NCBI GenBank assembly: GCA_965140415.1
Contig: OZ223209.1
Location: forward strand, 5,344,001 to 5,408,000
Reading direction: 5' to 3'
DNA length: 64,000 nucleotides
Source: Myxococcota bacterium
GTDB lineage: Bacteria > Myxococcota_A > SURF-8
The notes below the pieces were generated by a model. The model was not told the DNA's origin and did not search any database. It saw only the letters and a list, made by a program, of their open reading frames with translations. Both the position numbers and the translations under genes were made by a program. Shown here piece by piece: positions 1-64,000 of this stretch (positions within the stretch are counted from its first letter, which is position 1; the number at the start of each line of letters is the position of its first letter).

Positions 1-72
1 AGCCGCGCGTAAATTGAGAATATGGCTCCAAGAATAATTGAGTTTTCCTCGCAAATTGTAGGATAAATTGCA

Positions 73-2703
73 ATGCAACTAACCTTCGACCCCAGCTTCG
101 ACACCGGCCACTTTCCCGGGCCTTTACATGAAAAAGACGCCGTCTGTGGCGAGGCTTGGGTCGGTCCTATGGGCCTGATCGGCCTGCTGGAAATCGCCCT
201 CGGTCTGGGCGGCCTGTATGAAAGCGACGATGTCCGCGCCGCTTCCATCGTTCCTGCGATCTCAGGGATGGACGGGGTGTTCTTCACAAAATCGGCGGAA
301 CGCAATGTCTTTCAGACCGCTCGTACCCTATTGCGCTGGCGGGATATGCTCTGGTTATGCGGATGGCGAGGGGAAGGTAAACATCCCACGCTTTCCGCTC
401 TTTCCAAAGCATGCGCCGCCGTGCCTCCCGGCATGCCAGATCGTTTGGTTGCCATTCTGGGCGCTCTCGATAAACAGCAAATCGATATCGAAACGGTGCG
501 GGTGATCGTGGATGAACCGGGGGATTGGCGAAGCGCCCTATCACATCTCCCGCTCATGTGGTTGCGTCTGTTCGAGTCGATGTCTGCAGTTGGCATGACC
601 ATTGAGGCGCTACCGATTGAAAACTTGAAGGCCACCGGTGATCTTGGCCTTGCGCAAGAAACCGCTTCAGGAACTATTGGAAATCGTCCTGCCACTGGTG
701 ACGAGACGCTGCTCTTGCTTCGGCCTTCTGGCCCCATGCAGGCAGCAGAAGAAGTAGCGGCATACTTCTCTGCGCTGAAGGATGCAGGACGAACGGTTAT
801 TATTCAACCCTCACCCTTGCTCGATCTTGCATTCCGGCGATTCGGATTGCCGACCACCGGAGCTTCAAAGGCGTCGGATAACCCCTTGCTCGATGTTCTT
901 CCGCTTGTGTTCGACATGATGTGGGATCCTCCCGATCCGTCACGGGCAATGGCGCTTCTGTCCATTCCGGGAGGTCCGGTTCCAACAACAATGGCATGGT
1001 GGCTACGCCGTGCTCTACAGGATTGGCCCGCTGTCGCTTCGTCAACATGGGATGAAAACCTGGAGCGCGGGTTGAATAAAATCGATGACGAAAAGCGGCG
1101 TGAGCGATTGGCTGATCGCTTGTCCACCGTATTCTCCATGACGATGAATCGGCAGAAGCTTCAAACGACGGAGACGCCTTATCCCGTTTCCGATTTGACT
1201 TCACTTGCCAGTGCGATAGAAAACTGGGCGCTTGCTCGTGCAAGTCTCACGGATGATGAGCATTCGGAATCGTATTTCACCGTGGTTTCTCAGTGTCGGA
1301 TCGTGCGGAATGTTCTGGAAACCTGCGGACGGGAGTATTTGTCCGAAGTTGAACTCCAGGACATCTGTGCTTCGGCAACGGCAAGCGCAGTAGGATCGAA
1401 AGGTGAGAAACAGGAAGTTGGTTGGCATGTCGTTCAATCGCCGGCTGCCGTTACCGCGCCGGTGGAGCGGGTGATCTGGTGGAATTTCAACCAGGATACT
1501 ATTTCCACGCCACCGGTGATACCCTTTGAAAACGAAATCATAGACGAATTGGCGTCCTTTGGTGTTCACCTTCCGCAGCCGCAAGCAATCGCACTGGCGC
1601 AGGCCCGGCGATGGAAACGCCCCTTGCTGGCTGCACAAAAACAACTGATTCTCGTCTGTCCGCGTGCAGGGGAAGATGGCGAAGAAAATCATCCGCATCC
1701 GCTATGGGACGAACTATCTAACATGAAAGAGCACCATAAACTCATCCGAGCAAACCTGCCAGCCAACGCCAAAACAACTCTTCCCGAACATCTGCCGACA
1801 CCCCAGGCTTGTAGATATTGGGAGACGGCGAAAGGATACATCTCTGCGCCTGAAACCTGGTCGCCTTCGAGTCTCGGCACACTGGTTTCCTGTCCCTTCA
1901 AATGGGTTCTTTCCAAGACTGCCGGGATTGAGAATGGTTCATTGTCCACTCTGCCTAACGATTCCGCCACGAAAGGCAGCTTGACCCATGAAGTATTGGA
2001 GCGGGTTCTGGAGGCCGGGCCTTTGGAGCCGAAGGCGGCAGCTCGCCTCGCGGCAAAGGTCTTCAACGAGATCGGGCCACGCCGAATGGCGCGCTTGTGG
2101 CTGGATGGCAATGAACAGGAAAAAGCGCGGACCGAGCGCGATCTGTCGAAGGCAGTTGAATTCCTGCTCAAGCTGCTTTCCCGGAACAAGCTGAAAGTCG
2201 TTGCGACGGAAAAAGAGCTGACCGGCACGGCAGGCGATTTCCCTCTTCGTGGTTATGCGGATTTGATCGTCGGTGATCCGCTGACGATCATTGATCACAA
2301 ATGGCAAAGCGGATCCTATTATCAGCGCATGCTGGATGGAGGAAGCGCCTACCAGCTCGCGACGTACAGCTACATGCAAAAAGAAGGCGACCGAATGCCC
2401 GGTGTCGCTTATTTCATCGTCAGCGAGCGAAGACTTCTGGTTCCGCAGAGTGTTGACTTGGAAGGAGCGGAAGTTCAAGCCAGTTCTCCGCCGCAGGAAT
2501 CCGTGTGGCAGGCTTTTCGCGAGACGTATGAGCGGGTCTGGCAAAGCGTCAGGGACGGTGAAATCGTCGCAACTGGAGTTCCTGGCGAAGACGGTGAAAC
2601 GTCGCCATCCAGCAACCGTTTTACAGGTGAATCTCTGACTTTGGCTCCATCCTGCAGATTCTGTGATTACGGCTGGCTCTGCGGCCTGGAATATGGGGAG
2701 TAG
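73..2703 (+). CDS. AddB-like PD-(D/E)XK nuclease subunit with Fe-S cluster cysteines
   Basis: 876 aa. C-terminal nuclease domain: SPSSL..LVSCPF, GSLTHEVLE, GYADLI...IIDHK, YQLATY, and terminal CRFCDYGWLC (4 Cys, as in AddB/Cas4). Lies 3 nt upstream of a UvrD helicase-nuclease. Confidence 0.8.
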   Translation: MQLTFDPSFDTGHFPGPLHEKDAVCGEAWVGPMGLIGLLEIALGLGGLYESDDVRAASIVPAISGMDGVFFTKSAERNVFQTARTLLRWRDMLWLCGWRGEGKHPTLSALSKACAAVPPGMPDRLVAILGALDKQQIDIETVRVIVDEPGDWRSALSHLPLMWLRLFESMSAVGMTIEALPIENLKATGDLGLAQETASGTIGNRPATGDETLLLLRPSGPMQAAEEVAAYFSALKDAGRTVIIQPSPLLDLAFRRFGLPTTGASKASDNPLLDVLPLVFDMMWDPPDPSRAMALLSIPGGPVPTTMAWWLRRALQDWPAVASSTWDENLERGLNKIDDEKRRERLADRLSTVFSMTMNRQKLQTTETPYPVSDLTSLASAIENWALARASLTDDEHSESYFTVVSQCRIVRNVLETCGREYLSEVELQDICASATASAVGSKGEKQEVGWHVVQSPAAVTAPVERVIWWNFNQDTISTPPVIPFENEIIDELASFGVHLPQPQAIALAQARRWKRPLLAAQKQLILVCPRAGEDGEENHPHPLWDELSNMKEHHKLIRANLPANAKTTLPEHLPTPQACRYWETAKGYISAPETWSPSSLGTLVSCPFKWVLSKTAGIENGSLSTLPNDSATKGSLTHEVLERVLEAGPLEPKAAARLAAKVFNEIGPRRMARLWLDGNEQEKARTERDLSKAVEFLLKLLSRNKLKVVATEKELTGTAGDFPLRGYADLIVGDPLTIIDHKWQSGSYYQRMLDGGSAYQLATYSYMQKEGDRMPGVAYFIVSERRLLVPQSVDLEGAEVQASSPPQESVWQAFRETYERVWQSVRDGEIVATGVPGEDGETSPSSNRFTGESLTLAPSCRFCDYGWLCGLEYGE

Positions 2704-2706
2704 CCG

Positions 2707-5700
2707 ATGGGGACGATTGATATCATTTCCGCCAGCGCCGGTAGCGGTAAAACCTATACCCTGAGTCAGCGCCTTGCCTTAGCCCTGTCCTCCGGTGAAA
2801 CCAGCCCCGAATCAGTGATCGCGGTCACATTTACCAAAAAGGCCGCCGCCGAGTTGCGCGAGCGGGTGCGAAGCTATTTGATCGCCGAGGGCAAACACGA
2901 CGACGCTCATCGCCTTCTGTCCAGCTATATCGGCACGGTGGATGCCATCTGTAATCGCCTGGTGGCGACCTTTGCTTTCGATCTGGGCATTCCGCCGGAG
3001 CCCGTATTGGTAGAAAAAGAACAACAAAAAGCCACGCTCAGCAGGATTTTGAGCCAGCAAGTGTCCCCGGACCAGGAAAGCGACATGTTGTCGTTATCCA
3101 GTCGCCTCGACTTGGCCAGTTGGACCGATACGGTTCACGACATGATCGAATTCATCCGTCTCAATCGGCTTGATGGGGAGGCTTTGCACCAAAGTGAGGC
3201 GAAAAGTGTGGAAGGGATCCAAGCGCTCTTCAAAGCCGGAAAGAACAATCCTGATGACCTGGAATCAAGATTGCTGGAGGCTGCTTATGAATGGCTTTCA
3301 GAAATCAGCAACCTGCCGAAAGTAACCAAGGGTACGCAAACCAAAGCAACTGCGCTTCGCCGGATCCTTGGAGACTTCAGAAACAGTCAGAATCCCAAAT
3401 GGAATCTCTGGCCGCAGATCGCGTATATGGCTCATCCCAGTCAGAAAATGCCCAAGGATGGATTGAATATCTTCGATCCCGTGAAAGCCGCAGCAGAGGC
3501 CATAGACGGACATCCCGGACTGCTTGCGGATATGCTTCTGATGGTGCAACGACTTTTCGCCTTCGCCGAGCAGACGTCGGTTCATTTCGCCAATCGAAAA
3601 CGGAGAAACGGCTGGCTGGACTACACGGATATGGAGGCTCTGGCGCTTGATCTGCTGGAGTTGCCTCGCGTGCGGAAATACCTGGAAGAACATATCAGCC
3701 TTGTGTTGGTTGATGAATTTCAGGACACGAATCCGTTGCAGTTGGCGATTTTCCTGAAACTCGCCTCGATTGCCAAGCACAGCATTTGGGTCGGCGATCA
3801 GAAGCAATCCATTTTCGGATTTCGGGACACCGATCCAAAGTTGATGGATGCCGTTATCGAACAGGTTGGTAAAGGCCGCGCACTCGACGTCCTGCCGCAT
3901 TCATGGCGCAGTGATAAGCGTCTGATCGACCTTACCTCCGAAGTGTTCGCCGAAGTCTTCGAGCCATACGGCATTCCACCGGAAAGGGTTCGTTTGAGTC
4001 TGCCGGACGAGCGTTCACAGGAAGCAGAGATCGATGCTCCTGTGCTCGAAATGTGGGATCTGATCGAGACGACAAATAAGAGCAATACCATTTTGGCTTT
4101 GGCCGCAGGCATACGCAATCTGTTCGATCGTGAGACTTTGGACATCCACGACCCTCGAAGCAAGGAAATCCGCCGGGCAGGGTTCGGTGATGTCGCGGTG
4201 CTGTGTCGCACGAACGATACCTGCGCCGAGGTGGCTGCGGTTCTGAAAGCCTGGAACATTCCGGTGGCGACGCCGCAAGGTGGACTCGTATCCACCTTGG
4301 AGGCAAGGGTTCTTATCAATGGGATGAGATTGGTCGGCGACCCACGCGATTCGCTGGCGTTAGCAGAATTGCATCGTTTGCTGAATCACCCGACGGATGA
4401 AGATGCCTGGTTTTCAAGTATCCTGTCCGACATGGAGGCAATCAAACAACACGATCCGATACACGATCTTATCGAACAGAGCAAACAACACGGACGTTCC
4501 GGTGCGCTAGAAGCCTTTGACCATGTCTGCCATACGCTCGATATCCGCAGCCTGTGTGCTCGCTGGGGAGATTCATCCAAGCGACTGGCGAACGTGGAGA
4601 AGCTTAGAGCACTGGTAGTTCAGTACATCCAGACTGGAAATAATGTAAAAACCGCTTCCTCGCTTGCGGATTATTTGTCGGAACTGGCGGGCCATGAAGG
4701 AGACGAACAGGGCATCCCGGCCGGCGGCGATATGGTGACGGTATTGACGATTCACAAAGCCAAGGGTTTGGAGTGGCCCATCACGATCCTCTTTGAACTG
4801 GCGAAGACGTATTCCGCCGATCCCTGGAAGCTTTCCGTCGTAGATGATCGGGAATCCATCAATATCAACGATCCGCTCGGTTTCCGTTGGATTCGCTGCT
4901 GGCCGAATCCTTTCGCGAATCTGCGGAGCAACGCCTTCTCCGTGACTACGATTGCGCAGCGAGTCGATGATTCCGATGTGGCGAAAGAAGCCGCAAAACG
5001 TCAAACATACGAGGAACTACGGCTCCTTTATGTTGCCTGGACTCGCGCTCGCGATCGCCTGATTCTAGCCGAAAACGAGCGAAGCTTCTTCACAGGCTTA
5101 CTCGCACCAGTAGCAAGCACTCTCGAAGATTGGAAGAAACAACCCGAAGATGAACAAAAACCACTGTCTGAAACGATTTCGATCCGGCAGTTTGCACCCA
5201 CTGCACCCACGGAGAAGGAACCTGCGCCTGACCCCATGTTCAAAGCTACCCGCCCGCAGGAACATGCACCAGCATACCTGCAACCATCAGCGCTGATGCA
5301 ATCCGGCTTGGTGGGTGACGTCGTCTCAATCGGAGAACGCATCACCCTTAGGAGCCATGATGTTCATATGGATCACGTGGGCGAAGCCATCCATGGCTTC
5401 TTCGCGGCTGATCGCAAGGGATATTCATTGAAACAACGCCTGGATATGGCGAATGGTTTGCTGGAAAGATGGCGGGTCGGCAATGCTTTGTCGGCAGAAA
5501 GCGTCGTGGCCGGTTCCGATAATCTTTACACCTGGATAGATGCGAATTGGAAAGATGCCAAGTATCGACGTGAATGGCCGTTGACCTATCGCAACGAGCA
5601 GGGCACCATTCTTCGGGGAAACGCCGATCTTGTATTGCAGACAAATGAAGGCTTCATCATTATCGACCACAAGAGTTTTCCGGGGAACCGAGAGCAAGCC

Positions 5701-5835
5701 TTGGAGAGATGCCGACAATACAGTGGCCAAATCAAGGCCTATGCCGAAGCCGTCATCAAAGGCACGGGGCAACCCGTGCGGGCATCATACATACATCTTC
5801 CGGTTTCAGGAATGATGGTGGAGATGGATATTTGA
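2707..5835 (+). CDS. AddA/RecB-like UvrD SF1 helicase with C-terminal nuclease
   Basis: Walker A SAGSGKT, TFTKKAA, VDEFQDT, GDQKQSIF, TIHKAKGLEW, LLYVAWTRARD. C-terminal GNADL...IIDHKS nuclease motif. Confidence 0.9.
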   Translation: MGTIDIISASAGSGKTYTLSQRLALALSSGETSPESVIAVTFTKKAAAELRERVRSYLIAEGKHDDAHRLLSSYIGTVDAICNRLVATFAFDLGIPPEPVLVEKEQQKATLSRILSQQVSPDQESDMLSLSSRLDLASWTDTVHDMIEFIRLNRLDGEALHQSEAKSVEGIQALFKAGKNNPDDLESRLLEAAYEWLSEISNLPKVTKGTQTKATALRRILGDFRNSQNPKWNLWPQIAYMAHPSQKMPKDGLNIFDPVKAAAEAIDGHPGLLADMLLMVQRLFAFAEQTSVHFANRKRRNGWLDYTDMEALALDLLELPRVRKYLEEHISLVLVDEFQDTNPLQLAIFLKLASIAKHSIWVGDQKQSIFGFRDTDPKLMDAVIEQVGKGRALDVLPHSWRSDKRLIDLTSEVFAEVFEPYGIPPERVRLSLPDERSQEAEIDAPVLEMWDLIETTNKSNTILALAAGIRNLFDRETLDIHDPRSKEIRRAGFGDVAVLCRTNDTCAEVAAVLKAWNIPVATPQGGLVSTLEARVLINGMRLVGDPRDSLALAELHRLLNHPTDEDAWFSSILSDMEAIKQHDPIHDLIEQSKQHGRSGALEAFDHVCHTLDIRSLCARWGDSSKRLANVEKLRALVVQYIQTGNNVKTASSLADYLSELAGHEGDEQGIPAGGDMVTVLTIHKAKGLEWPITILFELAKTYSADPWKLSVVDDRESININDPLGFRWIRCWPNPFANLRSNAFSVTTIAQRVDDSDVAKEAAKRQTYEELRLLYVAWTRARDRLILAENERSFFTGLLAPVASTLEDWKKQPEDEQKPLSETISIRQFAPTAPTEKEPAPDPMFKATRPQEHAPAYLQPSALMQSGLVGDVVSIGERITLRSHDVHMDHVGEAIHGFFAADRKGYSLKQRLDMANGLLERWRVGNALSAESVVAGSDNLYTWIDANWKDAKYRREWPLTYRNEQGTILRGNADLVLQTNEGFIIIDHKSFPGNREQALERCRQYSGQIKAYAEAVIKGTGQPVRASYIHLPVSGMMVEMDI

Positions 5836-5924
5836 CTATTTGTTCAGCTCAAGGTCCGCACCAATGAGATATAAGTCCTGTGTATGCCATTTTTGATGGG
5901 AAGATCATGCTTTCAATGTTGAAG

Positions 5925-7358
5925 TCAGGCTAACTTTTTCATCCAGCTTTCGATATCTTTCCAACCTTCAACTATTATTACATTTGTGGGTAGATCACTC
6001 CTCTTCTTGTTTTCTTCGTCGCTAAGATGGTCTTGAGGCTGGTTATAGGGGTGCGAAATTAGGAAAACTATATCACAGATAAATGATAGCTTGATCGCTT
6101 TCTGTAGATCATCCTCAACAAAGTATTTAATTTTTCGTCTCTTTGATAAAGTGAAGCGATTCATAATCTTGGTTCCTGTATGAGTTGTATAATCATTCCC
6201 GAATTCAATCTGCAATTTTCCGTAAGGGATACCATTCTTGTCGAGCCATCGTTTTGTGATACGATGTATTGGTTTTCGCTTTAAGTTTTGCAGAAACTCG
6301 ACTCTTCCTGGATTTCTAAAAAAGAAGCTAAGAATATTATACAAGAATAAAACAACTGGCGTACCAGCCCTTTTCGAGAAGGATGCGAGACACTGCTTAA
6401 GCTCATCTTTTGTTTCGCAATCTGGCCATGATCGATAGGTAAATATCTGTATGTCAATATGAAATACATTCTTGAACATGGAAAGAACACTTGCAGCACT
6501 TTCTATCTGTGGCATATCGACCCAATAATTCGGATCGTTGAATACACTTCTCTCCTCCGGTTTGGAAATATTAACTTGACTAGAATAGTTTACGGGCATT
6601 GTATCGAGTTTGTCTGGATTGATTTCTCTTTTGTACTTTTTCTCAAATATATTGCAGAAATGCTCCCTATGCTTGTTTAAAACGCCGTCAATGTCGACAC
6701 CTATAATATTTGACTTCGTATATTCATATTCCTTTCGCCAAGAACACCCAATGTAAAGTGCGAGGTGAAACAATAAGATAATTGGTATTAAGCATAATAT
6801 ATCAAAGGGATATGACTTAGCGTACATGTCTATTGTATTCTGAGACCAAACAGATTGGCAGGATAAGAACATTCGTATGAAAATGACAATAGCAATTGTA
6901 TTAAAGATTGAAAACAACAGAACTACTGAGAAAAAGAACCGCCATTCGAAGTAGTGAGGTTGAGAGGTGGTAACAGGTAGTTGACGTATACGATTCTTGT
7001 AATTTAAACCAAGTTCAGATTGGTCAAAAAAGTATTTCCTAACCCCATTGATCGCACGAGCATAGAGTAAGGCATCATACCTCATATAAATAACATATAT
7101 GAGCAGAGAGAGGCCAACCAAGAATAACGCCAAGAAAAGCAAAGCAATTGGGAACTGGTGTTTTATAAATATACTGGTTATTTCTTTTTTATTGAATAGT
7201 AGTGCTGCAGCTGGAAATGGTATAGACATTACCAGTATAAGATATCTGATAAACTGGCTTATCGAGTCTATGGATTTAAAATGAGCGTTGGCAAGATTCT
7301 GGTATTCAGCAAGAAGAAACTCGGGAAATTGATCTTTGCATTTTTGAACATCCATCAT
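5925..7358 (-). CDS. Membrane protein (about 4 TM) fused to a HAD/NT5C-like 5'(3')-nucleotidase domain
   Basis: Four hydrophobic segments in the first ~205 aa, followed by IIGVDIDGVL (HAD motif I), FTYR (motif II) and YFVEDD (motif IV). AT-rich. Confidence 0.7.
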   Translation of the reverse strand: MMDVQKCKDQFPEFLLAEYQNLANAHFKSIDSISQFIRYLILVMSIPFPAAALLFNKKEITSIFIKHQFPIALLFLALFLVGLSLLIYVIYMRYDALLYARAINGVRKYFFDQSELGLNYKNRIRQLPVTTSQPHYFEWRFFFSVVLLFSIFNTIAIVIFIRMFLSCQSVWSQNTIDMYAKSYPFDILCLIPIILLFHLALYIGCSWRKEYEYTKSNIIGVDIDGVLNKHREHFCNIFEKKYKREINPDKLDTMPVNYSSQVNISKPEERSVFNDPNYWVDMPQIESAASVLSMFKNVFHIDIQIFTYRSWPDCETKDELKQCLASFSKRAGTPVVLFLYNILSFFFRNPGRVEFLQNLKRKPIHRITKRWLDKNGIPYGKLQIEFGNDYTTHTGTKIMNRFTLSKRRKIKYFVEDDLQKAIKLSFICDIVFLISHPYNQPQDHLSDEENKKRSDLPTNVIIVEGWKDIESWMKKLA

Positions 7359-7568
7359 TGCCGAATCACCTCACAATTCTGGTAGCAGTATCAATGTAAC
7401 TTCAAAAACCGATTTTTCCCTATGTTCGTGTACATGTTCTCCCTTGTTCCATCTTCGATGCTGCCATAGTAAGTAGTAATTCTAGCCTCCGATACTATTG
7501 ACTGGGTTAGAGAATCAAGCTTTATTATACCATTCGTTTAAAAGGGAAAACTACGCAGTTCTATTGTT

Positions 7569-8960
7569 CTATTTTCCGTTTAGAATCCTTCGTTCCTTCT
7601 CGATACGCTCCGCTTCGATATAGTGCTCCAGCAATTTCTTGAATTTTGCTGAAGAGGTACGTTTGAAGTCGGATTCAGTGACCTTTCCTTCTTTATGGAT
7701 TTCAAAAAGGATATCCTTCTGAGGTGTTGATAACGAATAGTAAATCTTCAGCCAATCTGCGGCACCATTGTTTTCATGCAATCGCCTATTGATGATGTAT
7801 TCATCTGGCATATTCGCAATAGCAAGGAATTCTTTCTCGTTGCGGCCAAAAGCAGCTTCAAAGAATTCCAGCCTTGGAGAGACCATCCCTCTGGTTGCCA
7901 GTAGAATGCACTGAACACCACGAATAAGTTTACGATTCCAATTCTTCCCGACATAGCTTCTGTTTTTATGAGTAAGCGGGATATATTTCATCGGAAAAGA
8001 GTAAATTTTAGTTCCCAATTCTTCATTCAGTTCACAATTGATTCTAAGCCGCTCATAAAAGTCTTCAGGCTTGTCATTGTAATTATAAAGTATATAGTTT
8101 GAAAGATTCAGGATACCATATTGTGCCGCCATTCTGATTTTTGAAATGTAAAGCTCTTCCATTGAAATATGATCGAAAGCGATTCTCATGGGTTTGATGG
8201 CAATCTCAGCCAGCAAAGCCATTTTCTTTTCATCCAATAGGCGAGCATCAAGCCCTTGGTTGAAATCAACTTTCCTTAAACGGTTATTAAGGCGTGCGCC
8301 CTTCTCAAAGCCTAATGTTTTGATATCGTCGATGATTCTTGGAAAGAAGCGTGAAGCTAGAACGTTGTTGTCCAACAGAACCAAATCCTGTTTTTGACCA
8401 TAAACCTCCTCAATTCCTTTTACCTGTTTAAAAAGTGGGGAGTAATGGCGAAATATAGGCTCAATTTTATGAACCGCACAAAACTTGCAGCGATTAGGGC
8501 AGCCTCTCGTTGAATACGCAATGTAGCAGTCCTTCGTTGCATACTGATATTCAATAGAATCCAATATCTTGTAATCTGGAATCAGCCGATCTATGTTATT
8601 GGTATCTCCTTTGTCAAGCGCACCTTTCTTGTCGAGTAGACCACGAATGACCGTCACCCCGGTTTCTGATCTGATTTCTTCCGAAAGCAAGGTGGCCATT
8701 ACGCCACCGACGATCACGTTGCTTGGCGAAGATGTAGCCCTTTTATAATATTCAATGGTCCGGATTGTTTCTGACCAGAAGAATGTAAACAGAGTGCTTA
8801 TATAAATCCTATCCCAGATCTCTTCACGATAAGCAGCTTTACACCCCTTAACAAAGTGAACCTCGTCACCTCGCAATTTATGATAAGAGGATATTTTCAT
8901 CAGGCCAAGGGGAGGGTATTTATTCCGATAGCCGGGTTCAACAAGGAGGATTTTGGACAT
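7569..8960 (-). CDS. Radical SAM enzyme with N-terminal B12-binding-like domain
   Basis: TRGCPNRCKFC (CxxxCxxC). N-terminal KILLVEP..PPLGL and IVGGVMAT, typical of cobalamin-binding-domain radical SAMs. Also LLDNN and DFNQGLDAR. Confidence 0.85.
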   Translation of the reverse strand: MSKILLVEPGYRNKYPPLGLMKISSYHKLRGDEVHFVKGCKAAYREEIWDRIYISTLFTFFWSETIRTIEYYKRATSSPSNVIVGGVMATLLSEEIRSETGVTVIRGLLDKKGALDKGDTNNIDRLIPDYKILDSIEYQYATKDCYIAYSTRGCPNRCKFCAVHKIEPIFRHYSPLFKQVKGIEEVYGQKQDLVLLDNNVLASRFFPRIIDDIKTLGFEKGARLNNRLRKVDFNQGLDARLLDEKKMALLAEIAIKPMRIAFDHISMEELYISKIRMAAQYGILNLSNYILYNYNDKPEDFYERLRINCELNEELGTKIYSFPMKYIPLTHKNRSYVGKNWNRKLIRGVQCILLATRGMVSPRLEFFEAAFGRNEKEFLAIANMPDEYIINRRLHENNGAADWLKIYYSLSTPQKDILFEIHKEGKVTESDFKRTSSAKFKKLLEHYIEAERIEKERRILNGK

Positions 8961-8975
8961 AATTTAGAGTACCTA

Positions 8976-9419
8976 CTATTCTCCGGCTGTGTTGAAGAGA
9001 TAAGCGAGCAGAACCTTCGGGAGCTCATCTGAACAACTTCTATCAAGTCTCAGCTCGTTTCCGCTTTCAATGGTATAGTCAGCTAATATTTCTTCAAGGA
9101 GAATTCCCATGCCAGCGTTGGCGTATTCTTCAACTTTTGAAATGACCTCCTTATCATCGAGCACGGATGAATAGTTCATTTCTTCAGATTCGATAATGAT
9201 TGAATAATAGCTTGCGTATTCCTCTGGGGTGATGGTGCTTGACCAAAACCGGTCTTCACCTTGCTTTTGCAACGGTTTACGTTTTCCATGTCGAAAACCC
9301 AAACAGGCGCAAATGTAAAACAACTCATGAGCTTCCCTCACTGCAAAGTTTGACATCTCCTTGTACAGCGTCTTGTATTTTCGATCTGTGCGGACTCTGA
9401 TATCACCTGACATATTCAT
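8976..9419 (-). CDS. PbeD-like / dnd-associated small protein
   Basis: Start re-placed at ATG 9419 (GGAGG upstream, 1 nt after the ATPase stop), giving 147 aa. ELFYICACLG and VEEYANAG motifs resemble phosphorothioation-associated protein 4, and it sits after the SMC-like ATPase. Confidence 0.6.
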   Translation of the reverse strand: MNMSGDIRVRTDRKYKTLYKEMSNFAVREAHELFYICACLGFRHGKRKPLQKQGEDRFWSSTITPEEYASYYSIIIESEEMNYSSVLDDKEVISKVEEYANAGMGILLEEILADYTIESGNELRLDRSCSDELPKVLLAYLFNTAGE

Positions 9420-9420
9420 C

Positions 9421-11466
9421 TCACAACACCTCCGCTTCTTCGCGCAGCATACCTGTTGCCTGCGATGTCTCCAATTTTTCGATTTTCGTACTTCCGGGGC
9501 CACTGCCCTTTAATAAGTAGAACTTACCCCATTGACCAGTCCCCTTCAGAATGCCGGATTCATATTGACCGAACTCCGAATCTGTTGCCAGCAAAATCCA
9601 CTGGGTACACCATTCAGGAACTCTCTCAATCAAATTCTGTCTGTGATTCCTGGATAAGCGACCAAAAGGAGTATCCATGAACAAAGGCATTTCAAATATT
9701 TCTTTTCCTGCTGCGGCTTTAGCTAACGCAGCAATGAAAGCAATCGACATAATCTGTCTTTGTCCTGCTGAGATATTTGCCAAGAACGGTTTGTCCCAAC
9801 GATCATAGACCTGTATGCTATAATCAGAATCAACCCCGATCTTTTTCAGAGTTTGTCTGCCCTCATCATCAAGCAACTCGGAGAAATATTTTGTGGCATC
9901 CATCCCAATTCGGTCACGAGTCTCGCCAGTGAATTCTTCAAATATGGCCTCTAGTGCAGTGGTCGTATCATCTGCAAGTTTTGATCTTTTAACAAGGTCG
10001 TCTCGTATCCCTTCTTCCTTTTCCAACTCTTTTCGTTCTAATAAAAACTGTTCCCGAAGCTCTTTCAGTACGGATAATTCAGCCTTGAGAGTGTTCTGCT
10101 CATTTTCTAAATGCCCAATCCTCTTATCAATCCCCTGACGAGTAGCTTCCAGTTTTTCTGCATCTCGTCTTGCTGAATCACCAATTTTGCCCTGAAGGTC
10201 TTCAAGTTTCCGATAAGCAACCTGCAGGTCGTTTTTCTTCACTGCATATTTCTGCAGAAGCGACTGGGTCGTTCCTGCAATATCCGTGTAATGGCTTTTC
10301 ACAGTACTCAAGTATCGCCATAGGTTCAGCATGGAGTCCTCTACAACAACATCCGTAACCTTGTCACGCCATTGGAGGATTTTCTTGTGACCCGATGTTC
10401 CAGGCGAAATGTCCTGACCGCAAATACAGGTGCCATCATTTATTAGCCTGTCGATGAGGTCTTTCCTTATTTCGGATGGAATTTCATGCTTTTTTTTGCG
10501 CTTATCAATATCTCTGAAAACCTTTTCAACAGGCTTTCTCAATAGAAGAAGTGATGCTTTTCCTGACTGTACTTTCATTTCCGACAGGAGTTCTTTCAAC
10601 TCGCTATCGAGAATCTTGATCTCTTTTTCTTTGCTCTTTCTCTCCTTGAGTAGATCTTCAATGCCACGAATTTTTTCAAGCTCAGCATCTACTTTTTTCT
10701 TCTCTGCAGCGGCTAGCTGCAACTCTTCATCAATCTGATTAACCCTTTCATCAAGCTCAGTGCTACGATCCTCATTCTCCCTTATTTTCTTAATGATCTT
10801 GGCCATTTCACCAGTTGCCCTGGTCTCAATATCTTTATCTAAATCCCTTCTAAGGCGTTTCGTTGAGCGTTTAGCTGCTTCTAAGGTGTCTATATTGAGC
10901 AGTTTTCTGACACCCATTGAAATCTCTTTTTTCTGCTCTCGAGATGCCCTGGTTAGCCGTTCAATTTTTTCACCATCAAATAAAAAGTATTCTCGCAAGC
11001 CCCTATCAAGAATTGAGGATATATGATCAGAAACCTCATTAGGATTTCTTACTGTTGTAGAATTTCCATCATTGTCTTGGATGATAAGTTGAACACCATT
11101 ATCTTCTTCAGCAACAGTTCCTTCTTTATTCAACAAACCGAGTAAGGATCGTTCTATTTTATATGATCTTCCTTCATGCTGAAACGAAAGCTGCACACCT
11201 GCAATGACTGGTTTGCTATCAGCGGATTTTTCTTCCATTTCCGGATAATTCACCAGATACAGTTCTTTATCGTTGACCTGGTCATCCTGGCTTAGCTTCT
11301 TTTCACCGTACAAGCAAAATAATAGTGCTCGATAAAGACCGGTTTTCCCTCGTCCATTTTCTCCGAAAACAACGGTGACGTTACCTTCTTTTCCTGAAGA
11401 AAAATCTATTTCTTGAGTGCCGCGAAATTGCCGGAAATTTTTAAGTACCATATTCTGGAGGATCAT
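9421..11466 (-). CDS. SMC/Rad50-like ABC ATPase (PbeC/DndD-like)
   Basis: Walker A GENGRGKT, FLFDGE, long coiled coils, central CICG hook, signature ISAGQ, Walker B/D-loop FMDTPFGRL. Confidence 0.85.
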   Translation of the reverse strand: MILQNMVLKNFRQFRGTQEIDFSSGKEGNVTVVFGENGRGKTGLYRALLFCLYGEKKLSQDDQVNDKELYLVNYPEMEEKSADSKPVIAGVQLSFQHEGRSYKIERSLLGLLNKEGTVAEEDNGVQLIIQDNDGNSTTVRNPNEVSDHISSILDRGLREYFLFDGEKIERLTRASREQKKEISMGVRKLLNIDTLEAAKRSTKRLRRDLDKDIETRATGEMAKIIKKIRENEDRSTELDERVNQIDEELQLAAAEKKKVDAELEKIRGIEDLLKERKSKEKEIKILDSELKELLSEMKVQSGKASLLLLRKPVEKVFRDIDKRKKKHEIPSEIRKDLIDRLINDGTCICGQDISPGTSGHKKILQWRDKVTDVVVEDSMLNLWRYLSTVKSHYTDIAGTTQSLLQKYAVKKNDLQVAYRKLEDLQGKIGDSARRDAEKLEATRQGIDKRIGHLENEQNTLKAELSVLKELREQFLLERKELEKEEGIRDDLVKRSKLADDTTTALEAIFEEFTGETRDRIGMDATKYFSELLDDEGRQTLKKIGVDSDYSIQVYDRWDKPFLANISAGQRQIMSIAFIAALAKAAAGKEIFEMPLFMDTPFGRLSRNHRQNLIERVPEWCTQWILLATDSEFGQYESGILKGTGQWGKFYLLKGSGPGSTKIEKLETSQATGMLREEAEVL

Positions 11467-11636
11467 TGGGTTTCCTCCTTTTCCTTAACGATCTGTTTCA
11501 CTGCACCTTTTAATTGCTCAACAACAAATGTTTCTGGATTTGTCTCTGACAATTCAAGGGCACGCATGGCCAAAGCCCTGACATCTTCCGGGTATTCCAG
11601 AAGTTTCTCGAGAATCAATTTGTGAGTCTGTGACAT
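11463..11636 (-). CDS. Small 57-aa protein (PbeB-like position), absent from the ORF track
   Basis: Hand-translated MSQTHKLILEKLLEYPEDVRALAMRALELSETNPETFVVEQLKGAVKQIVKEKEETQ. AGGAG RBS, and ATGA overlap with the ATPase start. Confidence 0.75.
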   Translation of the reverse strand: MSQTHKLILEKLLEYPEDVRALAMRALELSETNPETFVVEQLKGAVKQIVKEKEETQ

Positions 11637-11645
11637 GAAAAACTC

Positions 11646-13796
11646 CTATTTACTGTATTCCTCAGTTTCCATCGCTTCTTTTTCTATCTTTTCCATTACC
11701 TCGTGATAGATATCCCAAGGCTTCATATGCAGCAAGTGAATCATCTCATAATCATTGACAATATCCCAAACAACATTTCTTGCCTGAAATTCATTGACCG
11801 AGGCCGATGCAAACTCTGCAAATCTTGGCATCTCACGCTTAAGCAGCCCAATGTCCGTTTCAGATTTATACTTTGCATTCTCTCGATCAGGCAAAACAAG
11901 AAAATCATACACTTCGGCCTGCAATTTCCCTTCATCTTTCCTGAGGATCCTTCCCCTGCGTTGAACGAATTCCTTAGGATTTGAGGTGCTTGCGAGGAAA
12001 TAAGCATAACGAGTTGACGGTATATCAACACCTTCATCTAGGCAATGTATGGCAACTAATACCTGAATATCGCCTTTTTCAAACTGCTTTAAAACCACCT
12101 CGCGCTGGTTCATCGTCACAGAATAAACAAATTCATGGCAACGCAAGCCTAGCAGAGCAATATTTGCCAAAACCTCTTTATGAGTACCTGGAGCGCAGTA
12201 AACAAGCGTATTATTCAGCTCTTCACCAGCGTCCTCAACTTCCGCCTTTTTTTGCTTGAGGTGGTCTATCAAAAGAGGGATTTTATTTTGAGCTTTAGAG
12301 ATAATATTTGCACGTTTGAGCAATTGCTTCTTGAGACGTTCCTTTTCTTCTGGTTCATTGTCGAGGTCGCGGTTCGCCAGATAAGCAATTTTCTGAGATA
12401 ATTCCTCGTACTCTTCTCTTTCGTCAGTGGTAAGGGAGGTGAGTATTGGGGTATATTTGTACGGGGTCAGATATGTTCCGATAGCTTGTTCTAATGAGAA
12501 CTCAAAGCAGACATCTGAAAAGTAATCCCAAAGAACATCAGTCCCTTCTTCGTCATACCAACGATGAGGAGTGGCGGATAAGCCAATTCGCATGTCGGCG
12601 TTGGGAGAAAGTCCTCGCTTTAGATGTCTGGATCCTAGACGATGAACTTCATCGACGATTAGCAAAAATTTATCCGATGGCAGTTCATCTAAGATAGACT
12701 GAAATTTATCTCCTGCCGCAGTGTGCTGTACGGCAAGAATGCAGATATTGGGGAGTACACCTGTTTTGAAATCTTGAATTCTTGATCTTGCCTCTACATA
12801 CCACTTGTTGTGGTTGCCACTGCATAGGATGGGATACATGCCAAAGCGTTCACAATTGTCTCTCCATTGATTTAATAAATGGAGATAAGGCACAAGGATT
12901 ACGACAGCAATTCTTTCTAACTTGCTTTGCCGATCCATCGCTGCAGATAGAGCAGTGAACGTCTTTCCCGTTCCCGTCGCCATCTCAAAAATGCCGCTAT
13001 AGTTGCTTTCCTCCCATTTGGAGATTGCCTCTTCTTGATAAGGTCGAAGTTCAATTTTCGCGCCACCTGTAATAGAAAGGGATTTTGAAGGCTTCTTGGT
13101 TTTATCGTAGTCTTTGTATGGTCGTTCAGTGCTTCGTAAATTTACAATCTCTTTTTCAATGGCATCAGGAATAGGAAGCACTTCAAACTGGCTATTGCCC
13201 TCTTTCCAAAGTTTCTGAAGGCGTTTTAGGTGTTGTTCTACATATGGTAATTGACCTTGATCCCACGATCTAAATACAGAGAAGGCTTCTCCATTAAGAG
13301 ACCCCTTTGTTGAGTCATTGAAGGAGCCATGGATTGCAACAACATCGTTCTGTTTGTCAATAAATACGCCAACTTTGTCATGATAGTCGCCCGATTGACC
13401 GGCTTTTCTTGGGATGGCGAATTTGAACTCCAGTACCCCATCGGCAACCATCCACGCAAGGGCATTCAAGGTATCTTTTGAAAGCGAATAACTTAGTTCT
13501 TTTACTTGCTGACGCAAAATTGCTTTAAGCGTATCATCTTGCTTTGCCGCATCACCTGTCTGTAATGCTTCCCAATCCTGTTGCTGCAATATCGGCGAGG
13601 TTACGATCCGTGCAGAACCTCCATTCTCAACAAGAGCTTGGATACCTTGACAAGCAGTGCGAAGCCACCCGGAAGTAAAATAGCCGACTCCTCGCCAGTA
13701 TTCTATTGACTCGCAAAGTAGGGGTGCCATTAGGTCCTTAACAAGGTCATAATCAGCACTGTCATAAACGGGATGGAGTTGCAGATCAGTCAGCAT
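11646..13796 (-). CDS. PLD-nuclease-domain SF2 helicase (PbeA-like)
   Basis: N-terminal GYFTS, YHDK...HGSFNDS (PLD HxK/GSxN). LRPYQ, MATGTGKT, DEVH, LSATP, EGVDIP, QRRGRILR. Confidence 0.85.
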   Translation of the reverse strand: MLTDLQLHPVYDSADYDLVKDLMAPLLCESIEYWRGVGYFTSGWLRTACQGIQALVENGGSARIVTSPILQQQDWEALQTGDAAKQDDTLKAILRQQVKELSYSLSKDTLNALAWMVADGVLEFKFAIPRKAGQSGDYHDKVGVFIDKQNDVVAIHGSFNDSTKGSLNGEAFSVFRSWDQGQLPYVEQHLKRLQKLWKEGNSQFEVLPIPDAIEKEIVNLRSTERPYKDYDKTKKPSKSLSITGGAKIELRPYQEEAISKWEESNYSGIFEMATGTGKTFTALSAAMDRQSKLERIAVVILVPYLHLLNQWRDNCERFGMYPILCSGNHNKWYVEARSRIQDFKTGVLPNICILAVQHTAAGDKFQSILDELPSDKFLLIVDEVHRLGSRHLKRGLSPNADMRIGLSATPHRWYDEEGTDVLWDYFSDVCFEFSLEQAIGTYLTPYKYTPILTSLTTDEREEYEELSQKIAYLANRDLDNEPEEKERLKKQLLKRANIISKAQNKIPLLIDHLKQKKAEVEDAGEELNNTLVYCAPGTHKEVLANIALLGLRCHEFVYSVTMNQREVVLKQFEKGDIQVLVAIHCLDEGVDIPSTRYAYFLASTSNPKEFVQRRGRILRKDEGKLQAEVYDFLVLPDRENAKYKSETDIGLLKREMPRFAEFASASVNEFQARNVVWDIVNDYEMIHLLHMKPWDIYHEVMEKIEKEAMETEEYSK

Positions 13797-16779
13797 AATT
13801 CAGCAACTCCTTCAAGATAATTTCGCGACCTCGGATTACCACTTTACTGTTATCTCCTAGCATACTCGGGGTTAAGTGCCTTTTAATAATCCTCTCATTA
13901 GCAAGCATTTCTTGGAATTCGGCTAGATTTGCCGCTCCGTCCCATTCTTTTTCAAGTATCATATGGACAAGGTCTTCTAGGCAAGAAAGAAACCCATTCT
14001 CTGAAGCAGGGACAAAAGCCTCACGGGTATTGCCGAGGAGCTTAAATTTTCCGTTCTTTTTGAGTAAATCCGAAATCATAAAAGGGGACCAATACAAGCC
14101 AGATGGAAGCTTTGGCAGCTTGGGAGATTCTGCGAGGAGAGATATTCGTCCGAAATGCCTTCCTGCCATTTTAGCTGTTTCATAATGCAGATAAGCCAAA
14201 TCTTCTAGTTCACTTTGCTTAAGGTCACTCCATTCAAGCGTATCCTTATGGATAAAACATCCTGCGTGATAGAAGAAAACATTTTCGTGATTTGCTACAT
14301 AATAGACTTGTTGTTCTTGATATTTTAGATTTCTTACAAAATAATCTTCAAGCTTCTCATAAGGACATGGCGAATTGGCCTTTCTTATATATTCGACAAT
14401 CAATTCCTGAATACCATGTCGAGTTTCACTCTCGGAAGCACCGGGCCTTTCGATTCTTGGGTAACGTTCAAGCTCAAGTGAACCATCATTGTAATATTGC
14501 AGCAATGAATATAGCATGTCTGAACAATTGATGCCGTAGGCCAAGCAAGTAACTTGTTTTTCTTTAAAGAGCTTTTCAACAGAGAAATGCTCCTCAGTCA
14601 GTAATAGATTCACGGCGTATCTAAGAATATTTTCAATGGCATCCTGATTTACCGAAATATTATCAATATGAGCTATTTTGTTGCGAGTAACGTAAATTGC
14701 ATTCGGAATTCTGTATATCGCTTGATCAAACTGGAACGGTTTTAAAAGCATTTTGTCAAGTGCGAATCGTCTTAGCTCCTTTACTGTTTTCGGCTCACCT
14801 GTTTCCAGTAGAACATTTTCCAAAGCAACCGAAGTAGGCATATATTCTATAAAGGTTTCTCTTAAGTAAATGTAAGGGGTTTTAGGAAAAACGAGCTTGG
14901 GGTTTTTGTTTTGCTTTAAACAGGTATAAAGCGCCAATTCCGCAAACATGCCTGCTTGATTGCAACGCTTTTCAAAATGACGATATGCACCGTATGCAGA
15001 CACAAATGGGATATCATCCTGAAGTATTTTGATAAGCCATTCTTCAACATCATGAATCAGAGAGATCGGAACAATTGCGTTTTCTTTGTGAATGAACGTT
15101 CCCCTCTCCCAAAGCAAAGAATTTTCGCTACGGTCAAGCATGGCATGAACATTTCGCTCTTCAACATCGGGACGCCATTTCCTTAAATGCTCCGTGATCT
15201 CAGAGAAATGAGCATGTTTCCCTATAGATAACAATACTTCTTCTACCGCATCGATAGACCTGCCATGTTTAAGTTTCCACAACCCCCTTGAATACAGCCG
15301 ATATTTATGGATTTTCATCGAAAAGTTGCATTTTCCGATAGCATGAAATAGCAAAGCATCTGAAACGTTTACAATTCCAAGCTCTTGATCTTTCTGTATG
15401 TATTGGATAAATGCTTCCTTAAAAGCCTTCAGGCTTACACTCCACAATTCATTATTGTACCACTCATCTGCAATGGTTGGAGCTAGCTCTTCAATCTTTC
15501 TAGAGAAGGCTTTCAGATCAGGCATCAAAGTATTTTTAACTACGCTCCTCTTAGAGACTCTAAGATCTCTTTTTTTACTGATGTTCAATTCTAAGAAAAA
15601 CTCCAACAAACGTGTTGCTTTTGCCAGATAGTCTCCATCTTGACCAACACAAAAAAGCCTCTCAGTAAGCTCCTCAACGCTAATCATTCCACCTAACTGC
15701 TCTACGATGGATTCTGCTTTTTCAATCAGAGGAATCAATCTGGCTTGCTGAGTTTGCAATGAGGCTTTTTTTTCTATTGAAACTTCAATTTGACGAACTC
15801 GTTCTCTGGTAAGTTCACATTCCATCCCCGCTTGTTCCAACGTAACAGGTTCAGCCCCTAGCATTCCTTTACGAAGCATGAAAACTTTTGCCTGCTTATC
15901 TGAACGAGTCAAACTTCGTATCCATTTGGATAGCCAAGGGAAAGGATTTTCCACGTCAATCAATAACTCTTCAGACACATCAGCACTGGAACCCCGTTCA
16001 CTCAAACCTAAAAAACAGGGAGCTAGCAGTATTTTTCCCGTGGTCAATGGCTCTGATTTTGATAAAAGCAGATTTATTTGTGAAACCAGCCCGTTTTGAA
16101 TGGCATGAATCTCGTCAACTGTTTTTCTTCCACAATTCTTTGTCTCAAATAGGCGATTCCTTTCCAGTCTCATAAATTCAGAAAGTGAATCAACGCCAGA
16201 ATTGGTCACCACATATTTTGCTCGTTTACTTAACGAAGCCACTACAGCTTTGAAAAGTCGGCCTCCTGAATCGGGAATTTGCTCCATTACTATTCCAAAA
16301 TCACATGGAGAAGTGCTGGCAACATTGGGGCTCTTGCTGTTCTCCTCCCCGCCTGCTAAATGAGAAGCCAACTCTTTTTGCAATCTTTCAATTTCAAAAA
16401 CAGTCGTGCGACCGCAGTTCCTGCATCGAAACAATTCACCCGAAGATAAGGCTAAAAAACAATCTAAACTGGACACGCCAAGATCATCTAGCACACGGTT
16501 GGCGCGTACGCTTAGCAATTCTCTAAGGTTCTGAGTTCTAATATTAAACTTATTGGCTTGAGTACCTAATTCTGTTTTAAAGCCCTGTTTTAGCAGTGAA
16601 GCTTGAAATTCTTCAATTTCTCTGACAGTTTTAACACCACAGTTTCTCACTTGAAGAAGGTCATCTCTGGACAATTTAATAAATGATTCAATATCGGTCA
16701 CACCAATAGCGTCAAGAACACCTTTGGCTCTAACTGAAAGCGGAATATTTAGGATTTTAGAATTTTCATTCATCATCAT
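13786..16779 (-). CDS. Protein with 3 RNAP alpha-CTD-like repeats, a sigma70 region-4 HTH and wHTH-rich C-terminus
   Basis: Three repeats of LS(V/K)RA...NCG..TV.EI, then TLEQAG..ELTRERVRQIE. Overlaps the helicase start by 11 nt. Confidence 0.75.
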   Translation of the reverse strand: MMMNENSKILNIPLSVRAKGVLDAIGVTDIESFIKLSRDDLLQVRNCGVKTVREIEEFQASLLKQGFKTELGTQANKFNIRTQNLRELLSVRANRVLDDLGVSSLDCFLALSSGELFRCRNCGRTTVFEIERLQKELASHLAGGEENSKSPNVASTSPCDFGIVMEQIPDSGGRLFKAVVASLSKRAKYVVTNSGVDSLSEFMRLERNRLFETKNCGRKTVDEIHAIQNGLVSQINLLLSKSEPLTTGKILLAPCFLGLSERGSSADVSEELLIDVENPFPWLSKWIRSLTRSDKQAKVFMLRKGMLGAEPVTLEQAGMECELTRERVRQIEVSIEKKASLQTQQARLIPLIEKAESIVEQLGGMISVEELTERLFCVGQDGDYLAKATRLLEFFLELNISKKRDLRVSKRSVVKNTLMPDLKAFSRKIEELAPTIADEWYNNELWSVSLKAFKEAFIQYIQKDQELGIVNVSDALLFHAIGKCNFSMKIHKYRLYSRGLWKLKHGRSIDAVEEVLLSIGKHAHFSEITEHLRKWRPDVEERNVHAMLDRSENSLLWERGTFIHKENAIVPISLIHDVEEWLIKILQDDIPFVSAYGAYRHFEKRCNQAGMFAELALYTCLKQNKNPKLVFPKTPYIYLRETFIEYMPTSVALENVLLETGEPKTVKELRRFALDKMLLKPFQFDQAIYRIPNAIYVTRNKIAHIDNISVNQDAIENILRYAVNLLLTEEHFSVEKLFKEKQVTCLAYGINCSDMLYSLLQYYNDGSLELERYPRIERPGASESETRHGIQELIVEYIRKANSPCPYEKLEDYFVRNLKYQEQQVYYVANHENVFFYHAGCFIHKDTLEWSDLKQSELEDLAYLHYETAKMAGRHFGRISLLAESPKLPKLPSGLYWSPFMISDLLKKNGKFKLLGNTREAFVPASENGFLSCLEDLVHMILEKEWDGAANLAEFQEMLANERIIKRHLTPSMLGDNSKVVIRGREIILKELLNYAD

Positions 16780-16817
16780 TAGTTTATTTTTTGGTCTGGT
16801 GACTAGTAATAGGCTGG

Positions 16818-17051
16818 CTAATTAAAAAAAATAGCCTCACTGGGTTTAATATTCCCAACGGAAACTTGATGTTCGATAAAGGAGTTTAGTTGCCGCTTTG
16901 CAAGTTTTGATGGATTGACCTTTCCATTTTCCCAACGATTTACAGTTCCGAAGCTCACCCCCAATTCTCTTGCGAGATCTTCTTGGCTTATACCAAGTGC
17001 TTTTCTAATACGCTGTATGGCAATTTTGTAATTAAAACCCTTAGATACCAT
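16818..17051 (-). CDS. XRE-family HTH regulator
   Basis: IRKALGISQEDLARELGVSFGTVNRWENG. Start placed at ATG 17051 behind GGAG. Confidence 0.85.
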   Translation of the reverse strand: MVSKGFNYKIAIQRIRKALGISQEDLARELGVSFGTVNRWENGKVNPSKLAKRQLNSFIEHQVSVGNIKPSEAIFFN

Positions 17052-17092
17052 TTCCCGCTCTCCGTTTTCAATTACAGTCCTACTCGGCATCT

Positions 17093-17120
17093 GTTATACT
17101 AGGTGGTATAATGCAGTCAA
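17093..17120 (-). promoter_or_regulatory. Sigma70-like promoter with overlapping palindromic operator
   Basis: Minus strand TTGACT-N16-TATAAC. Palindrome TTATAC-N6-GTATAA at 17094-17111 overlaps it. Confidence 0.6.
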
Positions 17121-17296
17121 TAAAAAAGTAAAGATTACGATATTTTCGAGCTTGCATACTGAAGAAAATACCATGTTGAGGCCGCCAACCAAACTCTTTT
17201 CTCTTCCGAGACTGAAAATACTTAACAATTACATGCTAGTGCGGCATTTCCCAGATATCCCGTTTTGCCCAAAATTGCAAGATGCTCGATCCAAAT

Positions 17297-19345
17297 CTAT
17301 TTACTGCTCTCCAGATCCAGATACCTCAACCGGAAAGCCATTAGCCATTCCTTTTCAGCCTTGGTCAACTCGGCGGTTTCAAATTTCTTAATCAGCCAGT
17401 CGAGAGGCACATCATTGAAGCTGGCCATGGGCTGCAATAGTTCTCGGTATCCAGCGACCACACTTGCGCAAGCATCATCTTCTGGGTGACGCACCAGCAT
17501 GAACATCCCAGTCTCGTAGGGTGATCCCGGATGGACCTGTAGGGCGATAACCAGCAAATGGTCGCGCCATAGCTGGTTGTGGATGATGGCATCCACCTTG
17601 TCGTCGGTATCCGGCAAAAATATCGATGGCTCCGTCTGCATCCAGCGCCGGTAGGCCGGGCCGTCATAATGCTTTTGCGAAAACGGCTCGGTCAGTTTCG
17701 TTTCAATTCCAATGAAGGCCAGCTTTCCGTTTGTACGTTCGTAGTCGATGAAAGCGTCGAAGGCGGTGCGGTCATTGAGCATTTCATCCCTCGGTTCCGG
17801 CGCAAATTCGATCGTCACCCCTCGTACCTTTTTAACTTCACCCGGCAGGGTCGTCTGCAATAGCTTGGTGGCCAGCTTCGTATCAATCACCATTGGCCCG
17901 AAGAGATTAAAACACATCGGCTGGCTGGACAGCATGTTGTGAAGCAGACGGTAACGCTCCACAACTCCGATATTCATTGCCAGACGTGCCAGCGCTACTC
18001 GGAAAATCTCCGGTGTGAGGAAGTTCGCACCGGCTTCCGACGCTTCTGGCGCCAGCATATTTCCGTAATAGTTAAGACTGTTGGCCTTCGGTCCCTTGCC
18101 GTAGGGCGCATTGAGGATCTCGGACCTGTACCAGCTCTGATGATGACGCATGCGCGCAGTGAAGGCGTTATCGCCACTGTACTGAGGACCTAGACCCATG
18201 TGATCGGATGAATCCGATTGTTTCGGTTTCGGTTTATTAAGTCGTTTTCGGTCTGTTTGGCAGACGGGCTTGTGCGCCGCAACGCTCGGAGCTTGCTTAA
18301 GTCGCTTTAGATCTGCCAATCCTTCCACTTTTAAACCGAACCAACCGGGCCAGGCCGCCAAAGCCACCTTGGCGGTCTCTACTCGTCCGATAGCAGCCAT
18401 CTCCGGACAGTCATAAAGCTCACCCATCAATCTCGCGAGCTGACTGAAAAACGGGTTTAGTTCGTCTGTATGCTTGCGAAAGTAGTCCAGGTAGTCCTGC
18501 ACTTGGGTGAGGGCGCTGTAGTCCTTTTCACGTTTCAACTCAATCAGCACCAGAGTCCGGCTGACCAAGTCTACAGCAAGCAAATCGGTGAACAGCTGAC
18601 CTCGTTTCCTAGGATTATCGATGCGCCACTGACTATGAAGAAAGCGCAGACGCTCGGGAAATCCGGGCATGGTAAGATGATTGGCCTGCGCTTCACTGAT
18701 TATCTTGGCTTCAAGCTGATTCTCCCTGGAGTTGCCTTTCTGCCTCGATCGAACACCGTCAAGATAGGCGATACGCGAGGGAATACTCGCTTCGACAGCC
18801 AGCCAGGTCGTCCCGCGTCGCAGCAACGACTGGTCTCCTTCGCCAATACCAATTCTTGGTTTAGGTGAGCGGGCATGCAAATCCACCATACGAACCCCGC
18901 TGTCCAATGGCCGAAAGTACACGCCACCGAATGCAGGAATCGCGTCCATACGCTGCTTGATATCCCGGAATTCTTCGGTGGCCATATAGGCCAGGGTGTC
19001 GTAATGACCGGATCTCACAACGTTTCCGGCAGTTGCAACTGGGACGGGCTTCGATTTTATTGGCTTTGATTTTGGGGCTTTCGGTTGGGGGGCAGAACCG
19101 GCAAGCTCCCAGATTGAACCGCGTTTCGTTCTCGATTGCAACTCGGTTAGCAGAGGTTGACCGCTATCATCGATCAGATTTTTAAGAGCTTTGCCGACAA
19201 ATGCGTGGTAATGCGAGTGTGTTTTCAAATGCTCGTGGGCCTCCCGCATAACCTGATGTTCAGAAATATCTTTTGTTGCGAAAGTGCCGGACATACATGC
19301 AATGGCTGCCAGCATGGCCTTGCGATTGACGTCTTTATAACCCAT
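17297..19345 (-). CDS. Double PD-(D/E)XK nuclease (central nuclease domain plus PGN_0703-like restriction endonuclease domain)
   Basis: Central FTDLLAVD...LIELKR...QVQDY. C-terminal NMLSSQPMCFNLF...DRTAFD...IETKLTEPF...NQLWRDHLL. Confidence 0.7.
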   Translation of the reverse strand: MGYKDVNRKAMLAAIACMSGTFATKDISEHQVMREAHEHLKTHSHYHAFVGKALKNLIDDSGQPLLTELQSRTKRGSIWELAGSAPQPKAPKSKPIKSKPVPVATAGNVVRSGHYDTLAYMATEEFRDIKQRMDAIPAFGGVYFRPLDSGVRMVDLHARSPKPRIGIGEGDQSLLRRGTTWLAVEASIPSRIAYLDGVRSRQKGNSRENQLEAKIISEAQANHLTMPGFPERLRFLHSQWRIDNPRKRGQLFTDLLAVDLVSRTLVLIELKREKDYSALTQVQDYLDYFRKHTDELNPFFSQLARLMGELYDCPEMAAIGRVETAKVALAAWPGWFGLKVEGLADLKRLKQAPSVAAHKPVCQTDRKRLNKPKPKQSDSSDHMGLGPQYSGDNAFTARMRHHQSWYRSEILNAPYGKGPKANSLNYYGNMLAPEASEAGANFLTPEIFRVALARLAMNIGVVERYRLLHNMLSSQPMCFNLFGPMVIDTKLATKLLQTTLPGEVKKVRGVTIEFAPEPRDEMLNDRTAFDAFIDYERTNGKLAFIGIETKLTEPFSQKHYDGPAYRRWMQTEPSIFLPDTDDKVDAIIHNQLWRDHLLVIALQVHPGSPYETGMFMLVRHPEDDACASVVAGYRELLQPMASFNDVPLDWLIKKFETAELTKAEKEWLMAFRLRYLDLESSK

Positions 19346-19383
19346 AATTATCTCCCAAATCCGCTCTGTTCAACATGTCTGAG

Positions 19384-19422
19384 AGCATATATCACGCTGC
19401 GACAGAATACGTCGCCACGTGA
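19384..19422 (-). promoter_or_regulatory. Putative WYL-regulator box plus -10 element
   Basis: TCACGctGCGAC-N7-GTCGCcaCGTGA inverted repeat at 19392-19422. Minus-strand TATGCT at 19389-19384. Confidence 0.6.
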
Positions 19423-19444
19423 ACAGTCAGAGCAGGAATTGTTC

Positions 19445-20491
19445 TCAGACTTTCTCATACTTTGCCAGTGCATTTCGCATACGACCTGCTACATATTTGC
19501 GGAAGGCTTTCGGAGTGATAGCTTCGGCATGTTCACCCATCGAAAGCACCCACTCACCGATTTCCTGAAACCCTCTCACCCGCAGGCTGATCAACATACT
19601 GCCGTCTCGCTTATATGAGAGGGACTGGCTGTGATGCCAGAAACGTTCGCGGGCATAGGGGGCGAAGACTGGATCGATGCGGACTTTGACCGTACGAAGC
19701 TTTCCGTCTGGCCAGATGGCAAAGGCATCAGAAAAATAATCCTCAGCGGAAAAGCCCGTCGGATAATCGAACATCTCAAGATCCTGACAACAGCGCGCAT
19801 CTTGAATTCTGTCTAACGCTAATAGGATACGCCGCTCCGTCTTCTTCCAGTCGCCTTCGACGACATCCGCGATAAAGTACATTCCATTTCGATGCAGCGC
19901 TGCGCCAAGCAGATTTACTCGAAGATAGCGGGCGGGCTTGTTCAAAGCCTTCTGGGCGTGCGACAAATACGTAAGGTCGACCGGCTTTTCCGTAAGCAGA
20001 CCTTCCAGCATTTGAGCGAGCCGCTTCTGAAGCTCTTCGTTACGGCGATAATCTTTGATTCCGGCTGACACGACGTGAATCTTTTTCTCCAGACGTTTCA
20101 ACCGTAGCTTTTCCCCTGGATTGAGAGATTCCCGGAACTGGTCGAGGATCGGCTCCACTTCGGTAGCGAAATGGTGACCGGAAAGAAAACCCGTAACACG
20201 AGCGCCGACCGATACCGCCAGTATCTGCCAGGGGCTTATCTTCCATCGCTTGGAAGATCGATTCAGGAAATAGGACACGCCAAAGCTATCGTCTTCCTCA
20301 GCTATCAGCCGTTCTTGTAGTACATCTTTCAAGATTGCCAGATCGCGTTCCAATGTGCGGCGGCTGATATTAAAGGTTTTCGCTTCTTCTTTTGAGCAGA
20401 GTTTCCGCCCAAGAAGCAGCATATCGTACAGCATCAGAAGGCGTTGACCTTGGGGATATTTGCCTTTGGGTTTCTTGCGCGGATTTGACAT
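19445..20491 (-). CDS. WYL-domain transcriptional regulator (wHTH-WYL-WCX)
   Basis: N-terminal FNISRRTLERDL HTH, MYFIA and LALDRI (WYL domain), ERFWHHSQ and WVLSMGEHAE (WCX). Confidence 0.9.
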   Translation of the reverse strand: MSNPRKKPKGKYPQGQRLLMLYDMLLLGRKLCSKEEAKTFNISRRTLERDLAILKDVLQERLIAEEDDSFGVSYFLNRSSKRWKISPWQILAVSVGARVTGFLSGHHFATEVEPILDQFRESLNPGEKLRLKRLEKKIHVVSAGIKDYRRNEELQKRLAQMLEGLLTEKPVDLTYLSHAQKALNKPARYLRVNLLGAALHRNGMYFIADVVEGDWKKTERRILLALDRIQDARCCQDLEMFDYPTGFSAEDYFSDAFAIWPDGKLRTVKVRIDPVFAPYARERFWHHSQSLSYKRDGSMLISLRVRGFQEIGEWVLSMGEHAEAITPKAFRKYVAGRMRNALAKYEKV

Positions 20492-20569
20492 TCAGAATAT
20501 CTCCCTAAAGATAAAGATTGCTCTTTATTATCACATCTTAGGGAGTTTGATGAGAAGTGAAATTGTTTC

Positions 20570-20644
20570 TTAGATCTCCTCCAACACCCGCTTCACCACC
20601 TCCACCGCCATCTTCTGGCGGGCTTTCTTGACAGAGCTCATTAG
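20570..20644 (-). pseudogene. 3' remnant of an XRE-regulator paralog
   Basis: Translates LMSSVKKARQKMAVEVVKRVLEEI*, which aligns without gaps to LMRDRTATEGEMVLDVMARVFEEY of the XRE at 21379-21747. Confidence 0.45.
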
Positions 20645-20771
20645 GGGCCATGTGGTGGTTAATCTATTACCTGAAGTCCCCAATCCAACAGGGATAATAC
20701 TGTTAAATTAAGCACTTAAGGTTTTAGAAAGTTTGTTTGAACGTGGTTTTGGAAAAATCTACACATAAAAC

Positions 20772-20807
20772 TTGACAGGTAGTGTGGGTATATATAGTCT
20801 ATACCCA
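20772..20807 (+). promoter_or_regulatory. Sigma70 promoter with palindromic operator
   Basis: TTGACA-N17-TAGTCT. TGGGTATA-N7-TATACCCA at 20785-20807. Confidence 0.6.
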
Positions 20808-20830
20808 ATAGTCAATGAAGGAGGATCAAC

Positions 20831-21322
20831 ATGAAACTTGCGATCTATATACCGAAAGACTTGGAGAAAGAACTTAAAGAGTACGGTGATCGAATCAAGG
20901 AGCGGAAAGGCTATTCACGTCTTTTCACTGAAGCCATACGGAAGGAAATTGCAAAAATGAGGCAGGTTGAAATGAGCACGCAAAATGAAACGAATATGGA
21001 CGAGATAATTGAACGCCTACGTCGACAGAAGGAGGAAGCCATGGATACGAGCTATCAGGCCGGATACGCAGAAGGAGAGTCTCGCGCATCTGGAATGGAC
21101 TATGATGAGTTGAAACGTATCGGGGACTACGTCCAACATCGTGTATACGAACAGACCGGCAAGATCGCCGATGGTATTTACGAAACCTTGGATGGAGTTG
21201 GCTTTGAGGTTCATCGTGATCGATTGGCCCAAGAACACGGAATCGAGGATCCCGATGAGTACGTCAACGGTCTGACGAAGGGCATTGCGGCCTTTTGGAA
21301 AAGAATTGAGAAGCGGCTATAA
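20831..21322 (+). CDS. Hypothetical protein with N-terminal ribbon-helix-helix-like DNA-binding segment
   Basis: AAGGAGG RBS. MKLAIYIPKDL..EL...YSRLFTEAIRKE fits a beta-strand-helix-helix pattern. Confidence 0.6.
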   Translation: MKLAIYIPKDLEKELKEYGDRIKERKGYSRLFTEAIRKEIAKMRQVEMSTQNETNMDEIIERLRRQKEEAMDTSYQAGYAEGESRASGMDYDELKRIGDYVQHRVYEQTGKIADGIYETLDGVGFEVHRDRLAQEHGIEDPDEYVNGLTKGIAAFWKRIEKRL

Positions 21323-21349
21323 TTGACAAAAACGGTTTTGGGGAACTGA

Positions 21350-21388
21350 TGGGGTGATCTCTTGTGAAAAGAATCACCTCATTTTTTT
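21350..21388. terminator. Hairpin between convergent genes
   Basis: GGTGATcTCTT...AAGAATCACC followed by a T run. Confidence 0.5.
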
Positions 21389-21747
21389 GTTTTCTTTACT
21401 CCGTCCGGATACTCCTCAAACACCCGCGCCATGACATCCAGCACCATCTCGCCTTCGGTGGCAGTGCGGTCACGCATGAGGGCCCGGAAGCGCTGGGTCA
21501 GGATATCGAGGTCGGACTCTTTCTTGTCGAGGCTGATCTGGAAAAATTCAGAGAACGGCACACCCAGAGCTTGGGCAAGCCGGTGGAAGGTTTCAATACC
21601 GGGCAGCTGCACACCGCGCTCCAGGCGACTGATGCTCTCCACGGACAGATCGGCCAGTTCAGATAACCGATTCTGGCTCACTCCCGCCTGCTTTCGCAGT
21701 TTCTTCAATTGTTTGCCGATTTCGGCTTTCAGTTCCTTCATGGGCAT
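21379..21747 (-). CDS. XRE-family HTH regulator
   Basis: IGKQLKKLRKQAGVSQNRLSELADLSVESISRLERG. Start re-placed at MPMKEL. Confidence 0.85.
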   Translation of the reverse strand: MPMKELKAEIGKQLKKLRKQAGVSQNRLSELADLSVESISRLERGVQLPGIETFHRLAQALGVPFSEFFQISLDKKESDLDILTQRFRALMRDRTATEGEMVLDVMARVFEEYPDGVKKTKK

Positions 21748-21820
21748 CTCCAAGGATTGATGAATAATCTCAAATCCTTGTCCATGCTGGAAGGAACCGG
21801 TAAGACCAATAAGTTTATTA

Positions 21821-21849
21821 TTGACTAGGATATATACGACTATTATGCT
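21821..21849 (+). promoter_or_regulatory. Sigma70 promoter
   Basis: TTGACT-N17-TATGCT upstream of the lipoprotein gene. Confidence 0.6.
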
Positions 21850-21967
21850 GAATTCAGCCAGAACCAATCGGATGAACACACAGGGGAAACCGGCCGAAAA
21901 ATCGCCGTCGTCTTTGCCATAAGAATCGATGAAGGCGATTTATCAACGTTACGAGAAGGAGACCGAC

Positions 21968-24547
21968 ATGAGAATTTGGATTTTGCTTTGGATCGGACTT
22001 GTTGCGTGGGGTTGTACGGATTCGTCGCTCACCACGGGCGGTTCCCCAGAAGGCGATTCGGACCTGGATGAGACGGCTCAGGACGGCGATATCGACACGC
22101 CGGATTCGGATGGGGACACGGAGCCGGTGGATGGGGATGGCACGGACGGCGACACGGAGGTGGAGGACGGAGACATGGATGGTATCGTTGATGGCGATGA
22201 GGACGTGCGGCCGGATGGGGATGAAGAAATCGATCCGGAGGGTATTTGCGCTTGCGGTCCTGCCGTAACAGACTGCTGCGATGGCTGTAATCTGCTGGCC
22301 GGTTTCTGCCTGATCAACGATTCCTGCGTTTCGGACGGAGAAGCCGACCCGAACGAACCCTGCCTGTTTTGCGATGCAGATGCCGATCCGCTTGCCTGGA
22401 CACCGAAAGACAACGGCGCGGTCTGCGATGACGATGACGCCTGCTCTACGCGCAGCAACTGCCGGGAGGGTGTCTGTACGGCGGTCGAATGGATCGCAAA
22501 TGACTGCACCGAGTACATGGCGTGCGGCTGGTCGCCCTCCGGCTGCTTCGAGTGTGGAAGCTGCAATGCCGACACCCAGGTCTGCTGGGAGTGCGACTCG
22601 TCCGTCCAATCCTGTTGGCCGGGGGATGGGATCGACACGAAGGTCTGCGCGCCGGATGAAGGCGGTTCCTGCGGCGATATGAGCGGGCTTCAGGCGGGAA
22701 GTCCCTGGCCGATGTATGCAGGATGTCCTTCTCTACAGGGACGCTCTGGCAACCATGGTCCAGCCGTGCCATCTCTCCGATGGGCGTTCAAAACGGAAGG
22801 GATCGCAGGCTCTCCCGTTCTGGGAAACGATGGGACAGTCTATTTCGCGTCTTACGACAAAAATCTGTATGCCATACGTCCCGATGGACAAGAAAAGTGG
22901 CGGTTTTCAGCCGGAGGGACGATATACGGTTGGCCGGCCCTTCGCAATGACGGCAGCCTTGTATTCGGCAGTGCCGATGTAGCGCTTCATGCTGTCGATG
23001 AGGATGGAGAGGAACTCTGGACGTTGCCGATCGACGGTCGGCTGGATTCCCGGATTTCCATCGGGGGAGACGGGACGATCTATCTGGGCGGAGGTACCTC
23101 CAGCGATACTTTGTATGCCGTTACACCGGGTGGCTCGGAGAAATGGCGGTTCACTGTCGGCGCGGCGGCCTACGTAACCGGCACGGTTTCGCCGTCCGGG
23201 ACCGTTTATGTCGGATCGACCCAGGGTCTTCACGCCATCGATTCCGAAGGGAATGAGATCTGGAGCCAACCGATAAACGGTTATCCGTTTGTGCCGGCGA
23301 TCGGCGCCGATGGAACCCTGTACTTTGGAACGCTCAACGACGAGTATTACTATGCTGTCTCTCCAGAAGACGGCATCCGCTGGCGGCTTTCTTTAGGGTC
23401 GCGAGCGGGAGGCGGACCGACGATCGGCGCGGACGGCACGATTTACTTTCCGCGGTACAACCCGGGAATGGTCGCCGCCGTCAATCCAGACGGCAGCATC
23501 CGCTGGAAGTATGAAACGGAAGGGGATGTTTGGTCGACACCTTCACTTGACGCTGATGGAGTATTATATTTTGGAACAATGGACGGCTACGTCAACGCCC
23601 TAGACTCTTCGACAGGCACGCTCCTATGGCAGTATGCAACCGGGGATGGCGATCGGTCAAACGTCACCATCGGTCTGAATCGCGATCTCTATTTCGGCTC
23701 CTACGACGGCTATCTCTACGCCCTGGGCGATTGCCGGGAAGGCGATCCCTGCATGGAGGATCGGGCCCTGGAGTTTGATGGTCAACCTGGATATGGCGTA
23801 ATCACCGATCGTATTCTCTTCAGGAAAGCTGAAACCGGAACTTTGGAGGCGTGGATTAGACCGAACCCTGGAGGAATCATTTACAGCGAAGCGGTCAGCG
23901 TCATGCTGAGTTTGCGCGCCACAGTGGATGAGAAGATTTGCTTCAATCAGTGGGGATCTGCGACCCACTGGGATGTTAAATGCATATCCGAGGATGGTCG
24001 TTTGCGTAAAGAGCAATGGAATCATGTCGCCGTCACGAAAGACGGAGAATACGTGACGATATTTCTCAATGGAATCAATATTTTGCACAGCGCCATCGAC
24101 CTTCCGCCGTTCACAGTAGAAGAAGAATTCTCAAGCTATGTCGGATTCGGTCAGGCAGGTGCATCACAAACCTTTTTCAATGGTATCATCGATGAACTTC
24201 GCATCTCCGACACAGTCCGCTACACCGAAGATTTCGAGCCCGCCTTCCGACATGAACCCGACGAGCATACGCTAGGCCTGTGGCATTTCGACATCGGACG
24301 TGATGAGGCGGTTTTCGCAGCACATGGTCAATTGCCTCCTGGCTCTCTGGAGGGAACAGCCGCGAGAACGGCCAATGGCGACGGTGTGGTACGCAATTGG
24401 ACCTGCGCACCGGGCTGGAAGCGCTGTGCGGACCAGGTGACCGTGGATATCTGCAATGAATCCGGTCGCTGGGTGGAATGGCGAAGTTGTGAGGGAGCGG
24501 AAACCTGCCAGGAAACCGGTGCGCGGCAGGCGGCTTGCGCGGAATAG
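21968..24547 (+). CDS. Lipoprotein: DGD linker, Cys-rich region, PQQ-like beta-propeller, LamG-like domain
   Basis: AAGGAG RBS, MRIWILL...VAWGC lipobox, repeated P.IG.DGT.YFGS.D..LYA...G..KW blades, TLEAWI..WNHVAVT..IDELRIS. Confidence 0.85.
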   Translation: MRIWILLWIGLVAWGCTDSSLTTGGSPEGDSDLDETAQDGDIDTPDSDGDTEPVDGDGTDGDTEVEDGDMDGIVDGDEDVRPDGDEEIDPEGICACGPAVTDCCDGCNLLAGFCLINDSCVSDGEADPNEPCLFCDADADPLAWTPKDNGAVCDDDDACSTRSNCREGVCTAVEWIANDCTEYMACGWSPSGCFECGSCNADTQVCWECDSSVQSCWPGDGIDTKVCAPDEGGSCGDMSGLQAGSPWPMYAGCPSLQGRSGNHGPAVPSLRWAFKTEGIAGSPVLGNDGTVYFASYDKNLYAIRPDGQEKWRFSAGGTIYGWPALRNDGSLVFGSADVALHAVDEDGEELWTLPIDGRLDSRISIGGDGTIYLGGGTSSDTLYAVTPGGSEKWRFTVGAAAYVTGTVSPSGTVYVGSTQGLHAIDSEGNEIWSQPINGYPFVPAIGADGTLYFGTLNDEYYYAVSPEDGIRWRLSLGSRAGGGPTIGADGTIYFPRYNPGMVAAVNPDGSIRWKYETEGDVWSTPSLDADGVLYFGTMDGYVNALDSSTGTLLWQYATGDGDRSNVTIGLNRDLYFGSYDGYLYALGDCREGDPCMEDRALEFDGQPGYGVITDRILFRKAETGTLEAWIRPNPGGIIYSEAVSVMLSLRATVDEKICFNQWGSATHWDVKCISEDGRLRKEQWNHVAVTKDGEYVTIFLNGINILHSAIDLPPFTVEEEFSSYVGFGQAGASQTFFNGIIDELRISDTVRYTEDFEPAFRHEPDEHTLGLWHFDIGRDEAVFAAHGQLPPGSLEGTAARTANGDGVVRNWTCAPGWKRCADQVTVDICNESGRWVEWRSCEGAETCQETGARQAACAE

Positions 24548-24994
24548 GCTGCAGGGCCATAGGAACGCCAGCAGACACTGGGTAAATGAAAATATCTGTG
24601 CGGGTGAAAAGAGCTGCGAGACGAAAAGCGCAGCCGAAGCGCACTGTGAGTAAAGCTGGAAATCACCCCCAAAAAATCTGAGACGGCCGGTCACGGGAGC
24701 ATTTTCAATCTCGTCCGGCCGTTTCTTTTACCTGCCGACCGACAAGTTGACCGTCGGATTGGCGCAACTTCCCGGAAATCGACCTGATTGGTAGTAGAGG
24801 GAGGGGCCGTTTCCCGGGCGAAAGCGAAAAATCCATAGGCCTCGGGCTATACGAGCGTCGGCGCATACATAGGAAATTTGGAAGACGTTTTCCGAATCGT
24901 ATCGGCGCTCCAGGTAAAGAAGAAGGCTGGAACCTTCTTCCGCCGCAAGGGGGCGGCCGGTGGGAATGGATGGTGGGATTGTTGGGGGATATGC

Positions 24995-25105
24995 TCACTT
25001 CACTTTCTTCTTCAATCGCTTCGCCGCCTTGTCGAACAGCTTGCCGGTCAGAATGGCCATGGCCTGCACGACAGCGGCCTTCAGGATGCGCGTGGTCTCC
25101 TTCAT
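24995..25105 (-). CDS. 36-aa cationic amphipathic peptide (not in ORF track)
   Basis: MKETTRILKAAVVQAMAILTGKLFDKAAKRLKKKVK. ATGA overlap with the upstream gene. Confidence 0.55.
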   Translation of the reverse strand: MKETTRILKAAVVQAMAILTGKLFDKAAKRLKKKVK

Positions 25106-25392
25106 GCGTCGCGCTCGCTGTCCGCATCCCAGGTTTCAGTATCGGCGGTGTCCGTGAAGTCATCGTTCAGGCTGTCAATATCCTCGTTGGGCACGATCAA
25201 GCGATCGAGGGCATAGCCGACCAGGCCGCCGATGGCTCCGCCGGCCGCCGATCCGGCTGGACCGGCCACAGCAGCACCGACCGAGGCCAGCACCCCGGCG
25301 CCAATGGCGGCATGGCGATTCTTGCGGATGATGGCGAAGAGTCCCTTCCGGGTTTCCTCCAGGTCCGTGTTCAGATTATCCAGGTCGTTCAT
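25102..25392 (-). CDS. 96-aa glycine-zipper small protein
   Basis: MNDLDNL... with AAIGAGVLASVGAAVAGPAGSAAGGAIGGLVG. AAAGGA RBS. Confidence 0.65.
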   Translation of the reverse strand: MNDLDNLNTDLEETRKGLFAIIRKNRHAAIGAGVLASVGAAVAGPAGSAAGGAIGGLVGYALDRLIVPNEDIDSLNDDFTDTADTETWDADSERDA

Positions 25393-25412
25393 TCGGGTTC
25401 CTTTCGTTTCGG

Positions 25413-26105
25413 TTACTCGACCGCCAGCCCGAAGGCCGAGCAGTCCACGACGATCTTGCGCGGGAGCGGCTGTCCCAGCGCGTGTTTCTTCACCAGGATG
25501 GCCGCCAGCGCGCCCGTGAGCATGGAGTTGTAGATCACCGCCCGCGCCGTACAGGGCAGTTGCATCGACTCCGCTGCAGGATGCAGGGTTTCCTTGTAAG
25601 CCTGCGCACCCATCAGGTCGCCGTGGGACTTGGCGGTGTAGATCACGATGAACTCGCCGCCCTGACGCGGATCGATGATCGTGATGGGCCGAGCGCGGCT
25701 GCCCTGGGCCTTGGCCTGTTCCCAGATCGTCCGGCGCGCGTCCATGTTGTCGACACAACTGATGACCAGGCGCTTGGGCTCGTCACGTCCAAGGGGCTGG
25801 TTGGTGTACCGCTGACGGAACTGACCGGGCAAGAGGCCGGTGACGCGATAGACCTCGACGCCCAGCGCCACGGCCTTGGACTGGCCCAGGTATTCAGCGC
25901 CGAAAAGTTGGTTGGGCTGGTTGTGCGGCTCTACCGTGTCGTCGTCGTAGATGTTGAGATCGGTGCAGCCCATCTTGGCCAGCGCCAGAGCGGTGTAACT
26001 CCCGGAAGCACCCGCGCCGATGATGGTGATGGGGAAGTTCAGCTTGTCGGGATGGATGATATCAAGCTGGCGATGGAACTGGGTATCAATCGTCGTGCGG
26101 TCCAT
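25413..26105 (-). CDS. ThiF/MoeB-family E1-like adenylyltransferase
   Basis: FHRQ, IIGAGASGS, YDDDTVEPHN..NQ, SKA, SCVDN..AR, IDPR, and LPCTARA (candidate catalytic Cys). AAAGGA RBS. Confidence 0.88.
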   Translation of the reverse strand: MDRTTIDTQFHRQLDIIHPDKLNFPITIIGAGASGSYTALALAKMGCTDLNIYDDDTVEPHNQPNQLFGAEYLGQSKAVALGVEVYRVTGLLPGQFRQRYTNQPLGRDEPKRLVISCVDNMDARRTIWEQAKAQGSRARPITIIDPRQGGEFIVIYTAKSHGDLMGAQAYKETLHPAAESMQLPCTARAVIYNSMLTGALAAILVKKHALGQPLPRKIVVDCSAFGLAVE

Positions 26106-26116
26106 GGCAAATCCTT

Positions 26117-26464
26117 TCAGTTGTTGCGCGTAATCTCCGGAATCTGGGAAAGCGGCGTGGGGGTGAAGTGGATATCGCGTTCGATGGCCTGCAGGCCGGG
26201 GATGCGCTGGCCGTTGATGCGGGCTTCCAGGGATTCGAGTTCGGAGAGGGAGAAGTAGCCGAGTTCGCCGCAGCCGGGCAGCACCTCGGCCCAACCGAAG
26301 CAGGTGTCACCGCCGTCGTGGTCGAATTCGGTCAAGTACCAGACCGCCCCACCATAGGCATGAAACCAACGGATGTGGGCGACGGCCTCCATGCCTTTTC
26401 CGTCCTGGGCGTACAAGGGTGGGATCGTCTTGCGGATGGATTGGGGGAGCAGTTTCTTCTTCAT
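26117..26464 (-). CDS. DUF2958-like mobile-element protein
   Basis: IPPLYAQDG...WF....WYLTEFD...CFG......ELGYFSLSEL...IERDIHF. Confidence 0.8.
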   Translation of the reverse strand: MKKKLLPQSIRKTIPPLYAQDGKGMEAVAHIRWFHAYGGAVWYLTEFDHDGGDTCFGWAEVLPGCGELGYFSLSELESLEARINGQRIPGLQAIERDIHFTPTPLSQIPEITRNN

Positions 26465-26677
26465 CGGATTACCTTCTTGTTTGGGGAAAACAGGCACACC
26501 CCTCCGCCCCATCCAGAGCGGATGGTCGGAAAGGTGGCTGAAATGGTTGGGAAATTCAGGCTAGAAGTGCTTGTCTGTTACTTCTCTTATAACACAATCA
26601 AGGAGGCTTTTCCGATCAGTTCTCCCTTCGGGTTCTAAGCAAATAGCGAATCACCTATTTCAAGAGTTTAAGAGAGG

Positions 26678-27127
26678 CTACCTCACACAGCGGACTTTGA
26701 GGCCGGTGCCGCCCGTCTTACCATTCACGTTGACGTTGACGCTACCGTGGTAGAAGTTCACATACCACGCAGTACTTGGATCCTGGGCACTCGTAGACGA
26801 CGACCAGTACGCAGAACCTGATGATACGAAGTAGTCCGTATCTATTGCTGGACTAGTTCGACTATGATCCACTAATGTTTGCAATTCCTTAACGTTTGGC
26901 AAATACCAATCTGAATGGCCAGCTAAATCCAAACCTTCACAATAGGCCAAGGCTGGTTGCCAAAGCATTATTATAGGAGCACCATCTTTCATCCACATCA
27001 GCCCCGTATCATTGTCGGTCACCGTACCGTCGCCATTATCGGTGTAATTTCCTACCGACCAAGCCACCAGCGGCACCAGTAAAATAGCCACCGCGCACAC
27101 ACCAATCAAAGCTTTCTTCATACTCAT
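26678..27127 (-). CDS. Secreted single-domain DUF1566 (Lcl) protein
   Basis: Signal peptide, DNGDGTVTDNDTGLMW, A..YC..L.LAG.SDW.LPN.KEL, YWSSS, AW.VNF, VRCVR. Confidence 0.9.
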   Translation of the reverse strand: MSMKKALIGVCAVAILLVPLVAWSVGNYTDNGDGTVTDNDTGLMWMKDGAPIIMLWQPALAYCEGLDLAGHSDWYLPNVKELQTLVDHSRTSPAIDTDYFVSSGSAYWSSSTSAQDPSTAWYVNFYHGSVNVNVNGKTGGTGLKVRCVR

Positions 27128-27171
27128 GGTTCTTCCTCCTGTTTGCTTTCACTCTCAAGATTTTCAATTCT

Positions 27172-30100
27172 TTATCGAACACATCGTACCTTGTACATGG
27201 TTGTTTTTGCGACGTAATTGACCGAGCCTTCATCGAATTGCACGCACCACGCTTGATCGCTATCACCCGCGTATTCGGTTCCGGTCCAGAAGTTTCCGCC
27301 TCGGGTCTCCGGGAAAACCCTGTCGTCGATGGCGGACTGGTACAGGCCGTAATCTACAAGACCTACCAACTCCATGCGCGACGGTAAGCGCCAGGCCGTG
27401 CTGCCGCCCAAAGACAATTCCTCGCAATACTGGACCGCATCCCCCCAGCTATGGCTTTCCTCCCAGAATCGCTGCCAGATCAGGCCGGTGACGTTGTCCA
27501 CCACCGTTCCATCCGCCGTAGGCGAATAACTGGGTTCGTTGCCCTGCACCTGGGCATCCTGGCCATAGAAGTCTTCGCCGGAAGACGGGCAGTCGATCTC
27601 GGCGGAGTTGTCATAACAGGTATGCTGCCCGGTATCCGGCAGAGTCCCGTCAGAACTCGTCAGGTGGCACTGGTAATCCTCACAGATGCGTGGAGGCGAG
27701 CAATAGCCGCATTCTCCTCCGCAGCCATCGTTCCCACAGTTCTTTCCCGTGCAGTCCGGGATGCATTCCATCGCGCCACGCACGCAGCGCACGGACATGT
27801 CGGTCGTCATGTCCGCATAACTGACCGAACCTTCGTTGAACTCGACGTACCAGGCCTTTGTTTCATCGCCCGCATAGTCGGTCGAGGTCCAGAACTGCCG
27901 CATACCCGTATCCGGGAAGGCGTAGTCGTCGATGGCGGGCTGGTAGCGACCGTAATCGACGATGGTAATCAATTCGTGACGGGTGGGCAGACGCATTCGC
28001 AAACCCCCGTCGCTCATTCCAGCGCAGTGCCTCACGGCATCTTCGCGGGTCATCAAGTCGTCGCTGACTCTCCGTTTCCAGGTCAGACCCGTAGCGACGT
28101 CGTAGACGGAATGCTCGCCCACGGTCAGATTCATGTCGATGCCGTGATATTGGGCGTCCTGGCCGAAGAAGTCCTCACCCTCGAACGGACAGAGCATCTG
28201 TTCGCTGTTGTCGTAGCACATATACTGCCCGGTATCCGGCCAGGGCCAGTGGCCGTATTCACCTTCCACGCAGTCGAAATCCGTCGTGCAGGTATCACCC
28301 TCCGAACAATACCCGCAATCACCGCCGCAACCGTCCGGACCGCAATCCATGCCGCTGCACTCCGGCAGGCAAGAGAAGAAGTCGTCCTTCACACATCGTA
28401 CGGCGTAACCGGAGGTGGCCGCCGCATAGCTGACCGCGCCTTCTGTGAAATCGACGGCCCAGTATTGGGTTTCATTTCCGGCGTACTGGGTCGACGTCCA
28501 AAAGTTGCGCGAACCGGTCTGCGGGAAGGCATAGTCGTTGATGGCGGGCATGTACCAGGAATAGTCGATGATCGTGATCAGCTCGATCCGGCTGGGCAAA
28601 CGCCACTGGCTGGAGCCGCCCAGAGACAGGCTGGCGCAGTACGCCTCGGCGCTGGTTTGATCCGCCGGATAAGCCCCGACCCGGCGCTGCCAGGTCAAAC
28701 CGGTGGCGTTGTCGTGAACCACGTCCTGCTGAATGGCGTAGTTCATGGGCACGCCGTGGTACTGGGCGTCCTGGCCGAAGAACTCCGTGTCTTCGTATGG
28801 GCACAGGATCTGGGCGCTATTGTCGTAGCACAGATATTGGCCCGTATCGACCCAGCCCCAGCGTCCGCGCTCGCCCGACACACACCAGCTGTAGGGACCG
28901 CAGGTCAGGCCGTCCGAGCAGTATCCACAGTCACCACCACAACCATCCGGACCGCAGGCGCGTCCCTGGCAGCTGGGTGTACAGGTACGGTCTCCACGCA
29001 CGCAACGGACAAAGTAGCCGGTAGTTTTGGTAACATAGCTTGCCGCGCCCTCGGTGAAATCAACGGCCCAAGCCTTGGTGTCGTCCCCGGCGTATTCCTC
29101 GCTAGCCCAGTAATAATCGGAATGGGCTTCGGGGAAGCGGCTGTCGTCAATGGCCGGTTCATACGTCCCGTAGTCCACGATCATCATCAGTTCTTTGCGG
29201 CTCGGCAAGCGCCAGTCGGAATAACCGCCGAGGGACAGACCGTCGCAGTAGCTGATAGCGCTGGCCCAGCCAGTAGCCGAGTTTTCGCCCTGCTGCCACA
29301 TCAGGCCGGTATCTTCGTGCGCGACCACGCCGCTTCCGCTGGAGGTGAAGGACATATAATTCTCGCCGTACTGGCTGTCCTGGCCGTAGAAGTCGTCTCC
29401 TTCGGAAGGGCAGGTCATCTCCGCTGAGTTGTCGTAGCAAAGCACCTGACCGGTATCCGGGAAACTCCAGTTGCCGCTACTGACTTCCACACAGTGGAAG
29501 GTTTCCAGATCGCAAACCAGCCCACCGCTGCACCCAGGCGAACAGGAGCCGCCGCAACCATCCGGGCCGCAGTCTTTGTTTGCGCAGTCAGGAACACAGA
29601 CATCGGAGTCGCCGTCCATATCCCCATCAGGGTCGATGTCTCCGTCGGGATCTATGTCACCATCCGGTGGGTCATCGGCGCAGTAGTACTGGATGGTGAG
29701 CGAGTAATCATTTCGAACGGCATGTACCGTACCTTCAACCTTCAGAATCGCTTTGGTCAACGTATTGAAGGTGTACTCAACCTGAGCAGCTTCGCTTTCC
29801 TCCGTGCCCTGATCCGAATCCAGTTCCGCGAGATTCTGACTATACAGGGTAAGTTTCAGGTTGCCATGCAGGCCCTCAAGCGAGAAGCCATAGTTGACAG
29901 TCGCCTGAAAATGGCATTCCGTTTCATACTGATCGCCCACTTGCAAGGAAAACCAGTCTTCATCACCCTGGCAGATCTCTAGGCTATTGAAATACGTCGT
30001 TGGGTCACTGATATATGAGTCTAAAACCGTAGCAGTGGAGGATTCATCATTGGGTTCCAACCGATCAGTACGACAAGGATCTACCATGTACTCGTCGGAG

Positions 30101-31752
30101 GATTCGAAGCCTCGAACAACGTCAACCATGTACGCAAATGTATAAAGGCTACCAGCAAACTCCAGTCCTAGGTCCATCCATTTTAGCGGTCCAATAACTT
30201 CCCTGAAAAGTTCCTGTGTCTGTTCTGCCGCGCGGTTCATAATAGTTTCAGGGCTTATGCGTAAACACCAACGGAGAGAATCCCAAAACGACTGGCTAGT
30301 TGCAATTCGCTCAGCTATATCCGCCAATTCGGAAAATACCAATTCGAGGTTCATATCAGAATTTGCGATGGCCGTAGCTAAATCTTCAAAAGATGTTGCA
30401 AAGAGATCCAATACAACATTCAATTGTGCTGCTTGATCCACGCTCATTCGTGACAACGCTTGCACGTTCAGCGCATCCGACACATCCAGAAAACTCTCTA
30501 CCACCGGCATTATCGCAACAGTGAGAACCGTCAGGGCTGTTGGAATGATATTGTCTGATTCCAGGTCCGTATTTCCCAGAGAAAATGAATTCAGGGTGGC
30601 GGCATTTTCAAATATGAAGGAGCGATCATCCAGCTCTTGATGTGTGCAGTCGAAATGATCGTAGTAAGACTCATCAAGGGATTCTCCCAGGCTATCCCAA
30701 AATGCCTGATCGTTTTCCCCGACAATGCTTTCCCAGCCCGATGAGCCGATACTGCCAATCAAATCGAGGAACATATCTCCAACGCCTGGTATCTCAATAT
30801 TTCGAGGACGAATTAGACCAACCCATTCTTCATTATTTTGACCAGCGTTGTGTTTGAACGTTACCCAGCGGGGTGCTGGATTCGTTACTCGATACGTTAC
30901 CTTATCTTTGACACTGTTGAAGTTGGATTCAACGAATACTGCATCCTCATTCTGCTTATCAATGTCATAGAATTCACTGTTGATCTGGTCGATTACCGGC
31001 CAATCGGCAGTGAAGCATGAATCCAGAGGAGCGCTTTTCATGTTTTTTCGGGAAGTCCTCTGAAGAGACGTAAAAACGGCAGAAACGCCGGAAAGCACAT
31101 CGGCATCGAGGTTATTCATTAGGGCTTGGTCATTGGTCAGTTTTGTTTCGATCAGCCTCGATAGTTCATCTACTTTCTCGTTTGATTTCATGGCTTCCAT
31201 GAAGGCAGCATCGAGGATGGTGTTCCCGGTAAGTACTCCCGGCATCATGAAAACCAACGCCAGAGCCGTGGTTTTAGGTGAGATCTCCGGGTTTTTCTGT
31301 ATCAGATCCGGGTGTTTGGGGAACATGCTGTACATGAACGGTTTGCTGTCCAGTTGGGCAGTAATCATACCCGTTGCATGGGTATTCATTCGGAGTTCAA
31401 AGGTGCCATCTGCGGCGGGAGTGGTTTCGTCGAGAGCGGTAACAACCTTAATGTCGGCCCAATTCACCTGAACGTTCTGCGGGAGTTGGATTCTGCCTTT
31501 GAAAATGGCCGAGTCGACAGTCATCCCGCCATGATCGACTTGCTTTTCATCCCGTGGCTCATCATTAGGGAGCCAGGAGCCATTGTCTTCGTCTCCATCG
31601 ACAGAATCATTGTCACCATCGACGACATGGTCTCCATCGATGACCGGCTGATCGCCGTCAGCGGGCTGTGACTCATTCTTTTCGCTGCTACAGGCGAGCA
31701 AGGTTAGAAGCACTGCTAAAATGAGGGTGATTCGGATGGGGTAAGGTTGCAT
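27172..31752 (-). CDS. Large lipoprotein with PPC-like domain and four tandem Cys-rich/DUF1566 modules
   Basis: LLAC lipobox, DRLEPND, and four copies of CGPDGCGG-PDTGQ..CYDN-GQDAQ-TGL.W-RLP...EL-VRCV. Confidence 0.88.
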   Translation of the reverse strand: MQPYPIRITLILAVLLTLLACSSEKNESQPADGDQPVIDGDHVVDGDNDSVDGDEDNGSWLPNDEPRDEKQVDHGGMTVDSAIFKGRIQLPQNVQVNWADIKVVTALDETTPAADGTFELRMNTHATGMITAQLDSKPFMYSMFPKHPDLIQKNPEISPKTTALALVFMMPGVLTGNTILDAAFMEAMKSNEKVDELSRLIETKLTNDQALMNNLDADVLSGVSAVFTSLQRTSRKNMKSAPLDSCFTADWPVIDQINSEFYDIDKQNEDAVFVESNFNSVKDKVTYRVTNPAPRWVTFKHNAGQNNEEWVGLIRPRNIEIPGVGDMFLDLIGSIGSSGWESIVGENDQAFWDSLGESLDESYYDHFDCTHQELDDRSFIFENAATLNSFSLGNTDLESDNIIPTALTVLTVAIMPVVESFLDVSDALNVQALSRMSVDQAAQLNVVLDLFATSFEDLATAIANSDMNLELVFSELADIAERIATSQSFWDSLRWCLRISPETIMNRAAEQTQELFREVIGPLKWMDLGLEFAGSLYTFAYMVDVVRGFESSDEYMVDPCRTDRLEPNDESSTATVLDSYISDPTTYFNSLEICQGDEDWFSLQVGDQYETECHFQATVNYGFSLEGLHGNLKLTLYSQNLAELDSDQGTEESEAAQVEYTFNTLTKAILKVEGTVHAVRNDYSLTIQYYCADDPPDGDIDPDGDIDPDGDMDGDSDVCVPDCANKDCGPDGCGGSCSPGCSGGLVCDLETFHCVEVSSGNWSFPDTGQVLCYDNSAEMTCPSEGDDFYGQDSQYGENYMSFTSSGSGVVAHEDTGLMWQQGENSATGWASAISYCDGLSLGGYSDWRLPSRKELMMIVDYGTYEPAIDDSRFPEAHSDYYWASEEYAGDDTKAWAVDFTEGAASYVTKTTGYFVRCVRGDRTCTPSCQGRACGPDGCGGDCGYCSDGLTCGPYSWCVSGERGRWGWVDTGQYLCYDNSAQILCPYEDTEFFGQDAQYHGVPMNYAIQQDVVHDNATGLTWQRRVGAYPADQTSAEAYCASLSLGGSSQWRLPSRIELITIIDYSWYMPAINDYAFPQTGSRNFWTSTQYAGNETQYWAVDFTEGAVSYAAATSGYAVRCVKDDFFSCLPECSGMDCGPDGCGGDCGYCSEGDTCTTDFDCVEGEYGHWPWPDTGQYMCYDNSEQMLCPFEGEDFFGQDAQYHGIDMNLTVGEHSVYDVATGLTWKRRVSDDLMTREDAVRHCAGMSDGGLRMRLPTRHELITIVDYGRYQPAIDDYAFPDTGMRQFWTSTDYAGDETKAWYVEFNEGSVSYADMTTDMSVRCVRGAMECIPDCTGKNCGNDGCGGECGYCSPPRICEDYQCHLTSSDGTLPDTGQHTCYDNSAEIDCPSSGEDFYGQDAQVQGNEPSYSPTADGTVVDNVTGLIWQRFWEESHSWGDAVQYCEELSLGGSTAWRLPSRMELVGLVDYGLYQSAIDDRVFPETRGGNFWTGTEYAGDSDQAWCVQFDEGSVNYVAKTTMYKVRCVR

Positions 31753-31821
31753 CGCGTTTCCTTGTTTTTCGGAACTTCCGAAAGTCGTAAATACTGATAT
31801 TCAGCCGCTATGGACCGGGAT

Positions 31822-34800
31822 TCATGGCCCGCCCCGGACACATCGATACAATTGAAGATCATTTTTGGGATGAATGCTGACATATCCCCAAAGGAAAAAG
31901 ACAGCCCAAGCTTGGGATTTATCATTCACATACGATGTTGAAGTCCACAAGATGCCTACAAGACCAGGCATGTCGGTTGAAGGATCGTATTCCTGGTAAT
32001 CTACAAGTGTGGAAAGTTCAAATTTCGTTGGCAGTCTCCAATCTGTATAGCCTGCATAGTCGAGATCCTCACATCCCTGAAGTGCTTGTTTCCATGATCC
32101 TGTCAGACTTTGCCTATGCCACGTCAAATCGGTTACTTTGTCCAAAGTTATCAGATCCCCATCGACATCTGTATGAACGAACCTGTCGCCGCTCGCGTTT
32201 GTTGCCACATGCCGGGTTCTCACAGCGCAACGAACTAAGCCTATTCCATTAGCTTTGCTACTAACTCCAGAATCAAAGTTAACCTGCCAAAAGCTATTTT
32301 CCGTCCCAGATGCATCCACGGTCGCTGTTTGATAATCGGAAGATTCTGTACCCGGGAAAAGTGAAGAATCAAATGCTTGACTGTTTTTTGCATCTGTTAT
32401 AGATAACAATTCATGAACCGTTGGCAACGCCCAATCTTGATATCCGCCGTAATCCAGTCCATTACAATAATCGACGGCTTCATCCGTTTCGCATCTTGAC
32501 CCACAAGTTGGACATCCGCCACTGCATCCGCTGTATATATCGGGTGTCCATCTCTGCCAAATCAAACCAGTCAATGTGTCGTATACCATTTCGCCCTCAC
32601 TGGCAGTGATTCGATCCGTACAGTCGAAGTCGCCATTTGTATCAAAACAACGGAAATAGCGTGCACGATCTGGATATTGTGCATCCTGTCCATAATAATC
32701 CTCACCCTCAGCCGGACAGGAGATAGATGTTACATTATCGTAACACGCCGTCTGTCCAGTCGGCGGCACGGGCCAGCATTGGTTGGTGTCGCAAAAGCCT
32801 TCCGGCGGCAGGAAGCAATTCGGATATTCGCCCAAGGCCCCCTCCGCGCACAGATTACACCAATACCCATCGAACTCCGGGTCGCATTCGCAACTGGGGC
32901 GCGTTTCACCTTCGCCGGGTTCGGTGCAGGTGCCGTGGTCGTTGCAGGGATCGGGGGCGCAGGAGGTTACGGGCAGCGTGCGGACGAGGCGGAAGCCAGC
33001 TCCGTTGCTGTGATTACCGGGTGCATAGTTCAAACGTCCTGCGGATCGGCAGATTAAGGCTCCATTACTGAAGTAGCAATTTCTTGCTGCGCGATCCGAA
33101 CCAGGAGCGGACGGACCAGCAGGATCAGTGCCCACATCACTTTCATAGGCGGTTTGATAGTAATCCCACACCCACTTCATGAGATTCCCACTCATGTCGT
33201 ATAAGCTCCAAGCATTCGCTTCCAACTCACCAACCGGATGTGTGCTAATACCTGAATTCTCCGAATACCAACCAATCTGGTTCAAGTTTGGATCTTCACC
33301 AGTCGGACTCGTAATCGTCCCATCATTCTCCTCACTCGGATAGAACGCCGTGTTGCTTCCGGCGCGGGCGGCGTACTCCCATTCGGCTTCGGTAGGTAGG
33401 CGGTAGCCATCGCAGTCCTGGGGTTTGTCCGCGTTGTTCAAGGCGACGGTCGCCGTGTCGATGCCTCCTCGGGTGGTGTTCATGCAGGTCATCGCATTGG
33501 TTCCGGCACTGGCGCCATCCTCGCATTGGATGTCTGTCAAAAGGTAACAGGGTGAAAGTCCGGCTTCGGAGCTCTTTGCATTGGCGTAGGCCAAAGCGTC
33601 GTACCAGGAAACGTTTTCCACCGGACAGTTCGAGCCACAATCTGCACCCGCGCCTTCTGGCCCAAAGTATGACGGATTCCAGCTAATCAGGCTCTCGAAC
33701 CTGTATTGCGTCGTCTCATACCGGCTCATTTCGAAGGGATAGGTCAATTCGACGAAGTGCAGGGTTTCGTCATCGTCTCGCCCCAATTCCGCCGAGCAAT
33801 CACCAGGATAGCCATCCGGGCCGGGGCAACCATCCGGACTGCCCATCCAGAAAGAACCCGCCGGGATCGACACGAAGTTTTCAGTGATGCAATTTCCACT
33901 CGCTTCTTCGCAGGTGTCATTACCGGAACATGAACAACTATAACAACCCGATGGTGAATCCCCGCAACGCCTCGGCTCGCAGTCATTGGGAATCGGTTCG
34001 GCGATGCACGCGCCCGAACCATCGCAGAAATCTTCTGTACATGGATCGGAGTCGTATTCGCAACTTTCGCCATTCTCGATATGATTCTCCAAACATACAC
34101 CCGAACCATTACAGGTGTCCTGATTCGAGCAAGCACTGGGACCACTCCCGCAGGTCATCCCTTCCGGGTCGAAGCAGGACTCGGCGTCCTCCTGGCAGGT
34201 GTTGCACTCGGTTTCCGGGCAGGGATTGCCATCGCTGATGCATTCGCCCGCCCCGTTGCAGGCATCGTCGCCGTTGCAGAAGACGCCATCGTCGCAGTCG
34301 TAGCCGGAGCCGCGCCAGGTCCAGATGTCGGTGGCGACGCCGGTGTCGCAGTAGTGGCACCGGTTGTCGGACTGCTCCTGGTTGTGCTGGTAGCAGGCAT
34401 TGTCGATCAGGCAGCGCCCCTGCTTTAAAGTATGGTTGCACTGGCCGTTGGCTGCGCAGAGATCGTCGGTGCAGGTCAGGTCATCATCGGTGCAGGTCTC
34501 GCTTTCATGCGCGGCAAGATTGTGCTTGCAGGTGCGATCCGTATCGCAGAAGGGTTCGGAGCATTCCAGGCCATCGTCGGTAAGGTCGGTGCAACCCGCA
34601 GCCGTCGTGCAATCCCTGCAAAAGCCACCGCCGTCGCATTGGTCGGTGCCGTCTCCCGTTCCTAAAACCTGGCAGGCAGTGTTGGCCGCATAGTCATTGA
34701 ACGCGCAGACGCCATTCTGACACTGCATTTCCGTGCATTCGCCATCGCGGCCATTCCAGGACATGTCGCTGCAACCATTGACGTTCACACAGTCTTTACA

Positions 34801-35754
34801 ATAACCACTGCCATCGCATTGATCGGAATTGTCGCCCGTGCCATCCGATTGGCAAGCGGTATTGGCTGCAAGGTTGTTGAGCGAGCAGGTGTTGTTCAGG
34901 CATTGTACATGAGCACATTCGTCGTCGTGTTCTCCCCAAGCCAGATCCGTACAACCATCGGCGTTGTAACAATCAACACAAGCACCAGCCACGCATTGAT
35001 CATCTGTGTTGCAAGTCGTCCCGTCCATAGCCACATGGCAGCCGTCCGGGCAGCAGGTTGAAACACCTGAACAAGCGCATTCCTGGTCCGATTCGTCATC
35101 CCCATCCACGGCTTCGTCATCGGTTTCGCCGTCGCCATCGGGAAGATCGGGGTCGTGATCGCCGTCAGGTTGGTCGGTGTCACCATCGGTGGGAGTGTCT
35201 TTATCAATATCCCCGTCGGGCGTGTCACCGTCAATCGGTGTGTCGCCGTCAGTGGGTGTGTCACCGTCGGTGGGTGTGTCGCCGTCGGTGGGTGTATCTC
35301 CATCAATGGGCGTATCACCGTCAATCGGTGTATCGCCGTCAGTGGGTGTGTCACCGTCGGTGGGTGTGTCGCCGTCCGTGAGTGTGTCACCGTCGGTGGG
35401 TGTGTCGCCGTCGGTGGGTGTATCTCCATCAATGGGCGTATCTCCATCAGGCAGGTCGCTGTCGCCATCGGGAGTATCACCGTCTATGATATCTCCATCG
35501 TTGACGTCACCGTCCGTGATATCTCCATCAGTGGGGTTATCGCCATCGCCGGATGCATCTGTGTCTCCATCCGAACTGCAGGAGGTCTGGCAAACACCAT
35601 TGCAGCAGGTCAGCCCGCTATCGCAGGTGCCGTCACCAAAACAGGGCTCCCCCTGACCGCCGTGCGTATCGAAAAAGACACCACAGCCTGAAAGCGAGGC
35701 CAACGACATCCAGAGAAACGCTGCAAATAGAATCGTACTGAATATTCTTGTCAT
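31822..35754 (-). CDS. Lipoprotein: DGD repeats, Cys-rich region, FGE-sulfatase (SUMF1) domain, EGF, two DUF1566
   Basis: LSGC lipobox, FWMGS, RLPTEAEWEYAAR, LYDMSGN, GFRLVR, two TGL.W/LPT..EL modules. Confidence 0.88.
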   Translation of the reverse strand: MTRIFSTILFAAFLWMSLASLSGCGVFFDTHGGQGEPCFGDGTCDSGLTCCNGVCQTSCSSDGDTDASGDGDNPTDGDITDGDVNDGDIIDGDTPDGDSDLPDGDTPIDGDTPTDGDTPTDGDTLTDGDTPTDGDTPTDGDTPIDGDTPIDGDTPTDGDTPTDGDTPTDGDTPIDGDTPDGDIDKDTPTDGDTDQPDGDHDPDLPDGDGETDDEAVDGDDESDQECACSGVSTCCPDGCHVAMDGTTCNTDDQCVAGACVDCYNADGCTDLAWGEHDDECAHVQCLNNTCSLNNLAANTACQSDGTGDNSDQCDGSGYCKDCVNVNGCSDMSWNGRDGECTEMQCQNGVCAFNDYAANTACQVLGTGDGTDQCDGGGFCRDCTTAAGCTDLTDDGLECSEPFCDTDRTCKHNLAAHESETCTDDDLTCTDDLCAANGQCNHTLKQGRCLIDNACYQHNQEQSDNRCHYCDTGVATDIWTWRGSGYDCDDGVFCNGDDACNGAGECISDGNPCPETECNTCQEDAESCFDPEGMTCGSGPSACSNQDTCNGSGVCLENHIENGESCEYDSDPCTEDFCDGSGACIAEPIPNDCEPRRCGDSPSGCYSCSCSGNDTCEEASGNCITENFVSIPAGSFWMGSPDGCPGPDGYPGDCSAELGRDDDETLHFVELTYPFEMSRYETTQYRFESLISWNPSYFGPEGAGADCGSNCPVENVSWYDALAYANAKSSEAGLSPCYLLTDIQCEDGASAGTNAMTCMNTTRGGIDTATVALNNADKPQDCDGYRLPTEAEWEYAARAGSNTAFYPSEENDGTITSPTGEDPNLNQIGWYSENSGISTHPVGELEANAWSLYDMSGNLMKWVWDYYQTAYESDVGTDPAGPSAPGSDRAARNCYFSNGALICRSAGRLNYAPGNHSNGAGFRLVRTLPVTSCAPDPCNDHGTCTEPGEGETRPSCECDPEFDGYWCNLCAEGALGEYPNCFLPPEGFCDTNQCWPVPPTGQTACYDNVTSISCPAEGEDYYGQDAQYPDRARYFRCFDTNGDFDCTDRITASEGEMVYDTLTGLIWQRWTPDIYSGCSGGCPTCGSRCETDEAVDYCNGLDYGGYQDWALPTVHELLSITDAKNSQAFDSSLFPGTESSDYQTATVDASGTENSFWQVNFDSGVSSKANGIGLVRCAVRTRHVATNASGDRFVHTDVDGDLITLDKVTDLTWHRQSLTGSWKQALQGCEDLDYAGYTDWRLPTKFELSTLVDYQEYDPSTDMPGLVGILWTSTSYVNDKSQAWAVFFLWGYVSIHPKNDLQLYRCVRGGP
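35218..35448 (-). repeat. 18-bp coding tandem repeat (DGDTP[T/I]), about 13 copies
   Basis: Visible directly in the DNA and in the translated protein. Confidence 0.9.
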
Positions 35755-35768
35755 CTATACCGCCCCAA

Positions 35769-36638
35769 TCACCACGAGAAGCTAACTGTTGCACCGACGT
35801 TCGTACTATCCAGCATCGGTGCGACCGACACCTGCTGTCGCTCTGCCCAGGCTTTGTCGCCTGGTGAAAGCGCCCACAGCACCACACCAGTGATCATCGC
35901 CGCGCCGCCCACTGCAAACGAGGCATACATCGCGCCTTCCCAACCCTTGCTGGCGCTGTTGGCGGATCGATCTCCGGCTTCGTAGTCGCCGCCCTTGGCG
36001 CTTGCCTGCCAGGCCGCAATGCCACCGAAGGCGGAGAGTCCCACCCCGGTAAAGAAGGTCACATAACCATATTTCTTGTAAGGATTCATCGGGTAGGCTT
36101 GTTCCACACCCGTTGTTCCGGTCTTCGAGGCAACACCGGCTGACGAGCGCGGTTCTTTTCCAAACAGTTCCGCCATCGCATCGGGTAGAACGCGAAGAAG
36201 AGCATTGATGTCGCCTTCCACGTTGCGGCTGGCACGCTTGATCACTTCGGCGTTGCGCACGTGGATTCGCTTCAAGTTCAAAAACCAGAAGTCTCCTACG
36301 CGCCCCAGGTCTCCGGCCACGGTTTCTGGAACACCAAGGGCCGCGCCGATTTCCGCCACGCAAGAGGTGTCATCAGCCCCGCATTGCTGGCGCGTTTCCT
36401 CGCCCTTCAATATGGTCTTGATATCCGATTCCGAGATCACCTTGCGGCCAGAGAGCCGCTCCGTCTCGGCGGCCACAAACCCGGAGATCGAGTCGATCTC
36501 CTGATCCGTCACACCCTGTTTCTTCTCCAGTCGCCAGACTACGATGCCCTGCGAGGCGTCTTTTGCGAACAGTGGATTCGCAAAAACACAAAGGGCCGTC
36601 AAGGCCGCCAACAACAGTATGCCGATTCGTGAAATCAT
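35769..36638 (-). CDS. Secreted/outer-membrane protein with CsgG/TolB-N-like N-terminal domain and two hydrophobic helices
   Basis: Signal peptide, C....SC.AEIGAALG motif, two TM-like helices, terminal ATVSFSW. Confidence 0.6.
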   Translation of the reverse strand: MISRIGILLLAALTALCVFANPLFAKDASQGIVVWRLEKKQGVTDQEIDSISGFVAAETERLSGRKVISESDIKTILKGEETRQQCGADDTSCVAEIGAALGVPETVAGDLGRVGDFWFLNLKRIHVRNAEVIKRASRNVEGDINALLRVLPDAMAELFGKEPRSSAGVASKTGTTGVEQAYPMNPYKKYGYVTFFTGVGLSAFGGIAAWQASAKGGDYEAGDRSANSASKGWEGAMYASFAVGGAAMITGVVLWALSPGDKAWAERQQVSVAPMLDSTNVGATVSFSW

Positions 36639-36848
36639 TAAGAATATCCCTTAATATGCAGCTATCCCCACAAACCTGGGACAAGTGATGTTTAAAAATG
36701 CCGAGGATGAAATATATCATTAATGTCCGATTTCGCAACAACTATCACGGACTTACCTGAATGTAAAAGGAGAGGAAAGGTCCTCACCCGCGATACAATC
36801 GGAGAATCCAATCACGGAATTGCAACGTTGTTCCCACCAAAATCCAAC

Positions 36849-36918
36849 CATTCCCCCAGCACCTCCAGCACCGACCAGGGATCCACCGCCCGGCCATCGC
36901 CTCCGAGGACGCCGTCAA
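36849..36918 (-). repeat. Displaced copy of the JAB gene 3' end (direct repeat with 53503-53572)
   Basis: 63/70 nt identical by manual alignment. Encodes VLGGDGRAVDPWSVLEVLGE versus VLGGDGRAIDPWSVLQVLGE. Confidence 0.9.
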
Positions 36919-37113
36919 TGAAATCAACGACACAGTTGTGTGCCAGAATATGTCCTATACCTTTCCGCCTGACACAACAGTAAGCTAACCGGATAATAAA
37001 GCACAAGTATTCTCTTGATTATTCCTAACACATTGAGGTACCTTTGATGAGCTTCAACAGAGAAATATTCATCGTATGTAGTTCAATTTCTGACTCCGGA
37101 ATTGGAGGACTGA

Positions 37114-39393
37114 ATGAAACGTACAGTATCCACTGTCGTCTATTGGCTTCTTACGGGAGTCATTCTATCTGTTTTCGCGTATGGTTGCTCTGACAGCAAC
37201 AGTGGTTCTGACGGAATAATCGATGGCGATCAGGAACAGGAACTGCCGGTCACAGATGGGGATGGTTCAGAAAACGATGTTTCTTCAGTTGATGGCGATT
37301 CCGATTCTGTCCTGGATGATGTCTGTGATCCAAATCCATGCAAGGACCATAACCGGACGACTTGCCTACCTGGAGATGACGGTTCGCATTCTTGCGAATG
37401 CGACGGAGGTTTCCGAGATTACGGCGACGGTGAATGTAAATTATCCGAACCGTGCGCAACCGACGACATCTGTGAAGATCTGAACAGACATTGCACGAAT
37501 AATAACGGTGTAACAGAATGCGGAGATTGCCTTCCCGGTTTCCACGAAGAAGATGATGATTGTACCGCCGATGAGGAATGTTCCGAGACTTCATGCAACA
37601 ATCGTGGTGATTGCGACGATTCCAACGGTTGGATTGCTTGTGATTGCGAAACTGGATATGCAGGCGATTATTGTGAGAACTGTGACGAAGCGGCGAATTG
37701 GCACTGGAATGGCGTGGGAGATGCTTGCACCACCGATCCCTGCGATCCGGATCCCTGCGATGCATCGACCCATCGAGTTTGCGATCGTGGATCGCTGGGA
37801 CAATGTATCTGTGAACCCGATTATTGCGACATCAACGGCATTTGTGTTCACGATGGACTGAGCAATCCTGAGAATCTTTGCCAGAAATGCGATTCCTCTA
37901 ATAATACTAATAGCTGGAGTCCAAAACCATCCACGGTGCTTTGTAGACCCGCTGTGGGCTCCTGCGATATCCCCGACTATTGTGATGAGACGGGTGGAAT
38001 TTGCCCGGAAGACGCCATGATGCCAGACCAGGATAGCGGTATTGCCTGCGGGCTGAATGGTCGCGGCGATCTGGTGCAGGTGTGCATTGATGGATACTGG
38101 TCTATTTCTCAGCAATGCGCCGATCCGGATTATTGCATCGATGGTATCCGGCGGCTGGGTGTAACTGCTTGTGGCTTCAATGGTCGCGGCGTGCTGGAGC
38201 AGTTGTGTGAAGGCGGCTATTGGTCCAACACCGACACCTGCAACGACCCCGATGTATGCACGGATGACGACACGCGCAACATTTCCTGCGGATTGAATGG
38301 CCGAGGATCATATTCGCAGGGGTGCATCCACGGTCATTGGCGCAGCAGCGAAGCCTGCCAGGATCCAGATGTATGCCGGGACGGAACGGCACGAGCGGTC
38401 ACTTGCCAATCAGAGGGACACACCGGATCCAAACCGCAGGCCTGTGCAAACGGCTTCTGGGAGGACAATGGAGAGTGTGTGGTTACGATCGATGTGCAAG
38501 TGGTCGTTGAGGAAACAGAAGTCACGAACGGACTGGTGCATTTTACCTTTGTGGTCCAAGAGCCGGTTGTGGAAGCGGAGTTATTCCTTGACTCAGAGTC
38601 AATAGGGCAAGCCCAAAATCTGATGGGTCGGTTCACGCTTCCGACGAACCATCTTGCCGATGGATCACACTCAATCCAGATATGGGTGCGATCGGCGGAT
38701 GGACGCGAAGGAGAAGGCGAATCGTTATTTATCGTTGACAATCCGTCCGTATCCATTACAGCCTTCGAAGCGCCGGAAACCGTCTATCCCGGCTACCAAG
38801 TGGACATCGAAGTCAAAGCCGAGGGAGCAGTTACAGATATCGAACCGGATTTCTCGGAGATGATCGATGGTTTCCAACAGGGTACCGTTTCATTCGCAAC
38901 GCTGGGTGGAGGGTGGTATCGTGCGCGTTATACCCTGCCTTCGGTCATCGATGCCGATGAGGCCTGGTATGCAATCCCCGTCGATGTCGTGGGATCGGAT
39001 GGTAGCCGCATTCGACTGGAGGACATCCGCGTGTTCCTGGCTTCCGGCGAGCCGATGCTCCTCCGGCACGAATATGCTACTTACAGCCCGGAATCGCTGC
39101 CCGAGGAGCGCGATCTGTGGGCGAGCGCCGATATCGATAGTTTCCCAAGTTCCATGTCGATCATCACCGGCGGCGAGGCGGACCTTGCCGTGAGCGTTTC
39201 TGGAGTTGCGACAGGAGCGACTCTATTGCTGTCTGTCCGTGGAATGGGCGGTCATTTGGTTTATTCTCTGGATGCACTGCGAAATCTCCAACGCCGAACC
39301 CGGGCGGGGAAAGCATTCTCCCCGATGTGCCTTTGCGGCCGAAGCGGCCCGTCGAACGTCCACCCAGTACGCGCTCGGGAGAATCCTTCGTGA
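37114..39393 (+). CDS. Cys/EGF-rich lipoprotein with Ig-like domains (5' part of a probably frameshifted gene)
   Basis: GGAGG RBS, AYGC lipobox, EGF-like repeats, CGLNGRG repeats. Overlaps the next ORF in the -1 frame. Confidence 0.75.
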   Translation: MKRTVSTVVYWLLTGVILSVFAYGCSDSNSGSDGIIDGDQEQELPVTDGDGSENDVSSVDGDSDSVLDDVCDPNPCKDHNRTTCLPGDDGSHSCECDGGFRDYGDGECKLSEPCATDDICEDLNRHCTNNNGVTECGDCLPGFHEEDDDCTADEECSETSCNNRGDCDDSNGWIACDCETGYAGDYCENCDEAANWHWNGVGDACTTDPCDPDPCDASTHRVCDRGSLGQCICEPDYCDINGICVHDGLSNPENLCQKCDSSNNTNSWSPKPSTVLCRPAVGSCDIPDYCDETGGICPEDAMMPDQDSGIACGLNGRGDLVQVCIDGYWSISQQCADPDYCIDGIRRLGVTACGFNGRGVLEQLCEGGYWSNTDTCNDPDVCTDDDTRNISCGLNGRGSYSQGCIHGHWRSSEACQDPDVCRDGTARAVTCQSEGHTGSKPQACANGFWEDNGECVVTIDVQVVVEETEVTNGLVHFTFVVQEPVVEAELFLDSESIGQAQNLMGRFTLPTNHLADGSHSIQIWVRSADGREGEGESLFIVDNPSVSITAFEAPETVYPGYQVDIEVKAEGAVTDIEPDFSEMIDGFQQGTVSFATLGGGWYRARYTLPSVIDADEAWYAIPVDVVGSDGSRIRLEDIRVFLASGEPMLLRHEYATYSPESLPEERDLWASADIDSFPSSMSIITGGEADLAVSVSGVATGATLLLSVRGMGGHLVYSLDALRNLQRRTRAGKAFSPMCLCGRSGPSNVHPVRARENPS

Positions 39394-41063
39394 TTCCAAT
39401 CCACTTACCCAACGGAGCGCTTCCTGACAATGCTCAAGGAACCTGGATATTGGAATACGGCATAGCCGACAGTCAGGGCCGTATCGCACATACCTACACA
39501 TCTACTTTGACCTATGCAGAAGCTCAGGCCGGGAACCTGCGGGTAAGCTTGGCGTGGGATACACCAACTGACGTGGACCTGCACGTTGTGGAACCAAGCA
39601 GTGAAGAAATCTACTACAGTCACCGGAACAGTTCAACAGGTGGTTACTTGGATCTCGATTCCAACCCTGCTTGTAATCTCGACAACGTCAACCAGGAAAA
39701 CGTTTTCTGGGAATTGCCTCCCTCGGGTGAATACATCGTCCGGGTGGATTATTGGAGCGCCTGCGGCAGCTACCCGGCGAATTACAGGGTGACGGTTACC
39801 GGGTGCGGAGTCGAGGAAGTTCGGACCAGGCGTTTCGAAAGTTACCAGGCCGATGGCGGCGGAGCGGGTTCCGGCACGGAAGTTCTCAGATTTACGGCCA
39901 ATTGCGGAGGATACAAGGTTAGTGGAAAGGCGGAGTATAATGGATATTCCGTTACAGGCATGGAACGTACATTCGATCTTGAAGGGGTTCCTATCAGAGT
40001 TGTATCGTCGAACGGTATCCAACTCAATCAACACGATGCCGTCGTTGGCCCAAATGGCAATTATTCAATTCCATTTGACTGGCCAGTTTCGGGCGCGACA
40101 TCACCAGTCCATTTAGAAGTTTATGCAGATTCGGATTGGGTAAGAGTAGAAAAGCAAGATCACTCTCTACAGCGTTACACTTCTTCAGAATGGGATCCTG
40201 CAAGTATACGGGACAAGATCTTAACTTTTACAGTTCCAGTTAATTCGAAATCTGGTGCTTTCCATATTTTCAAGAAAGCTAAATCTGGCCACGACTGGTA
40301 TCGCGCAAAGGGACGGATTCTAACCGAGAAATCCATATTCGTTTGGGATTCAGGGATAGTTTCACCGTTCTGCGAAGGAAATAGCTGTTACTGGGGTAGA
40401 ACCAATAGAATATACATCGGCGGAGATCTCAGAAACCCCGATGAATTCGATGATTCAGTCATACTGCACGAACTCGGTCATCGCGCTGTTGATGTATTGG
40501 AAGTAAAGGATGATAATCCAGGTGAAGAACATGTAATCAGCGCCCGCTCGGACCCTTGCCTTGCATGGAATGAGGGATTGGTTACATTTCTCGCGCAACT
40601 CATCCTTGACAATAGAAACTGGGTGAACAGGAATAGCTGTCGAGAAACGGAAAACGGTTATAGCTGTGGCTTTTTTGTCTTTCCGATCGATCGCATCCAT
40701 TCGATCCCAGAAGGATTAGGGACGGATCCCGAATTTACGGCAGCGGGGCTTATTTCAGAAGCTTTGGTCACGGCTGCACTGTGGGACCTCCACGATCCTA
40801 CCGAAGAGAACGGACCAGATAGGTTTTCCGGATTGGAAAACGTCGTTCTTCAGGTCGTTTTCGATCACCTTAACCTGGACGCTGAGAATGCAGGTAATTT
40901 CGATTGGGGAGTGGGTGAGAAAGCCGACTTCGCCGATTTCGTCGGTCTGTTCGGATGTTCGCTGACGGGCGACGCTTTCGGCAATTTCCGAGACCTGTTG
41001 AACGAACGATACCAGTTAGATTGGCTGACACTTCCGTCTTTCTGTGGAGAGGATGAAGAATAA
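39327..41063 (+). CDS. YfaP/DUF2135-like domain plus HEXXH zinc metallopeptidase (3' part of frameshifted gene)
   Basis: LRVSLAWD..TDVDLHV.EP, LDLDSN, VILHELGH...AWNEG. No signal peptide of its own. Confidence 0.7.
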   Translation: MPLRPKRPVERPPSTRSGESFVIPIHLPNGALPDNAQGTWILEYGIADSQGRIAHTYTSTLTYAEAQAGNLRVSLAWDTPTDVDLHVVEPSSEEIYYSHRNSSTGGYLDLDSNPACNLDNVNQENVFWELPPSGEYIVRVDYWSACGSYPANYRVTVTGCGVEEVRTRRFESYQADGGGAGSGTEVLRFTANCGGYKVSGKAEYNGYSVTGMERTFDLEGVPIRVVSSNGIQLNQHDAVVGPNGNYSIPFDWPVSGATSPVHLEVYADSDWVRVEKQDHSLQRYTSSEWDPASIRDKILTFTVPVNSKSGAFHIFKKAKSGHDWYRAKGRILTEKSIFVWDSGIVSPFCEGNSCYWGRTNRIYIGGDLRNPDEFDDSVILHELGHRAVDVLEVKDDNPGEEHVISARSDPCLAWNEGLVTFLAQLILDNRNWVNRNSCRETENGYSCGFFVFPIDRIHSIPEGLGTDPEFTAAGLISEALVTAALWDLHDPTEENGPDRFSGLENVVLQVVFDHLNLDAENAGNFDWGVGEKADFADFVGLFGCSLTGDAFGNFRDLLNERYQLDWLTLPSFCGEDEE

Positions 41064-41140
41064 GTGGACCATGAATAACGGATACCTATTGACAGAATAG
41101 AAATTCAAATGATAGTGTCGCTACATCCTTCGTCATAGAT

Positions 41141-43012
41141 TTGCAGAACAATTGGACCAGTACAGAAACGGGGCGTTCATTGCAATTGTTATACAGACTT
41201 GTATGTGTGTTATCGGCTCTCGTGCTTACCGCTACCTTGGTGGCTTGTTCGAATGAAGCTCAAGAACAGGTAGGTGGCGAAGCGCCGGAAAAGGTAGAAC
41301 TCGGCCGCCTTGAACTGGCTTCCACGAACCTAGCTACTAGCCGCACGGCGCACACTGCGACGCTGCTTACCGATGGCCGGGTCCTGGTGGTCGGTGGATC
41401 GACGGATGCGCGTGCAGAATTGTTGGATCAGAATGGTGCGAATCCTCAGTTTACCGGAGCGCTTGCTACGAACAGACTCAACCACGCGGCGGTTATATTG
41501 CAGAATGCCAAGGTCATGGTCGTGGGCGGTCAGTCCCAGGGCGGTGGTGATTACCTGGTCTCTACCGAGCTTTTCGATCCGGCAACGGAAACCTTCTCAG
41601 CCGGACCGAGCTTGACCGTGGCTCGCAAGGCTCCGACCCTGAATCTTCTGCATAACGGTAACGTGTTGATCTGCGGTGGGCAAAGCGATTTCAGCACGTA
41701 CTTGAATACCTGCGAGATATACGACCCTACGGCAGAAACCGTTGCCGCTGTTCCGGGCAGCATGCAGCATGCCCGGGCTGGGCATACGGCGGTGTTGTTG
41801 CAGGACGGCAACGTGCTGATTTGTGGTGGGATGGAGGCGCAGAACAGTCCGGTGGCCTCCTGCGACCGGTACAACGCCGGCACGAACACCTTTACCGCCG
41901 TCCAGCCCATGTACGAGGCCAGGGCGAGCCATACGGCGACGGTACTAACTGATGGGCGGATATTGGTAGTGGGCGGTCGTTCGGCCTCATCCGCCTTGGC
42001 TTCGACCGAAGCTTACAACCCGTTTGCCAACACCTGGATAGATTCCGGTGAACTATCTCAGGCAAGATATTTGCACTCGGCGAGTTTACTGCCGGATGGA
42101 CGAGTTGTGATAGTCGGTGGATACTCTGGCTCTGTAGGGTTAGATTCTGTTGAAATCCTTGAAAGATGTGCCATCGCGAATGCTGGTCAAGATAAGACTG
42201 CAGAGCCTTTAAGCATAGTGTACCTTAATCAACAAGGTTTTTCCTACTTGGGCGAACAAAACGTTGAGTATAAGTGGGAGTGGCTTAACAAGCCGAACGA
42301 CTCTTACAGGGCAATAATTCAAGATAGTGAAAACAATTCTGTAGCAGGTCAGTGGTTAAGTGACTCAAACATTCATTTCTATTCAGAAACGCCCGGAACA
42401 TATGAGTTGAAACTAACGTTACGGGTTCTCGTAGGGGATTGTGAAGAAATCACCACTGACGAAATAGCTGTTGAGGTGGTTCCTGTTACAGATATTTATG
42501 TTCAACTTACCTGGACATCAGCAAGCAGCGACTACGATCTGCACATAATTCAGCCCGGTGGGCACTTTTCGAGAGATTGTGATGATGGTAATGATACCGA
42601 TTGTCATTATTGCAATTGCAATACATACAACGGAACAGCAACAGACTGCCCAGAAAGAGGCTGTCCCGGCCCTATCAATGCAGTTGATTGGAATGTTCTG
42701 GCTCAACGGTCAGATGATCCAATGTTGCTTATTGATGACATTCCAGGAAGGGGTCCTGAAGCGATAATAATGTCTAATGCGAATGCAGGTGATTACCTGG
42801 TAGCCGTTGAAAACTACTCAAACATAAACTACAACGATGCAGCGAAAGTAAGAATATGGATTCATGGAATTCTTAGGGCAACATTTGGTTATGGACCACC
42901 ATATACTTCAAACGGTATTGAACCCGAGACACATTGGAATGTCTGCTGGGTTCGTGTAATTGGTGCTGAAAACATAGAAATAATTCCTGATGGGACAATC
43001 GATCCTTCATAG
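41141..43012 (+). CDS. Kelch-propeller lipoprotein with PKD-like and YfaP-like C-terminus
   Basis: LVAC lipobox, R..HTATLL.DGRVLV.GG blades, ANAGQD, VQLTW..DYDLH...GPE. Start uncertain (TTG). Confidence 0.8.
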   Translation: MQNNWTSTETGRSLQLLYRLVCVLSALVLTATLVACSNEAQEQVGGEAPEKVELGRLELASTNLATSRTAHTATLLTDGRVLVVGGSTDARAELLDQNGANPQFTGALATNRLNHAAVILQNAKVMVVGGQSQGGGDYLVSTELFDPATETFSAGPSLTVARKAPTLNLLHNGNVLICGGQSDFSTYLNTCEIYDPTAETVAAVPGSMQHARAGHTAVLLQDGNVLICGGMEAQNSPVASCDRYNAGTNTFTAVQPMYEARASHTATVLTDGRILVVGGRSASSALASTEAYNPFANTWIDSGELSQARYLHSASLLPDGRVVIVGGYSGSVGLDSVEILERCAIANAGQDKTAEPLSIVYLNQQGFSYLGEQNVEYKWEWLNKPNDSYRAIIQDSENNSVAGQWLSDSNIHFYSETPGTYELKLTLRVLVGDCEEITTDEIAVEVVPVTDIYVQLTWTSASSDYDLHIIQPGGHFSRDCDDGNDTDCHYCNCNTYNGTATDCPERGCPGPINAVDWNVLAQRSDDPMLLIDDIPGRGPEAIIMSNANAGDYLVAVENYSNINYNDAAKVRIWIHGILRATFGYGPPYTSNGIEPETHWNVCWVRVIGAENIEIIPDGTIDPS

Positions 43013-43061
43013 CATTTGAATGGCCGATGTTTTAAGGCGTTAATCCAGAAAGAGGATTCTC

Positions 43062-44657
43062 ATGAAACTGTTGCATAACGCAACCACAGCGATGGTTTTC
43101 ACGCTCTCAATTTATTTTATTGTTGCATGTTCAAATCAACCTCAGGATCCGGTTAGTGGCAAAGCATCGAACACTCCCGAACTCGGTCGCTTGGAGTTGG
43201 CTTCCACGAACCTAGCCACTGGCCGCACGGCGCACACGGCGACGCTCTTGACCGATGGCCGCGTCCTGGTAGCGGGTGGATCGACGGATTCACGGGCTGA
43301 GATCCTGGACCAGAACGGAGTGAACCCTCAGTTTACTGGGGCACTTGCGACTAATCGGCTCAGCCATTCGGCTGTACTTCTTCAAAATGGCAAAGTCTGG
43401 GTGGTTGGCGGTGTTGAAGGTGTCAGTAACTATTTAGCTTCCACGGAGTTGTACGATCCCTCGGCTGGGACGTTTTCTACCGGACCGAGCTTGACCGTTG
43501 CACGCAAATCACCAACCCTGAATCTTTTGAGAGATGGAAAAGTGTTGATCTGCGGCGGACAAAGCGATTTCAGTACCTATTTGGATACCTGCGATCTGTA
43601 CGACCCGACGGTTGAAACCGTTGCCGCTGTGCCGGGCAGCATGCATCATGCCCGAGCAGGGCATACGGCGGTATTGCTCCAGGACGGCAACGTGCTGATT
43701 TGCGGGGGCATGCAAGCTCAGAATAGTCCAGTGGCCTCCTGCGACCGATACAACGCGGACACAAACACCTTTACCGCCGTCCAGCCGATGAATGAGGCTA
43801 TGGCGAGCCATACGGCGACGGTGCTAACAAATAATATGGTTTTGGTTACAGGAGGACGTTCGACAACCGCAGCGCTTTCAAACACAGAAATCTATGATCC
43901 ACAATCAGATGCATGGTTTGATGGTGGCAATTTGCTTCAAGGAAGATATTTGCATTCAGCAAATTTATTACCCGACGGTTGTGTAATAATTGCTGGGGGG
44001 TATACCGGAACTGGTGCTTTAGCATCGAATGAAACGTTTTGTAATATAATCCCATCATCGAACGAGGATGGTTTCCGCATCGATGACCTGATTATACATA
44101 GTCCGCAAATGGTTAATCAAGGAATCGATATAACAGCTTTACTCAACGAACAGCTTGCAGTAAGCATTGCTAACAAAGACCTGAATATGCTTTTATTGCC
44201 TATATGCAATAACTTTCTAGATTTCCCATATGAAATGCGAATATCGAATGGAGAAAGAGTTGGATCCGAGTACAACATGAACTCGGAGAACAGCCATGCA
44301 TTTATCGCTGTGGCAGACACAGAAGCGGAGCGGCGCTTCAAATCTATCGGTGATGTCACAGTGACCATCCCTTTAGGAAATACACCAGATGCCTTTCTTA
44401 TCCTGCGTGAAGCAGATGTAAGAGGCACATATTTAGGTGGCTTCTCGGGTCTTGATGAAGGTCTGATTATGGGTGCGGTTAGCGAAGTGGATGCAGCTGC
44501 ATTTATAGTCTATCAGTATGGTTCCTACACAGTTACACTAGCTGATGTTTTTAATTTGATAGGTCTTCAACCCGACTTTACATTTAAAGACGGAAGCAAA
44601 GGTTACATTTTCGTCCTCTCTTATGTCGCAGATGCGGCACATGTAACTCGTCAATAG
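43062..44657 (+). CDS. Kelch-propeller lipoprotein with unknown C-terminal domain
   Basis: GAGG RBS, IVAC lipobox, Kelch module closely similar to that of 41141..43012. Confidence 0.85.
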   Translation: MKLLHNATTAMVFTLSIYFIVACSNQPQDPVSGKASNTPELGRLELASTNLATGRTAHTATLLTDGRVLVAGGSTDSRAEILDQNGVNPQFTGALATNRLSHSAVLLQNGKVWVVGGVEGVSNYLASTELYDPSAGTFSTGPSLTVARKSPTLNLLRDGKVLICGGQSDFSTYLDTCDLYDPTVETVAAVPGSMHHARAGHTAVLLQDGNVLICGGMQAQNSPVASCDRYNADTNTFTAVQPMNEAMASHTATVLTNNMVLVTGGRSTTAALSNTEIYDPQSDAWFDGGNLLQGRYLHSANLLPDGCVIIAGGYTGTGALASNETFCNIIPSSNEDGFRIDDLIIHSPQMVNQGIDITALLNEQLAVSIANKDLNMLLLPICNNFLDFPYEMRISNGERVGSEYNMNSENSHAFIAVADTEAERRFKSIGDVTVTIPLGNTPDAFLILREADVRGTYLGGFSGLDEGLIMGAVSEVDAAAFIVYQYGSYTVTLADVFNLIGLQPDFTFKDGSKGYIFVLSYVADAAHVTRQ

Positions 44658-44751
44658 GCATTCTTTAAAGTGAGGTCTATTTCCGTGGGAAGTGGGTGAG
44701 ATTGGATATTTGGCTAATGGATATTTTAATTTGGAAGTAAGGCGAGAAATC

Positions 44752-44770
44752 TCCGCGCCGAAGGCGCGGA
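44752..44770. terminator. GC hairpin
   Basis: TCCGCGCC-GAA-GGCGCGGA. Confidence 0.4.
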
Positions 44771-44810
44771 CGCTCATAAAATCAATTTACGCTGAGTCAA
44801 GGAGGCGTTC

Positions 44811-47800
44811 ATGAAACAGACAATCGGATGGATGATACTGGCGGGTTTGTTGCTTTTTCCCACCCTGGCTCATGCGGGATGGAGCGACGGCGGAAGCATG
44901 TCGTACGTGCGCTACCAGCACACAGCCACCCTGTTGGCCGACGGGCGCTTGCTGGTTCTTGGCGGCAGCGGCGCGACGGCCTCCGGCACAACGGCAGAAG
45001 TGCTATCTTTAAGTGGGAGTACAGCGCTTGATGCCCCGATCATCACATATGCCCCGGGAACCGCCCACCCCGGTGATACGATCACCTTCACCGGCAGCGG
45101 TTTTCGTAGTGTTGGGGAAGGCAGCAGTGGAAATTCGCAAAGTTCAGCAGCGGATCATCCGATTGTCTGGCTGCAATACAACAGTTCGAAGACTTACCTG
45201 ACTGCCAGCGTCTGGAACGATGCCAACATCGAGGTCACTCTTCCTTGTTCGACTGATTTTCATACCTACACACTGGGCGTGACGGTTAGCGGGGTCAGCG
45301 ATTCCCAAAGCATCACAATAGGCGGCGCAGGGCAGGGAGAATCGTGTATTTGTGATGAAGCATGCCAGTATCAATATTCGAATCCTGATGTTTGTTATGA
45401 ATCCATTGGAGCTTGTACGGCAGGACAATGTGATTATCCTCCTGTGAATGAGGGGGTATTTTGCAATGATGGCGATCCTTGTACATATGATGATGTATGC
45501 GACGGTGCCGGTTCTTGCGAGGGAACGGACTACACCTGCACGCCCAACCAATGCCAGACGGCCTCTGCCTGCGACGGAGAGGGTGGCTGCAATCCAACCA
45601 ACAAGCCCAACGGTACAGGTTGCGATGACAATAATCTTTGCACACTTGACGATGAATGCTCCGCTGGCCAGTGCGGCGGTGATCCGAAAATCTGCGACAC
45701 GCCCAACATCGCCTTCTGTCAGGATTCTGCCACGTCGATCGTATACAACACCATTGGCGCTTGCGACCACTCCGACGGTGAATGCGACTATACCTACAAC
45801 GAAATCGACTGCTCATTGGGTTGCGGTGGTGGTTGCAACGAGATCACCGGGCTTTGCAATGGTGACCCCTGCTGTGGTGTAGTCTGTGAAGACCCACCGA
45901 ATTCATTCTGTTTTTCCTCCACCGGAACCTGCTCGGGAGGGGCTTGCAGTTACAGCCAGAGCACGCCGGGAACGAGTTGCAACGACGGAAATTCCTGCAC
46001 CTATTCCAGCACCTGCGATGCTGCCGGAAATTGTGAAGGGTTGGATCGACCTGCTGGATATGCCTGCAACGATGGGAACGCTTGCAGCTATGGCGATATC
46101 TGTGACGGAGAAGGCACCTGCGCCGGAGCAACGGTCTATACCTGTCCCGAGCCGACGCAGTGTGAAGTATCCGTGGTTTGTGATGGAACAGGCGGCTGTA
46201 CACACACTTACAAGACGAATGGGACCACTTGTAACGATGGGTTGAACAACACCCGCAATGATCGCTGTGACGGCGAGGGCGGCTGCGCGGGGGATTTCTA
46301 TGTCTGCACCCCAACGCAATGCGAAGCGACTTCAACTCCCAACGGCGTGGATTGCACCGTAACCTACAAGACCGGTGGAACCTCCTGCAACGATGGTGCC
46401 GCCTGTACGCACACGGACGAATGCGACGGCGCGGGCAATTGCGGCGGCACGAGCTATACCTGCCCCTCCCCGAACGACTGCGAAATCAGTGTGACCTGCG
46501 ATGGCCAGGGTGGTTGCAGCCACAATTACCGCAATCAAGGCTATGCATGTACTTCGGACAACCTTTCGTGCACGAATGATATCTGCGACGGAGTGGGGAC
46601 ATGTACACATGCCCTGCAGAACGACAAGTGCCTGATAGATGAGACCTGTTACGCCAGCAACGTGGCGAATCCTGGAAACGAGTGCACCGGTTGCAACCCT
46701 GCCAACTCGCAGAATTCATGGAGCAACCTGCAGCAGGGAACAGCTTGTGACGACGATGCCTTCTCCTGTACAAACGACATCTGCGACGGTGAAGGTGAAT
46801 GCACGCATCCGGTGCAGACCAACCGCTGCTTGATCGGTGGACAGTGCTATTCGCCTGGAGCATCCAATCCGAGCAATGCCTGCGAAGAGTGCACGCCAAC
46901 GGATTCACAAAGTGCGTGGAGCGATTCTGACCAAGGGAAAGCTTGCGAAGCGGATGCCTTCTCCTGCACCAACGACATCTGTGATGGTGAGGGCACATGC
47001 ACGCATCCCGTGCAGACGGATAAGTGCTTGGTCGATGGCACTTGCTATGCCAACGGAGCGGCCCAACCCGGCGAAGAGTGCATCGGTTGTGTTTCGGCCC
47101 TAAGCCAATCTACCTGGAACAATCTGCCACTTGATACCACGTGTAATGATGACGTCTCTTGTACGCACAGCGATGTGTGCGACGGATTTGGAGTTTGTGA
47201 AGGCACAGATTACGAATGCGAAGCTCCAAACCAGTGTGAAGTTAGTGTGAATTGTGATGGCCAAGGAGGTTGTGACAGGGAATACAAGACAAGCGGTACC
47301 GTCTGCGATGACAGCACCGATTGCACGTATTCTGATGTGTGCGATGGCGCTGGATCCTGCGCTGGAACAGCCTACGCTTGTTCCGAGCCGACTCAGTGCG
47401 AGGTGTCAGTGGTTTGCGATGGGCAAGGCGATTGTATCGTGACTGATCAGCCCAGCGGATTTGTCTGTGATGACGGTGTTGACTGCACGCATGCGGATAT
47501 CTGTGACGGGGCTGGCACTTGTGCAGGAACTAGCTACACCTGCCGTGACCCGGAAGAGTGCGAGTTAGCGGTCAACTGTGATGGTTTGGGTGGCTGCGAG
47601 CCCGATAATACACCGCATGGCGAAGCTTGCACGGCAGATGAATTGGCCTGTACAGCGGATATCTGCGATGGCTCAGGCGATTGCGTCCATGAACCGACTT
47701 CCGATACCTGTTTGATTGATGGCGTTTGTTACAACGACGGCACACGCAACCCGAATAACCAATGCCAACGTTGCGCATCCGGCCAATCTCAGACGGAATG

Positions 47801-49106
47801 GTCTCCCATGCCGTCTGATGCCGCCTGCGATGACGACGATGCTTGTACCTATGATGATGCTTGCGATGGGATGGGAACCTGTTATGGGGAAGGCTACAAC
47901 TGCGAAGTGCGAACCTGCGATCTGTCCGCTGAGTGCGACGGACTGGGTGGTTGCACCCGCGACTACAAGGATCCCGGGACGGAGTGCAATGATGAGGATT
48001 CCTGTTCGATTTATGATGTTTGCCAGGAAGAAGGTGTATGCCTTGGAGAACCCAAGCCTTGCGTGACTCCGCCCATTCCGGACTGCATGGATGAAATGAA
48101 TATGCGATTGTACGAAACGCAGGGAGACTGTGACCCAGAAGTCGGCGATTGCGTTTACACTGAGCATGAATACCCCTGTGAAAGTGGTTGCGATCCCATC
48201 AGCGGGCTTTGTGTGGGAGGTATCTCGCTTGATTGCATGCAGGATCCGGGCATTGCCTGTCGTCTCACGCCCGGTTATCCTTCCTATGATCCTAACACCA
48301 ACGAGCCAATATGTGCCTACCCTCTAGCCGATGTTGGCACGGGATGCAACGATACAAATCTTTGTACGTATAACGATAGCTGCGATGAAAATGGATTATG
48401 CATCGGAACTGGCTACTCTTGTGCAGATGAACGTCCGTGTGTGATCAGTTCTGAATGCGATGGTCTCGGTGGTTGCGACGTGGTTCTGGAAATGGAAGGA
48501 ACGTCATGTGACGATAATGATCCCTGTACAACTTACGACCAGTGCGATGCATCCGGAGATTGTATCGGATCAGTCTATTCTTGTGACGATCAACAGGGGC
48601 CCTGTGTCGCCATGGTTACTTGTGACGGGTTAGGCGGTTGTGATGTTGAGCTAATGCCGGAAGACACGGAATGCGACGATGGTGATCCCTGCACATCGGG
48701 CGATGTCTGCACGGTATCGGGAGAATGTGTAGGTGAACCGGGCGTATGCATTGATGGTGATGACGATGTGAGTGGGGATGAAGACAATGATTCTCCTATT
48801 GACGGAGACTTGGACCAGGACAATGACGAGCAGCAGTCTGATGGCGATGTCGAGATAGATATCAGTGATCCCGTTGATGGTGACGAGTCAACGGATGGCG
48901 ACGAGTCGACCATCGATGGTGATGAGCCTAGTACCGATGGTGATGACTCAAGAATCGATGGTGATGATGACACAACAGCAACGGATAACGGCTCCGGCGG
49001 AGGTGGGTGTCAGTCTACTTCTTCGACAGGAATGGGTTTGCTTCTGTTCGGAATGAGCGTTCTCGCGCTGGTACGGATCCGAAGACGAAAACGGTTTTTG
49101 TCGTAG
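44811..49106 (+). CDS. Cys-rich repeat surface protein with single Kelch blade, IPT/TIG domain and MYXO-CTERM-like anchor
   Basis: Signal peptide ending AHA, many C.DG..CT.DD.CDG.G.C repeats, C-terminal GGGGC-hydrophobic-RIRRRKR. Confidence 0.85.
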   Translation: MKQTIGWMILAGLLLFPTLAHAGWSDGGSMSYVRYQHTATLLADGRLLVLGGSGATASGTTAEVLSLSGSTALDAPIITYAPGTAHPGDTITFTGSGFRSVGEGSSGNSQSSAADHPIVWLQYNSSKTYLTASVWNDANIEVTLPCSTDFHTYTLGVTVSGVSDSQSITIGGAGQGESCICDEACQYQYSNPDVCYESIGACTAGQCDYPPVNEGVFCNDGDPCTYDDVCDGAGSCEGTDYTCTPNQCQTASACDGEGGCNPTNKPNGTGCDDNNLCTLDDECSAGQCGGDPKICDTPNIAFCQDSATSIVYNTIGACDHSDGECDYTYNEIDCSLGCGGGCNEITGLCNGDPCCGVVCEDPPNSFCFSSTGTCSGGACSYSQSTPGTSCNDGNSCTYSSTCDAAGNCEGLDRPAGYACNDGNACSYGDICDGEGTCAGATVYTCPEPTQCEVSVVCDGTGGCTHTYKTNGTTCNDGLNNTRNDRCDGEGGCAGDFYVCTPTQCEATSTPNGVDCTVTYKTGGTSCNDGAACTHTDECDGAGNCGGTSYTCPSPNDCEISVTCDGQGGCSHNYRNQGYACTSDNLSCTNDICDGVGTCTHALQNDKCLIDETCYASNVANPGNECTGCNPANSQNSWSNLQQGTACDDDAFSCTNDICDGEGECTHPVQTNRCLIGGQCYSPGASNPSNACEECTPTDSQSAWSDSDQGKACEADAFSCTNDICDGEGTCTHPVQTDKCLVDGTCYANGAAQPGEECIGCVSALSQSTWNNLPLDTTCNDDVSCTHSDVCDGFGVCEGTDYECEAPNQCEVSVNCDGQGGCDREYKTSGTVCDDSTDCTYSDVCDGAGSCAGTAYACSEPTQCEVSVVCDGQGDCIVTDQPSGFVCDDGVDCTHADICDGAGTCAGTSYTCRDPEECELAVNCDGLGGCEPDNTPHGEACTADELACTADICDGSGDCVHEPTSDTCLIDGVCYNDGTRNPNNQCQRCASGQSQTEWSPMPSDAACDDDDACTYDDACDGMGTCYGEGYNCEVRTCDLSAECDGLGGCTRDYKDPGTECNDEDSCSIYDVCQEEGVCLGEPKPCVTPPIPDCMDEMNMRLYETQGDCDPEVGDCVYTEHEYPCESGCDPISGLCVGGISLDCMQDPGIACRLTPGYPSYDPNTNEPICAYPLADVGTGCNDTNLCTYNDSCDENGLCIGTGYSCADERPCVISSECDGLGGCDVVLEMEGTSCDDNDPCTTYDQCDASGDCIGSVYSCDDQQGPCVAMVTCDGLGGCDVELMPEDTECDDGDPCTSGDVCTVSGECVGEPGVCIDGDDDVSGDEDNDSPIDGDLDQDNDEQQSDGDVEIDISDPVDGDESTDGDESTIDGDEPSTDGDDSRIDGDDDTTATDNGSGGGGCQSTSSTGMGLLLFGMSVLALVRIRRRKRFLS

Positions 49107-49121
49107 TCTTAATGTTATCGC

Positions 49122-49141
49122 CGGGGAGGCAAACCTCCCCG
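49122..49141 (+). terminator. Hairpin after MYXO-CTERM gene
   Basis: CGGGGAGG-CAAA-CCTCCCCG. Confidence 0.5.
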
Positions 49142-49178
49142 AGCGTTCTTAAAGCAAAAAAGAAAACTGGACATAGCG

Positions 49179-52100
49179 ATGATGACAAAGATGAAATGTA
49201 AGATGGCCTTACTATGCGTTATTGTTCTTTTCCATATTTTCGGATTGTCGGCCTGTTCCCAAGAGGTGCAGACACCAACGAATGCGAAGACCTGGGAAGA
49301 CGAAGAATTAGGCCGGTTGGAGTTGGCCTCCACGAACCTAGGAACTGGCCGCACGGCACATACGGCGACGTTGTTGACCGATGGCCGGGTGCTGGTTGTC
49401 GGCGGATCGACGGATGCCAGGGCGGAGATTCTGGACCAGAACGGAGCAAATCCGCAATTCACCGGCGCGTTGTCCACCAACCGCCTGAGCCATGCCGCCA
49501 TGCTGCTGCAAAATGGCAATGTCTGGGTGGTTGGCGGTGTTGAAGGCGTCAGTAACTACTTGGCCTCCACGGAGCTGTTTGATCCGGCTATTGGAACCTT
49601 TTCTGCCGGTCCAAATCTGACCACCGCCCGGAAATCGCCAACCTTGAATCTGCTGCGAAATGGCAAGGTTCTTGTCTGCGGCGGACAGAGCAGTTTCAGC
49701 GGCTATCTGAACACTTGCGATCTGTACGATCCGACCGGTGGAATCGTGACAGCGGTTCCGGGAACCATGCAGGAAGCCCGTGCGGGACACACGGCAGTGC
49801 TGCTACAGGATGGCAATGTCTTGATCTGCGGTGGACTTCGGGCTGCCAGCACTCCCAATGCCACCTGCGATCGCTATAACGCTGACTCAAATAACCTGAC
49901 GGCAGTACAACCAATGAATGCAGGGCGGGCGGCCCATACGGCAACAGTGCTAGCAGATGGCCGGGTGTTGGTCGTTGGCGGGCGTTCGGTTACGACAACG
50001 TTGGCAAGCGCGGAAATATACGATCCGAATGAGAACACCTGGTCGGATGGTGGTTCCCTATCTCAGGCACGGCAGTCGCATTCGGCGACGCTGCTTCCTG
50101 ATGGTTCTGTTGTGGTGGCTGGCGGGTATTCGGGAAGTCAGGCACTAAACTCTGTTGAGATATACACCGCTTTCGCTCCCCAAGCCGGTGAGCCCTGCTC
50201 CTTCGGCGCGGTGAATGCCGATGCGGGGGGCTGCGATACCGATTTGATCTGTATTGGTCTGCATGCCAATGCTAGCAGTACTCAGCCAGTTCCCTGCACG
50301 AGCGCGGCCGACTGTACATCTGTTGGCGGCAGCACCGGCGTATGCGCGGAAGCCTACTGTGGTGTTTCCTGGTGCGCGGAAGTCTGTACCGCGGATGCTG
50401 ACTGTACCGCTCCCGGCTATGGCGGCGGTTGCTGTGGTCCGGTCGGCAGCGACACCATGTGTTATATTTCCGATTTCTGTGGTGGCAGCGCGGGAGATCA
50501 GGCAGCCGGTGAACCCTGCACCTTTGGCGTGGTGAATGCCGATGCAGGGGGTTGCGATACCGATTTGAGCTGTATTGGTCTGCATGCCAATGCCAGTTCG
50601 ACCATACCTGCTCCTTGCGCCGAGGATGCCGACTGTAAAGCGGACCTCGGCAGCACGGCGGTCTGTGCCGGTGGTTACTGTGGCGTGTCCTGGTGTGCGG
50701 AAGACTGCACCACCGACGATGATTGTACTGCTGCCGGTTACGGAACCAACGGCGGCTGCTGTGGTCCGGTGGGCACCGACACCATGTGTTACATCAACGA
50801 TTTCTGTAACTCAGTTGTTGACGGAGACGAAGAGGCTGAGACAAGCTATTCTTTACCAACACCGGGCGACGTGATTTTCACGGAGTTTTTGGCAAATACT
50901 ACAGGTTCAGTCGCTGAGCAACTCGGTGAATGGCTTGAAATTTACAACATGACCGACGAGACCTTGAGCCTGGGTGGTTTGACCCTGTGCGATTCTTCCG
51001 ATGCAAACTGCGAAGTTCTGCCGATGGAATTGATGATCGGTCCCAATGAAACCCTGCTGTTTGCGGGTTCGGCAAATCCTGCGGAAAACGGCGGACTGAC
51101 CAACGTGGCCTATGATTTCGCGTTTTCGCTGAATAACAGCGGCGATGCGCTGCGTCTGTTTGATGGTGGTGCCACGGGCACGCTGATCAATTCGGTGGAT
51201 GCAACGACTTGGTCACAGGATGCCGGCTATTCCTGGCAGTTGGATGTGGATTACTACGATCCGATATACAACGATGATGCCGTGTACTGGTGCCATTGCG
51301 CTAACGAGTACGTGGCCGATGGCCCGCACTTCGGAACTCCGGGAGCGATGAATGTCAGTTGTACGGTGGTTGACGGCGACGTGGTCGATGGTGACGTGGT
51401 TGACGGTGACGTGGTTCTCGGTGATTGCTGTACTCCGCATGAAACCGGCGGTTGCAGCGACACGGCTATCAATGATTGTGTGTGCTTCTATGACAGTTGG
51501 TGCTGTGATACGATCTGGGATGCAATTTGCATGAGTGAAGTCGAGTTTTTCGAATGCGGCAGCTGTGGTGGTACCGATGGTGACCTTGACACTGATGAAG
51601 AAAGCGACGGCGAGTTGGAACCCTGTACGGACAATACCTATTGCAATAACAATGGCTATTGCTGGGGTAACAACACCTACTGTAACTGTTTGACACCGTT
51701 TGCCGGTGCAACCTGCGATGCCTGCGCGCCCGATCATGAAAACTACCCGGACTGCTTGATTACCTGCGGCGGAGGCTTGTCGCTTCTGGCGACGATCGAC
51801 CTGAACGGTAATAGCTATGGCGCCGTTATCAAAGACGGTTATCTGATTGTGGCCGAAGGCGAAACGCTGGTCAGCTATCTGCTGCTGGATATGGCCTCCC
51901 CGGTAATGATCGACAGTGTCCAGCTTAGCGATTCCATCTTCGGCCTTGCTCGCAAGGACAACTATGTCTACGCGACCACAAACCTGAACGGACTGGGAAT
52001 CGTCGACGTCAGCGACCCGGCAAATCTGGGTACACCGATTTATCAAGGTGACCTGGGCCAGCTGCGCGATTTGGCTATTGCCGGAAACTATGCCTATACG

Positions 52101-52679
52101 CACGTGCTTTTCTATGGCTTCCACATTGTCGATATCAGCACGCCCACCAGCCCAAGCAAGGTCAATTTTGTCAACATCAGTGGCGCAACAGGCCTGGATG
52201 CGGTCGGCAACTACGTGTACGTCGCCTGGCGTACGCTCAACCCGGAAGAAGGTGGCTTGGCGATCGTTGAGGTGTCCGACCCCAACAGTCCCGGCACACC
52301 CGCCATCGAGAACACCGAAACAGTCGTCGATGACTGGAAATCTGCCAGTAAAGTCAACGTAAACGGCAGCTACGCCTTTGTCGCTAATAGGGAATCAGGC
52401 TTGGCGATCATCGATGTGGACGATCCGGTAGACCCTGGTATGCCGACCTATGTGCCCGGCATCAGCGCCGAGTTAATCCATGTCCAGGGCGGCGTTGCCT
52501 ATGTCGGCGGTTACAGTGGTTTCAGGACTGTGGACGTGACCAACCCGGCCGCACCGGGCGTGCCCAACGATCTGATCGACAGCGGCAATGTCAGTAGCCT
52601 AAACGTGCAGGCGGGTTACCTGCTGCACACTAACGCTATCGATTCCAAACTCCAGATATGGGAAATCACTTGCCCGTAG
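49179..52679 (+). CDS. Kelch-propeller lipoprotein with duplicated Cys domain, lamin-tail domain, EGF and LVIVD repeats
   Basis: LSAC lipobox, Kelch module, GDVIFTEFLAN..EWLEIYN..LNNSGD..GTPG (LTD), GL.IVDVSDP repeats. Confidence 0.85.
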   Translation: MMTKMKCKMALLCVIVLFHIFGLSACSQEVQTPTNAKTWEDEELGRLELASTNLGTGRTAHTATLLTDGRVLVVGGSTDARAEILDQNGANPQFTGALSTNRLSHAAMLLQNGNVWVVGGVEGVSNYLASTELFDPAIGTFSAGPNLTTARKSPTLNLLRNGKVLVCGGQSSFSGYLNTCDLYDPTGGIVTAVPGTMQEARAGHTAVLLQDGNVLICGGLRAASTPNATCDRYNADSNNLTAVQPMNAGRAAHTATVLADGRVLVVGGRSVTTTLASAEIYDPNENTWSDGGSLSQARQSHSATLLPDGSVVVAGGYSGSQALNSVEIYTAFAPQAGEPCSFGAVNADAGGCDTDLICIGLHANASSTQPVPCTSAADCTSVGGSTGVCAEAYCGVSWCAEVCTADADCTAPGYGGGCCGPVGSDTMCYISDFCGGSAGDQAAGEPCTFGVVNADAGGCDTDLSCIGLHANASSTIPAPCAEDADCKADLGSTAVCAGGYCGVSWCAEDCTTDDDCTAAGYGTNGGCCGPVGTDTMCYINDFCNSVVDGDEEAETSYSLPTPGDVIFTEFLANTTGSVAEQLGEWLEIYNMTDETLSLGGLTLCDSSDANCEVLPMELMIGPNETLLFAGSANPAENGGLTNVAYDFAFSLNNSGDALRLFDGGATGTLINSVDATTWSQDAGYSWQLDVDYYDPIYNDDAVYWCHCANEYVADGPHFGTPGAMNVSCTVVDGDVVDGDVVDGDVVLGDCCTPHETGGCSDTAINDCVCFYDSWCCDTIWDAICMSEVEFFECGSCGGTDGDLDTDEESDGELEPCTDNTYCNNNGYCWGNNTYCNCLTPFAGATCDACAPDHENYPDCLITCGGGLSLLATIDLNGNSYGAVIKDGYLIVAEGETLVSYLLLDMASPVMIDSVQLSDSIFGLARKDNYVYATTNLNGLGIVDVSDPANLGTPIYQGDLGQLRDLAIAGNYAYTHVLFYGFHIVDISTPTSPSKVNFVNISGATGLDAVGNYVYVAWRTLNPEEGGLAIVEVSDPNSPGTPAIENTETVVDDWKSASKVNVNGSYAFVANRESGLAIIDVDDPVDPGMPTYVPGISAELIHVQGGVAYVGGYSGFRTVDVTNPAAPGVPNDLIDSGNVSSLNVQAGYLLHTNAIDSKLQIWEITCP

Positions 52680-52767
52680 CCGTGGGAAGCTCCTACAACG
52701 TAGCCGTTGGTACCTAAAAACTCCATCCAGGCACGATTTGGCGTTGATCGCTTAACGCGAACTAACT

Positions 52768-53040
52768 TTGTGGACCTGGAAGCAATGCGCTACTATGACT
52801 GGGAACGACGGGAAAGCCGACGATCCAGGTTCCACCGTTTCGCGGGGCATGTCCTACGTGGGCTCCGTCGGTAGTGGCGTCTACATTTTTGACGTATCTG
52901 ACCCCACAAATCCAGGTGGCCTTACCAATTATGGTGACGACATGAGCTCGGAAGTGAAAGTGAATTCCGGATATCTGCTGAACACCGAATCCTTCAAAAA
53001 GTACCTGCACATTTACCGGATTATCTGTCCCGTGGAATAG
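52768..53040 (+). pseudogene. Orphan LVIVD C-terminal fragment paralogous to the end of the upstream gene
   Basis: YVG...GVYIFDVSDPTNPG...VNSGYLLNT...LHIYRIICP versus VQAGYLLHT...LQIWEITCP. Confidence 0.6.
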
Positions 53041-53462
53041 TAAACCTTGCTGATCTGCCGGACAGAGACGTCTCAAAACTCCGTAAAATCCTGAGCAAGC
53101 CGGGACAGCAAAGTAAAAATACCTGCAGTCGGCTATCTGTGTTCCAATGACCAAAACAACCGCCATGCTGATGATGTATATTATAGTTTGAGAAGGGCAA
53201 TTCTAAGCGATATCGTATATGGCCCCTTCGCAACATCGCAATACAAAGGCCAATGGATGTCTATAACGGATGAACCAGTCTACTTGATCGACGGAAGACA
53301 TATTGTCAATCTCTACGACCACGGAAGCACTGGGGTGGGATGTATCGGGCAGGGATCAAAATGGGTATTCGTGGATTCTGTGCGGGTGTTGTGGGATCAT
53401 TAGCGAAGATTTGGGCTAGGTAAAAGAAGAGGTTTTGGCCTCTTCCCGAAAAAGGCTTCGGG

Positions 53463-54317
53463 TCAAACACCCGAAACCGATCCTTCTTGATTGAAGTATC
53501 CGCATTCCCCCAGCACCTGCAACACCGACCAGGGATCGATTGCCCGGCCATCGCCGCCGAGGACGCTGTCAAGGATGACCCAGAACTCGTCAAGATCGCC
53601 CTGCCAGTCCTCAACGGCGTCTAGCAGCTCCGCCGCCTGGTCAGGATTCAGGCCGACGAGTTGCAGTTCGGTGAAAAGGTCGTCGTCGGGTGCCGTGTTG
53701 CCGGTATGTTCGGTGAATCTGCGATCCAGGCCGAAGCTGAGATCGAATTCCTCATCAGGCCAGACCAGCCCCCAGGGCGCAGTTGGCGCGTGGACCTTGT
53801 CGCGCAACTCCTTTTCCAGCACCTCATCGCGCTCGACGGAGGCCAGGAAACCGACTTTGATCTGATCGACCGTGATGCGCCAGGGCGCGTACAGGTCCAA
53901 CCGAGCGCGGAAGTGGCCTTGCCGATTCGTCACGATGCTGAGCAGCCAGTCGCTGTTGTCCATCTGCTCGATGGTGTCCGCGTCCTCCGACGACCAGAAG
54001 CAGTTCATGTCGGCGTGGCTGTGCGCCCAGCAACGCAGGTCGGACACGTCGTATTCGGCTTTTACCAGTTCAGTCATCAGCGCGCCCATGCTCTCGCGGT
54101 CGGGCGAGGTGTGGCTGTCCGTGCAGGTCTGCTCCGGCAGGAGGAACGTTTTCACGATGATAGCGCTGCTGTCGGGATCGAGTTCAGTCACCCCGAAACA
54201 GCTGAACTCACCACGTGCCGCCTGCGTCCACACGCGCAACTGCTTTTCTGCTTCAGCCGACAGCAGCACTCTCGGCATTCGCATCGTCAGCTTCCGTTTC
54301 GTCTCCATCGGCTCCAT
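53463..54317 (-). CDS. JAB/MPN+ metallo-isopeptidase (prokaryotic DUB-like)
   Basis: GEFSCFG (catalytic Glu) and WAHSHADMNCFWSSED (HxH-x7-S-x2-D). Start re-placed near 54317-54278. Confidence 0.88.
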   Translation of the reverse strand: MEPMETKRKLTMRMPRVLLSAEAEKQLRVWTQAARGEFSCFGVTELDPDSSAIIVKTFLLPEQTCTDSHTSPDRESMGALMTELVKAEYDVSDLRCWAHSHADMNCFWSSEDADTIEQMDNSDWLLSIVTNRQGHFRARLDLYAPWRITVDQIKVGFLASVERDEVLEKELRDKVHAPTAPWGLVWPDEEFDLSFGLDRRFTEHTGNTAPDDDLFTELQLVGLNPDQAAELLDAVEDWQGDLDEFWVILDSVLGGDGRAIDPWSVLQVLGECGYFNQEGSVSGV

Positions 54318-55800
54318 CTTCTTGCTTGTCATCGTCTTCTTCATCTTCGTCAACCCAGGCGCTGCATTCGGATCGGTGCTCGCAGTCCGGGCATTCGGGT
54401 TCGTTTCGTTCACGGCAGTCATCTTCATCCTCCGGGTGTAAGGCGCACCATTCGCGGTGGCACTGTAAGCATTCGTAAGGCCCGCCATCGTTGCGGCAAT
54501 CGTCGCGCACGTCATCGAGATACGGACAGCGGGAATCCCCGCAGTCCAGGCACTCGCTGGGTGAGCTGTTTTCGTTGCAGCGCTCCCAGCGGCTGTCCCA
54601 GTGCGGGCAATCGCGGTCGTTGCATTCGGTGCAGCTGGCCTCTCCCGCATCAAGGCAGTCGTCGTATTCATCACGATCTTCGTCGAACCATTGAACGTAC
54701 GGGTCCAGCGGGTTGTAGCTGGTGATGTATTCGTCGAGCAAGAGTAGCAGCGTTCCCCATTCGCGCTGGGCCATGAGCTTGTTTACGTCGTCGCCGATAT
54801 TGCCCAAACACGGGCTGCCCTGTGTGGAAATGTGCGGATGGAAGTAATCCCCGCGCCATTCGTTGTTACCGACGGCTTCAAACTTAATCAGTTCCTTGCC
54901 GGTCAATTCGATCCGGCAGCGGATGTCGCCCAGTTCTGATGTTTCTCCCGAATCCGGATCTTCGATCTGCACGTCGGTATGCACGGCAACCAGTTCTGTG
55001 TCGCTGATGCTGATGGACTGGAATCGCTCACCGACGAGGGATTGCAACTGCTGACTGATGCGCTTGACCGCAGCTTCCGTCCGTCCGCACTTCTCGTTGA
55101 CGGCCAAACGGAGCAATCTTTCCTGCTCTCTTTGCTGTGTCAACGTGGCAATCAGGCGATTGTACTGCCGGGATAACTCTTGCAGGTTGCTTTCGTTATC
55201 ACGGATATCCTGTTGGGTGCGTTCCAAACTCTGACGCGAGAGCGCGCCGTAGAAGCTGCCAAAGCGGTGCGCTGTCTCAAGCGGATTGGGCGTCCGCATG
55301 GCATTCCGGCAGGCCCAGTCGAAGCCGTCCTTGAAGATGTGGGCCAGCAGGGAGCGCTTGGCTCCGAAGGTGACCTCCAGACCATTCTGAAACCGGATGC
55401 TGTTTTCATCGATGCGACCGATGTACAGGGTCGAACCGTCCAGCGTCCACGCGCCATGTACGTACGGCACTTGGATGTCGTCGAATTTGCCGAGGGAGAT
55501 CCAGTGTTTCCTATCCTCGTTCAGCAGTTTGCGTTTCTGGCCCATCACTGCCACGTTTACCGGAGCCAGATAGAATCGGAAATCATCGTCGATGTCGTTC
55601 AGCGTGACCAGCGCGGTCACCTCGTATTCGCGGCTGGTGACGATGGTCACCACCCGGCCGAGAGTGTACGCCGCATCCGAGCGGTCATCTTCCTTTACCT
55701 GGACGATGGGACGCTGGTCGGCGGGAAAGTCCAGCAGCCATTTCTGCATGAGCGCCCGAAAAATCTCCGGAATGCGGGTGGTATCGTTGAGATGTTCCAT
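54253..55800 (-). CDS. E2-like (UBC-fold) protein with coiled coil and C-terminal Cys-rich repeats
   Basis: AGGAGG RBS before ATG 55800. YFHPHISTQGSPCLGN resembles the E2 HPN...G.ICL active site. Four CxxC-x4/5-C repeats follow. Confidence 0.75.
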   Translation of the reverse strand: MEHLNDTTRIPEIFRALMQKWLLDFPADQRPIVQVKEDDRSDAAYTLGRVVTIVTSREYEVTALVTLNDIDDDFRFYLAPVNVAVMGQKRKLLNEDRKHWISLGKFDDIQVPYVHGAWTLDGSTLYIGRIDENSIRFQNGLEVTFGAKRSLLAHIFKDGFDWACRNAMRTPNPLETAHRFGSFYGALSRQSLERTQQDIRDNESNLQELSRQYNRLIATLTQQREQERLLRLAVNEKCGRTEAAVKRISQQLQSLVGERFQSISISDTELVAVHTDVQIEDPDSGETSELGDIRCRIELTGKELIKFEAVGNNEWRGDYFHPHISTQGSPCLGNIGDDVNKLMAQREWGTLLLLLDEYITSYNPLDPYVQWFDEDRDEYDDCLDAGEASCTECNDRDCPHWDSRWERCNENSSPSECLDCGDSRCPYLDDVRDDCRNDGGPYECLQCHREWCALHPEDEDDCRERNEPECPDCEHRSECSAWVDEDEEDDDKQEDGADGDETEADDANAESAAVG

Positions 55801-55870
55801 GAAACCTCCTGTAAAAATGCGAACGGCGGAAGGTTTCCCCTCCGCCGCTCTGGTCCTGACCTCCTTTCGG

Positions 55871-56134
55871 CTACTGGTGGAACGCCACGCCACCGTCGAC
55901 CTTCGGCGTGAGCGCGATGATGTCGCCGTCGTCGGGACGTTCGTGCAATTGGGTGTGGACGCCGTTCAGCGTCGCCATGTAGCCTTCGCTCTGAAAGCCC
56001 GCCGAGAGGAGAGCGTCGGCGATAGTGCCGCCGGCGGGAATGGTGGTAACCTTCTGCCTGCCGATGCTGACGACGGTGATGCGGATGCCATGATTGCGGG
56101 ACTGGGACTGCTGGTCATTCTGGTTTTGGTCCAT
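55871..56134 (-). CDS. Ubiquitin-like (ThiS/MoaD beta-grasp) protein with GG plus 5-residue extension
   Basis: AGGAGG RBS. TIADAL...LNG.....DGDIIALTPKVDGG|VAFHQ. Confidence 0.85.
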   Translation of the reverse strand: MDQNQNDQQSQSRNHGIRITVVSIGRQKVTTIPAGGTIADALLSAGFQSEGYMATLNGVHTQLHERPDDGDIIALTPKVDGGVAFHQ

Positions 56135-56232
56135 GATTTCCTCCTAGGATTGGAATGATGGGCGTTGGCCCGGATAGAACGCCATCGGGATGGCGATTGT
56201 CGGAATGGTTCGGTGGTGTACGTACAGGTTCG

Positions 56233-56982
56233 CTACTCGCCATTCTCCTCATCGCCATTCGGCTGGATGACACCGCGCAGGTTCTCGAAGATGGCTTTGA
56301 ACTGCCGGATCTCCGCCTCGTTGCAATCTTCTTCCTTCGCCAACTCCAATACGGCATACGTGCCGGTCGGCATGATGAGAGAGAGTCGGGTCTTGCAGGT
56401 GAACAACGGCAGATCTGCGCGCGAACCGTCGGGAAGTTGGAGTTTGCCGAGGAAATGCCGCGCCAGGAAGCGCTGGACGGGTTTGCGCGACGTGGCTTTG
56501 GCACGGACGATGAACGGATTTTCATCATCCAGATCGATACCAAGCAAGCTGTACACGACATCGCAGTCGGGAGCGGTGGGCTGGCTGTTACCGCGACCCC
56601 AGAGACGATGCTGGCAGCTAGCGCAGTCCACGACCTCACCATCGGCGCGGATGCCTTCCACGCCGTCATCCGAACGGCAGTGTTCGGTCATGCCGGAAGT
56701 CTCGCTGTACGTGGCCCACCTTCGGGACTTCTTGATGTGCAACAGGACGCAGGTGATCTCGTCTTTGGCTTCACCGGTCAGGCTGTTGACGAAAATGTCT
56801 TTCGGAGCCCAGGTTCCGTTATGGAGCTGACGGCGGGTGTTGTAAGCATAGGAAGGGAGCGGCCGATCTTCATTGTCCAGATGGGACAGGGCCTGAAGAC
56901 CGGCCAGCTCTTCGATGAGGGATTGGGGGATGGGAAGAATTGGCGCGCCCGTCGCCGGAGGGGAATGGGTGTTCTCGGTCAT
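56233..56982 (-). CDS. Phage-like Cys-containing protein, possibly ssDNA-binding/recombination
   Basis: GAGGAG RBS. HCRSDDG..G...CASCQH..WG......PDC pattern and acidic tail. Function is inferred. Confidence 0.5.
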   Translation of the reverse strand: MTENTHSPPATGAPILPIPQSLIEELAGLQALSHLDNEDRPLPSYAYNTRRQLHNGTWAPKDIFVNSLTGEAKDEITCVLLHIKKSRRWATYSETSGMTEHCRSDDGVEGIRADGEVVDCASCQHRLWGRGNSQPTAPDCDVVYSLLGIDLDDENPFIVRAKATSRKPVQRFLARHFLGKLQLPDGSRADLPLFTCKTRLSLIMPTGTYAVLELAKEEDCNEAEIRQFKAIFENLRGVIQPNGDEENGE

Positions 56983-57057
56983 GGCGTTTCTCCTCTGTGA
57001 AATTGGGATAGGAAGTAGGAATGGTATTGCGCGACGCCTTCGGGAGCGTGATCGTCA

Positions 57058-57759
57058 TCAGACCGAAAGAGAAAGCTTCGCCGTCTGAGCCAGTTCGCGG
57101 CCAAGCGCCTTCAGGCGATGATGGGCTCGGCTGACGCTCATCCCGACCGCCTTTCCGCACTCCTGGAAACTGCCTCCGGCCAGGCGCGCCGCCAGCAAGC
57201 GGCGATCTTGCTCGGTCTGCTCGTCAAGCCAGGCTTCCAGGTCGAAGGCGCTGACGAGCTGGTCCTCCACGTCGCGGGTCGCCGCGTAGGAGACGGCGTC
57301 AACGAAGCTCATGGGATTGTCGCGGGTCAGGTCGTTGTCGGCATAGGGACCGGGCTCCACGTCGGGCAAACCGTCGAAGCGCAGAACTTGGATGCCGTCC
57401 CACAGACAGGCCATTGCGCCCATGACATCCCGGCGACGGCGACGACCGGGGACGAAGCAGTGGGACGGATCGAAAGCCTTGAGTCGCAGGCCATGAACGA
57501 GCGCCCCGCGGTCGGTGGAATGACCTTTCATCGCCGCGGAATAATAATCGCGCCAGATCAGGCACAGGGCTTCCTGGAATCGGTCTTCCGCATCGTGCGC
57601 GTCGTCCAAGTGGCGCATGACCGGATTGAAGATGTCATCGGCGATCATGTCGCTGAAATTCGCGTTGATCGCTTCGTGGGAAAGGGGAAGAGGTGAATTC
57701 AATTGAAGGGGATGATGGGGGTGATCGGGTTGGGAATCGGTTTGCATACAGTTTTCCAT
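57058..57759 (-). CDS. Sigma-factor-like protein (region 2 plus region 4 HTH)
   Basis: AGGAGG RBS before ATG 57759. DAEDRFQEA..LIW and DRRLL....GGSFQECGKAVGMSVSRAHHRL. Confidence 0.7.
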   Translation of the reverse strand: MENCMQTDSQPDHPHHPLQLNSPLPLSHEAINANFSDMIADDIFNPVMRHLDDAHDAEDRFQEALCLIWRDYYSAAMKGHSTDRGALVHGLRLKAFDPSHCFVPGRRRRRDVMGAMACLWDGIQVLRFDGLPDVEPGPYADNDLTRDNPMSFVDAVSYAATRDVEDQLVSAFDLEAWLDEQTEQDRRLLAARLAGGSFQECGKAVGMSVSRAHHRLKALGRELAQTAKLSLSV

Positions 57760-58378
57760 GATTCGGACCTCCTGGTCGTGTTCAACGCGCACGAAGGCCG
57801 TTACCACCGGCCCACGCGCAGCGTCGCCGCCTTGCGGGCGGTGGGTTTGATTGGGACGGGAAACATATCCCGCCGATTCTTGATGTATGGTTACGCGCCG
57901 TGCAAATCAGCGCGGATTTGAGCTATAAGACTTGTGTCAAAACTTGGTGCTGGCCGTTCGGATGGACGCGAATCGTCTGAATGTCGTGGATCCGTGCTCG
58001 CGAGGCTGGTAGGGAAATATGAGACGAGCCGGATATCAGATTCGTTACACAATTCTTATACAATTATTCTGGCAGAACTTGCATTTCAGTCCCTACTGAG
58101 CCCGTTTGGTCCGGAAAACAGTCCAAAAAATATTTGAAAGGCTGTTTTTTCCTACTGATTCGACTTTTTTCTGGAGAGGGAACAGGGAAAAACAGCCTCC
58201 ATTTTGGCGTACGGACTGATCGAAGGAATATGGAGCCTCGTTTTACCTATAGAAACCGACAAGGCGGGTGTCGCAACTGTCGGTGCAAGGCGCCGAATAG
58301 ACCTGATTGAGAGCAGGGGGTGGGTCCCCTATGGGGCTGGAATTGAAATCTCTATAGGACTAGCGGAATACGAAGCAC

Positions 58379-58491
58379 CGACGTCGCAGGGTGACTGTGC
58401 CGACGTCGCAGTCCTGCTGCTATACGACGTCGCATGGGCGGGTATCGATGTCGCTTGGAGCCTACAGGAGCCTATCTGTACCGACGTCACT
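58379..58491. repeat. Five spaced copies of CGACGTCGCA (iteron-like)
   Basis: Copies start at 58379, 58401, 58425, 58446 (CGATGTCGCT) and 58482 (CGACGTCACT). Confidence 0.7.
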
Positions 58492-58703
58492 CCATCGTAT
58501 ACTCCAGCACCGTGGCTGCCAGCACCGTATAGAGGTCGAAGGGAGGGAATGGCAGTATTTGCGGCAAACGTTTTCCGCCCGCGTCCTTCACTCGCCGTCC
58601 AGGTGGGGGATCACCGGCGTGACGGTGTCTTCGCCGTTACCGGGTTTAACGTTGTTTGCGGGCGTCGGGTTTATATCGCTCATGGCTTCCTCCGTGTAAC
58701 TGG

Positions 58704-59138
58704 TTATTCGAACAGGTTCCGCAGGCTACTTTTCGATGGCCGGTCCCAATTGGCGAACCAGAGTGGTTTGACCGGCTCGCCGTTCTCGTCCGTTGAGACA
58801 TTCACGGCCAGCGGCATCATCTTCATGTACGACCCTTCGCGCACTAGATCATATCCATTTCTGCGGCACACTTCACGCGCAACCTGAGTGACCCAACTTC
58901 CCTGTCTATTCGATAGTAAGGCGTAGTAGCCGCCTGCGTTCCAGCGCCTGACCCATTCGCGGATCGATGCGGTCGAACAATCGAGTTCAGCGGCTACGTC
59001 TTTCTGCGGCTGTCCATTCATCAGCTCCAGAATGGCGCGCAAGCGACGTCGTAATCGGTCATCTGGTTCCCGGTCGATCAGTGACTGGAGTTGTGCAGGG
59101 CTGAACAGCGTCTGGTCCGGTTGTTTCAACGGCGGCAT
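58704..59138 (-). CDS. Transposase-type HTH protein, no catalytic domain
   Basis: RRRLRAILELMNGQPQKDVAAELDCSTASIREWVRRWNAGG. Confidence 0.7.
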   Translation of the reverse strand: MPPLKQPDQTLFSPAQLQSLIDREPDDRLRRRLRAILELMNGQPQKDVAAELDCSTASIREWVRRWNAGGYYALLSNRQGSWVTQVAREVCRRNGYDLVREGSYMKMMPLAVNVSTDENGEPVKPLWFANWDRPSKSSLRNLFE

Positions 59139-59656
59139 GGTCTAACTCCTATCGCGCTGTTCAGTTTCGCAATCGAGTCCTCCAGTTCCTGCCACTGCTC
59201 ATTTTTCACCGTTCTGTAGATCGCAGGTGAAATAGCGAGGGGGACTGCGCGAGGTTTGCAGTCTCCCAGTAAGATATCCATGCCGTGATCGCGAAGGTAT
59301 TTCCGCTGAGGAGGAAAGATCGTATCTTTGCCGGTCAGAGTGTGGAGCAGGAATAACCCCTCGTAGCTGCCCACGTTCCAGAATCGTGTCCATAGGACCA
59401 GTTCTTCACCGCTGATATCCTGTCGCTCAAGAATCCAGCGCCAGGACCGACCAAGCATTAACGCTCGTATAGCGCGCAATCTGCGGACAGGTTCCTCTTC
59501 TTTGCCTTCCCGGATGAAGTACTCGATCTGCTCAACATCTTCCTGCAAGGCCCCCTTCGGCAGAAAGGTCGGATTTCTCTCCATCGGAATTCTCATCAGT
59601 TCCAGGATGTACGACCTTACCCGATCAGCATAGACCCCATTATTTCTATTCGTCAT
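59126..59656 (-). CDS. Degenerate transposase-type HTH protein
   Basis: RRLRAIRALMLG...WTRFWNVGSYEGL. Overlaps both neighbours. Confidence 0.55.
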   Translation of the reverse strand: MTNRNNGVYADRVRSYILELMRIPMERNPTFLPKGALQEDVEQIEYFIREGKEEEPVRRLRAIRALMLGRSWRWILERQDISGEELVLWTRFWNVGSYEGLFLLHTLTGKDTIFPPQRKYLRDHGMDILLGDCKPRAVPLAISPAIYRTVKNEQWQELEDSIAKLNSAIGVRPCRR

Positions 59657-59918
59657 CTTCTGCGCCCCGCTTCTGGCGCAATCCCGCAGCTTCCATCACA
59701 CTGGATGGGCCGAACCTTTTGTCGATCAGTCCGCTTTCGTTTCCCGCAAGGAACTGCTGCCGCCACCGGTATGCACTGCTGCGGCTGATGTTTAGGATCC
59801 GCGCCGCCGTTGCTACCGGTTCTCTGCGGCCAACGACGGCATGCAGAAATAAGGTCCGCAGCCAAAGCTGACGCTCGGGCTGAAAGACGAAAGGATCAAT
59901 GGGCATTGTGTCGAACAT
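59646..59918 (-). CDS. HTH protein (IS481/IS630 N-terminal type)
   Basis: VATAARILNISRSSAYRWRQQFLAGNESGLIDK. Confidence 0.7.
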   Translation of the reverse strand: MFDTMPIDPFVFQPERQLWLRTLFLHAVVGRREPVATAARILNISRSSAYRWRQQFLAGNESGLIDKRFGPSSVMEAAGLRQKRGAEDDE

Positions 59919-60109
59919 CGCCAGTCTTCCTTGGACGGTTAGGATTCAGGAATCGCGGATTCACCATAGAATTCAGGTGGTCCGGTGAATCCGTGAGTCC
60001 CAACCATTGTTTTTAGGATACACCAAGCAAGAGTTATAAGTCAAGACTACTAAATGATTAGATACTATTCACTGGACGGAACAAGCTCCTGTACGTACAA
60101 TGCTGCGAT

Positions 60110-61114
60110 ATGCTTTCGGGAGGTGACATGCCCAGACCAAAGCTCGACCCCAAACAACGACTGCGCCTGCGCGCACTCAAGCGCGCGGAAAAGGTCGGCA
60201 TGACCGCTGCGGCAAAGGAGTCCGGGATATCGCGCGTCATGCTGCACCGGTGGCGCGATCGGTTCGAGGCCGATGGAGTCGAGGGATTGCGCGACCGTTC
60301 TCATCGTCCGCACCGTACACGGGCCACATCACCGGAGGTGGCTGAGCAGGTGATTCGGACTGCGCTTCAGCATCCCACCCATGGTTGCCGCAAAATCGTC
60401 GGCGCGCTAGCCGAGCGGGGCATTTCTCTGAGCGAGCCGACCATTCAGTCCATTTTAGTAGACCGGGAACTCGGTCTGGCTGAACAAAGGATCGGCCGGG
60501 TTGAACGGCGCATCCTCAGCGGTGCGTGCAAGCCGTCCTCAGATCTTCTCGCGGAGGTGGAGGCGGCGGATCCTACATTTCGTGAACGGACACGACCGAT
60601 ACCGCGCCCCGGCAGTCTTCTCATAGCCGACATCCCTCGCGGAGGCATCACTGAGGACGGGAGACGGCTCAGCATCGTGGTGATCGTGGACGCCGGTTCT
60701 GGGTACATCTGGGCATGTCCATGTACGGATCTGTCCATGCTCCCGCACATCGAGATTCTACGCAGCCGGGCTCTGCCGGATCTGGCTCGTTGGAACCTAC
60801 GTCCTGCGACGATCACTACGTCGGACAGTCCCGAATGGACGATGGACAGTCTGGAGGGTCGAGCATTCAAGCTGTGGTGTCGGGATGGATTCCACCTGCG
60901 ACACAAAGTCCCGCCAGAAAGAGTGAGAAACGGTTTTATCGAAGGGTTCCAGCGGGAGTTCCAGTCCTGGTACCGTCGGGCGGAACTGCATGGGTCACCG
61001 TTGAAAGAGATCGAGGAGGCTCTGGGAAAATGGTTGGAGGAGAGGAACGCGAAGGTGCGGCGGTCGTATCCGCTTTTTGGGAGGTCACCAGGAGAAATGA
61101 TCACGACCACGTAA
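60110..61114 (+). mobile_element. IS481-like transposase/integrase-core gene, divergent DDE
   Basis: AAKESGISR..LHRWRDRF...G.EGL.DRS.RP, HPT.G.RKI, LIAD / TSD / NGFIE.F. Terminal inverted repeats are not convincing. Confidence 0.7.
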
Positions 61115-61200
61115 CACCGATGCCCCTTATATCCACCACACCATTGAATCCGCCCCGCCGGTATGAAACCATAGCCCCATACCGACGGAGCGACATGGAG

Positions 61201-64000
61201 CTATTTCTCCGCCCAGCTGGTACCATAACCGCAGTCCACCAGCCCCTTAACGCTTGCCTCGGGGAAAACCTCCAACATCCCCTCCGTCATGGCGTCGGTC
61301 AGTATCTGCTGGACCTCCTCGGCATCACCAGCATCCGCCTCGACAATCAGTTCGTCGTGAACCGCACCCACTAACGCAGCATTCACCCCGGACTTCTCCA
61401 ACTTGGCGATCAATCGCGCCATGGCGGCGTACAGCACCTCTGCCGCGGCACCCTGGACCGGGTAGTTGTATACCCGGAACGGCGTCAACTCCCTTGCGCC
61501 GAACACAATCTCCCGACCGGCCGGAGTGCGTACCGAGTTCGATTGTTTGGCCTGCCGGAGAGCCCGGTTGTGCCACGAGTCGAAGCCAGGGTAGGATTTG
61601 AACCACGCCTGCCGGTGCTGCCGGGCCTTGGCCAGGCTCATCTGTATGCCGTAATTCTCCTCGGCGTATTTCCGAAGGCCCTTGGCCGATTGCCCGAACA
61701 ACAGGCCGAAGTTGATGGCCTTTGCCAACCGACGCTCCTCCTTCGTGACTTCCGCAGGTTCTTTGCCCAGCAACACCGCTGCGGTCATCGTGTGGACATC
61801 CACGCCGCGCTTATAGGCCTCCAAGAGAATGCTCTCAGGTGCGATATAGGACGCGGCCCGCAGCTCCATCTGGCCATAGTCGGCGATAACCAACCGGCGG
61901 CCCTCCGGGGCAACGAACAGGCTGCGAAACGCTGCCTCCCTGGGCATCTGTTGCAGATTCGGCTTCGAGCAGCTCATGCGCCCGGTGATCGCGCCAGCCA
62001 GCTTGAAATCCGCATGGATCCGTCCCGTTGTAGGGTGCAGATGTTCGATCAGGCCCTTTCCGTAGGTAGAACGCTGCTTGGATACGTCCCGATACGGCAG
62101 GAGAAGGTTGCTCACGATGGCCCGCACGTTCTTGGGAAGTAACGACAGTCCCGACTGCAGCTCGGCAGCTCCCACACTCAACGCGCCGGAAGCGGTCTTC
62201 GGCCAGCGCGCCAAGGCCTTTTCCCCACTCTCCTTCAGCTGGGACGTGACCCACTCGCCGAGTTGTTTGGTGCTGTTCGGGTTCCGCCCACCCAGGGCCT
62301 TCACCAACTCGGCCCGCAGCTGCGCCTCCCGTTCTTCCACGTCGGCCATCAGCTGCGCATGCGCATCACGGTCGAAGGCCATCCCGGTCACGCGCATCTG
62401 CACTACGGCCGGTTGCGCGCCGATGACGAGATCGTAGGCGCGCCGGCTGTCCCGGCTTTCGACTTCTGCCTCAATTCGCTCGAACAAACGTCGAGTGACC
62501 TCGGCGTCCCTGGCTGCGTAGGCCAGCTGCGAGTTCGACAGCTCACCGCTCCAGTCGGATTTCTGAAGCTTCTTGTCCACGGTTTCACCCAGCCAGTGTT
62601 CGGCGGCCTTTTCCAGGGAAACAAGCTCGCCGGTGACCAGATGGTGACCGAGCTTCGTGCAGCCCAGGTTGCTGGTGATCCCGGTTGCCATCAACATACC
62701 CATGTCGAACACGGCGTTGTGCGCGATGCCGCGGATCTGTCTCAACGGCTCCCGTATGGCCCCGAGTCCACCGATCTTGTCCATGTCAAGTACGACCACC
62801 GGCCCATCCTCCGGCGCCAACTGGATGAGCCGAATGCAATCCAGGATAGGGTCCAACCCGGTGGTCTTTACATCCAGACCGACCCGCTGGCCCGAGTCCG
62901 CAAGTTCACCAACGACCCGCCGCGCTTCTTCCACGTCACTGATCAGCGTATAATCGACTCCAGTTGGTGCGTTTACGCATTCAATTCGCGCAGCGGGCGC
63001 ATCCATCCTCTCTGGCGAAGGAGGCCTGTTCGGCGGTACTGGCTCCGGATTGCAACCGATCGTCAGCAGCGAGTCATCCCTGACCGGTGTTTCCGGTTGG
63101 GGCAAGGCCTCCCGCAGTGCTCGACCGAGATCCACAGTCTCCAAGGATTCATCTCGCGGTTGTTCTCCGCTGCTCCTGTTGAACCCATGAACATCCACCT
63201 CTTCTAACCGGTGCCAGGCCTTATGGGCGTAAAGAGCGACGTCGCCGGTCATACCACGATGCCGCACAAGGGAGAGTCGCACCCGACCGCCCGCACCGGG
63301 ACCGAACTTGGGATATTGCTGATCTAGTTGCTGGACATGCCGAAAACAGGCCTGGGCGCGAGTCTCGTCGCCGCGCAACCGGGCTTGGTGACCCACAAAT
63401 TCCCAGGGGTCAATCGTCACCTGAGTTGCGTTCTCTCCTTTACCTTCTTTCACATGAATCGCCTGCGTCTGCATCGTGAGGAGGCCGTCCGCGGCATGCA
63501 CAATGGCCAGGCTATCCCGTGCCGAATTCACGTCGATCTGGCCCTCGGTATTGGCCTGCCGCTCCGCCTCTTTCGTTGTAGATGACAACGCAATCACTAC
63601 CGCACCCGTTTTACGCGCCAGATCTTTACAGGCCACAGCCAGATTCGTGACCCGGGTGGTCGTGTCGCCATACCGGTCAAGCTGTTCGACTCCGGTGCGC
63701 GCAAGTTGCAAATAATCGATTACGACGATCGGCGTTTTATCGGGATGCTGTCGACGAACACGCCGAACCCATGCACCGGCATCCGCCAACGTCGTCTCCA
63801 GTCCGGCCTCCCAGATCTCCAGGAACCGACCTTCGTTCTGAAGATACTCAGTCAGACCTTTGGCAAAAGCCGTCACTTCCTCGGCCGCCAACCGCTGCAT
63901 CTCGATCCGGCGGGAATCGATCCCCAGCCTGCGAGCCATGGCGTATATCAGCATCTGGTGTTTCGACATCTCGTAGCCGAGGTACATTCCCGGAACGCCG
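61201..64000 (-). CDS. 5'-truncated fusion: DnaB-like helicase, 3'-5' exonuclease domain and family A DNA polymerase
   Basis: VVIDYLQL, VIALSS, LSLVRHRG (SF4 helicase). GLDVKT, AHNAVFD, YAARD (exonuclease). TGRMSCSKPNLQQ, ADYGQMELR, KAINFG, VHDE (PolA). The frame is open to the window edge. Confidence 0.9.
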   Translation of the reverse strand, partial: GVPGMYLGYEMSKHQMLIYAMARRLGIDSRRIEMQRLAAEEVTAFAKGLTEYLQNEGRFLEIWEAGLETTLADAGAWVRRVRRQHPDKTPIVVIDYLQLARTGVEQLDRYGDTTTRVTNLAVACKDLARKTGAVVIALSSTTKEAERQANTEGQIDVNSARDSLAIVHAADGLLTMQTQAIHVKEGKGENATQVTIDPWEFVGHQARLRGDETRAQACFRHVQQLDQQYPKFGPGAGGRVRLSLVRHRGMTGDVALYAHKAWHRLEEVDVHGFNRSSGEQPRDESLETVDLGRALREALPQPETPVRDDSLLTIGCNPEPVPPNRPPSPERMDAPAARIECVNAPTGVDYTLISDVEEARRVVGELADSGQRVGLDVKTTGLDPILDCIRLIQLAPEDGPVVVLDMDKIGGLGAIREPLRQIRGIAHNAVFDMGMLMATGITSNLGCTKLGHHLVTGELVSLEKAAEHWLGETVDKKLQKSDWSGELSNSQLAYAARDAEVTRRLFERIEAEVESRDSRRAYDLVIGAQPAVVQMRVTGMAFDRDAHAQLMADVEEREAQLRAELVKALGGRNPNSTKQLGEWVTSQLKESGEKALARWPKTASGALSVGAAELQSGLSLLPKNVRAIVSNLLLPYRDVSKQRSTYGKGLIEHLHPTTGRIHADFKLAGAITGRMSCSKPNLQQMPREAAFRSLFVAPEGRRLVIADYGQMELRAASYIAPESILLEAYKRGVDVHTMTAAVLLGKEPAEVTKEERRLAKAINFGLLFGQSAKGLRKYAEENYGIQMSLAKARQHRQAWFKSYPGFDSWHNRALRQAKQSNSVRTPAGREIVFGARELTPFRVYNYPVQGAAAEVLYAAMARLIAKLEKSGVNAALVGAVHDELIVEADAGDAEEVQQILTDAMTEGMLEVFPEASVKGLVDCGYGTSWAEK

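Follow-up and report, generated by a model that had tools for sequence, protein, structure and literature searches.

The available portions of Xiong et al. 2019 (PMC6459918) and of a later reappraisal (PMC10853773) describe PbeABCD of Haloterrigena jeotgali and the CxC ABC-ATPase-DndE systems, in which genes for an HKD-SF2 helicase, a small acidic protein, a CxC ABC ATPase and a DndE-like protein follow one another on mobile islands. The former counts 165 PbeAC without a modification gene nearby, and the latter allows a suicide mode without a self-mark for such systems; as far as these portions go, both points count against the need for a self-mark. The locus analysed here has the same four-gene order and also lies on a mobile island. 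Compared with the published systems as described there, it has no DndCDEA, cytosine methylase or MTaX1 partner, and it adds a radical SAM gene after pbeD and a gene for a 997-residue protein (g997) before pbeA. We found no mention of a radical SAM or g997-type partner in the available text of these two papers, and a literature search found no description of a Pbe-linked radical SAM enzyme.

Within the window (the whole stretch of 64,000 nucleotides analysed), a low-GC island at 5.9-17.1 kb has a GC content of 0.37-0.44, compared with 0.50-0.63 across most of the remaining sequence, and carries all of the cassette genes. A sequence-only reading had described tightly coupled genes for a PLD-helicase, a 57-aa protein, a CxC ATPase and a 147-aa protein, with a B12-type radical SAM gene 15 nt further on. 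All five genes were found where that reading had placed them, the last one starting 15 nt past the pbeD stop, and the unit proved longer than it had assumed, with the g997 gene overlapping pbeA by 11 nt. The unit is preceded, 38 nt before the g997 gene, by an HTH gene and followed, 210 nt after the radical SAM gene, by a membrane/NT5C-like gene. We describe the locus as a defence cassette of known Pbe type, acquired by horizontal transfer and made up of seven or eight genes, comprising a questionable HTH gene, g997, pbeABCD, the radical SAM gene and possibly the membrane/NT5C-like gene (Table 1).

Table 1. Genes of the cassette and its immediate neighbours, in order of transcription (positions in the window).
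Feature	Position	Strand	Product and evidence
HTH gene	16818..17090	-	90-aa Xre-type HTH protein; Pfam HTH_3 9.1e-14
g997	13786..16779	-	997 aa, multi-headed DNA-binding protein; Pfam RNA_pol_A_CTD 7e-19, Sigma70_r4 4.4e-5
pbeA	11646..13796	-	716 aa, HKD (phospholipase-D-type) nuclease fused to SF2 helicase; PADLOC PbeA 6.3e-225
pbeB-like gene	11463..11636	-	57-aa acidic small protein; position between pbeA and pbeC
pbeC	9421..11466	-	681 aa, CxC ABC ATPase; PADLOC PbeC 1e-172
pbeD	8976..9419	-	147-aa DndE-cognate small protein; PADLOC PbeD 2.9e-6
radical SAM gene	7569..8960	-	463 aa; CxxxCxxC and AF2 fold
membrane/NT5C-like gene	5925..7358	-	477 aa; Pfam NT5C 6.1e-4, below cut-off

PADLOC models recognise PbeA, PbeC and PbeD, confirming the pbeABCD identity proposed earlier. 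PbeA carries HxK at residue 139, GSxN at 157, Walker A at 275 and DEVH at 382, and matches Pfam ResIII (9e-23) and Helicase_C (1e-12); its TIGR04095 score of 468 bits is under the cut-off of 600. PbeC also scores under the cut-off of the DndD model TIGR03185 (157.5 against 245.85 bits); its CxC spans residues 347-349, with C347, C349 and the Walker A residues invariant in 19 sequences. The longest pbeD ORF begins at a GTG at 9503; a start at the ATG at 9419, 1 nt past the end of pbeC, gives the length stated before. The family matches of PbeD are weak (TIGR04062 6.1e-6, below its cut-off, besides the PADLOC match in Table 1), and an FWS motif is invariant in its family alignment of 19 sequences. 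The pbeB-like protein (pI 5.1) has no family match among the Pfam, PADLOC and TIGR models; by tblastn its ORF matches 21 of the 32 close-clade loci, with identities of 35-63%.

The CxxxCxxC cysteines of the radical SAM enzyme (C154, C158 and C161) are the only invariant ones among 52 sequences. Its Pfam scores for Radical_SAM (22.3 bits) and B12-binding (16.8 bits) are both under the cut-offs, and a profile search of PDB sequences gave a best match of only E 0.82. The AF2 model (pLDDT 95.2) shows an N-terminal cobalamin-binding-like Rossmann domain, a barrel and a helical C-terminal region, so that the predicted fold confirms both Radical_SAM and B12-binding-like domains; the earlier label "B12-type" accordingly stands as a statement about predicted fold, its Pfam score being too low. 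The nearest solved folds by VIA-align are AprD4 (6fd2_A, Z 19.4), MgmA (9ccb_A, Z 18.6), MiaB (7mjv_A, Z 16.5) and TsrM (Z 14.6), and the substrates of such folds are an aminoglycoside, protein, tRNA and small molecules, none of them DNA. Nor could a DNA-binding domain be recognised in it; both points speak against DNA as its substrate. In distant Pbe-linked relatives the B12-binding Pfam score is above the cut-off (45.5, 37.8 and 37.6 bits), and the window enzyme perhaps uses cobalamin too. Two cobalamin riboswitches are present in the host genome; CobS was not found there, so cobalamin would need to be imported.

As had been read from the window, no dnd gene or DNA methyltransferase was detected in its 38 scanned ORFs (12, plus 26 of at least 100 aa within 20.4-64 kb) at Pfam E≤1e-5. 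The possibility that dnd genes elsewhere in the genome account for Pbe activity was also searched: in the host genome, a single 5.98-Mb contig rated 93.7% complete, no DndC, DndB, C5 or N4/N6 (PF01555) methylase was found, and the sole DndD-like gene is pbeC itself. Eight genes with an N6_Mtase domain lie elsewhere in the genome, which makes a distant methylase partner possible; the nearest, about 18 kb off, encodes a self-contained type IIG enzyme. In 23 loci, the flanking ORFs of 150 aa or more (122 in all) include no DNA methylase, DndA, DndC or DndE.

The linkage between the radical SAM gene and pbeAC homologues, for which the sequence-only reading had proposed a census, is recurrent. Pbe genes occur in 22 of the best 80 of 532 genome loci encoding the enzyme, a proportion biased by the ranking on likeness to the window protein, and their order is the same in 21 of the 22. 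These loci belong to Thermodesulfobacteriota, Planctomycetota, Lentisphaerota, Bacteroidota, Actinomycetota, Bacillota and two archaeal MAGs. When loci were instead chosen by PbeC (the best 80 of 104 confirmed loci, ranked and biased likewise, with many contigs in both lists being short MAG or metagenome pieces), pbeD was followed by the radical SAM gene in all 20 close-clade loci that had nearly the whole of pbeC and 660 nt or more of DNA past it; 16 of these loci are distinct once duplicates are removed, and the flanks of the metagenome loci in this clade were identified by BLAST alone. On the enzyme tree, 20 of the 22 Pbe-linked rows fall in one clade (SH-aLRT 99). Three loci (L015, L075 and L078) sit outside it, so that the Pbe label needs at least four changes. 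Taken over the tree and both sets of loci, the link to pbeAC homologues is recurrent and goes back to no fewer than three to four independent joins.

A distant branch of the radical SAM family (hhalign probability 99.8%, E 1.7e-29) comes after pbeD in further Pbe clades. In 46 more distant PbeC loci, again from the best 80 of 104 and with 71 of 113 candidate ORFs covered by the partner scan, a related radical SAM gene is present in 16 and Dnd genes (DndB, PAPS_reduct DndC, DndD, DndE, Aminotran_5) in 10; no locus has both, the two partners being mutually exclusive. Neither partner is seen in five distant Pbe loci (L130, L138, L148, L161 and L163) that extend 940 nt or more downstream. The recurrent link, together with a host devoid of DndC and DndB, supports on comparative-genomic grounds the earlier proposal that Pbe with a radical SAM enzyme is a new subtype.

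The partnership is not exclusive, which qualifies the earlier view of the enzyme as a Pbe partner. The same family also ends operons of ParB/SNF2, DrmAB-like, DndB-like/GHKL, HNH and BglII-like nuclease type, with overlapping counts among the best 80 of 532 loci of 27 for ParB-like/SNF2 (DpdE/ZorD-like), 19 for DndB/DpdB-like, 14 for GHKL ATPase, 7 for DrmA-DrmB and 3 for HNH. RefSeq-annotated plasmids carry DGQHR, radical SAM and ATP-binding protein genes in a row. In one locus within the Pbe-linked enzyme clade (L012), a BglII-like nuclease gene 2 nt upstream of the enzyme replaces PbeABCD, and the same pair is found in L051; the two contigs, of 4.4 kb and 3.7 kb, hold no methylase. A type II-like nuclease next to this enzyme, on contigs free of methylases, has the layout of a restriction-modification pair. 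The enzyme thus appears, from its gene neighbourhoods, to be a portable module shared by several restriction-like systems; outside Pbe it accompanies machines that track along DNA and whose modification logic is known.

The g997 protein consists of three RNA-polymerase-alpha-CTD-like helix-hairpin-helix modules and a sigma-70 region-4 HTH, followed by about nine tandem winged-helix-like units (AF2 model pLDDT 86.2, pTM 0.56). VIA-align matches include the winged helix 3eyy_B (Z 9.9; 62 aa, rmsd 1.5), SelB 1lva_A (Z 8.6; 185 aa), sigma 7vpd_F (Z 7.3) and alpha-CTD 1z3e_B (Z 7.3). Its gene belongs to the operon: of the 17 genome loci in which pbeA is whole and preceded by further sequence, 16 have g997 ahead of pbeA. 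The gene is also present in Dnd-linked Pbe loci and is the least conserved of the cassette (median 32% identity). The HTH protein is a possible cassette regulator of uncertain membership, with no homologue by tblastn in the 80 genome loci (E≤1e-5) and unrelated small HTH-size ORFs in its place in other loci. The downstream neighbour combines a multi-pass membrane N-terminal half with an NT5C/HAD-like C-terminal half; the closest Atlas cluster has a score of 0.96, and 14% of its members carry NT5C. Homologues, often of the N-terminal half only, adjoin the radical SAM gene in 5 of 80 genome loci and pbeA in L152 and L153, making it an occasional companion and at most a putative member.

Of the two functions suggested by the sequence-only reading, a different self-mark seems to fit these gene contexts better than an antiviral nucleotide. 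We give about an even chance to the reading that the enzyme is a portable DNA self-marking enzyme standing in place of a methyltransferase. Speaking for it are the invariable company in the close clade, the recurrence across phyla and the repeated joins, the exclusion of Dnd genes, the lack of another marker nearby, the exchangeable restriction partners, the enzyme's high conservation and basic pI (9.2), and a fold closest to cobalamin-type radical SAM enzymes in a host with cobalamin riboswitches. PbeABCD would then be the restriction-type half of the cassette, with the PbeA nuclease-helicase and its small regulator, and with the CxC ABC ATPase and its DndE-like partner scanning DNA. The radical SAM enzyme would fill the slot held in other Pbe systems by DndCDEA sulfur-marking genes or cytosine methylases, using a single [4Fe-4S] cluster, SAM and perhaps cobalamin to place a covalent non-canonical mark on host DNA, most plausibly by radical methylation or alkylation of a carbon beyond the reach of ordinary methyltransferases. 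PbeC-PbeD and g997 may guide it to DNA sites, and PbeA would attack DNA lacking the mark.

An unlikely alternative is that the enzyme is an effector or repair enzyme on nucleic acid, damaging or altering invading DNA after detection by PbeABCD or repairing host lesions made by the system. This would suit its constant company of DNA-tracking and nuclease modules, its basic pI of 9.2 and a weak fold match (4fhc, Foldseek E 1.0e-3, VIA-align Z 8.4) to spore photoproduct lyase, a DNA-acting radical SAM enzyme. However, the partner systems already own nucleases (HKD, BglII-like, HNH, NERD), the BglII-like nucleases with this sole partner would leave self unprotected, and the finding that 0 of 26 partner-bearing distant loci combine radical SAM and Dnd genes is predicted by a replacement marker rather than an extra effector. 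About as doubtful is a viperin-like role, in which the enzyme makes an antiviral small molecule, such as a modified nucleotide blocking phage replication, that the NT5C-like membrane protein processes or exports. The recurrence of that gene beside the enzyme hints at nucleotide chemistry, and distant relatives of the enzyme are present in phage genomes. Nevertheless, in most of the five loci conservation is limited to the membrane half, nucleotide kinases and the like do not recur, no PADLOC model (a set that would include prokaryotic viperins) matches the enzyme at E≤0.01, viperin 5vsl_A covers only the barrel (Z 8.5, against 18-19 for two-domain enzymes), and the exclusion of Dnd genes is left unexplained.

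We consider it improbable that the enzyme modifies a system protein or peptide, for example the PbeB-like protein or PbeD, as a maturase or switch. Peptides are substrates of many radical SAM enzymes, MgmA, among the top two fold matches, is a protein side-chain methylase, and small ORFs are frequent in these operons (pbeB here, ORFs of 135 aa and 91 aa elsewhere). Against this, Pfam recognised no SPASM/twitch or peptide-recognition domain, only three cysteines are invariant, and no single small protein is common to the Pbe, ParB/SNF2, DrmAB, BglII and HNH contexts, yet the enzyme is 41-77% identical across them. Finally, defence islands do gather unrelated genes and 4 of 80 loci show the enzyme without a recognised partner (two with less than 900 nt upstream), but an unrelated passenger is highly improbable and already contradicted by the census, given the conserved order and median 9-nt gap after pbeD (19 loci), the invariable presence in informative close-clade loci, the repeated joins, and a conservation that is the highest in the cassette (median 60% identity, above PbeC in 32/32 loci).

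Among known systems, Ophion is likewise a defence system dependent on a radical SAM enzyme; its three genes (radical SAM enzyme, PHP phosphatase, phosphoribosyltransferase) include no Pbe, ParB, helicase or nuclease partner, and it is set apart here by gene content. The two-domain architecture is that of the cobalamin-type (class B-like) enzymes MgmA (9ccb), TsrM (6wte), TokK, CysS and OxsB, and of AprD4 (6fd2), which to our knowledge does not use cobalamin; the window enzyme is only 10-17% identical to these, its C-terminal helical region (residues ~395-463) is barely covered by the matches, and none of them acts on DNA. The Dpd 7-deazaguanine modification-restriction system comprises DpdA/B/C and DpdD-K, according to the available text of PMC10164549. 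Sister contexts of the enzyme resemble it in a DpdB-like ParB-family protein (PADLOC DpdB 2.7e-36), a DpdE/ZorD-like SNF2 helicase and a two-part logic of marking module and helicase/nuclease module; they differ in having no DpdA transglycosylase or preQ0 genes, and the partner in the window is Pbe. The DndCDE phosphorothioation complex differs in that no cysteine desulfurase is linked to the window cassette, so sulfur insertion is not implied. DndC, DndD and DndE form one complex, and here too an iron-sulfur enzyme accompanies an ABC ATPase of DndD type and a small protein of DndE type: the radical SAM gene adjoins the PbeC-PbeD pair as dndC adjoins dndD and dndE.

Between 5.9 and 17.1 kb, the window carries a run of minus-strand genes with a GC content of 0.37-0.44, against 0.50-0.63 for most other parts of the window. 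This run contains a pbeABCD-like cassette directly followed by a radical SAM gene (see the table below). The sequence-only reading had described pbeA, a 57-codon ORF, pbeC, a 147-aa pbeD and, 15 nt further on, the radical SAM gene, and this gene description is accurate. The unit stands for the five genes listed; its upstream extent was drawn too short, leaving out the g997 gene, which codes for a predicted 997-aa multi-headed DNA-binding protein and overlaps pbeA, and the HTH gene. PbeA has HxK (139), GSxN (157), Walker A (275) and DEVH (382) motifs, corresponding to the fusion of an HKD nuclease domain with an SF2 helicase. In PbeC, C347 and C349 of the characteristic CxC at 347-349 are invariant in a 19-sequence alignment, and the score of 157.5 bits is below the DndD equivalog cut-off of 245.85. 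Family matches of PbeD are weak (PADLOC PbeD 2.9e-6; TIGR04062 26.4 bits for a cut-off of 74.25), and it aligns within a conserved family of 19 members. The 57-aa pbeB-like product matches no family in the Pfam, PADLOC or NCBIfam scans, and no family model exists for comparison; its homologues were found by tblastn in 21 of 32 close-clade loci with 35-63% identity, as for the small, fast-evolving PbeB. In homologous Pbe loci, the median spacing is 9 nt from pbeD to the radical SAM gene (19 loci), -4 nt from pbeC to pbeD and -8 nt from g997 to pbeA. The borders of the island are not delimited, since there are no tRNAs in the window, the predicted promoters (28 sites at 5.7-17.5 kb, 25.9 expected) and terminators (11, 10.2 expected) are about as many as expected, and the direct repeats are short and chance-like.

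Genes of the Pbe island and its neighbours, in window coordinates
Feature	Position	Strand	Remarks
AddB-like PD-(D/E)XK protein, 876 aa	73-2703	+	ahead of the island
UvrD/AddA-like helicase-nuclease, 1042 aa	2707-5835	+	directly ahead of the island; GajB-like PADLOC matches
g477, 477 aa	5925-7358	-	210-nt gap downstream of the radical SAM gene; membrane N-terminal half (multi-pass), weak NT5C/HAD 5'-nucleotidase-like C-terminal half
radical SAM gene, 463 aa	7569-8960	-	begins 15 nt past pbeD
pbeD, 147 aa	ATG at 9419	-	one base past the pbeC stop; position and size fit a DndE-cognate role
pbeC, 681 aa	9421-11466	-	PADLOC PbeC 1e-172
pbeB-like acidic ORF, 57 codons	11463-11636	-	between pbeA and pbeC
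pbeA, 716 aa	11646-13796	-	PADLOC PbeA 6.3e-225, residues 2-674; Pfam ResIII and Helicase_C
g997 gene, 997 aa	13786-16779	-	11-nt overlap with pbeA
Xre-type HTH gene	16818-17090	-	38 nt upstream of g997
682-aa protein	17297-19345	-	PDDEXK_13 (2.4e-75) and REase-ARP domains
WYL/WCX-type regulator	19445-20491	-	PADLOC WYL 9.3e-19; adjoins the 682-aa protein
very large Lcl_C-repeat genes (1526, 1310 aa), several Kelch/beta-propeller proteins (up to 1431 aa)	27172-35754 and 41141-52679	- and +, respectively	

Around the island, the 682-aa and WYL genes, of higher GC, are probably a separate defence pair adjoining it, and the AddB/AddA-like pair is either the housekeeping AddAB or a defence pair. 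The Lcl_C and Kelch genes are unrelated to the cassette finding.

The 463-aa radical SAM protein (hereafter the enzyme) scores 22.3 bits against Pfam Radical_SAM, under the cut-off of 29.5, which is exceeded by relatives from homologous loci (48.0 bits for L169 and 47.3 bits for L060, the L numbers denoting loci of the two censuses presented below). NCBIfam gives a weak BchE match and nothing else, and the best match of a profile search among PDB sequences has an E-value of 0.82. The cysteines of its CxxxCxxC motif (C154, C158 and C161) are the sole invariant ones across a 52-sequence alignment, so that a single cluster is expected. Using VIA-align, the AlphaFold model of the enzyme (pLDDT 95.2, pTM 0.90) aligns with AprD4 (6fd2_A, Z 19.4, 347 aa aligned, rmsd 3.5), MgmA (9ccb_A, Z 18.6, 315 aa aligned, residues 3-392), MiaB (7mjv_A, Z 16.5), RimO (15.9), TsrM (14.6), and OxsB, CysS and TokK (12-13). 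Foldseek concurs, the barrel matching many radical SAM structures. The CxxxCxxC motif lies in a predicted partial TIM barrel, which places the enzyme in the radical SAM superfamily, and the model is nearest in fold to enzymes made of two domains, of which the N-terminal one is cobalamin-binding-like; this N-terminal feature of class B enzymes is found at the fold level only. Residues 1-117 align with corrinoid proteins with Z of 8.3-8.8. The label "B12-type" given in the sequence-only reading is thus justified as a statement on the fold; the Pfam B12-binding score of the enzyme (16.8 bits) is below the cut-off, which is passed by distant Pbe-linked relatives. The host genome has two cobalamin riboswitches, and CobS was not found in it.

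A profile search against 1.84 billion representatives shows that the enzyme belongs to a large family: it yields 3248 proteins at E<=1e-3, a number that falls to 1784 at 1e-10 and to 514 at 1e-30 (the latter counted as clusters at 50% identity). A word-based search gave 7983 matches, the best 120 of which, the window's own protein aside, come from many phyla and are 57-77% identical. Distant, shorter relatives, aligning at 25-33% identity with approximately residues 13-263 or 1-349, are also present in phage and archaeal virus genomes, including Bacteroides phage LoVEphage (L089, 4974-5891), where the gene is flanked by a PAPS reductase gene on one side and Dam methylase genes on the other, and Marinitoga camini virus 1 (L088, 5001-6083). 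These relatives could reflect a phage-side use of the same chemistry.

Scanning one genome per species, we obtained 532 loci with a relative of the enzyme and kept the best 80, in which ORFs were called and clustered and the cluster representatives annotated. A recognisable partner is present in 74 of these best 80 of 532 loci, in context categories that overlap: an operon of ParB-like, 135-aa, SNF2 (DpdE/ZorD-like) and ParB-like genes (27 loci), Pbe genes (22), a DndB/DpdB-like protein (19), a GHKL ATPase (14), DrmA-DrmB with NERD and UvrD-like helicases (7), a homologue of g477, the membrane/NT5C-like protein encoded downstream of the enzyme (5), an HNH nuclease (3), a BglII-like nuclease (2) and a PD-lambda-5A-like protein (2). 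Four loci have no recognised partner, two of them with less than 900 nt upstream, and in two others (L046, L077) the enzyme ORF was missed by the ORF selection. The set includes the duplicates L026/L027, L038/L039 and L069/L070. PbeA/PbeC lie directly upstream of the enzyme, in the window's order, in 21 of the 22 Pbe loci and downstream in one (L078); PbeD was found in 20 of the 22 by tblastn with the window's PbeD as query. In 14 RefSeq-annotated plasmid records (Rhizobium, Mesorhizobium, Novosphingobium and others), a DGQHR domain protein, a radical SAM protein and an ATP-binding protein are encoded consecutively.

Several loci combine these elements. L075 from Bacillota (1687-15272) encodes g997, pbeA, pbeC, pbeD, a long 677-aa radical SAM protein, a GHKL ATPase and a DndB-like protein, all in one direction. 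In L078 (359-4993), two TOTE conflict-system genes (TBP-TOTE and S1CSD-TOTE) adjoin a ParB/SNF2-radical SAM operon and a Pbe cassette, which is followed by a sigma-70-type gene. Homologues of g477, often the membrane half alone, are found beside the enzyme in L003, L030, L032, L034 and L078, and beside pbeA in L152/L153. One 52.9-kb contig contains L038 and L039, two 17.6-kb stretches that are 100% identical and each include an operon of DndB-like, metallo-beta-lactamase and radical SAM genes; the repeat may be a true duplication or may have arisen in assembly.

A second census, based on a PbeC alignment, confirmed 104 metagenome loci and retained the best 80; like the first, it is a sample ranked by similarity and consisting mostly of short contigs. 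Among the best 80 of 104, 34 loci have a close PbeC, sharing 37% identity or more with that of the window. All 20 of those with a near-complete pbeC and at least 660 nt beyond it encode pbeD and then the enzyme, and 16 of these 20 are new once duplicates are removed; of the other close loci, 11 end within 104 nt past the pbeC match and three are a pbeC fragment alone. Together with the 22 Pbe loci among the best 80 of 532 enzyme loci, these 20 of 20 informative loci bear out the recurrent link between radical SAM gene and pbeAC on which the sequence-only reading depended. The remaining 46 of the best 80 of 104 loci have a more distant PbeC, and in 16 of them a radical SAM gene of the same broad family adjoins the cassette: nine directly after pbeD at 26-32% identity, L134 at 44%, L147/152/153 at 38% with a GHKL gene, L141 and L154 upstream of pbeA, and L142 with a DndB-like gene. 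An hhalign comparison confirms the kinship of these distant enzymes (probability 99.8%, E 1.7e-29, 337 columns). Another 10 of the 46 carry Dnd genes (DndB, PAPS_reduct-type DndC, DndD, DndE, class V aminotransferase), and radical SAM and Dnd genes occur together in none of the 46. Fifteen end less than 800 nt from pbeC, and five (L130, L138, L148, L161, L163) have neither a radical SAM nor a Dnd partner. The domain scan of the distant loci covered 71 of 113 candidate ORFs, leaving aside those already labelled PbeC/DndD-like and some outlying ones. A phylum-wide search found PbeC in 5 of 401 genomes, including the host, with the other four only 24-26% identical, and in none of five same-family genomes; this census is too sparse to be usable.

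Candidates for another marker were sought in the flanks and in the host genome. In 23 genome loci (21 of Pbe type, a duplicate being removed, plus L012 and L054), none of the 122 flanking ORFs with a length of 150 aa or more contains a DNA methylase, DndA, DndC or DndE domain; the flanks hold integrases, transposases and housekeeping genes. The absence of dnd genes and of a DNA methyltransferase from the window, noted from the sequence, is confirmed by the window scans. It extends, for dnd genes, to the host genome (one contig, rated 93.7% complete), which has no DndC (TIGR03183) and no DndB (PF14072), pbeC being its sole DndD-like gene, so that dnd genes elsewhere do not account for Pbe activity. 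Since Pbe without dnd is already known in the accessible part of PMC6459918, the missing DndCDEA coupling excludes the phosphorothioation-dependent subtype, not the family. The host genome also has no C5 methylase and no PF01555 methylase. It has eight genes with an N6_Mtase domain, all elsewhere; the nearest (L177, G000:C1:5331579-5334896) encodes a full-length 1105-aa type IIG restriction-methyltransferase fusion (PADLOC 9e-133) and lies about 18 kb from the Pbe cassette and about 9 kb ahead of the window start, and the window may be part of a larger defence island.

In a quick IQ-TREE phylogeny of 75 enzyme sequences, one clade (SH-aLRT 99) groups 20 of the 22 Pbe-linked rows, including the window's. 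L015, L075 and L078 fall outside this main clade, and explaining the Pbe label on the tree takes at least four changes. Inside the Pbe-linked clade, L012 lacks PbeABCD and instead has a BglII-like nuclease upstream of the enzyme, at a distance of 2 nt; it keeps both a 129-aa protein resembling the first of the alpha-CTD modules in g997 and a small, divergently transcribed ORF that clusters with one upstream of g997 in L003. The nuclease-enzyme pair is repeated in L051 (coordinates 1881-4425 in L012 and 194-2416 in L051). The two predicted nucleases (Pfam Endonuc-BglII 7.5e-11), at 41% identity to each other, have in common an acidic motif for which BstYI gives a weak alignment (E 0.34); no methylase is present on these short contigs of 4.4 and 3.7 kb. 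Such a swap of PbeABCD for a type II-like nuclease, with the enzyme kept, is as expected if the enzyme is the protective half.

Over 32 close-clade loci, duplicates included, the enzyme is the best conserved component, with a median identity to the window's protein of 60%, compared to 53% for PbeA, 49% for PbeD, 46% for PbeC and PbeB, and 32% for g997; it is more conserved than PbeC in all 32. The g997 model (pLDDT 86.2, pTM 0.56) displays three helix-hairpin-helix modules (Pfam RNA_pol_A_CTD 7e-19; 1z3e_B, Z 7.3), a sigma region 4 HTH (7vpd_F, Z 7.3, 26% identity) and about nine winged-helix-like units (3eyy_B, Z 9.9, residues 507-569; SelB 1lva_A, Z 8.6, 185 residues). These Z values are middling by the tool's scale and thus give fold names, nothing beyond, and Foldseek finds no match to the model at E<=1e-3. 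A g997 homologue is likewise found ahead of pbeA in Dnd-linked loci (L115, L119, L123, L126, L130, L131, L168), which makes g997 a general Pbe accessory rather than a companion of the enzyme only. Its role may be that of a site-reading subunit.

The most economical reading, to which we give an even chance on genomic grounds, is a restriction-modification-like system in which the enzyme writes a putative self-mark. It rests on the cassette anatomy, the coupling of the genes, their recurrence, the independent joins, the exclusion with Dnd and the lack of dnd genes in the genome. The mark would be written by radical chemistry, for example by methylating an unactivated carbon of a base or sugar, and cobalamin might be involved. 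The new subtype proposed in the sequence-only reading is supported by comparative genomics, and the self-marking function proposed with it is plausible. Counting against a self-mark, the closest solved folds act on substrates other than DNA, and no DNA-binding domain is recognised by Pfam in the enzyme, including its long forms (532-704 aa), which beyond the radical SAM and B12 models match no Pfam family at E<=0.05. The host genome has other adenine methylases, both censuses are ranked by similarity on mostly short contigs, and, from the available portions of the two papers, marker-less Pbe is known (PMC6459918) and a suicide mode has been proposed (PMC10853773).

An effector or repair enzyme acting on nucleic acid is unlikely, though the best placed of the other readings. 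Close behind it, and ranked low, is an antiviral small-molecule synthase of the viperin kind: no PADLOC family, presumably including the pVip models, matches the enzyme at E<=0.01, and 5vsl_A aligns with the barrel alone (Z 8.5). Also ranked low is a protein or peptide modifier of the peptide-maturase type, which we consider a little more doubtful still. With the enzyme following pbeD at all informative close loci, a mere passenger gene is highly improbable.

The self-marking reading also has a wider form, which we hold tentatively and at somewhat less than an even chance. The enzyme family would then be a new class of DNA-modifying enzyme, an exchangeable "M" half explaining part of the "solitary" PbeABCD. 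It would serve at least five unrelated modules, namely PbeABCD, ParB/SNF2 Dpd-like operons, DrmAB DISARM-like operons, HNH nucleases and BglII-like nucleases. There is a real chance that the cassette contains a new kind of DNA-modifying enzyme. If so, it could provide a new base or backbone mark and matching mark-sensitive nucleases, which are useful as tools. Because several helicase/nuclease systems share the enzyme, a single biochemical finding would serve to annotate a number of defence-type operon architectures together.

The CxC systems were reportedly first described in an earlier ABC-ATPase classification paper from the Aravind group. In the literature searched, whose figures and supplements lie outside the search, the enzyme was not found described with Pbe, DndB/DGQHR, DISARM or ParB/SNF2 genes; such neighbours may appear in Supplementary Data 4 of PMC6459918 and in Data S1 of PMC10853773. 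The accessible text of the ProPhylo paper (PMC3226654) and of Makarova et al. 2013 (PMC3632139) ties no radical SAM to these genes, and that of PMC10853773 uses the term just in discussing DndC. Other radical SAM contexts appear in the consulted parts of reports on Ophion (10.1101/2025.09.30.679545) and of a ParA survey (10.64898/2026.10.19.760177). As partners of the CxC systems, the same portion of PMC10853773 gives an HKD-helicase, a small protein, cytosine methylases and MTaX1. Within the part of Xiong et al. 2019 (PMC6459918) available here, 233 of 553 PbeAC occur with dndCD and 320 are solitary, 155 of these near methylases and 165 with nothing. The marks known for Pbe systems are sulfur and cytosine methylation, and roughly a third of the systems (165/553) lack a known marker; a radical SAM enzyme as marker, if true, would explain some of these orphan Pbe and indicate a DNA modification of unknown chemistry.

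Follow-up and report, generated by a model that had tools for sequence, protein, structure and literature searches.

A probable complete ubiquitin-like conjugation cassette, interrupted by cargo, in the backbone of a Myxococcota integrative element

The stretch of Myxococcota DNA analysed here (64,000 nucleotides, hereafter the window) raises the question of whether genes for a ubiquitin-like protein (Ubl), an E2-like protein and a JAB peptidase at one place, and for DUF2958 and an E1 at another, far away on the same strand, constitute a single conjugation system, and whom such a system might serve. The initial annotation had reported these five genes and two small open reading frames, and their coordinates and minus-strand orientation were confirmed (Table 1). 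The four activities that it had recognized were likewise recovered: profile or fold searches identify Ubl, E1 and JAB, and for E2 a motif and a profile are joined by a moderate match in fold. We consider it probable that a complete Ubl-E2-JAB-E1 cassette forms part of the backbone in a family of Myxococcota integrative elements, and that accessory genes were inserted between JAB and DUF2958-E1, so that the cassette would now work in trans, as two units.

Table 1. Features of the locus (window coordinates)
Feature	Position	Strand	Details
36-aa basic ORF	24995-25105	-	putative; overlaps stop of 96-aa gene; ORF list
Small Gly-zipper-like protein	25102-25392	-	96 aa, after E1
ThiF-type E1	25413-26105	-	230 aa, minimal, one adenylation domain
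DUF2958	26117-26464	-	115 aa; Pfam PF11171 E 1.3e-14, 54.9 bits (cut-off 21)
Conserved non-coding stretch	26465-26595	-	~130 bp, directly upstream of DUF2958
Cargo	26596-53462	.	10 large genes, secreted proteins or lipoproteins
JAB 3'-end remnant in cargo	36849-36918	-	tblastn, JAB residues 238-260
Terminator-like hairpin + T-run	53454-53478	-	10 pairs, overlaps JAB stop codon; pattern scan
JAMM/MPN+ (JAB) metallopeptidase	53463-54284	-	273 aa, helical C-terminal extension
Last conserved 70 bp of JAB	53503-53572	-	breakpoint of backbone-copy homology
E2-like protein	54253-55800	-	515 aa; ORF 54253-55893
Hairpin + T-run	55821-55850	-	Ubl/E2 intergenic; 13 pairs, 9 G-C; pattern scan
Ubl	55871-56134	-	87 aa, ThiS/MoaD-type, C-terminus VDGG then VAFHQ
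orfX	56233-56982	-	249 aa; invariant C102, C120, C123, H125
Sigma-70/ECF-like gene	57058-57759	-	233 aa, start ATG 57759; backbone gene
Primase (AEP)-DnaB-like helicase-3'-5' exonuclease-family-A polymerase fusion	61201-64000	-	3' part of 1,530 aa; Pfam, both halves

The Ubl narrowly missed the Pfam ThiS cut-off (E 8.9e-4, 20.2 bits against 22.5), matched the NCBIfam ThiS model (E 6.5e-5), and in profile searches of the PDB found PF1061 (E 1.1e-3) and SAMP2 (E 3.1e-3) as its best matches, with the alignment reaching the terminal GG. All 6 of the 6 orthologues keep this GG unchanged and end in a variable tail of 1-5 residues beyond it. The E1 was recovered by Pfam ThiF (E 3.2e-14, 53.1 bits, cut-off 28.1) and aligned over nearly its full length with E. 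coli ThiF (E 4.1e-16), followed by Uba1 and UBA5. Within its 230 residues neither a UFD nor a separate Cys domain was found, and R12, Q13, G30-x-G32-x-x-G35, D54, D56, N62, Q66, K77, D119, R124 and C185 are invariant in 10 of 10 sequences. For JAB, the signature E26 plus H88-S-H90-x7-S98-x2-D101 is invariant in all 8 sequences, and the PDB profile search gave Rpn11-like proteins (E 6.9e-4) and also CSN5. Its predicted structure (mean pLDDT 65.5) yielded 200 Foldseek matches in the PDB at E<=1e-3 (best 4.1e-9), with entries containing Rpn11 or CSN5 first.

The E2-like protein, whose likely start is the ATG at 55800 preceded by AGGAGG, comprises an N-terminal alpha/beta domain, a long coiled coil, a UBC-like domain (residues ~238-375; DNA 54667-55095) with HPH321-323 and Cys331, and a Cys-rich acidic tail. 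Without exception, the 12 family members compared carry Y-x-HPH-x4-G-x-PCLGNIG as an invariant motif. In the PDB profile search the best 24 matches were all Ubc13/UBE2N (best E 6e-3), and the alignment spans the whole UBC fold, placing HPH over HPN and Cys over Cys. With the predicted structure (mean pLDDT 62), VIA-align returned entries containing an E2 in all but one of the 50 matches listed (Z 6.4-7.6, 108-119 residues aligned, rmsd 3.9-5.0 A); Foldseek alone gave no match to this model at E<=1e-3, and none of the Pfam Prok-E2 models matched the domain. Motif, profile and fold comparison together identify an E2, the evidence from the fold being moderate. The domain family is large, with 1,119 cluster representatives at E<=1e-10, and was found in 17 of the 301 genomes of the phylum.

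That ThiS/SAMP and ThiF head the profile matches of Ubl and E1 would also suit a sulfur carrier of the ThiS/ThiF or MoaD/MoeB type, engaged in cofactor or thio-compound synthesis with no protein conjugation. We hold this to be very improbable, since the place between Ubl and E1 is constantly taken by a JAMM peptidase and an E2-like protein whose HPH...Cys motif is invariant, the residues past the GG of Ubl must come off, and the loci scanned show no linkage to genes for sulfurtransferases or cofactor synthesis. On the preferred conjugation reading, the JAMM peptidase would trim the five residues past Gly82 of the 87-aa pre-Ubl, and the E1, presumably a homodimer like ThiF/MoeB, would adenylate the exposed Gly-Gly and form a thioester, probably on Cys185. 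The tag would then be handed to Cys331 of the E2, whose N-terminal domain, coiled coil and Cys-rich tail may select the targets, because no separate E3 is evident; JAB could probably also reverse the tagging.

The association of the distant E1 with this set is borne out by related loci. In a related Myxococcota MAG (L002), an orfX fragment, Ubl, E2, JAB, DUF2958, E1 and a small gene follow one another without a gap, and the proposed search for a JAB abutting DUF2958-E1 is thereby answered positively. E2, JAB and E1 are adjacent in all 10 of the distant loci first examined (9 Myxococcota loci from 7 genomes of other families and one IMG/VR contig), with Ubl upstream in 7; in the other 3 the contig stops inside or at the E2 gene. 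Among ten metagenome loci, E1 immediately follows JAB in four (L045, L046, L047 and L049, with L047 and the IMG/VR contig being one record), two (L044, L048) break off inside E2 or JAB, and the close relatives L040-L043 contain no E1 in the 0-5 kb of sequence at hand. A gammaproteobacterial MAG (L007) has two E2 genes, JAB and E1, and neither Ubl nor E1 was found in L004 and its genome, G036. Of five related genomes, four have as many JAB as E1 genes (2:2, 1:1, 1:1, and 1:1 plus one JAB fragment); in the fifth, which is 86% complete, E1 was not found. Judged by gene order, the distant E1 is the cognate fourth gene of the cassette.

In this clade DUF2958 separates JAB from E1, as it does in L002; in L003 it stands immediately ahead of E1, and the distant loci L045 and L046 encode a 289-aa DUF2958 protein ~2 kb upstream of Ubl. 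The 96-aa gene comes after E1 in L002 and in copies B and C2 of this genome; its product has sub-cut-off matches to Pfam C19orf12 and Gly-zipper models and matches phrog_594 (E 1.3e-6). The 36-aa ORF falls within the conserved left module (24547-26590). The non-coding stretch ahead of DUF2958, with an imperfect inverted repeat around CCATCC-N5-GGATGG, is kept in copies A, B, C1, C2 and D of this genome and in L003 and is missing from the contiguous L002. It contains no sigma-70 consensus or other recognisable DUF2958-E1 promoter and shows covariation in just 1 of 23 predicted pairs; we regard it as a candidate promoter, operator or recombination site.

The cargo sits between the third and fourth cassette genes and leaves them unbroken. 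Ten large ORFs cover 25,116 bp of the 26,998 bp separating JAB from DUF2958 (26465-53462); their products include Lcl_C, FGE-sulfatase, Kelch, LVIVD, EGF and LTD domains (Pfam), with a lipobox in 5 of 10 (regular expression) and signal-peptide-like N-termini in three more (judged by eye). Dispersed repeats apart, none of this DNA is homologous to what copies B and C carry as cargo, where the genes are quite different. Homology with these copies breaks at 53497 on the right and 26590 on the left, the JAB tails diverging past ...GTGCTGGGGGAATG. The last conserved 70 bp of JAB recur in the same orientation inside the cargo (63 of 70 bases identical), where this remnant divides a 16.6-kb plus-strand block from a 10.3-kb minus-strand block. 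On the same strand throughout, JAB and DUF2958/E1 are 0 kb apart in L002, 4.3 kb in G018/L003, 18.6 kb in G030, and 9.2, 22.4 and 27.0 kb in the three diverged copies of this genome, which differ in cargo and share the junction. By these comparisons the split is a recurring state. That the separation reflects faulty assembly or a single chromosomal rearrangement, rather than insertion at a defined junction, is hardly credible: several near-repeats of the backbone could have misled the assembler or promoted recombination, but the genome assembled into one contig of 5.98 Mb, differing inserts occupy one junction in three own copies and two other genomes with constant orientation, and the JAB remnant marks a boundary within the cargo.

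The initial annotation had envisaged one transcript through two similarly GC-rich halves. A shared transcript is ruled out in this copy, where the terminator-like hairpin covers the JAB stop codon and the next 16.6 kb of cargo run on the opposite strand. The likeness in composition is a rough one: GC is 0.63 at 25-26 kb, lies at 0.55-0.59 over 53-57 kb and ranges across the cargo from 0.44 to 0.61. The hairpin between Ubl and E2 is possibly a partial terminator. Furthermore, the right module of copy A is nearest to C (89.8% versus 81.9% DNA identity), whereas the left is about equally near both copies (84.3% and 84.7%), so the histories of the halves are partly separate. The lack of co-transcription, the differing closest paralogues and the presence of five full E1 copies in this genome against three of Ubl-E2-JAB favour a scenario of uncoupled halves, in which Ubl-E2-JAB, left with no E1, would be inert or repurposed and DUF2958-E1 with the small genes would act independently on another substrate. 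Such uncoupling is nevertheless unlikely. All seven genes are intact in each full copy, with dN/dS of 0.06-0.23 at dS 0.25-1.1 (E1 0.06-0.13, DUF2958 0.08-0.17); by this measure purifying selection acts on both halves, and similarly so in copies diverged to dS 0.5-0.9. Moreover, the split state has been kept in at least three genomes, E1 is fixed beside JAB in every distant relative whose contig allows, and the gene counts of the relatives agree as noted above.

As initially proposed, the cassette lies on a mobile-element backbone, outside the low-GC defence island (~5.9-20.5 kb). The primase-helicase-polymerase fusion, which is 82% identical to its copy B paralogue, extends past the window to the equivalent of position 65793, and the DNA beyond the window also encodes a D5_N primase-helicase (68197-69609) and a tyrosine integrase that has an Arm-binding domain (71131-72303). 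With integrase, D5-like primase and fusion protein, this backbone is that of an integrative element, present in the genome as three diverged copies and remnants. By tblastn the sigma-like gene is matched at six places in this genome, of which three belong to the three backbone copies; its proposed identity finds an echo in NCBIfam TIGR02937 (E 1.1e-4), at 21.8 bits under the cut-off of 42.9. The label SSB-like for orfX was backed by no tool, and orfX matched nothing in Pfam, NCBIfam or PDB sequences. Throughout this clade the gene directly precedes Ubl; it does so in L001, L003, L005, L006 and L043, occurs as fragments in L002 and L041, and has dN/dS of 0.10-0.14 among the genome's own copies. 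As a lead only, its atlas features resemble those of unnamed phage proteins.

What the cassette does is a matter on which we are more tentative. A role serving the element, in control of its replication or establishment, in anti-defence, or in competition with other elements, has in our estimate not quite an even chance. A possible but more doubtful role is Bil-like anti-phage defence carried for the host, in which Ubl would be put on a phage structural protein at infection and the location in an element would be incidental; the rest of the probability falls to some other role or none. Defence genes are often carried by mobile elements, the defence island lies ~5 kb left of the left module, and one distant cassette adjoins Thoeris genes (SIR2-STALD and ThsB-TIR), a locus that a defence role fits as well as an element-serving one. 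Against defence, the position of the cassette is fixed in a replication, recombination or transfer module, both in the three copies of this genome and in distant elements, where it adjoins genes for an integrase or serine recombinase, Replic_Relax, a TrwB-like coupling ATPase, DnaG primase, RecT or a PDDEXK nuclease; accessory genes occupy the variable cargo, and the cassette stands outside it. PADLOC models, too, matched none of Ubl, E2 and JAB.

Among known systems, the initial annotation had named the PRTRC and Bil types. Membership in PRTRC or class 6d was rejected: the PRTRC A/B/C models gave no match to the cassette, and its E2 does not carry the class 6d signature. For Bil, JAB pre-processing of the Ubl and conjugation by E1 and E2 have been shown (Chambers et al. 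preprint). BilD is described there as having a tandem IAD/AAD and a Cys-domain; the E1 of the cassette has neither, and in this respect the Bil assignment, and with it the defence reading, loses ground. It gains from the gene order, which is that of BilA-B-C-D, and from the need, common to both Ubls, for prior processing by JAB.

The window carries a complete ubiquitin-like conjugation set on a mobile backbone, with the E1 displaced by cargo; this claim of the initial annotation is well supported by synteny, by motifs and by the further copies within the same genome. An ORF and motif check bore out all of its coordinates and motifs for the cassette genes, which form two groups separated in the window, from right to left, by 26,998 bp. 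Its assignment of an SSB-like gene upstream of Ubl had to be dropped: the gene directly upstream, orfX, has no match in Pfam, NCBIfam or PDB, and only one weak PHROG of unknown function.

Genes of the cassette and its immediate surroundings; start codons were picked from the ribosome-site context.
Feature	Coordinates	Strand	Group	Pfam match
Sigma-like gene	57058-57759	minus	right	
orfX, 249 aa	56233-56982	minus	right	
Ubl, 87 aa	55871-56134	minus	right	
E2-like protein, 515 aa	54253-55800	minus	right	
JAB peptidase, 273 aa	53463-54284	minus	right	
DUF2958	26117-26464	minus	left	PF11171, 54.9 bits (cut-off 21)
ThiF-type E1, 230 aa	25413-26105	minus	left	
Gly-zipper-like protein, 96 aa	25102-25392	minus	left	
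36-aa ORF	24995-25105	minus	left	

The stretch between the two groups is occupied by ten large genes, coding for Lcl_C, FGE-sulfatase, Kelch, LVIVD, EGF and LTD-domain proteins (Pfam). A lipobox was detected by regular expression in five of these ten, and signal-peptide-like N-termini, read by eye from the same output, are seen in three further ones. An Rfam search of the entire window returned no family.

The E1 consists of one ThiF domain (188-230 aa in 14 relatives), which scores 53.1 bits in Pfam against a cut-off of 28.1. When a 10-member profile was searched against the PDB, E. coli ThiF was recovered as the best match over nearly the full length (E 4.1e-16), followed by Uba1 and UBA5, and the alignment with ThiF (251 aa) extends from one terminus to the other. 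The adenylation-site residues (RQ, GxGxxG, D54/D56, N62/Q66, K77 and D119) are invariant in 10 of 10 family members, as is Cys185. With its domain above the cut-off and the nucleotide and Mg site residues in place, the protein belongs to the ThiF/MoeB/E1 class; in PADLOC it matched only Cap2-type 'E1-E2' models. It is also matched over nearly its full length by PHROG 15670, of unknown function (E 3.7e-10), and small ThiF-type E1s of this kind therefore occur in phage genomes too.

The Ubl scores 20.2 bits against Pfam ThiS, just below the cut-off of 22.5, and matches NCBIfam ThiS; its profile retrieved PF1061 and SAMP2 from the PDB at E about 1e-3, aligned up to the terminal GG. The GG is invariant and the 1-5 residues that follow it vary (6/6 orthologues). 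No Pfam model, Prok-JAB included, recognizes the JAB protein, in which the zinc site E...HSH-x7-S-x2-D is invariant in 8/8 sequences. Rpn11-like and CSN5 chains were found by its profile in the PDB (best E 6.9e-4), and the predicted model (mean pLDDT 65.5) gave 200 PDB matches in Foldseek at E<=1e-3, led by entries with Rpn11 or CSN5 (best E 4.1e-9). Both the zinc site and the MPN fold that define JAMM/MPN+ proteases are thus present.

The E2-like protein of the window has no relevant Pfam, NCBIfam or PADLOC model. The PADLOC release used, which presumably holds Bil/ISG15-like models, likewise gave no relevant match for Ubl or JAB. Across 12/12 relatives of the E2-like protein the motifs Y-x-HPH-x4-G-x-PCLGNIG and SYN-x3-PY are invariant; within the former, HPH-x7-C (H321, P322, H323 and C331, likewise 12/12) sets the putative catalytic Cys some 8 residues downstream of an HPN-type motif in which His replaces Asn. 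An invariant His after Cys331 was not found in the family. In the PDB, Ubc13/UBE2N fill the top 24 rows of the profile search, with the whole UBC fold covered (best E 6e-3), and the alignment puts HPH on HPN and the Cys on the catalytic Cys. The full-length model (mean pLDDT 62) had no Foldseek match at E<=1e-3; with VIA-align, residues 238-375 of the same model were placed on E2 catalytic domains (Z 6.4-7.6, 108-119 residues aligned), and 49 of the 50 rows listed were entries containing an E2. The identity proposed in the initial annotation is hence upheld at moderate strength by the PDB profile and VIA-align, set against the Foldseek null, and the region appears to be a real but divergent UBC domain, with moderate statistics.

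The domain defines a large family: 3,685 cluster representatives are found at E<=1e-3, and 1,119 of them still at E<=1e-10. Among 107 distant members the P, the second H, the C, the G and the N are nearly invariant. Pfam Prok-E2_A to E matched neither the window protein (E<=0.1) nor any of the 107 top members (E<=1e-3), one of which matched Pfam UQ_con (E 2.9e-5). The ten clusters that were looked up are all metagenomic and bear 'hypothetical protein' as their sole name. Of 301 genomes taken from across the phylum, 17 proved to have the family when searched with the UBC-domain profile. Single-sequence tblastn of the domain against phage and plasmid collections gave no match, a pattern scan of viral contigs returned one locus only, and the ESM Atlas held no usable match for the N-terminal 235 residues. 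The C-terminal tail (54253-54660, residues ~382-479) has 16 invariant or nearly invariant Cys arranged in about four C-x2-C-x4-C-x9-C repeats, followed by a poly-acidic stretch; it shows a weak profile match to an RNA polymerase subunit chain (E 0.16). The Cys repeats, which fall in a region of low model confidence, are possible metal-binding or target-recognition modules.

The contiguous state of the operon, in which JAB abuts DUF2958-E1 as the initial annotation had anticipated for related elements, was found at L002, one of seven genome loci with the E2, where Ubl, E2, JAB, DUF2958, E1 and a small gene lie back to back. At L003, another of these loci, 4 kb with two Lcl_C genes separates JAB from DUF2958, and L007, from a gammaproteobacterial MAG, has two E2 genes, JAB and E1. 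E2, JAB and E1 are adjacent in 10/10 distant loci (nine loci from seven genomes and one IMG/VR contig), with Ubl upstream in seven of the ten; the remaining three contigs break off at the E2 gene or within it. Among ten metagenome loci E1 directly follows JAB in four, one of which is the same record as the IMG/VR contig, and two end within E2 or JAB. The four that are close relatives had no E1 within the 0-5 kb available. In a whole-genome search JAB and E1 counts were equal in four of five related genomes, and no E1 was found in the fifth, which is 86% complete. On synteny, the distant E1 belongs to the Ubl-E2-JAB set.

Certain other genes recur at these loci. A PD-(D/E)XK (PDDEXK_1) nuclease gene lies shortly downstream of E1 at three distant loci (L030:9850-10917, L035:10958-11740 and L045:7381-8154), and this nuclease may be a further linked component of the cassette. 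Two distant elements of conjugative type from metagenomes encode a 289-aa DUF2958 protein some 2 kb upstream of Ubl (L045:1454-2323 and L046:3342-4211); DUF2958 is therefore linked to the cassette in two different positions.

Within its own genome the backbone is present in three diverged copies, A (that of the window), B and C, in which JAB and DUF2958 are spaced by 27.0 kb (A) and by 22.4 and 9.2 kb (the other two), always on one strand and in one order. Remnants are also present: DUF2958-E1 occurs as two more complete pairs, E1 as one fragment, and JAB as four fragments truncated at the 5' end. DNA homology between the copies comprises 53497-69588 and 24547-26590, ending at the same two points, and the DNA between 26590 and 53497 is unrelated among them. 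The cargo of copy B has chemotaxis-type methylesterase/methyltransferase, histidine-kinase, phosphofructokinase and glycosyltransferase genes, and that of copy C has kinases, IS, BLUF and rubrerythrin genes and a second DUF2958-E1 pair. The same place is occupied by 4.3 kb and 18.6 kb in two related genomes (G018, which holds L003, and G030). At L005, from a related MAG, an 8.7-kb insert lies instead between Ubl and E2 (L005:1248-10001); it holds two caspase-domain genes, FGE-sulfatase/Lcl_C genes and one DUF4384 gene, families that recur as cargo around these elements. The seven genes are intact in every full copy, with inter-copy dN/dS of 0.06-0.23 at dS 0.25-1.1, and both halves have therefore been under selection through long divergence while split.

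At the junction, JAB genes of all copies agree to ...GTGCTGGGGGAATG (junction anchor ...GGGGGAATG) and then diverge, so that each copy owns its last ten or so codons. The final 70 conserved JAB bases (53503-53572) are repeated at 36849-36918 in the same orientation (63/70 identical). To one side of this repeat the cargo is a 16.6-kb block on the plus strand, to the other a 10.3-kb block on the minus strand. At the other side, about 130 bp preceding DUF2958, holding an inverted repeat with almost no covariation, is kept in every cargo-bearing copy and in L003, and is missing from the contiguous L002. Terminator-like hairpins are predicted by pattern on the JAB stop codon and between Ubl and E2. 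The initial annotation had assigned both halves to one transcript; in the window copy this is not possible, because the adjoining cargo block is on the opposite strand. A sigma-70 promoter scan of 24500-27200 found none for DUF2958-E1, and among the sequencing runs listed for the locus none was of RNA.

Further copies of the JAB 3' end were seen at genome positions 5442488-5442546, 4129200-4129263 and 2170680-2171243; some of these further copies are JAB fragments truncated at the 5' end, every one of which stops at one shared breakpoint, and a 40-bp piece of the 3' end (92.5% identical) lies on the opposite strand just past the integrase, at window-equivalent 73091-73130 (genome 5417091-5417130). 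The presence of a diverged sigma-like paralogue at window-equivalent 78260 points to a decayed fourth element, head to head with that of the window.

One could read from this arrangement that the last codons of JAB are a dedicated cargo-capture site and, jointly, that the operon serves the backbone by tagging proteins of the host or of rival elements rather than serving host defence; we regard this joint proposal as improbable. It would have gene blocks recombining successively at one point, with a JAB 3' end left behind by each; the accessory region would thereby grow inside the element's own Ubl operon, and tagging would take place during establishment of the element. Were it true, the 130-bp stretch with the inverted repeat would be the other half of the site, or else a promoter keeping E1 expressed.

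On the backbone, a single frame of 1,530 aa, running from window 61201-64000 on to window-equivalent 65793 (L008:1-2793, the DNA just beyond the window), fuses an archaeo-eukaryotic primase (AEP), a DnaB-like helicase, a 3'-5' exonuclease and a family-A DNA polymerase (PolA), and has a paralogue in copy B that is 82% identical. Past the window come a D5_N primase-helicase and a tyrosine integrase with an Arm-binding domain. Upstream of the cassette, 58704-61114 codes for an HTH_23 protein, a 176-aa protein of unknown function and a 334-aa protein with transposase-type HTH domains and no DDE match, a trio resembling the parts of an IS. Counterparts of these genes occur at the same place in the other two copies (37-94% identity), so they probably belong to the backbone as regulators and do not constitute an IS. 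Comparison of the integrase flank with the window or the left end gave no exact direct repeats of at least 14 bp or at least 11 bp, and no tRNA genes were found in the window and the next 20 kb.

At all loci examined the cassette is part of the module with which an integrative element replicates, recombines or transfers. Neighbours of the distant cassettes include an integrase or serine recombinase, Replic_Relax, a TrwB-like coupling ATPase and a DnaG-type primase, along with SprT-like, RecT and PDDEXK nuclease genes; Thoeris genes stand beside one of them. The window's E1 shares 94% identity with that of L003, a locus from another family of the order, which fits horizontal spread. The cassette lies, as the initial annotation had it, outside what looks like a defence island, a low-GC (0.37-0.44) minus-strand segment at 5925-20491. 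The clearer matches within this island are to an SMC/AAA_23 ATPase, a ResIII/DEAD helicase, a PDDEXK_13/REase-ARP nuclease and a WCX-domain regulator, with sub-cut-off Pfam matches to NT5C-like (20.2 bits against 24.8) and radical-SAM (22.3 against 29.5) proteins; a 997-aa protein combines RNA-polymerase alpha-CTD-like repeats with sigma region 4.

The motifs and the precedent of Bil together predict a biochemical cascade. What is new here is: 1) a cassette family with a minimal E1 and a classical-motif E2 that the profile libraries used (Pfam, NCBIfam and PADLOC) leave uncovered; 2) the fixed place of the cassette in the element backbone; and 3) a defined cargo junction inside the Ubl operon. 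A literature search covering the main text of openly available papers returned no cassette with this E2 and a minimal E1, and no split one, though members may be listed in the supplementary catalogues of Bil/Bub operons; mentions of DUF2958 were incidental. To our knowledge, bacterial ubiquitin-like conjugation has so far been tested solely in defence systems, namely CBASS Cap2, Bil and Bub. The cassette is distinguished by its ThiF-size E1, its large E2 domain family and its location in replication, recombination and transfer modules, and lends itself, being compact, to the question of what purpose protein tagging serves in mobile elements. Adjacency-based tools would call the set in this genome E1-less and seemingly incomplete; the missing E1 is intact and conserved, 9-27 kb away.

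The known systems resemble this cassette in different respects. PRTRC (NCBIfam TIGR03734-03742), found on plasmids and ICEs, shares with it a mobile-element-borne single-domain Ubl, a JAB, a small ThiF-type E1 and an E2-like protein, of putative function in both. Judging by the species listed, PRTRC would correspond to operon class 6d of PMC1779556, where that name is not used. As described there (Iyer, Burroughs and Aravind 2006, PMC1779556), class 6d E2s have no classical His and an invariant His after the Cys, whereas here the HPH before the Cys is invariant and no such His follows, so that the 6d signature, as given there, is absent. PRTRC A, B and C models gave no match to the window proteins at E<=0.1, PRTRC_B had none in the whole genome, and the sole PRTRC match was that of PRTRC_ThiF to E1, which is sub-threshold (NCBIfam; E 4.7e-11, 42.5 bits, under the cut-off of 144.75). 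A ParB gene was not found in the window, nor was a paper on PRTRC mechanism among the matches listed in the literature search.

The E1 is like E. coli ThiF in its size and in its full-length alignment, including the Cys that matches ThiF's conserved Cys, and the Ubl, with its GG, appears to be of the ThiS/SAMP type. Unlike this cassette, the ThiF/MoeB-ThiS/MoaD and SAMP/UbaA pairs have no E2, the bacterial ones have no JAB, and the Ubl of each pair ends at the GG with no tail. Residues ~238-375 of the E2 find their best profile and structure matches in Ubc13/UBE2N, UBE2S and UbcH5/7/8, though the statistics of this likeness are modest (E 6e-3, Z 7.6): HPH falls on HPN, Cys331 on the catalytic Cys and SYNP-x-DPY on the SPN-x-x-DP helix start. 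In contrast to eukaryotic E2s, the third motif residue is His and not the catalytic Asn, and the domain is preceded by an N-terminal domain plus a coiled coil and, in this clade, trailed by a Cys-rich tail.

Bil (BilABCD, Types I and II), as described by Chambers et al. (10.1101/2023.09.26.559546) and Gong et al. (PMC11601603), has the order Ubl-E2-JAB-E1, with JAB trimming the Ubl. In its E1, BilD, an inactive and an active adenylation domain lie in tandem, accompanied by a Cys domain that is mobile; the E2 of Type II, BilB, is of the CEHH kind. The present cassette shares four separate genes in the order Ubl, E2, JAB, E1 (at L002 and the distant loci, with 27 kb interrupting it in the window), a Ubl with residues past the reactive Gly, which in Bil are removed by the JAB enzyme, and a predicted E1-to-E2 cysteine relay. 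Relative to those accounts, it departs from Bil in its E1, a single 230-aa ThiF domain rather than the BilD architecture, and in its E2, where a classical-looking HPH...Cys within a 515-aa multidomain protein differs from the CEHH type of Type II Bil. Bil protects against phage through conjugation of its Ubl to a phage protein, a role that is hypothetical for the present cassette. The cassette also differs in being set in the element backbone and, in this genome, in being split by cargo.
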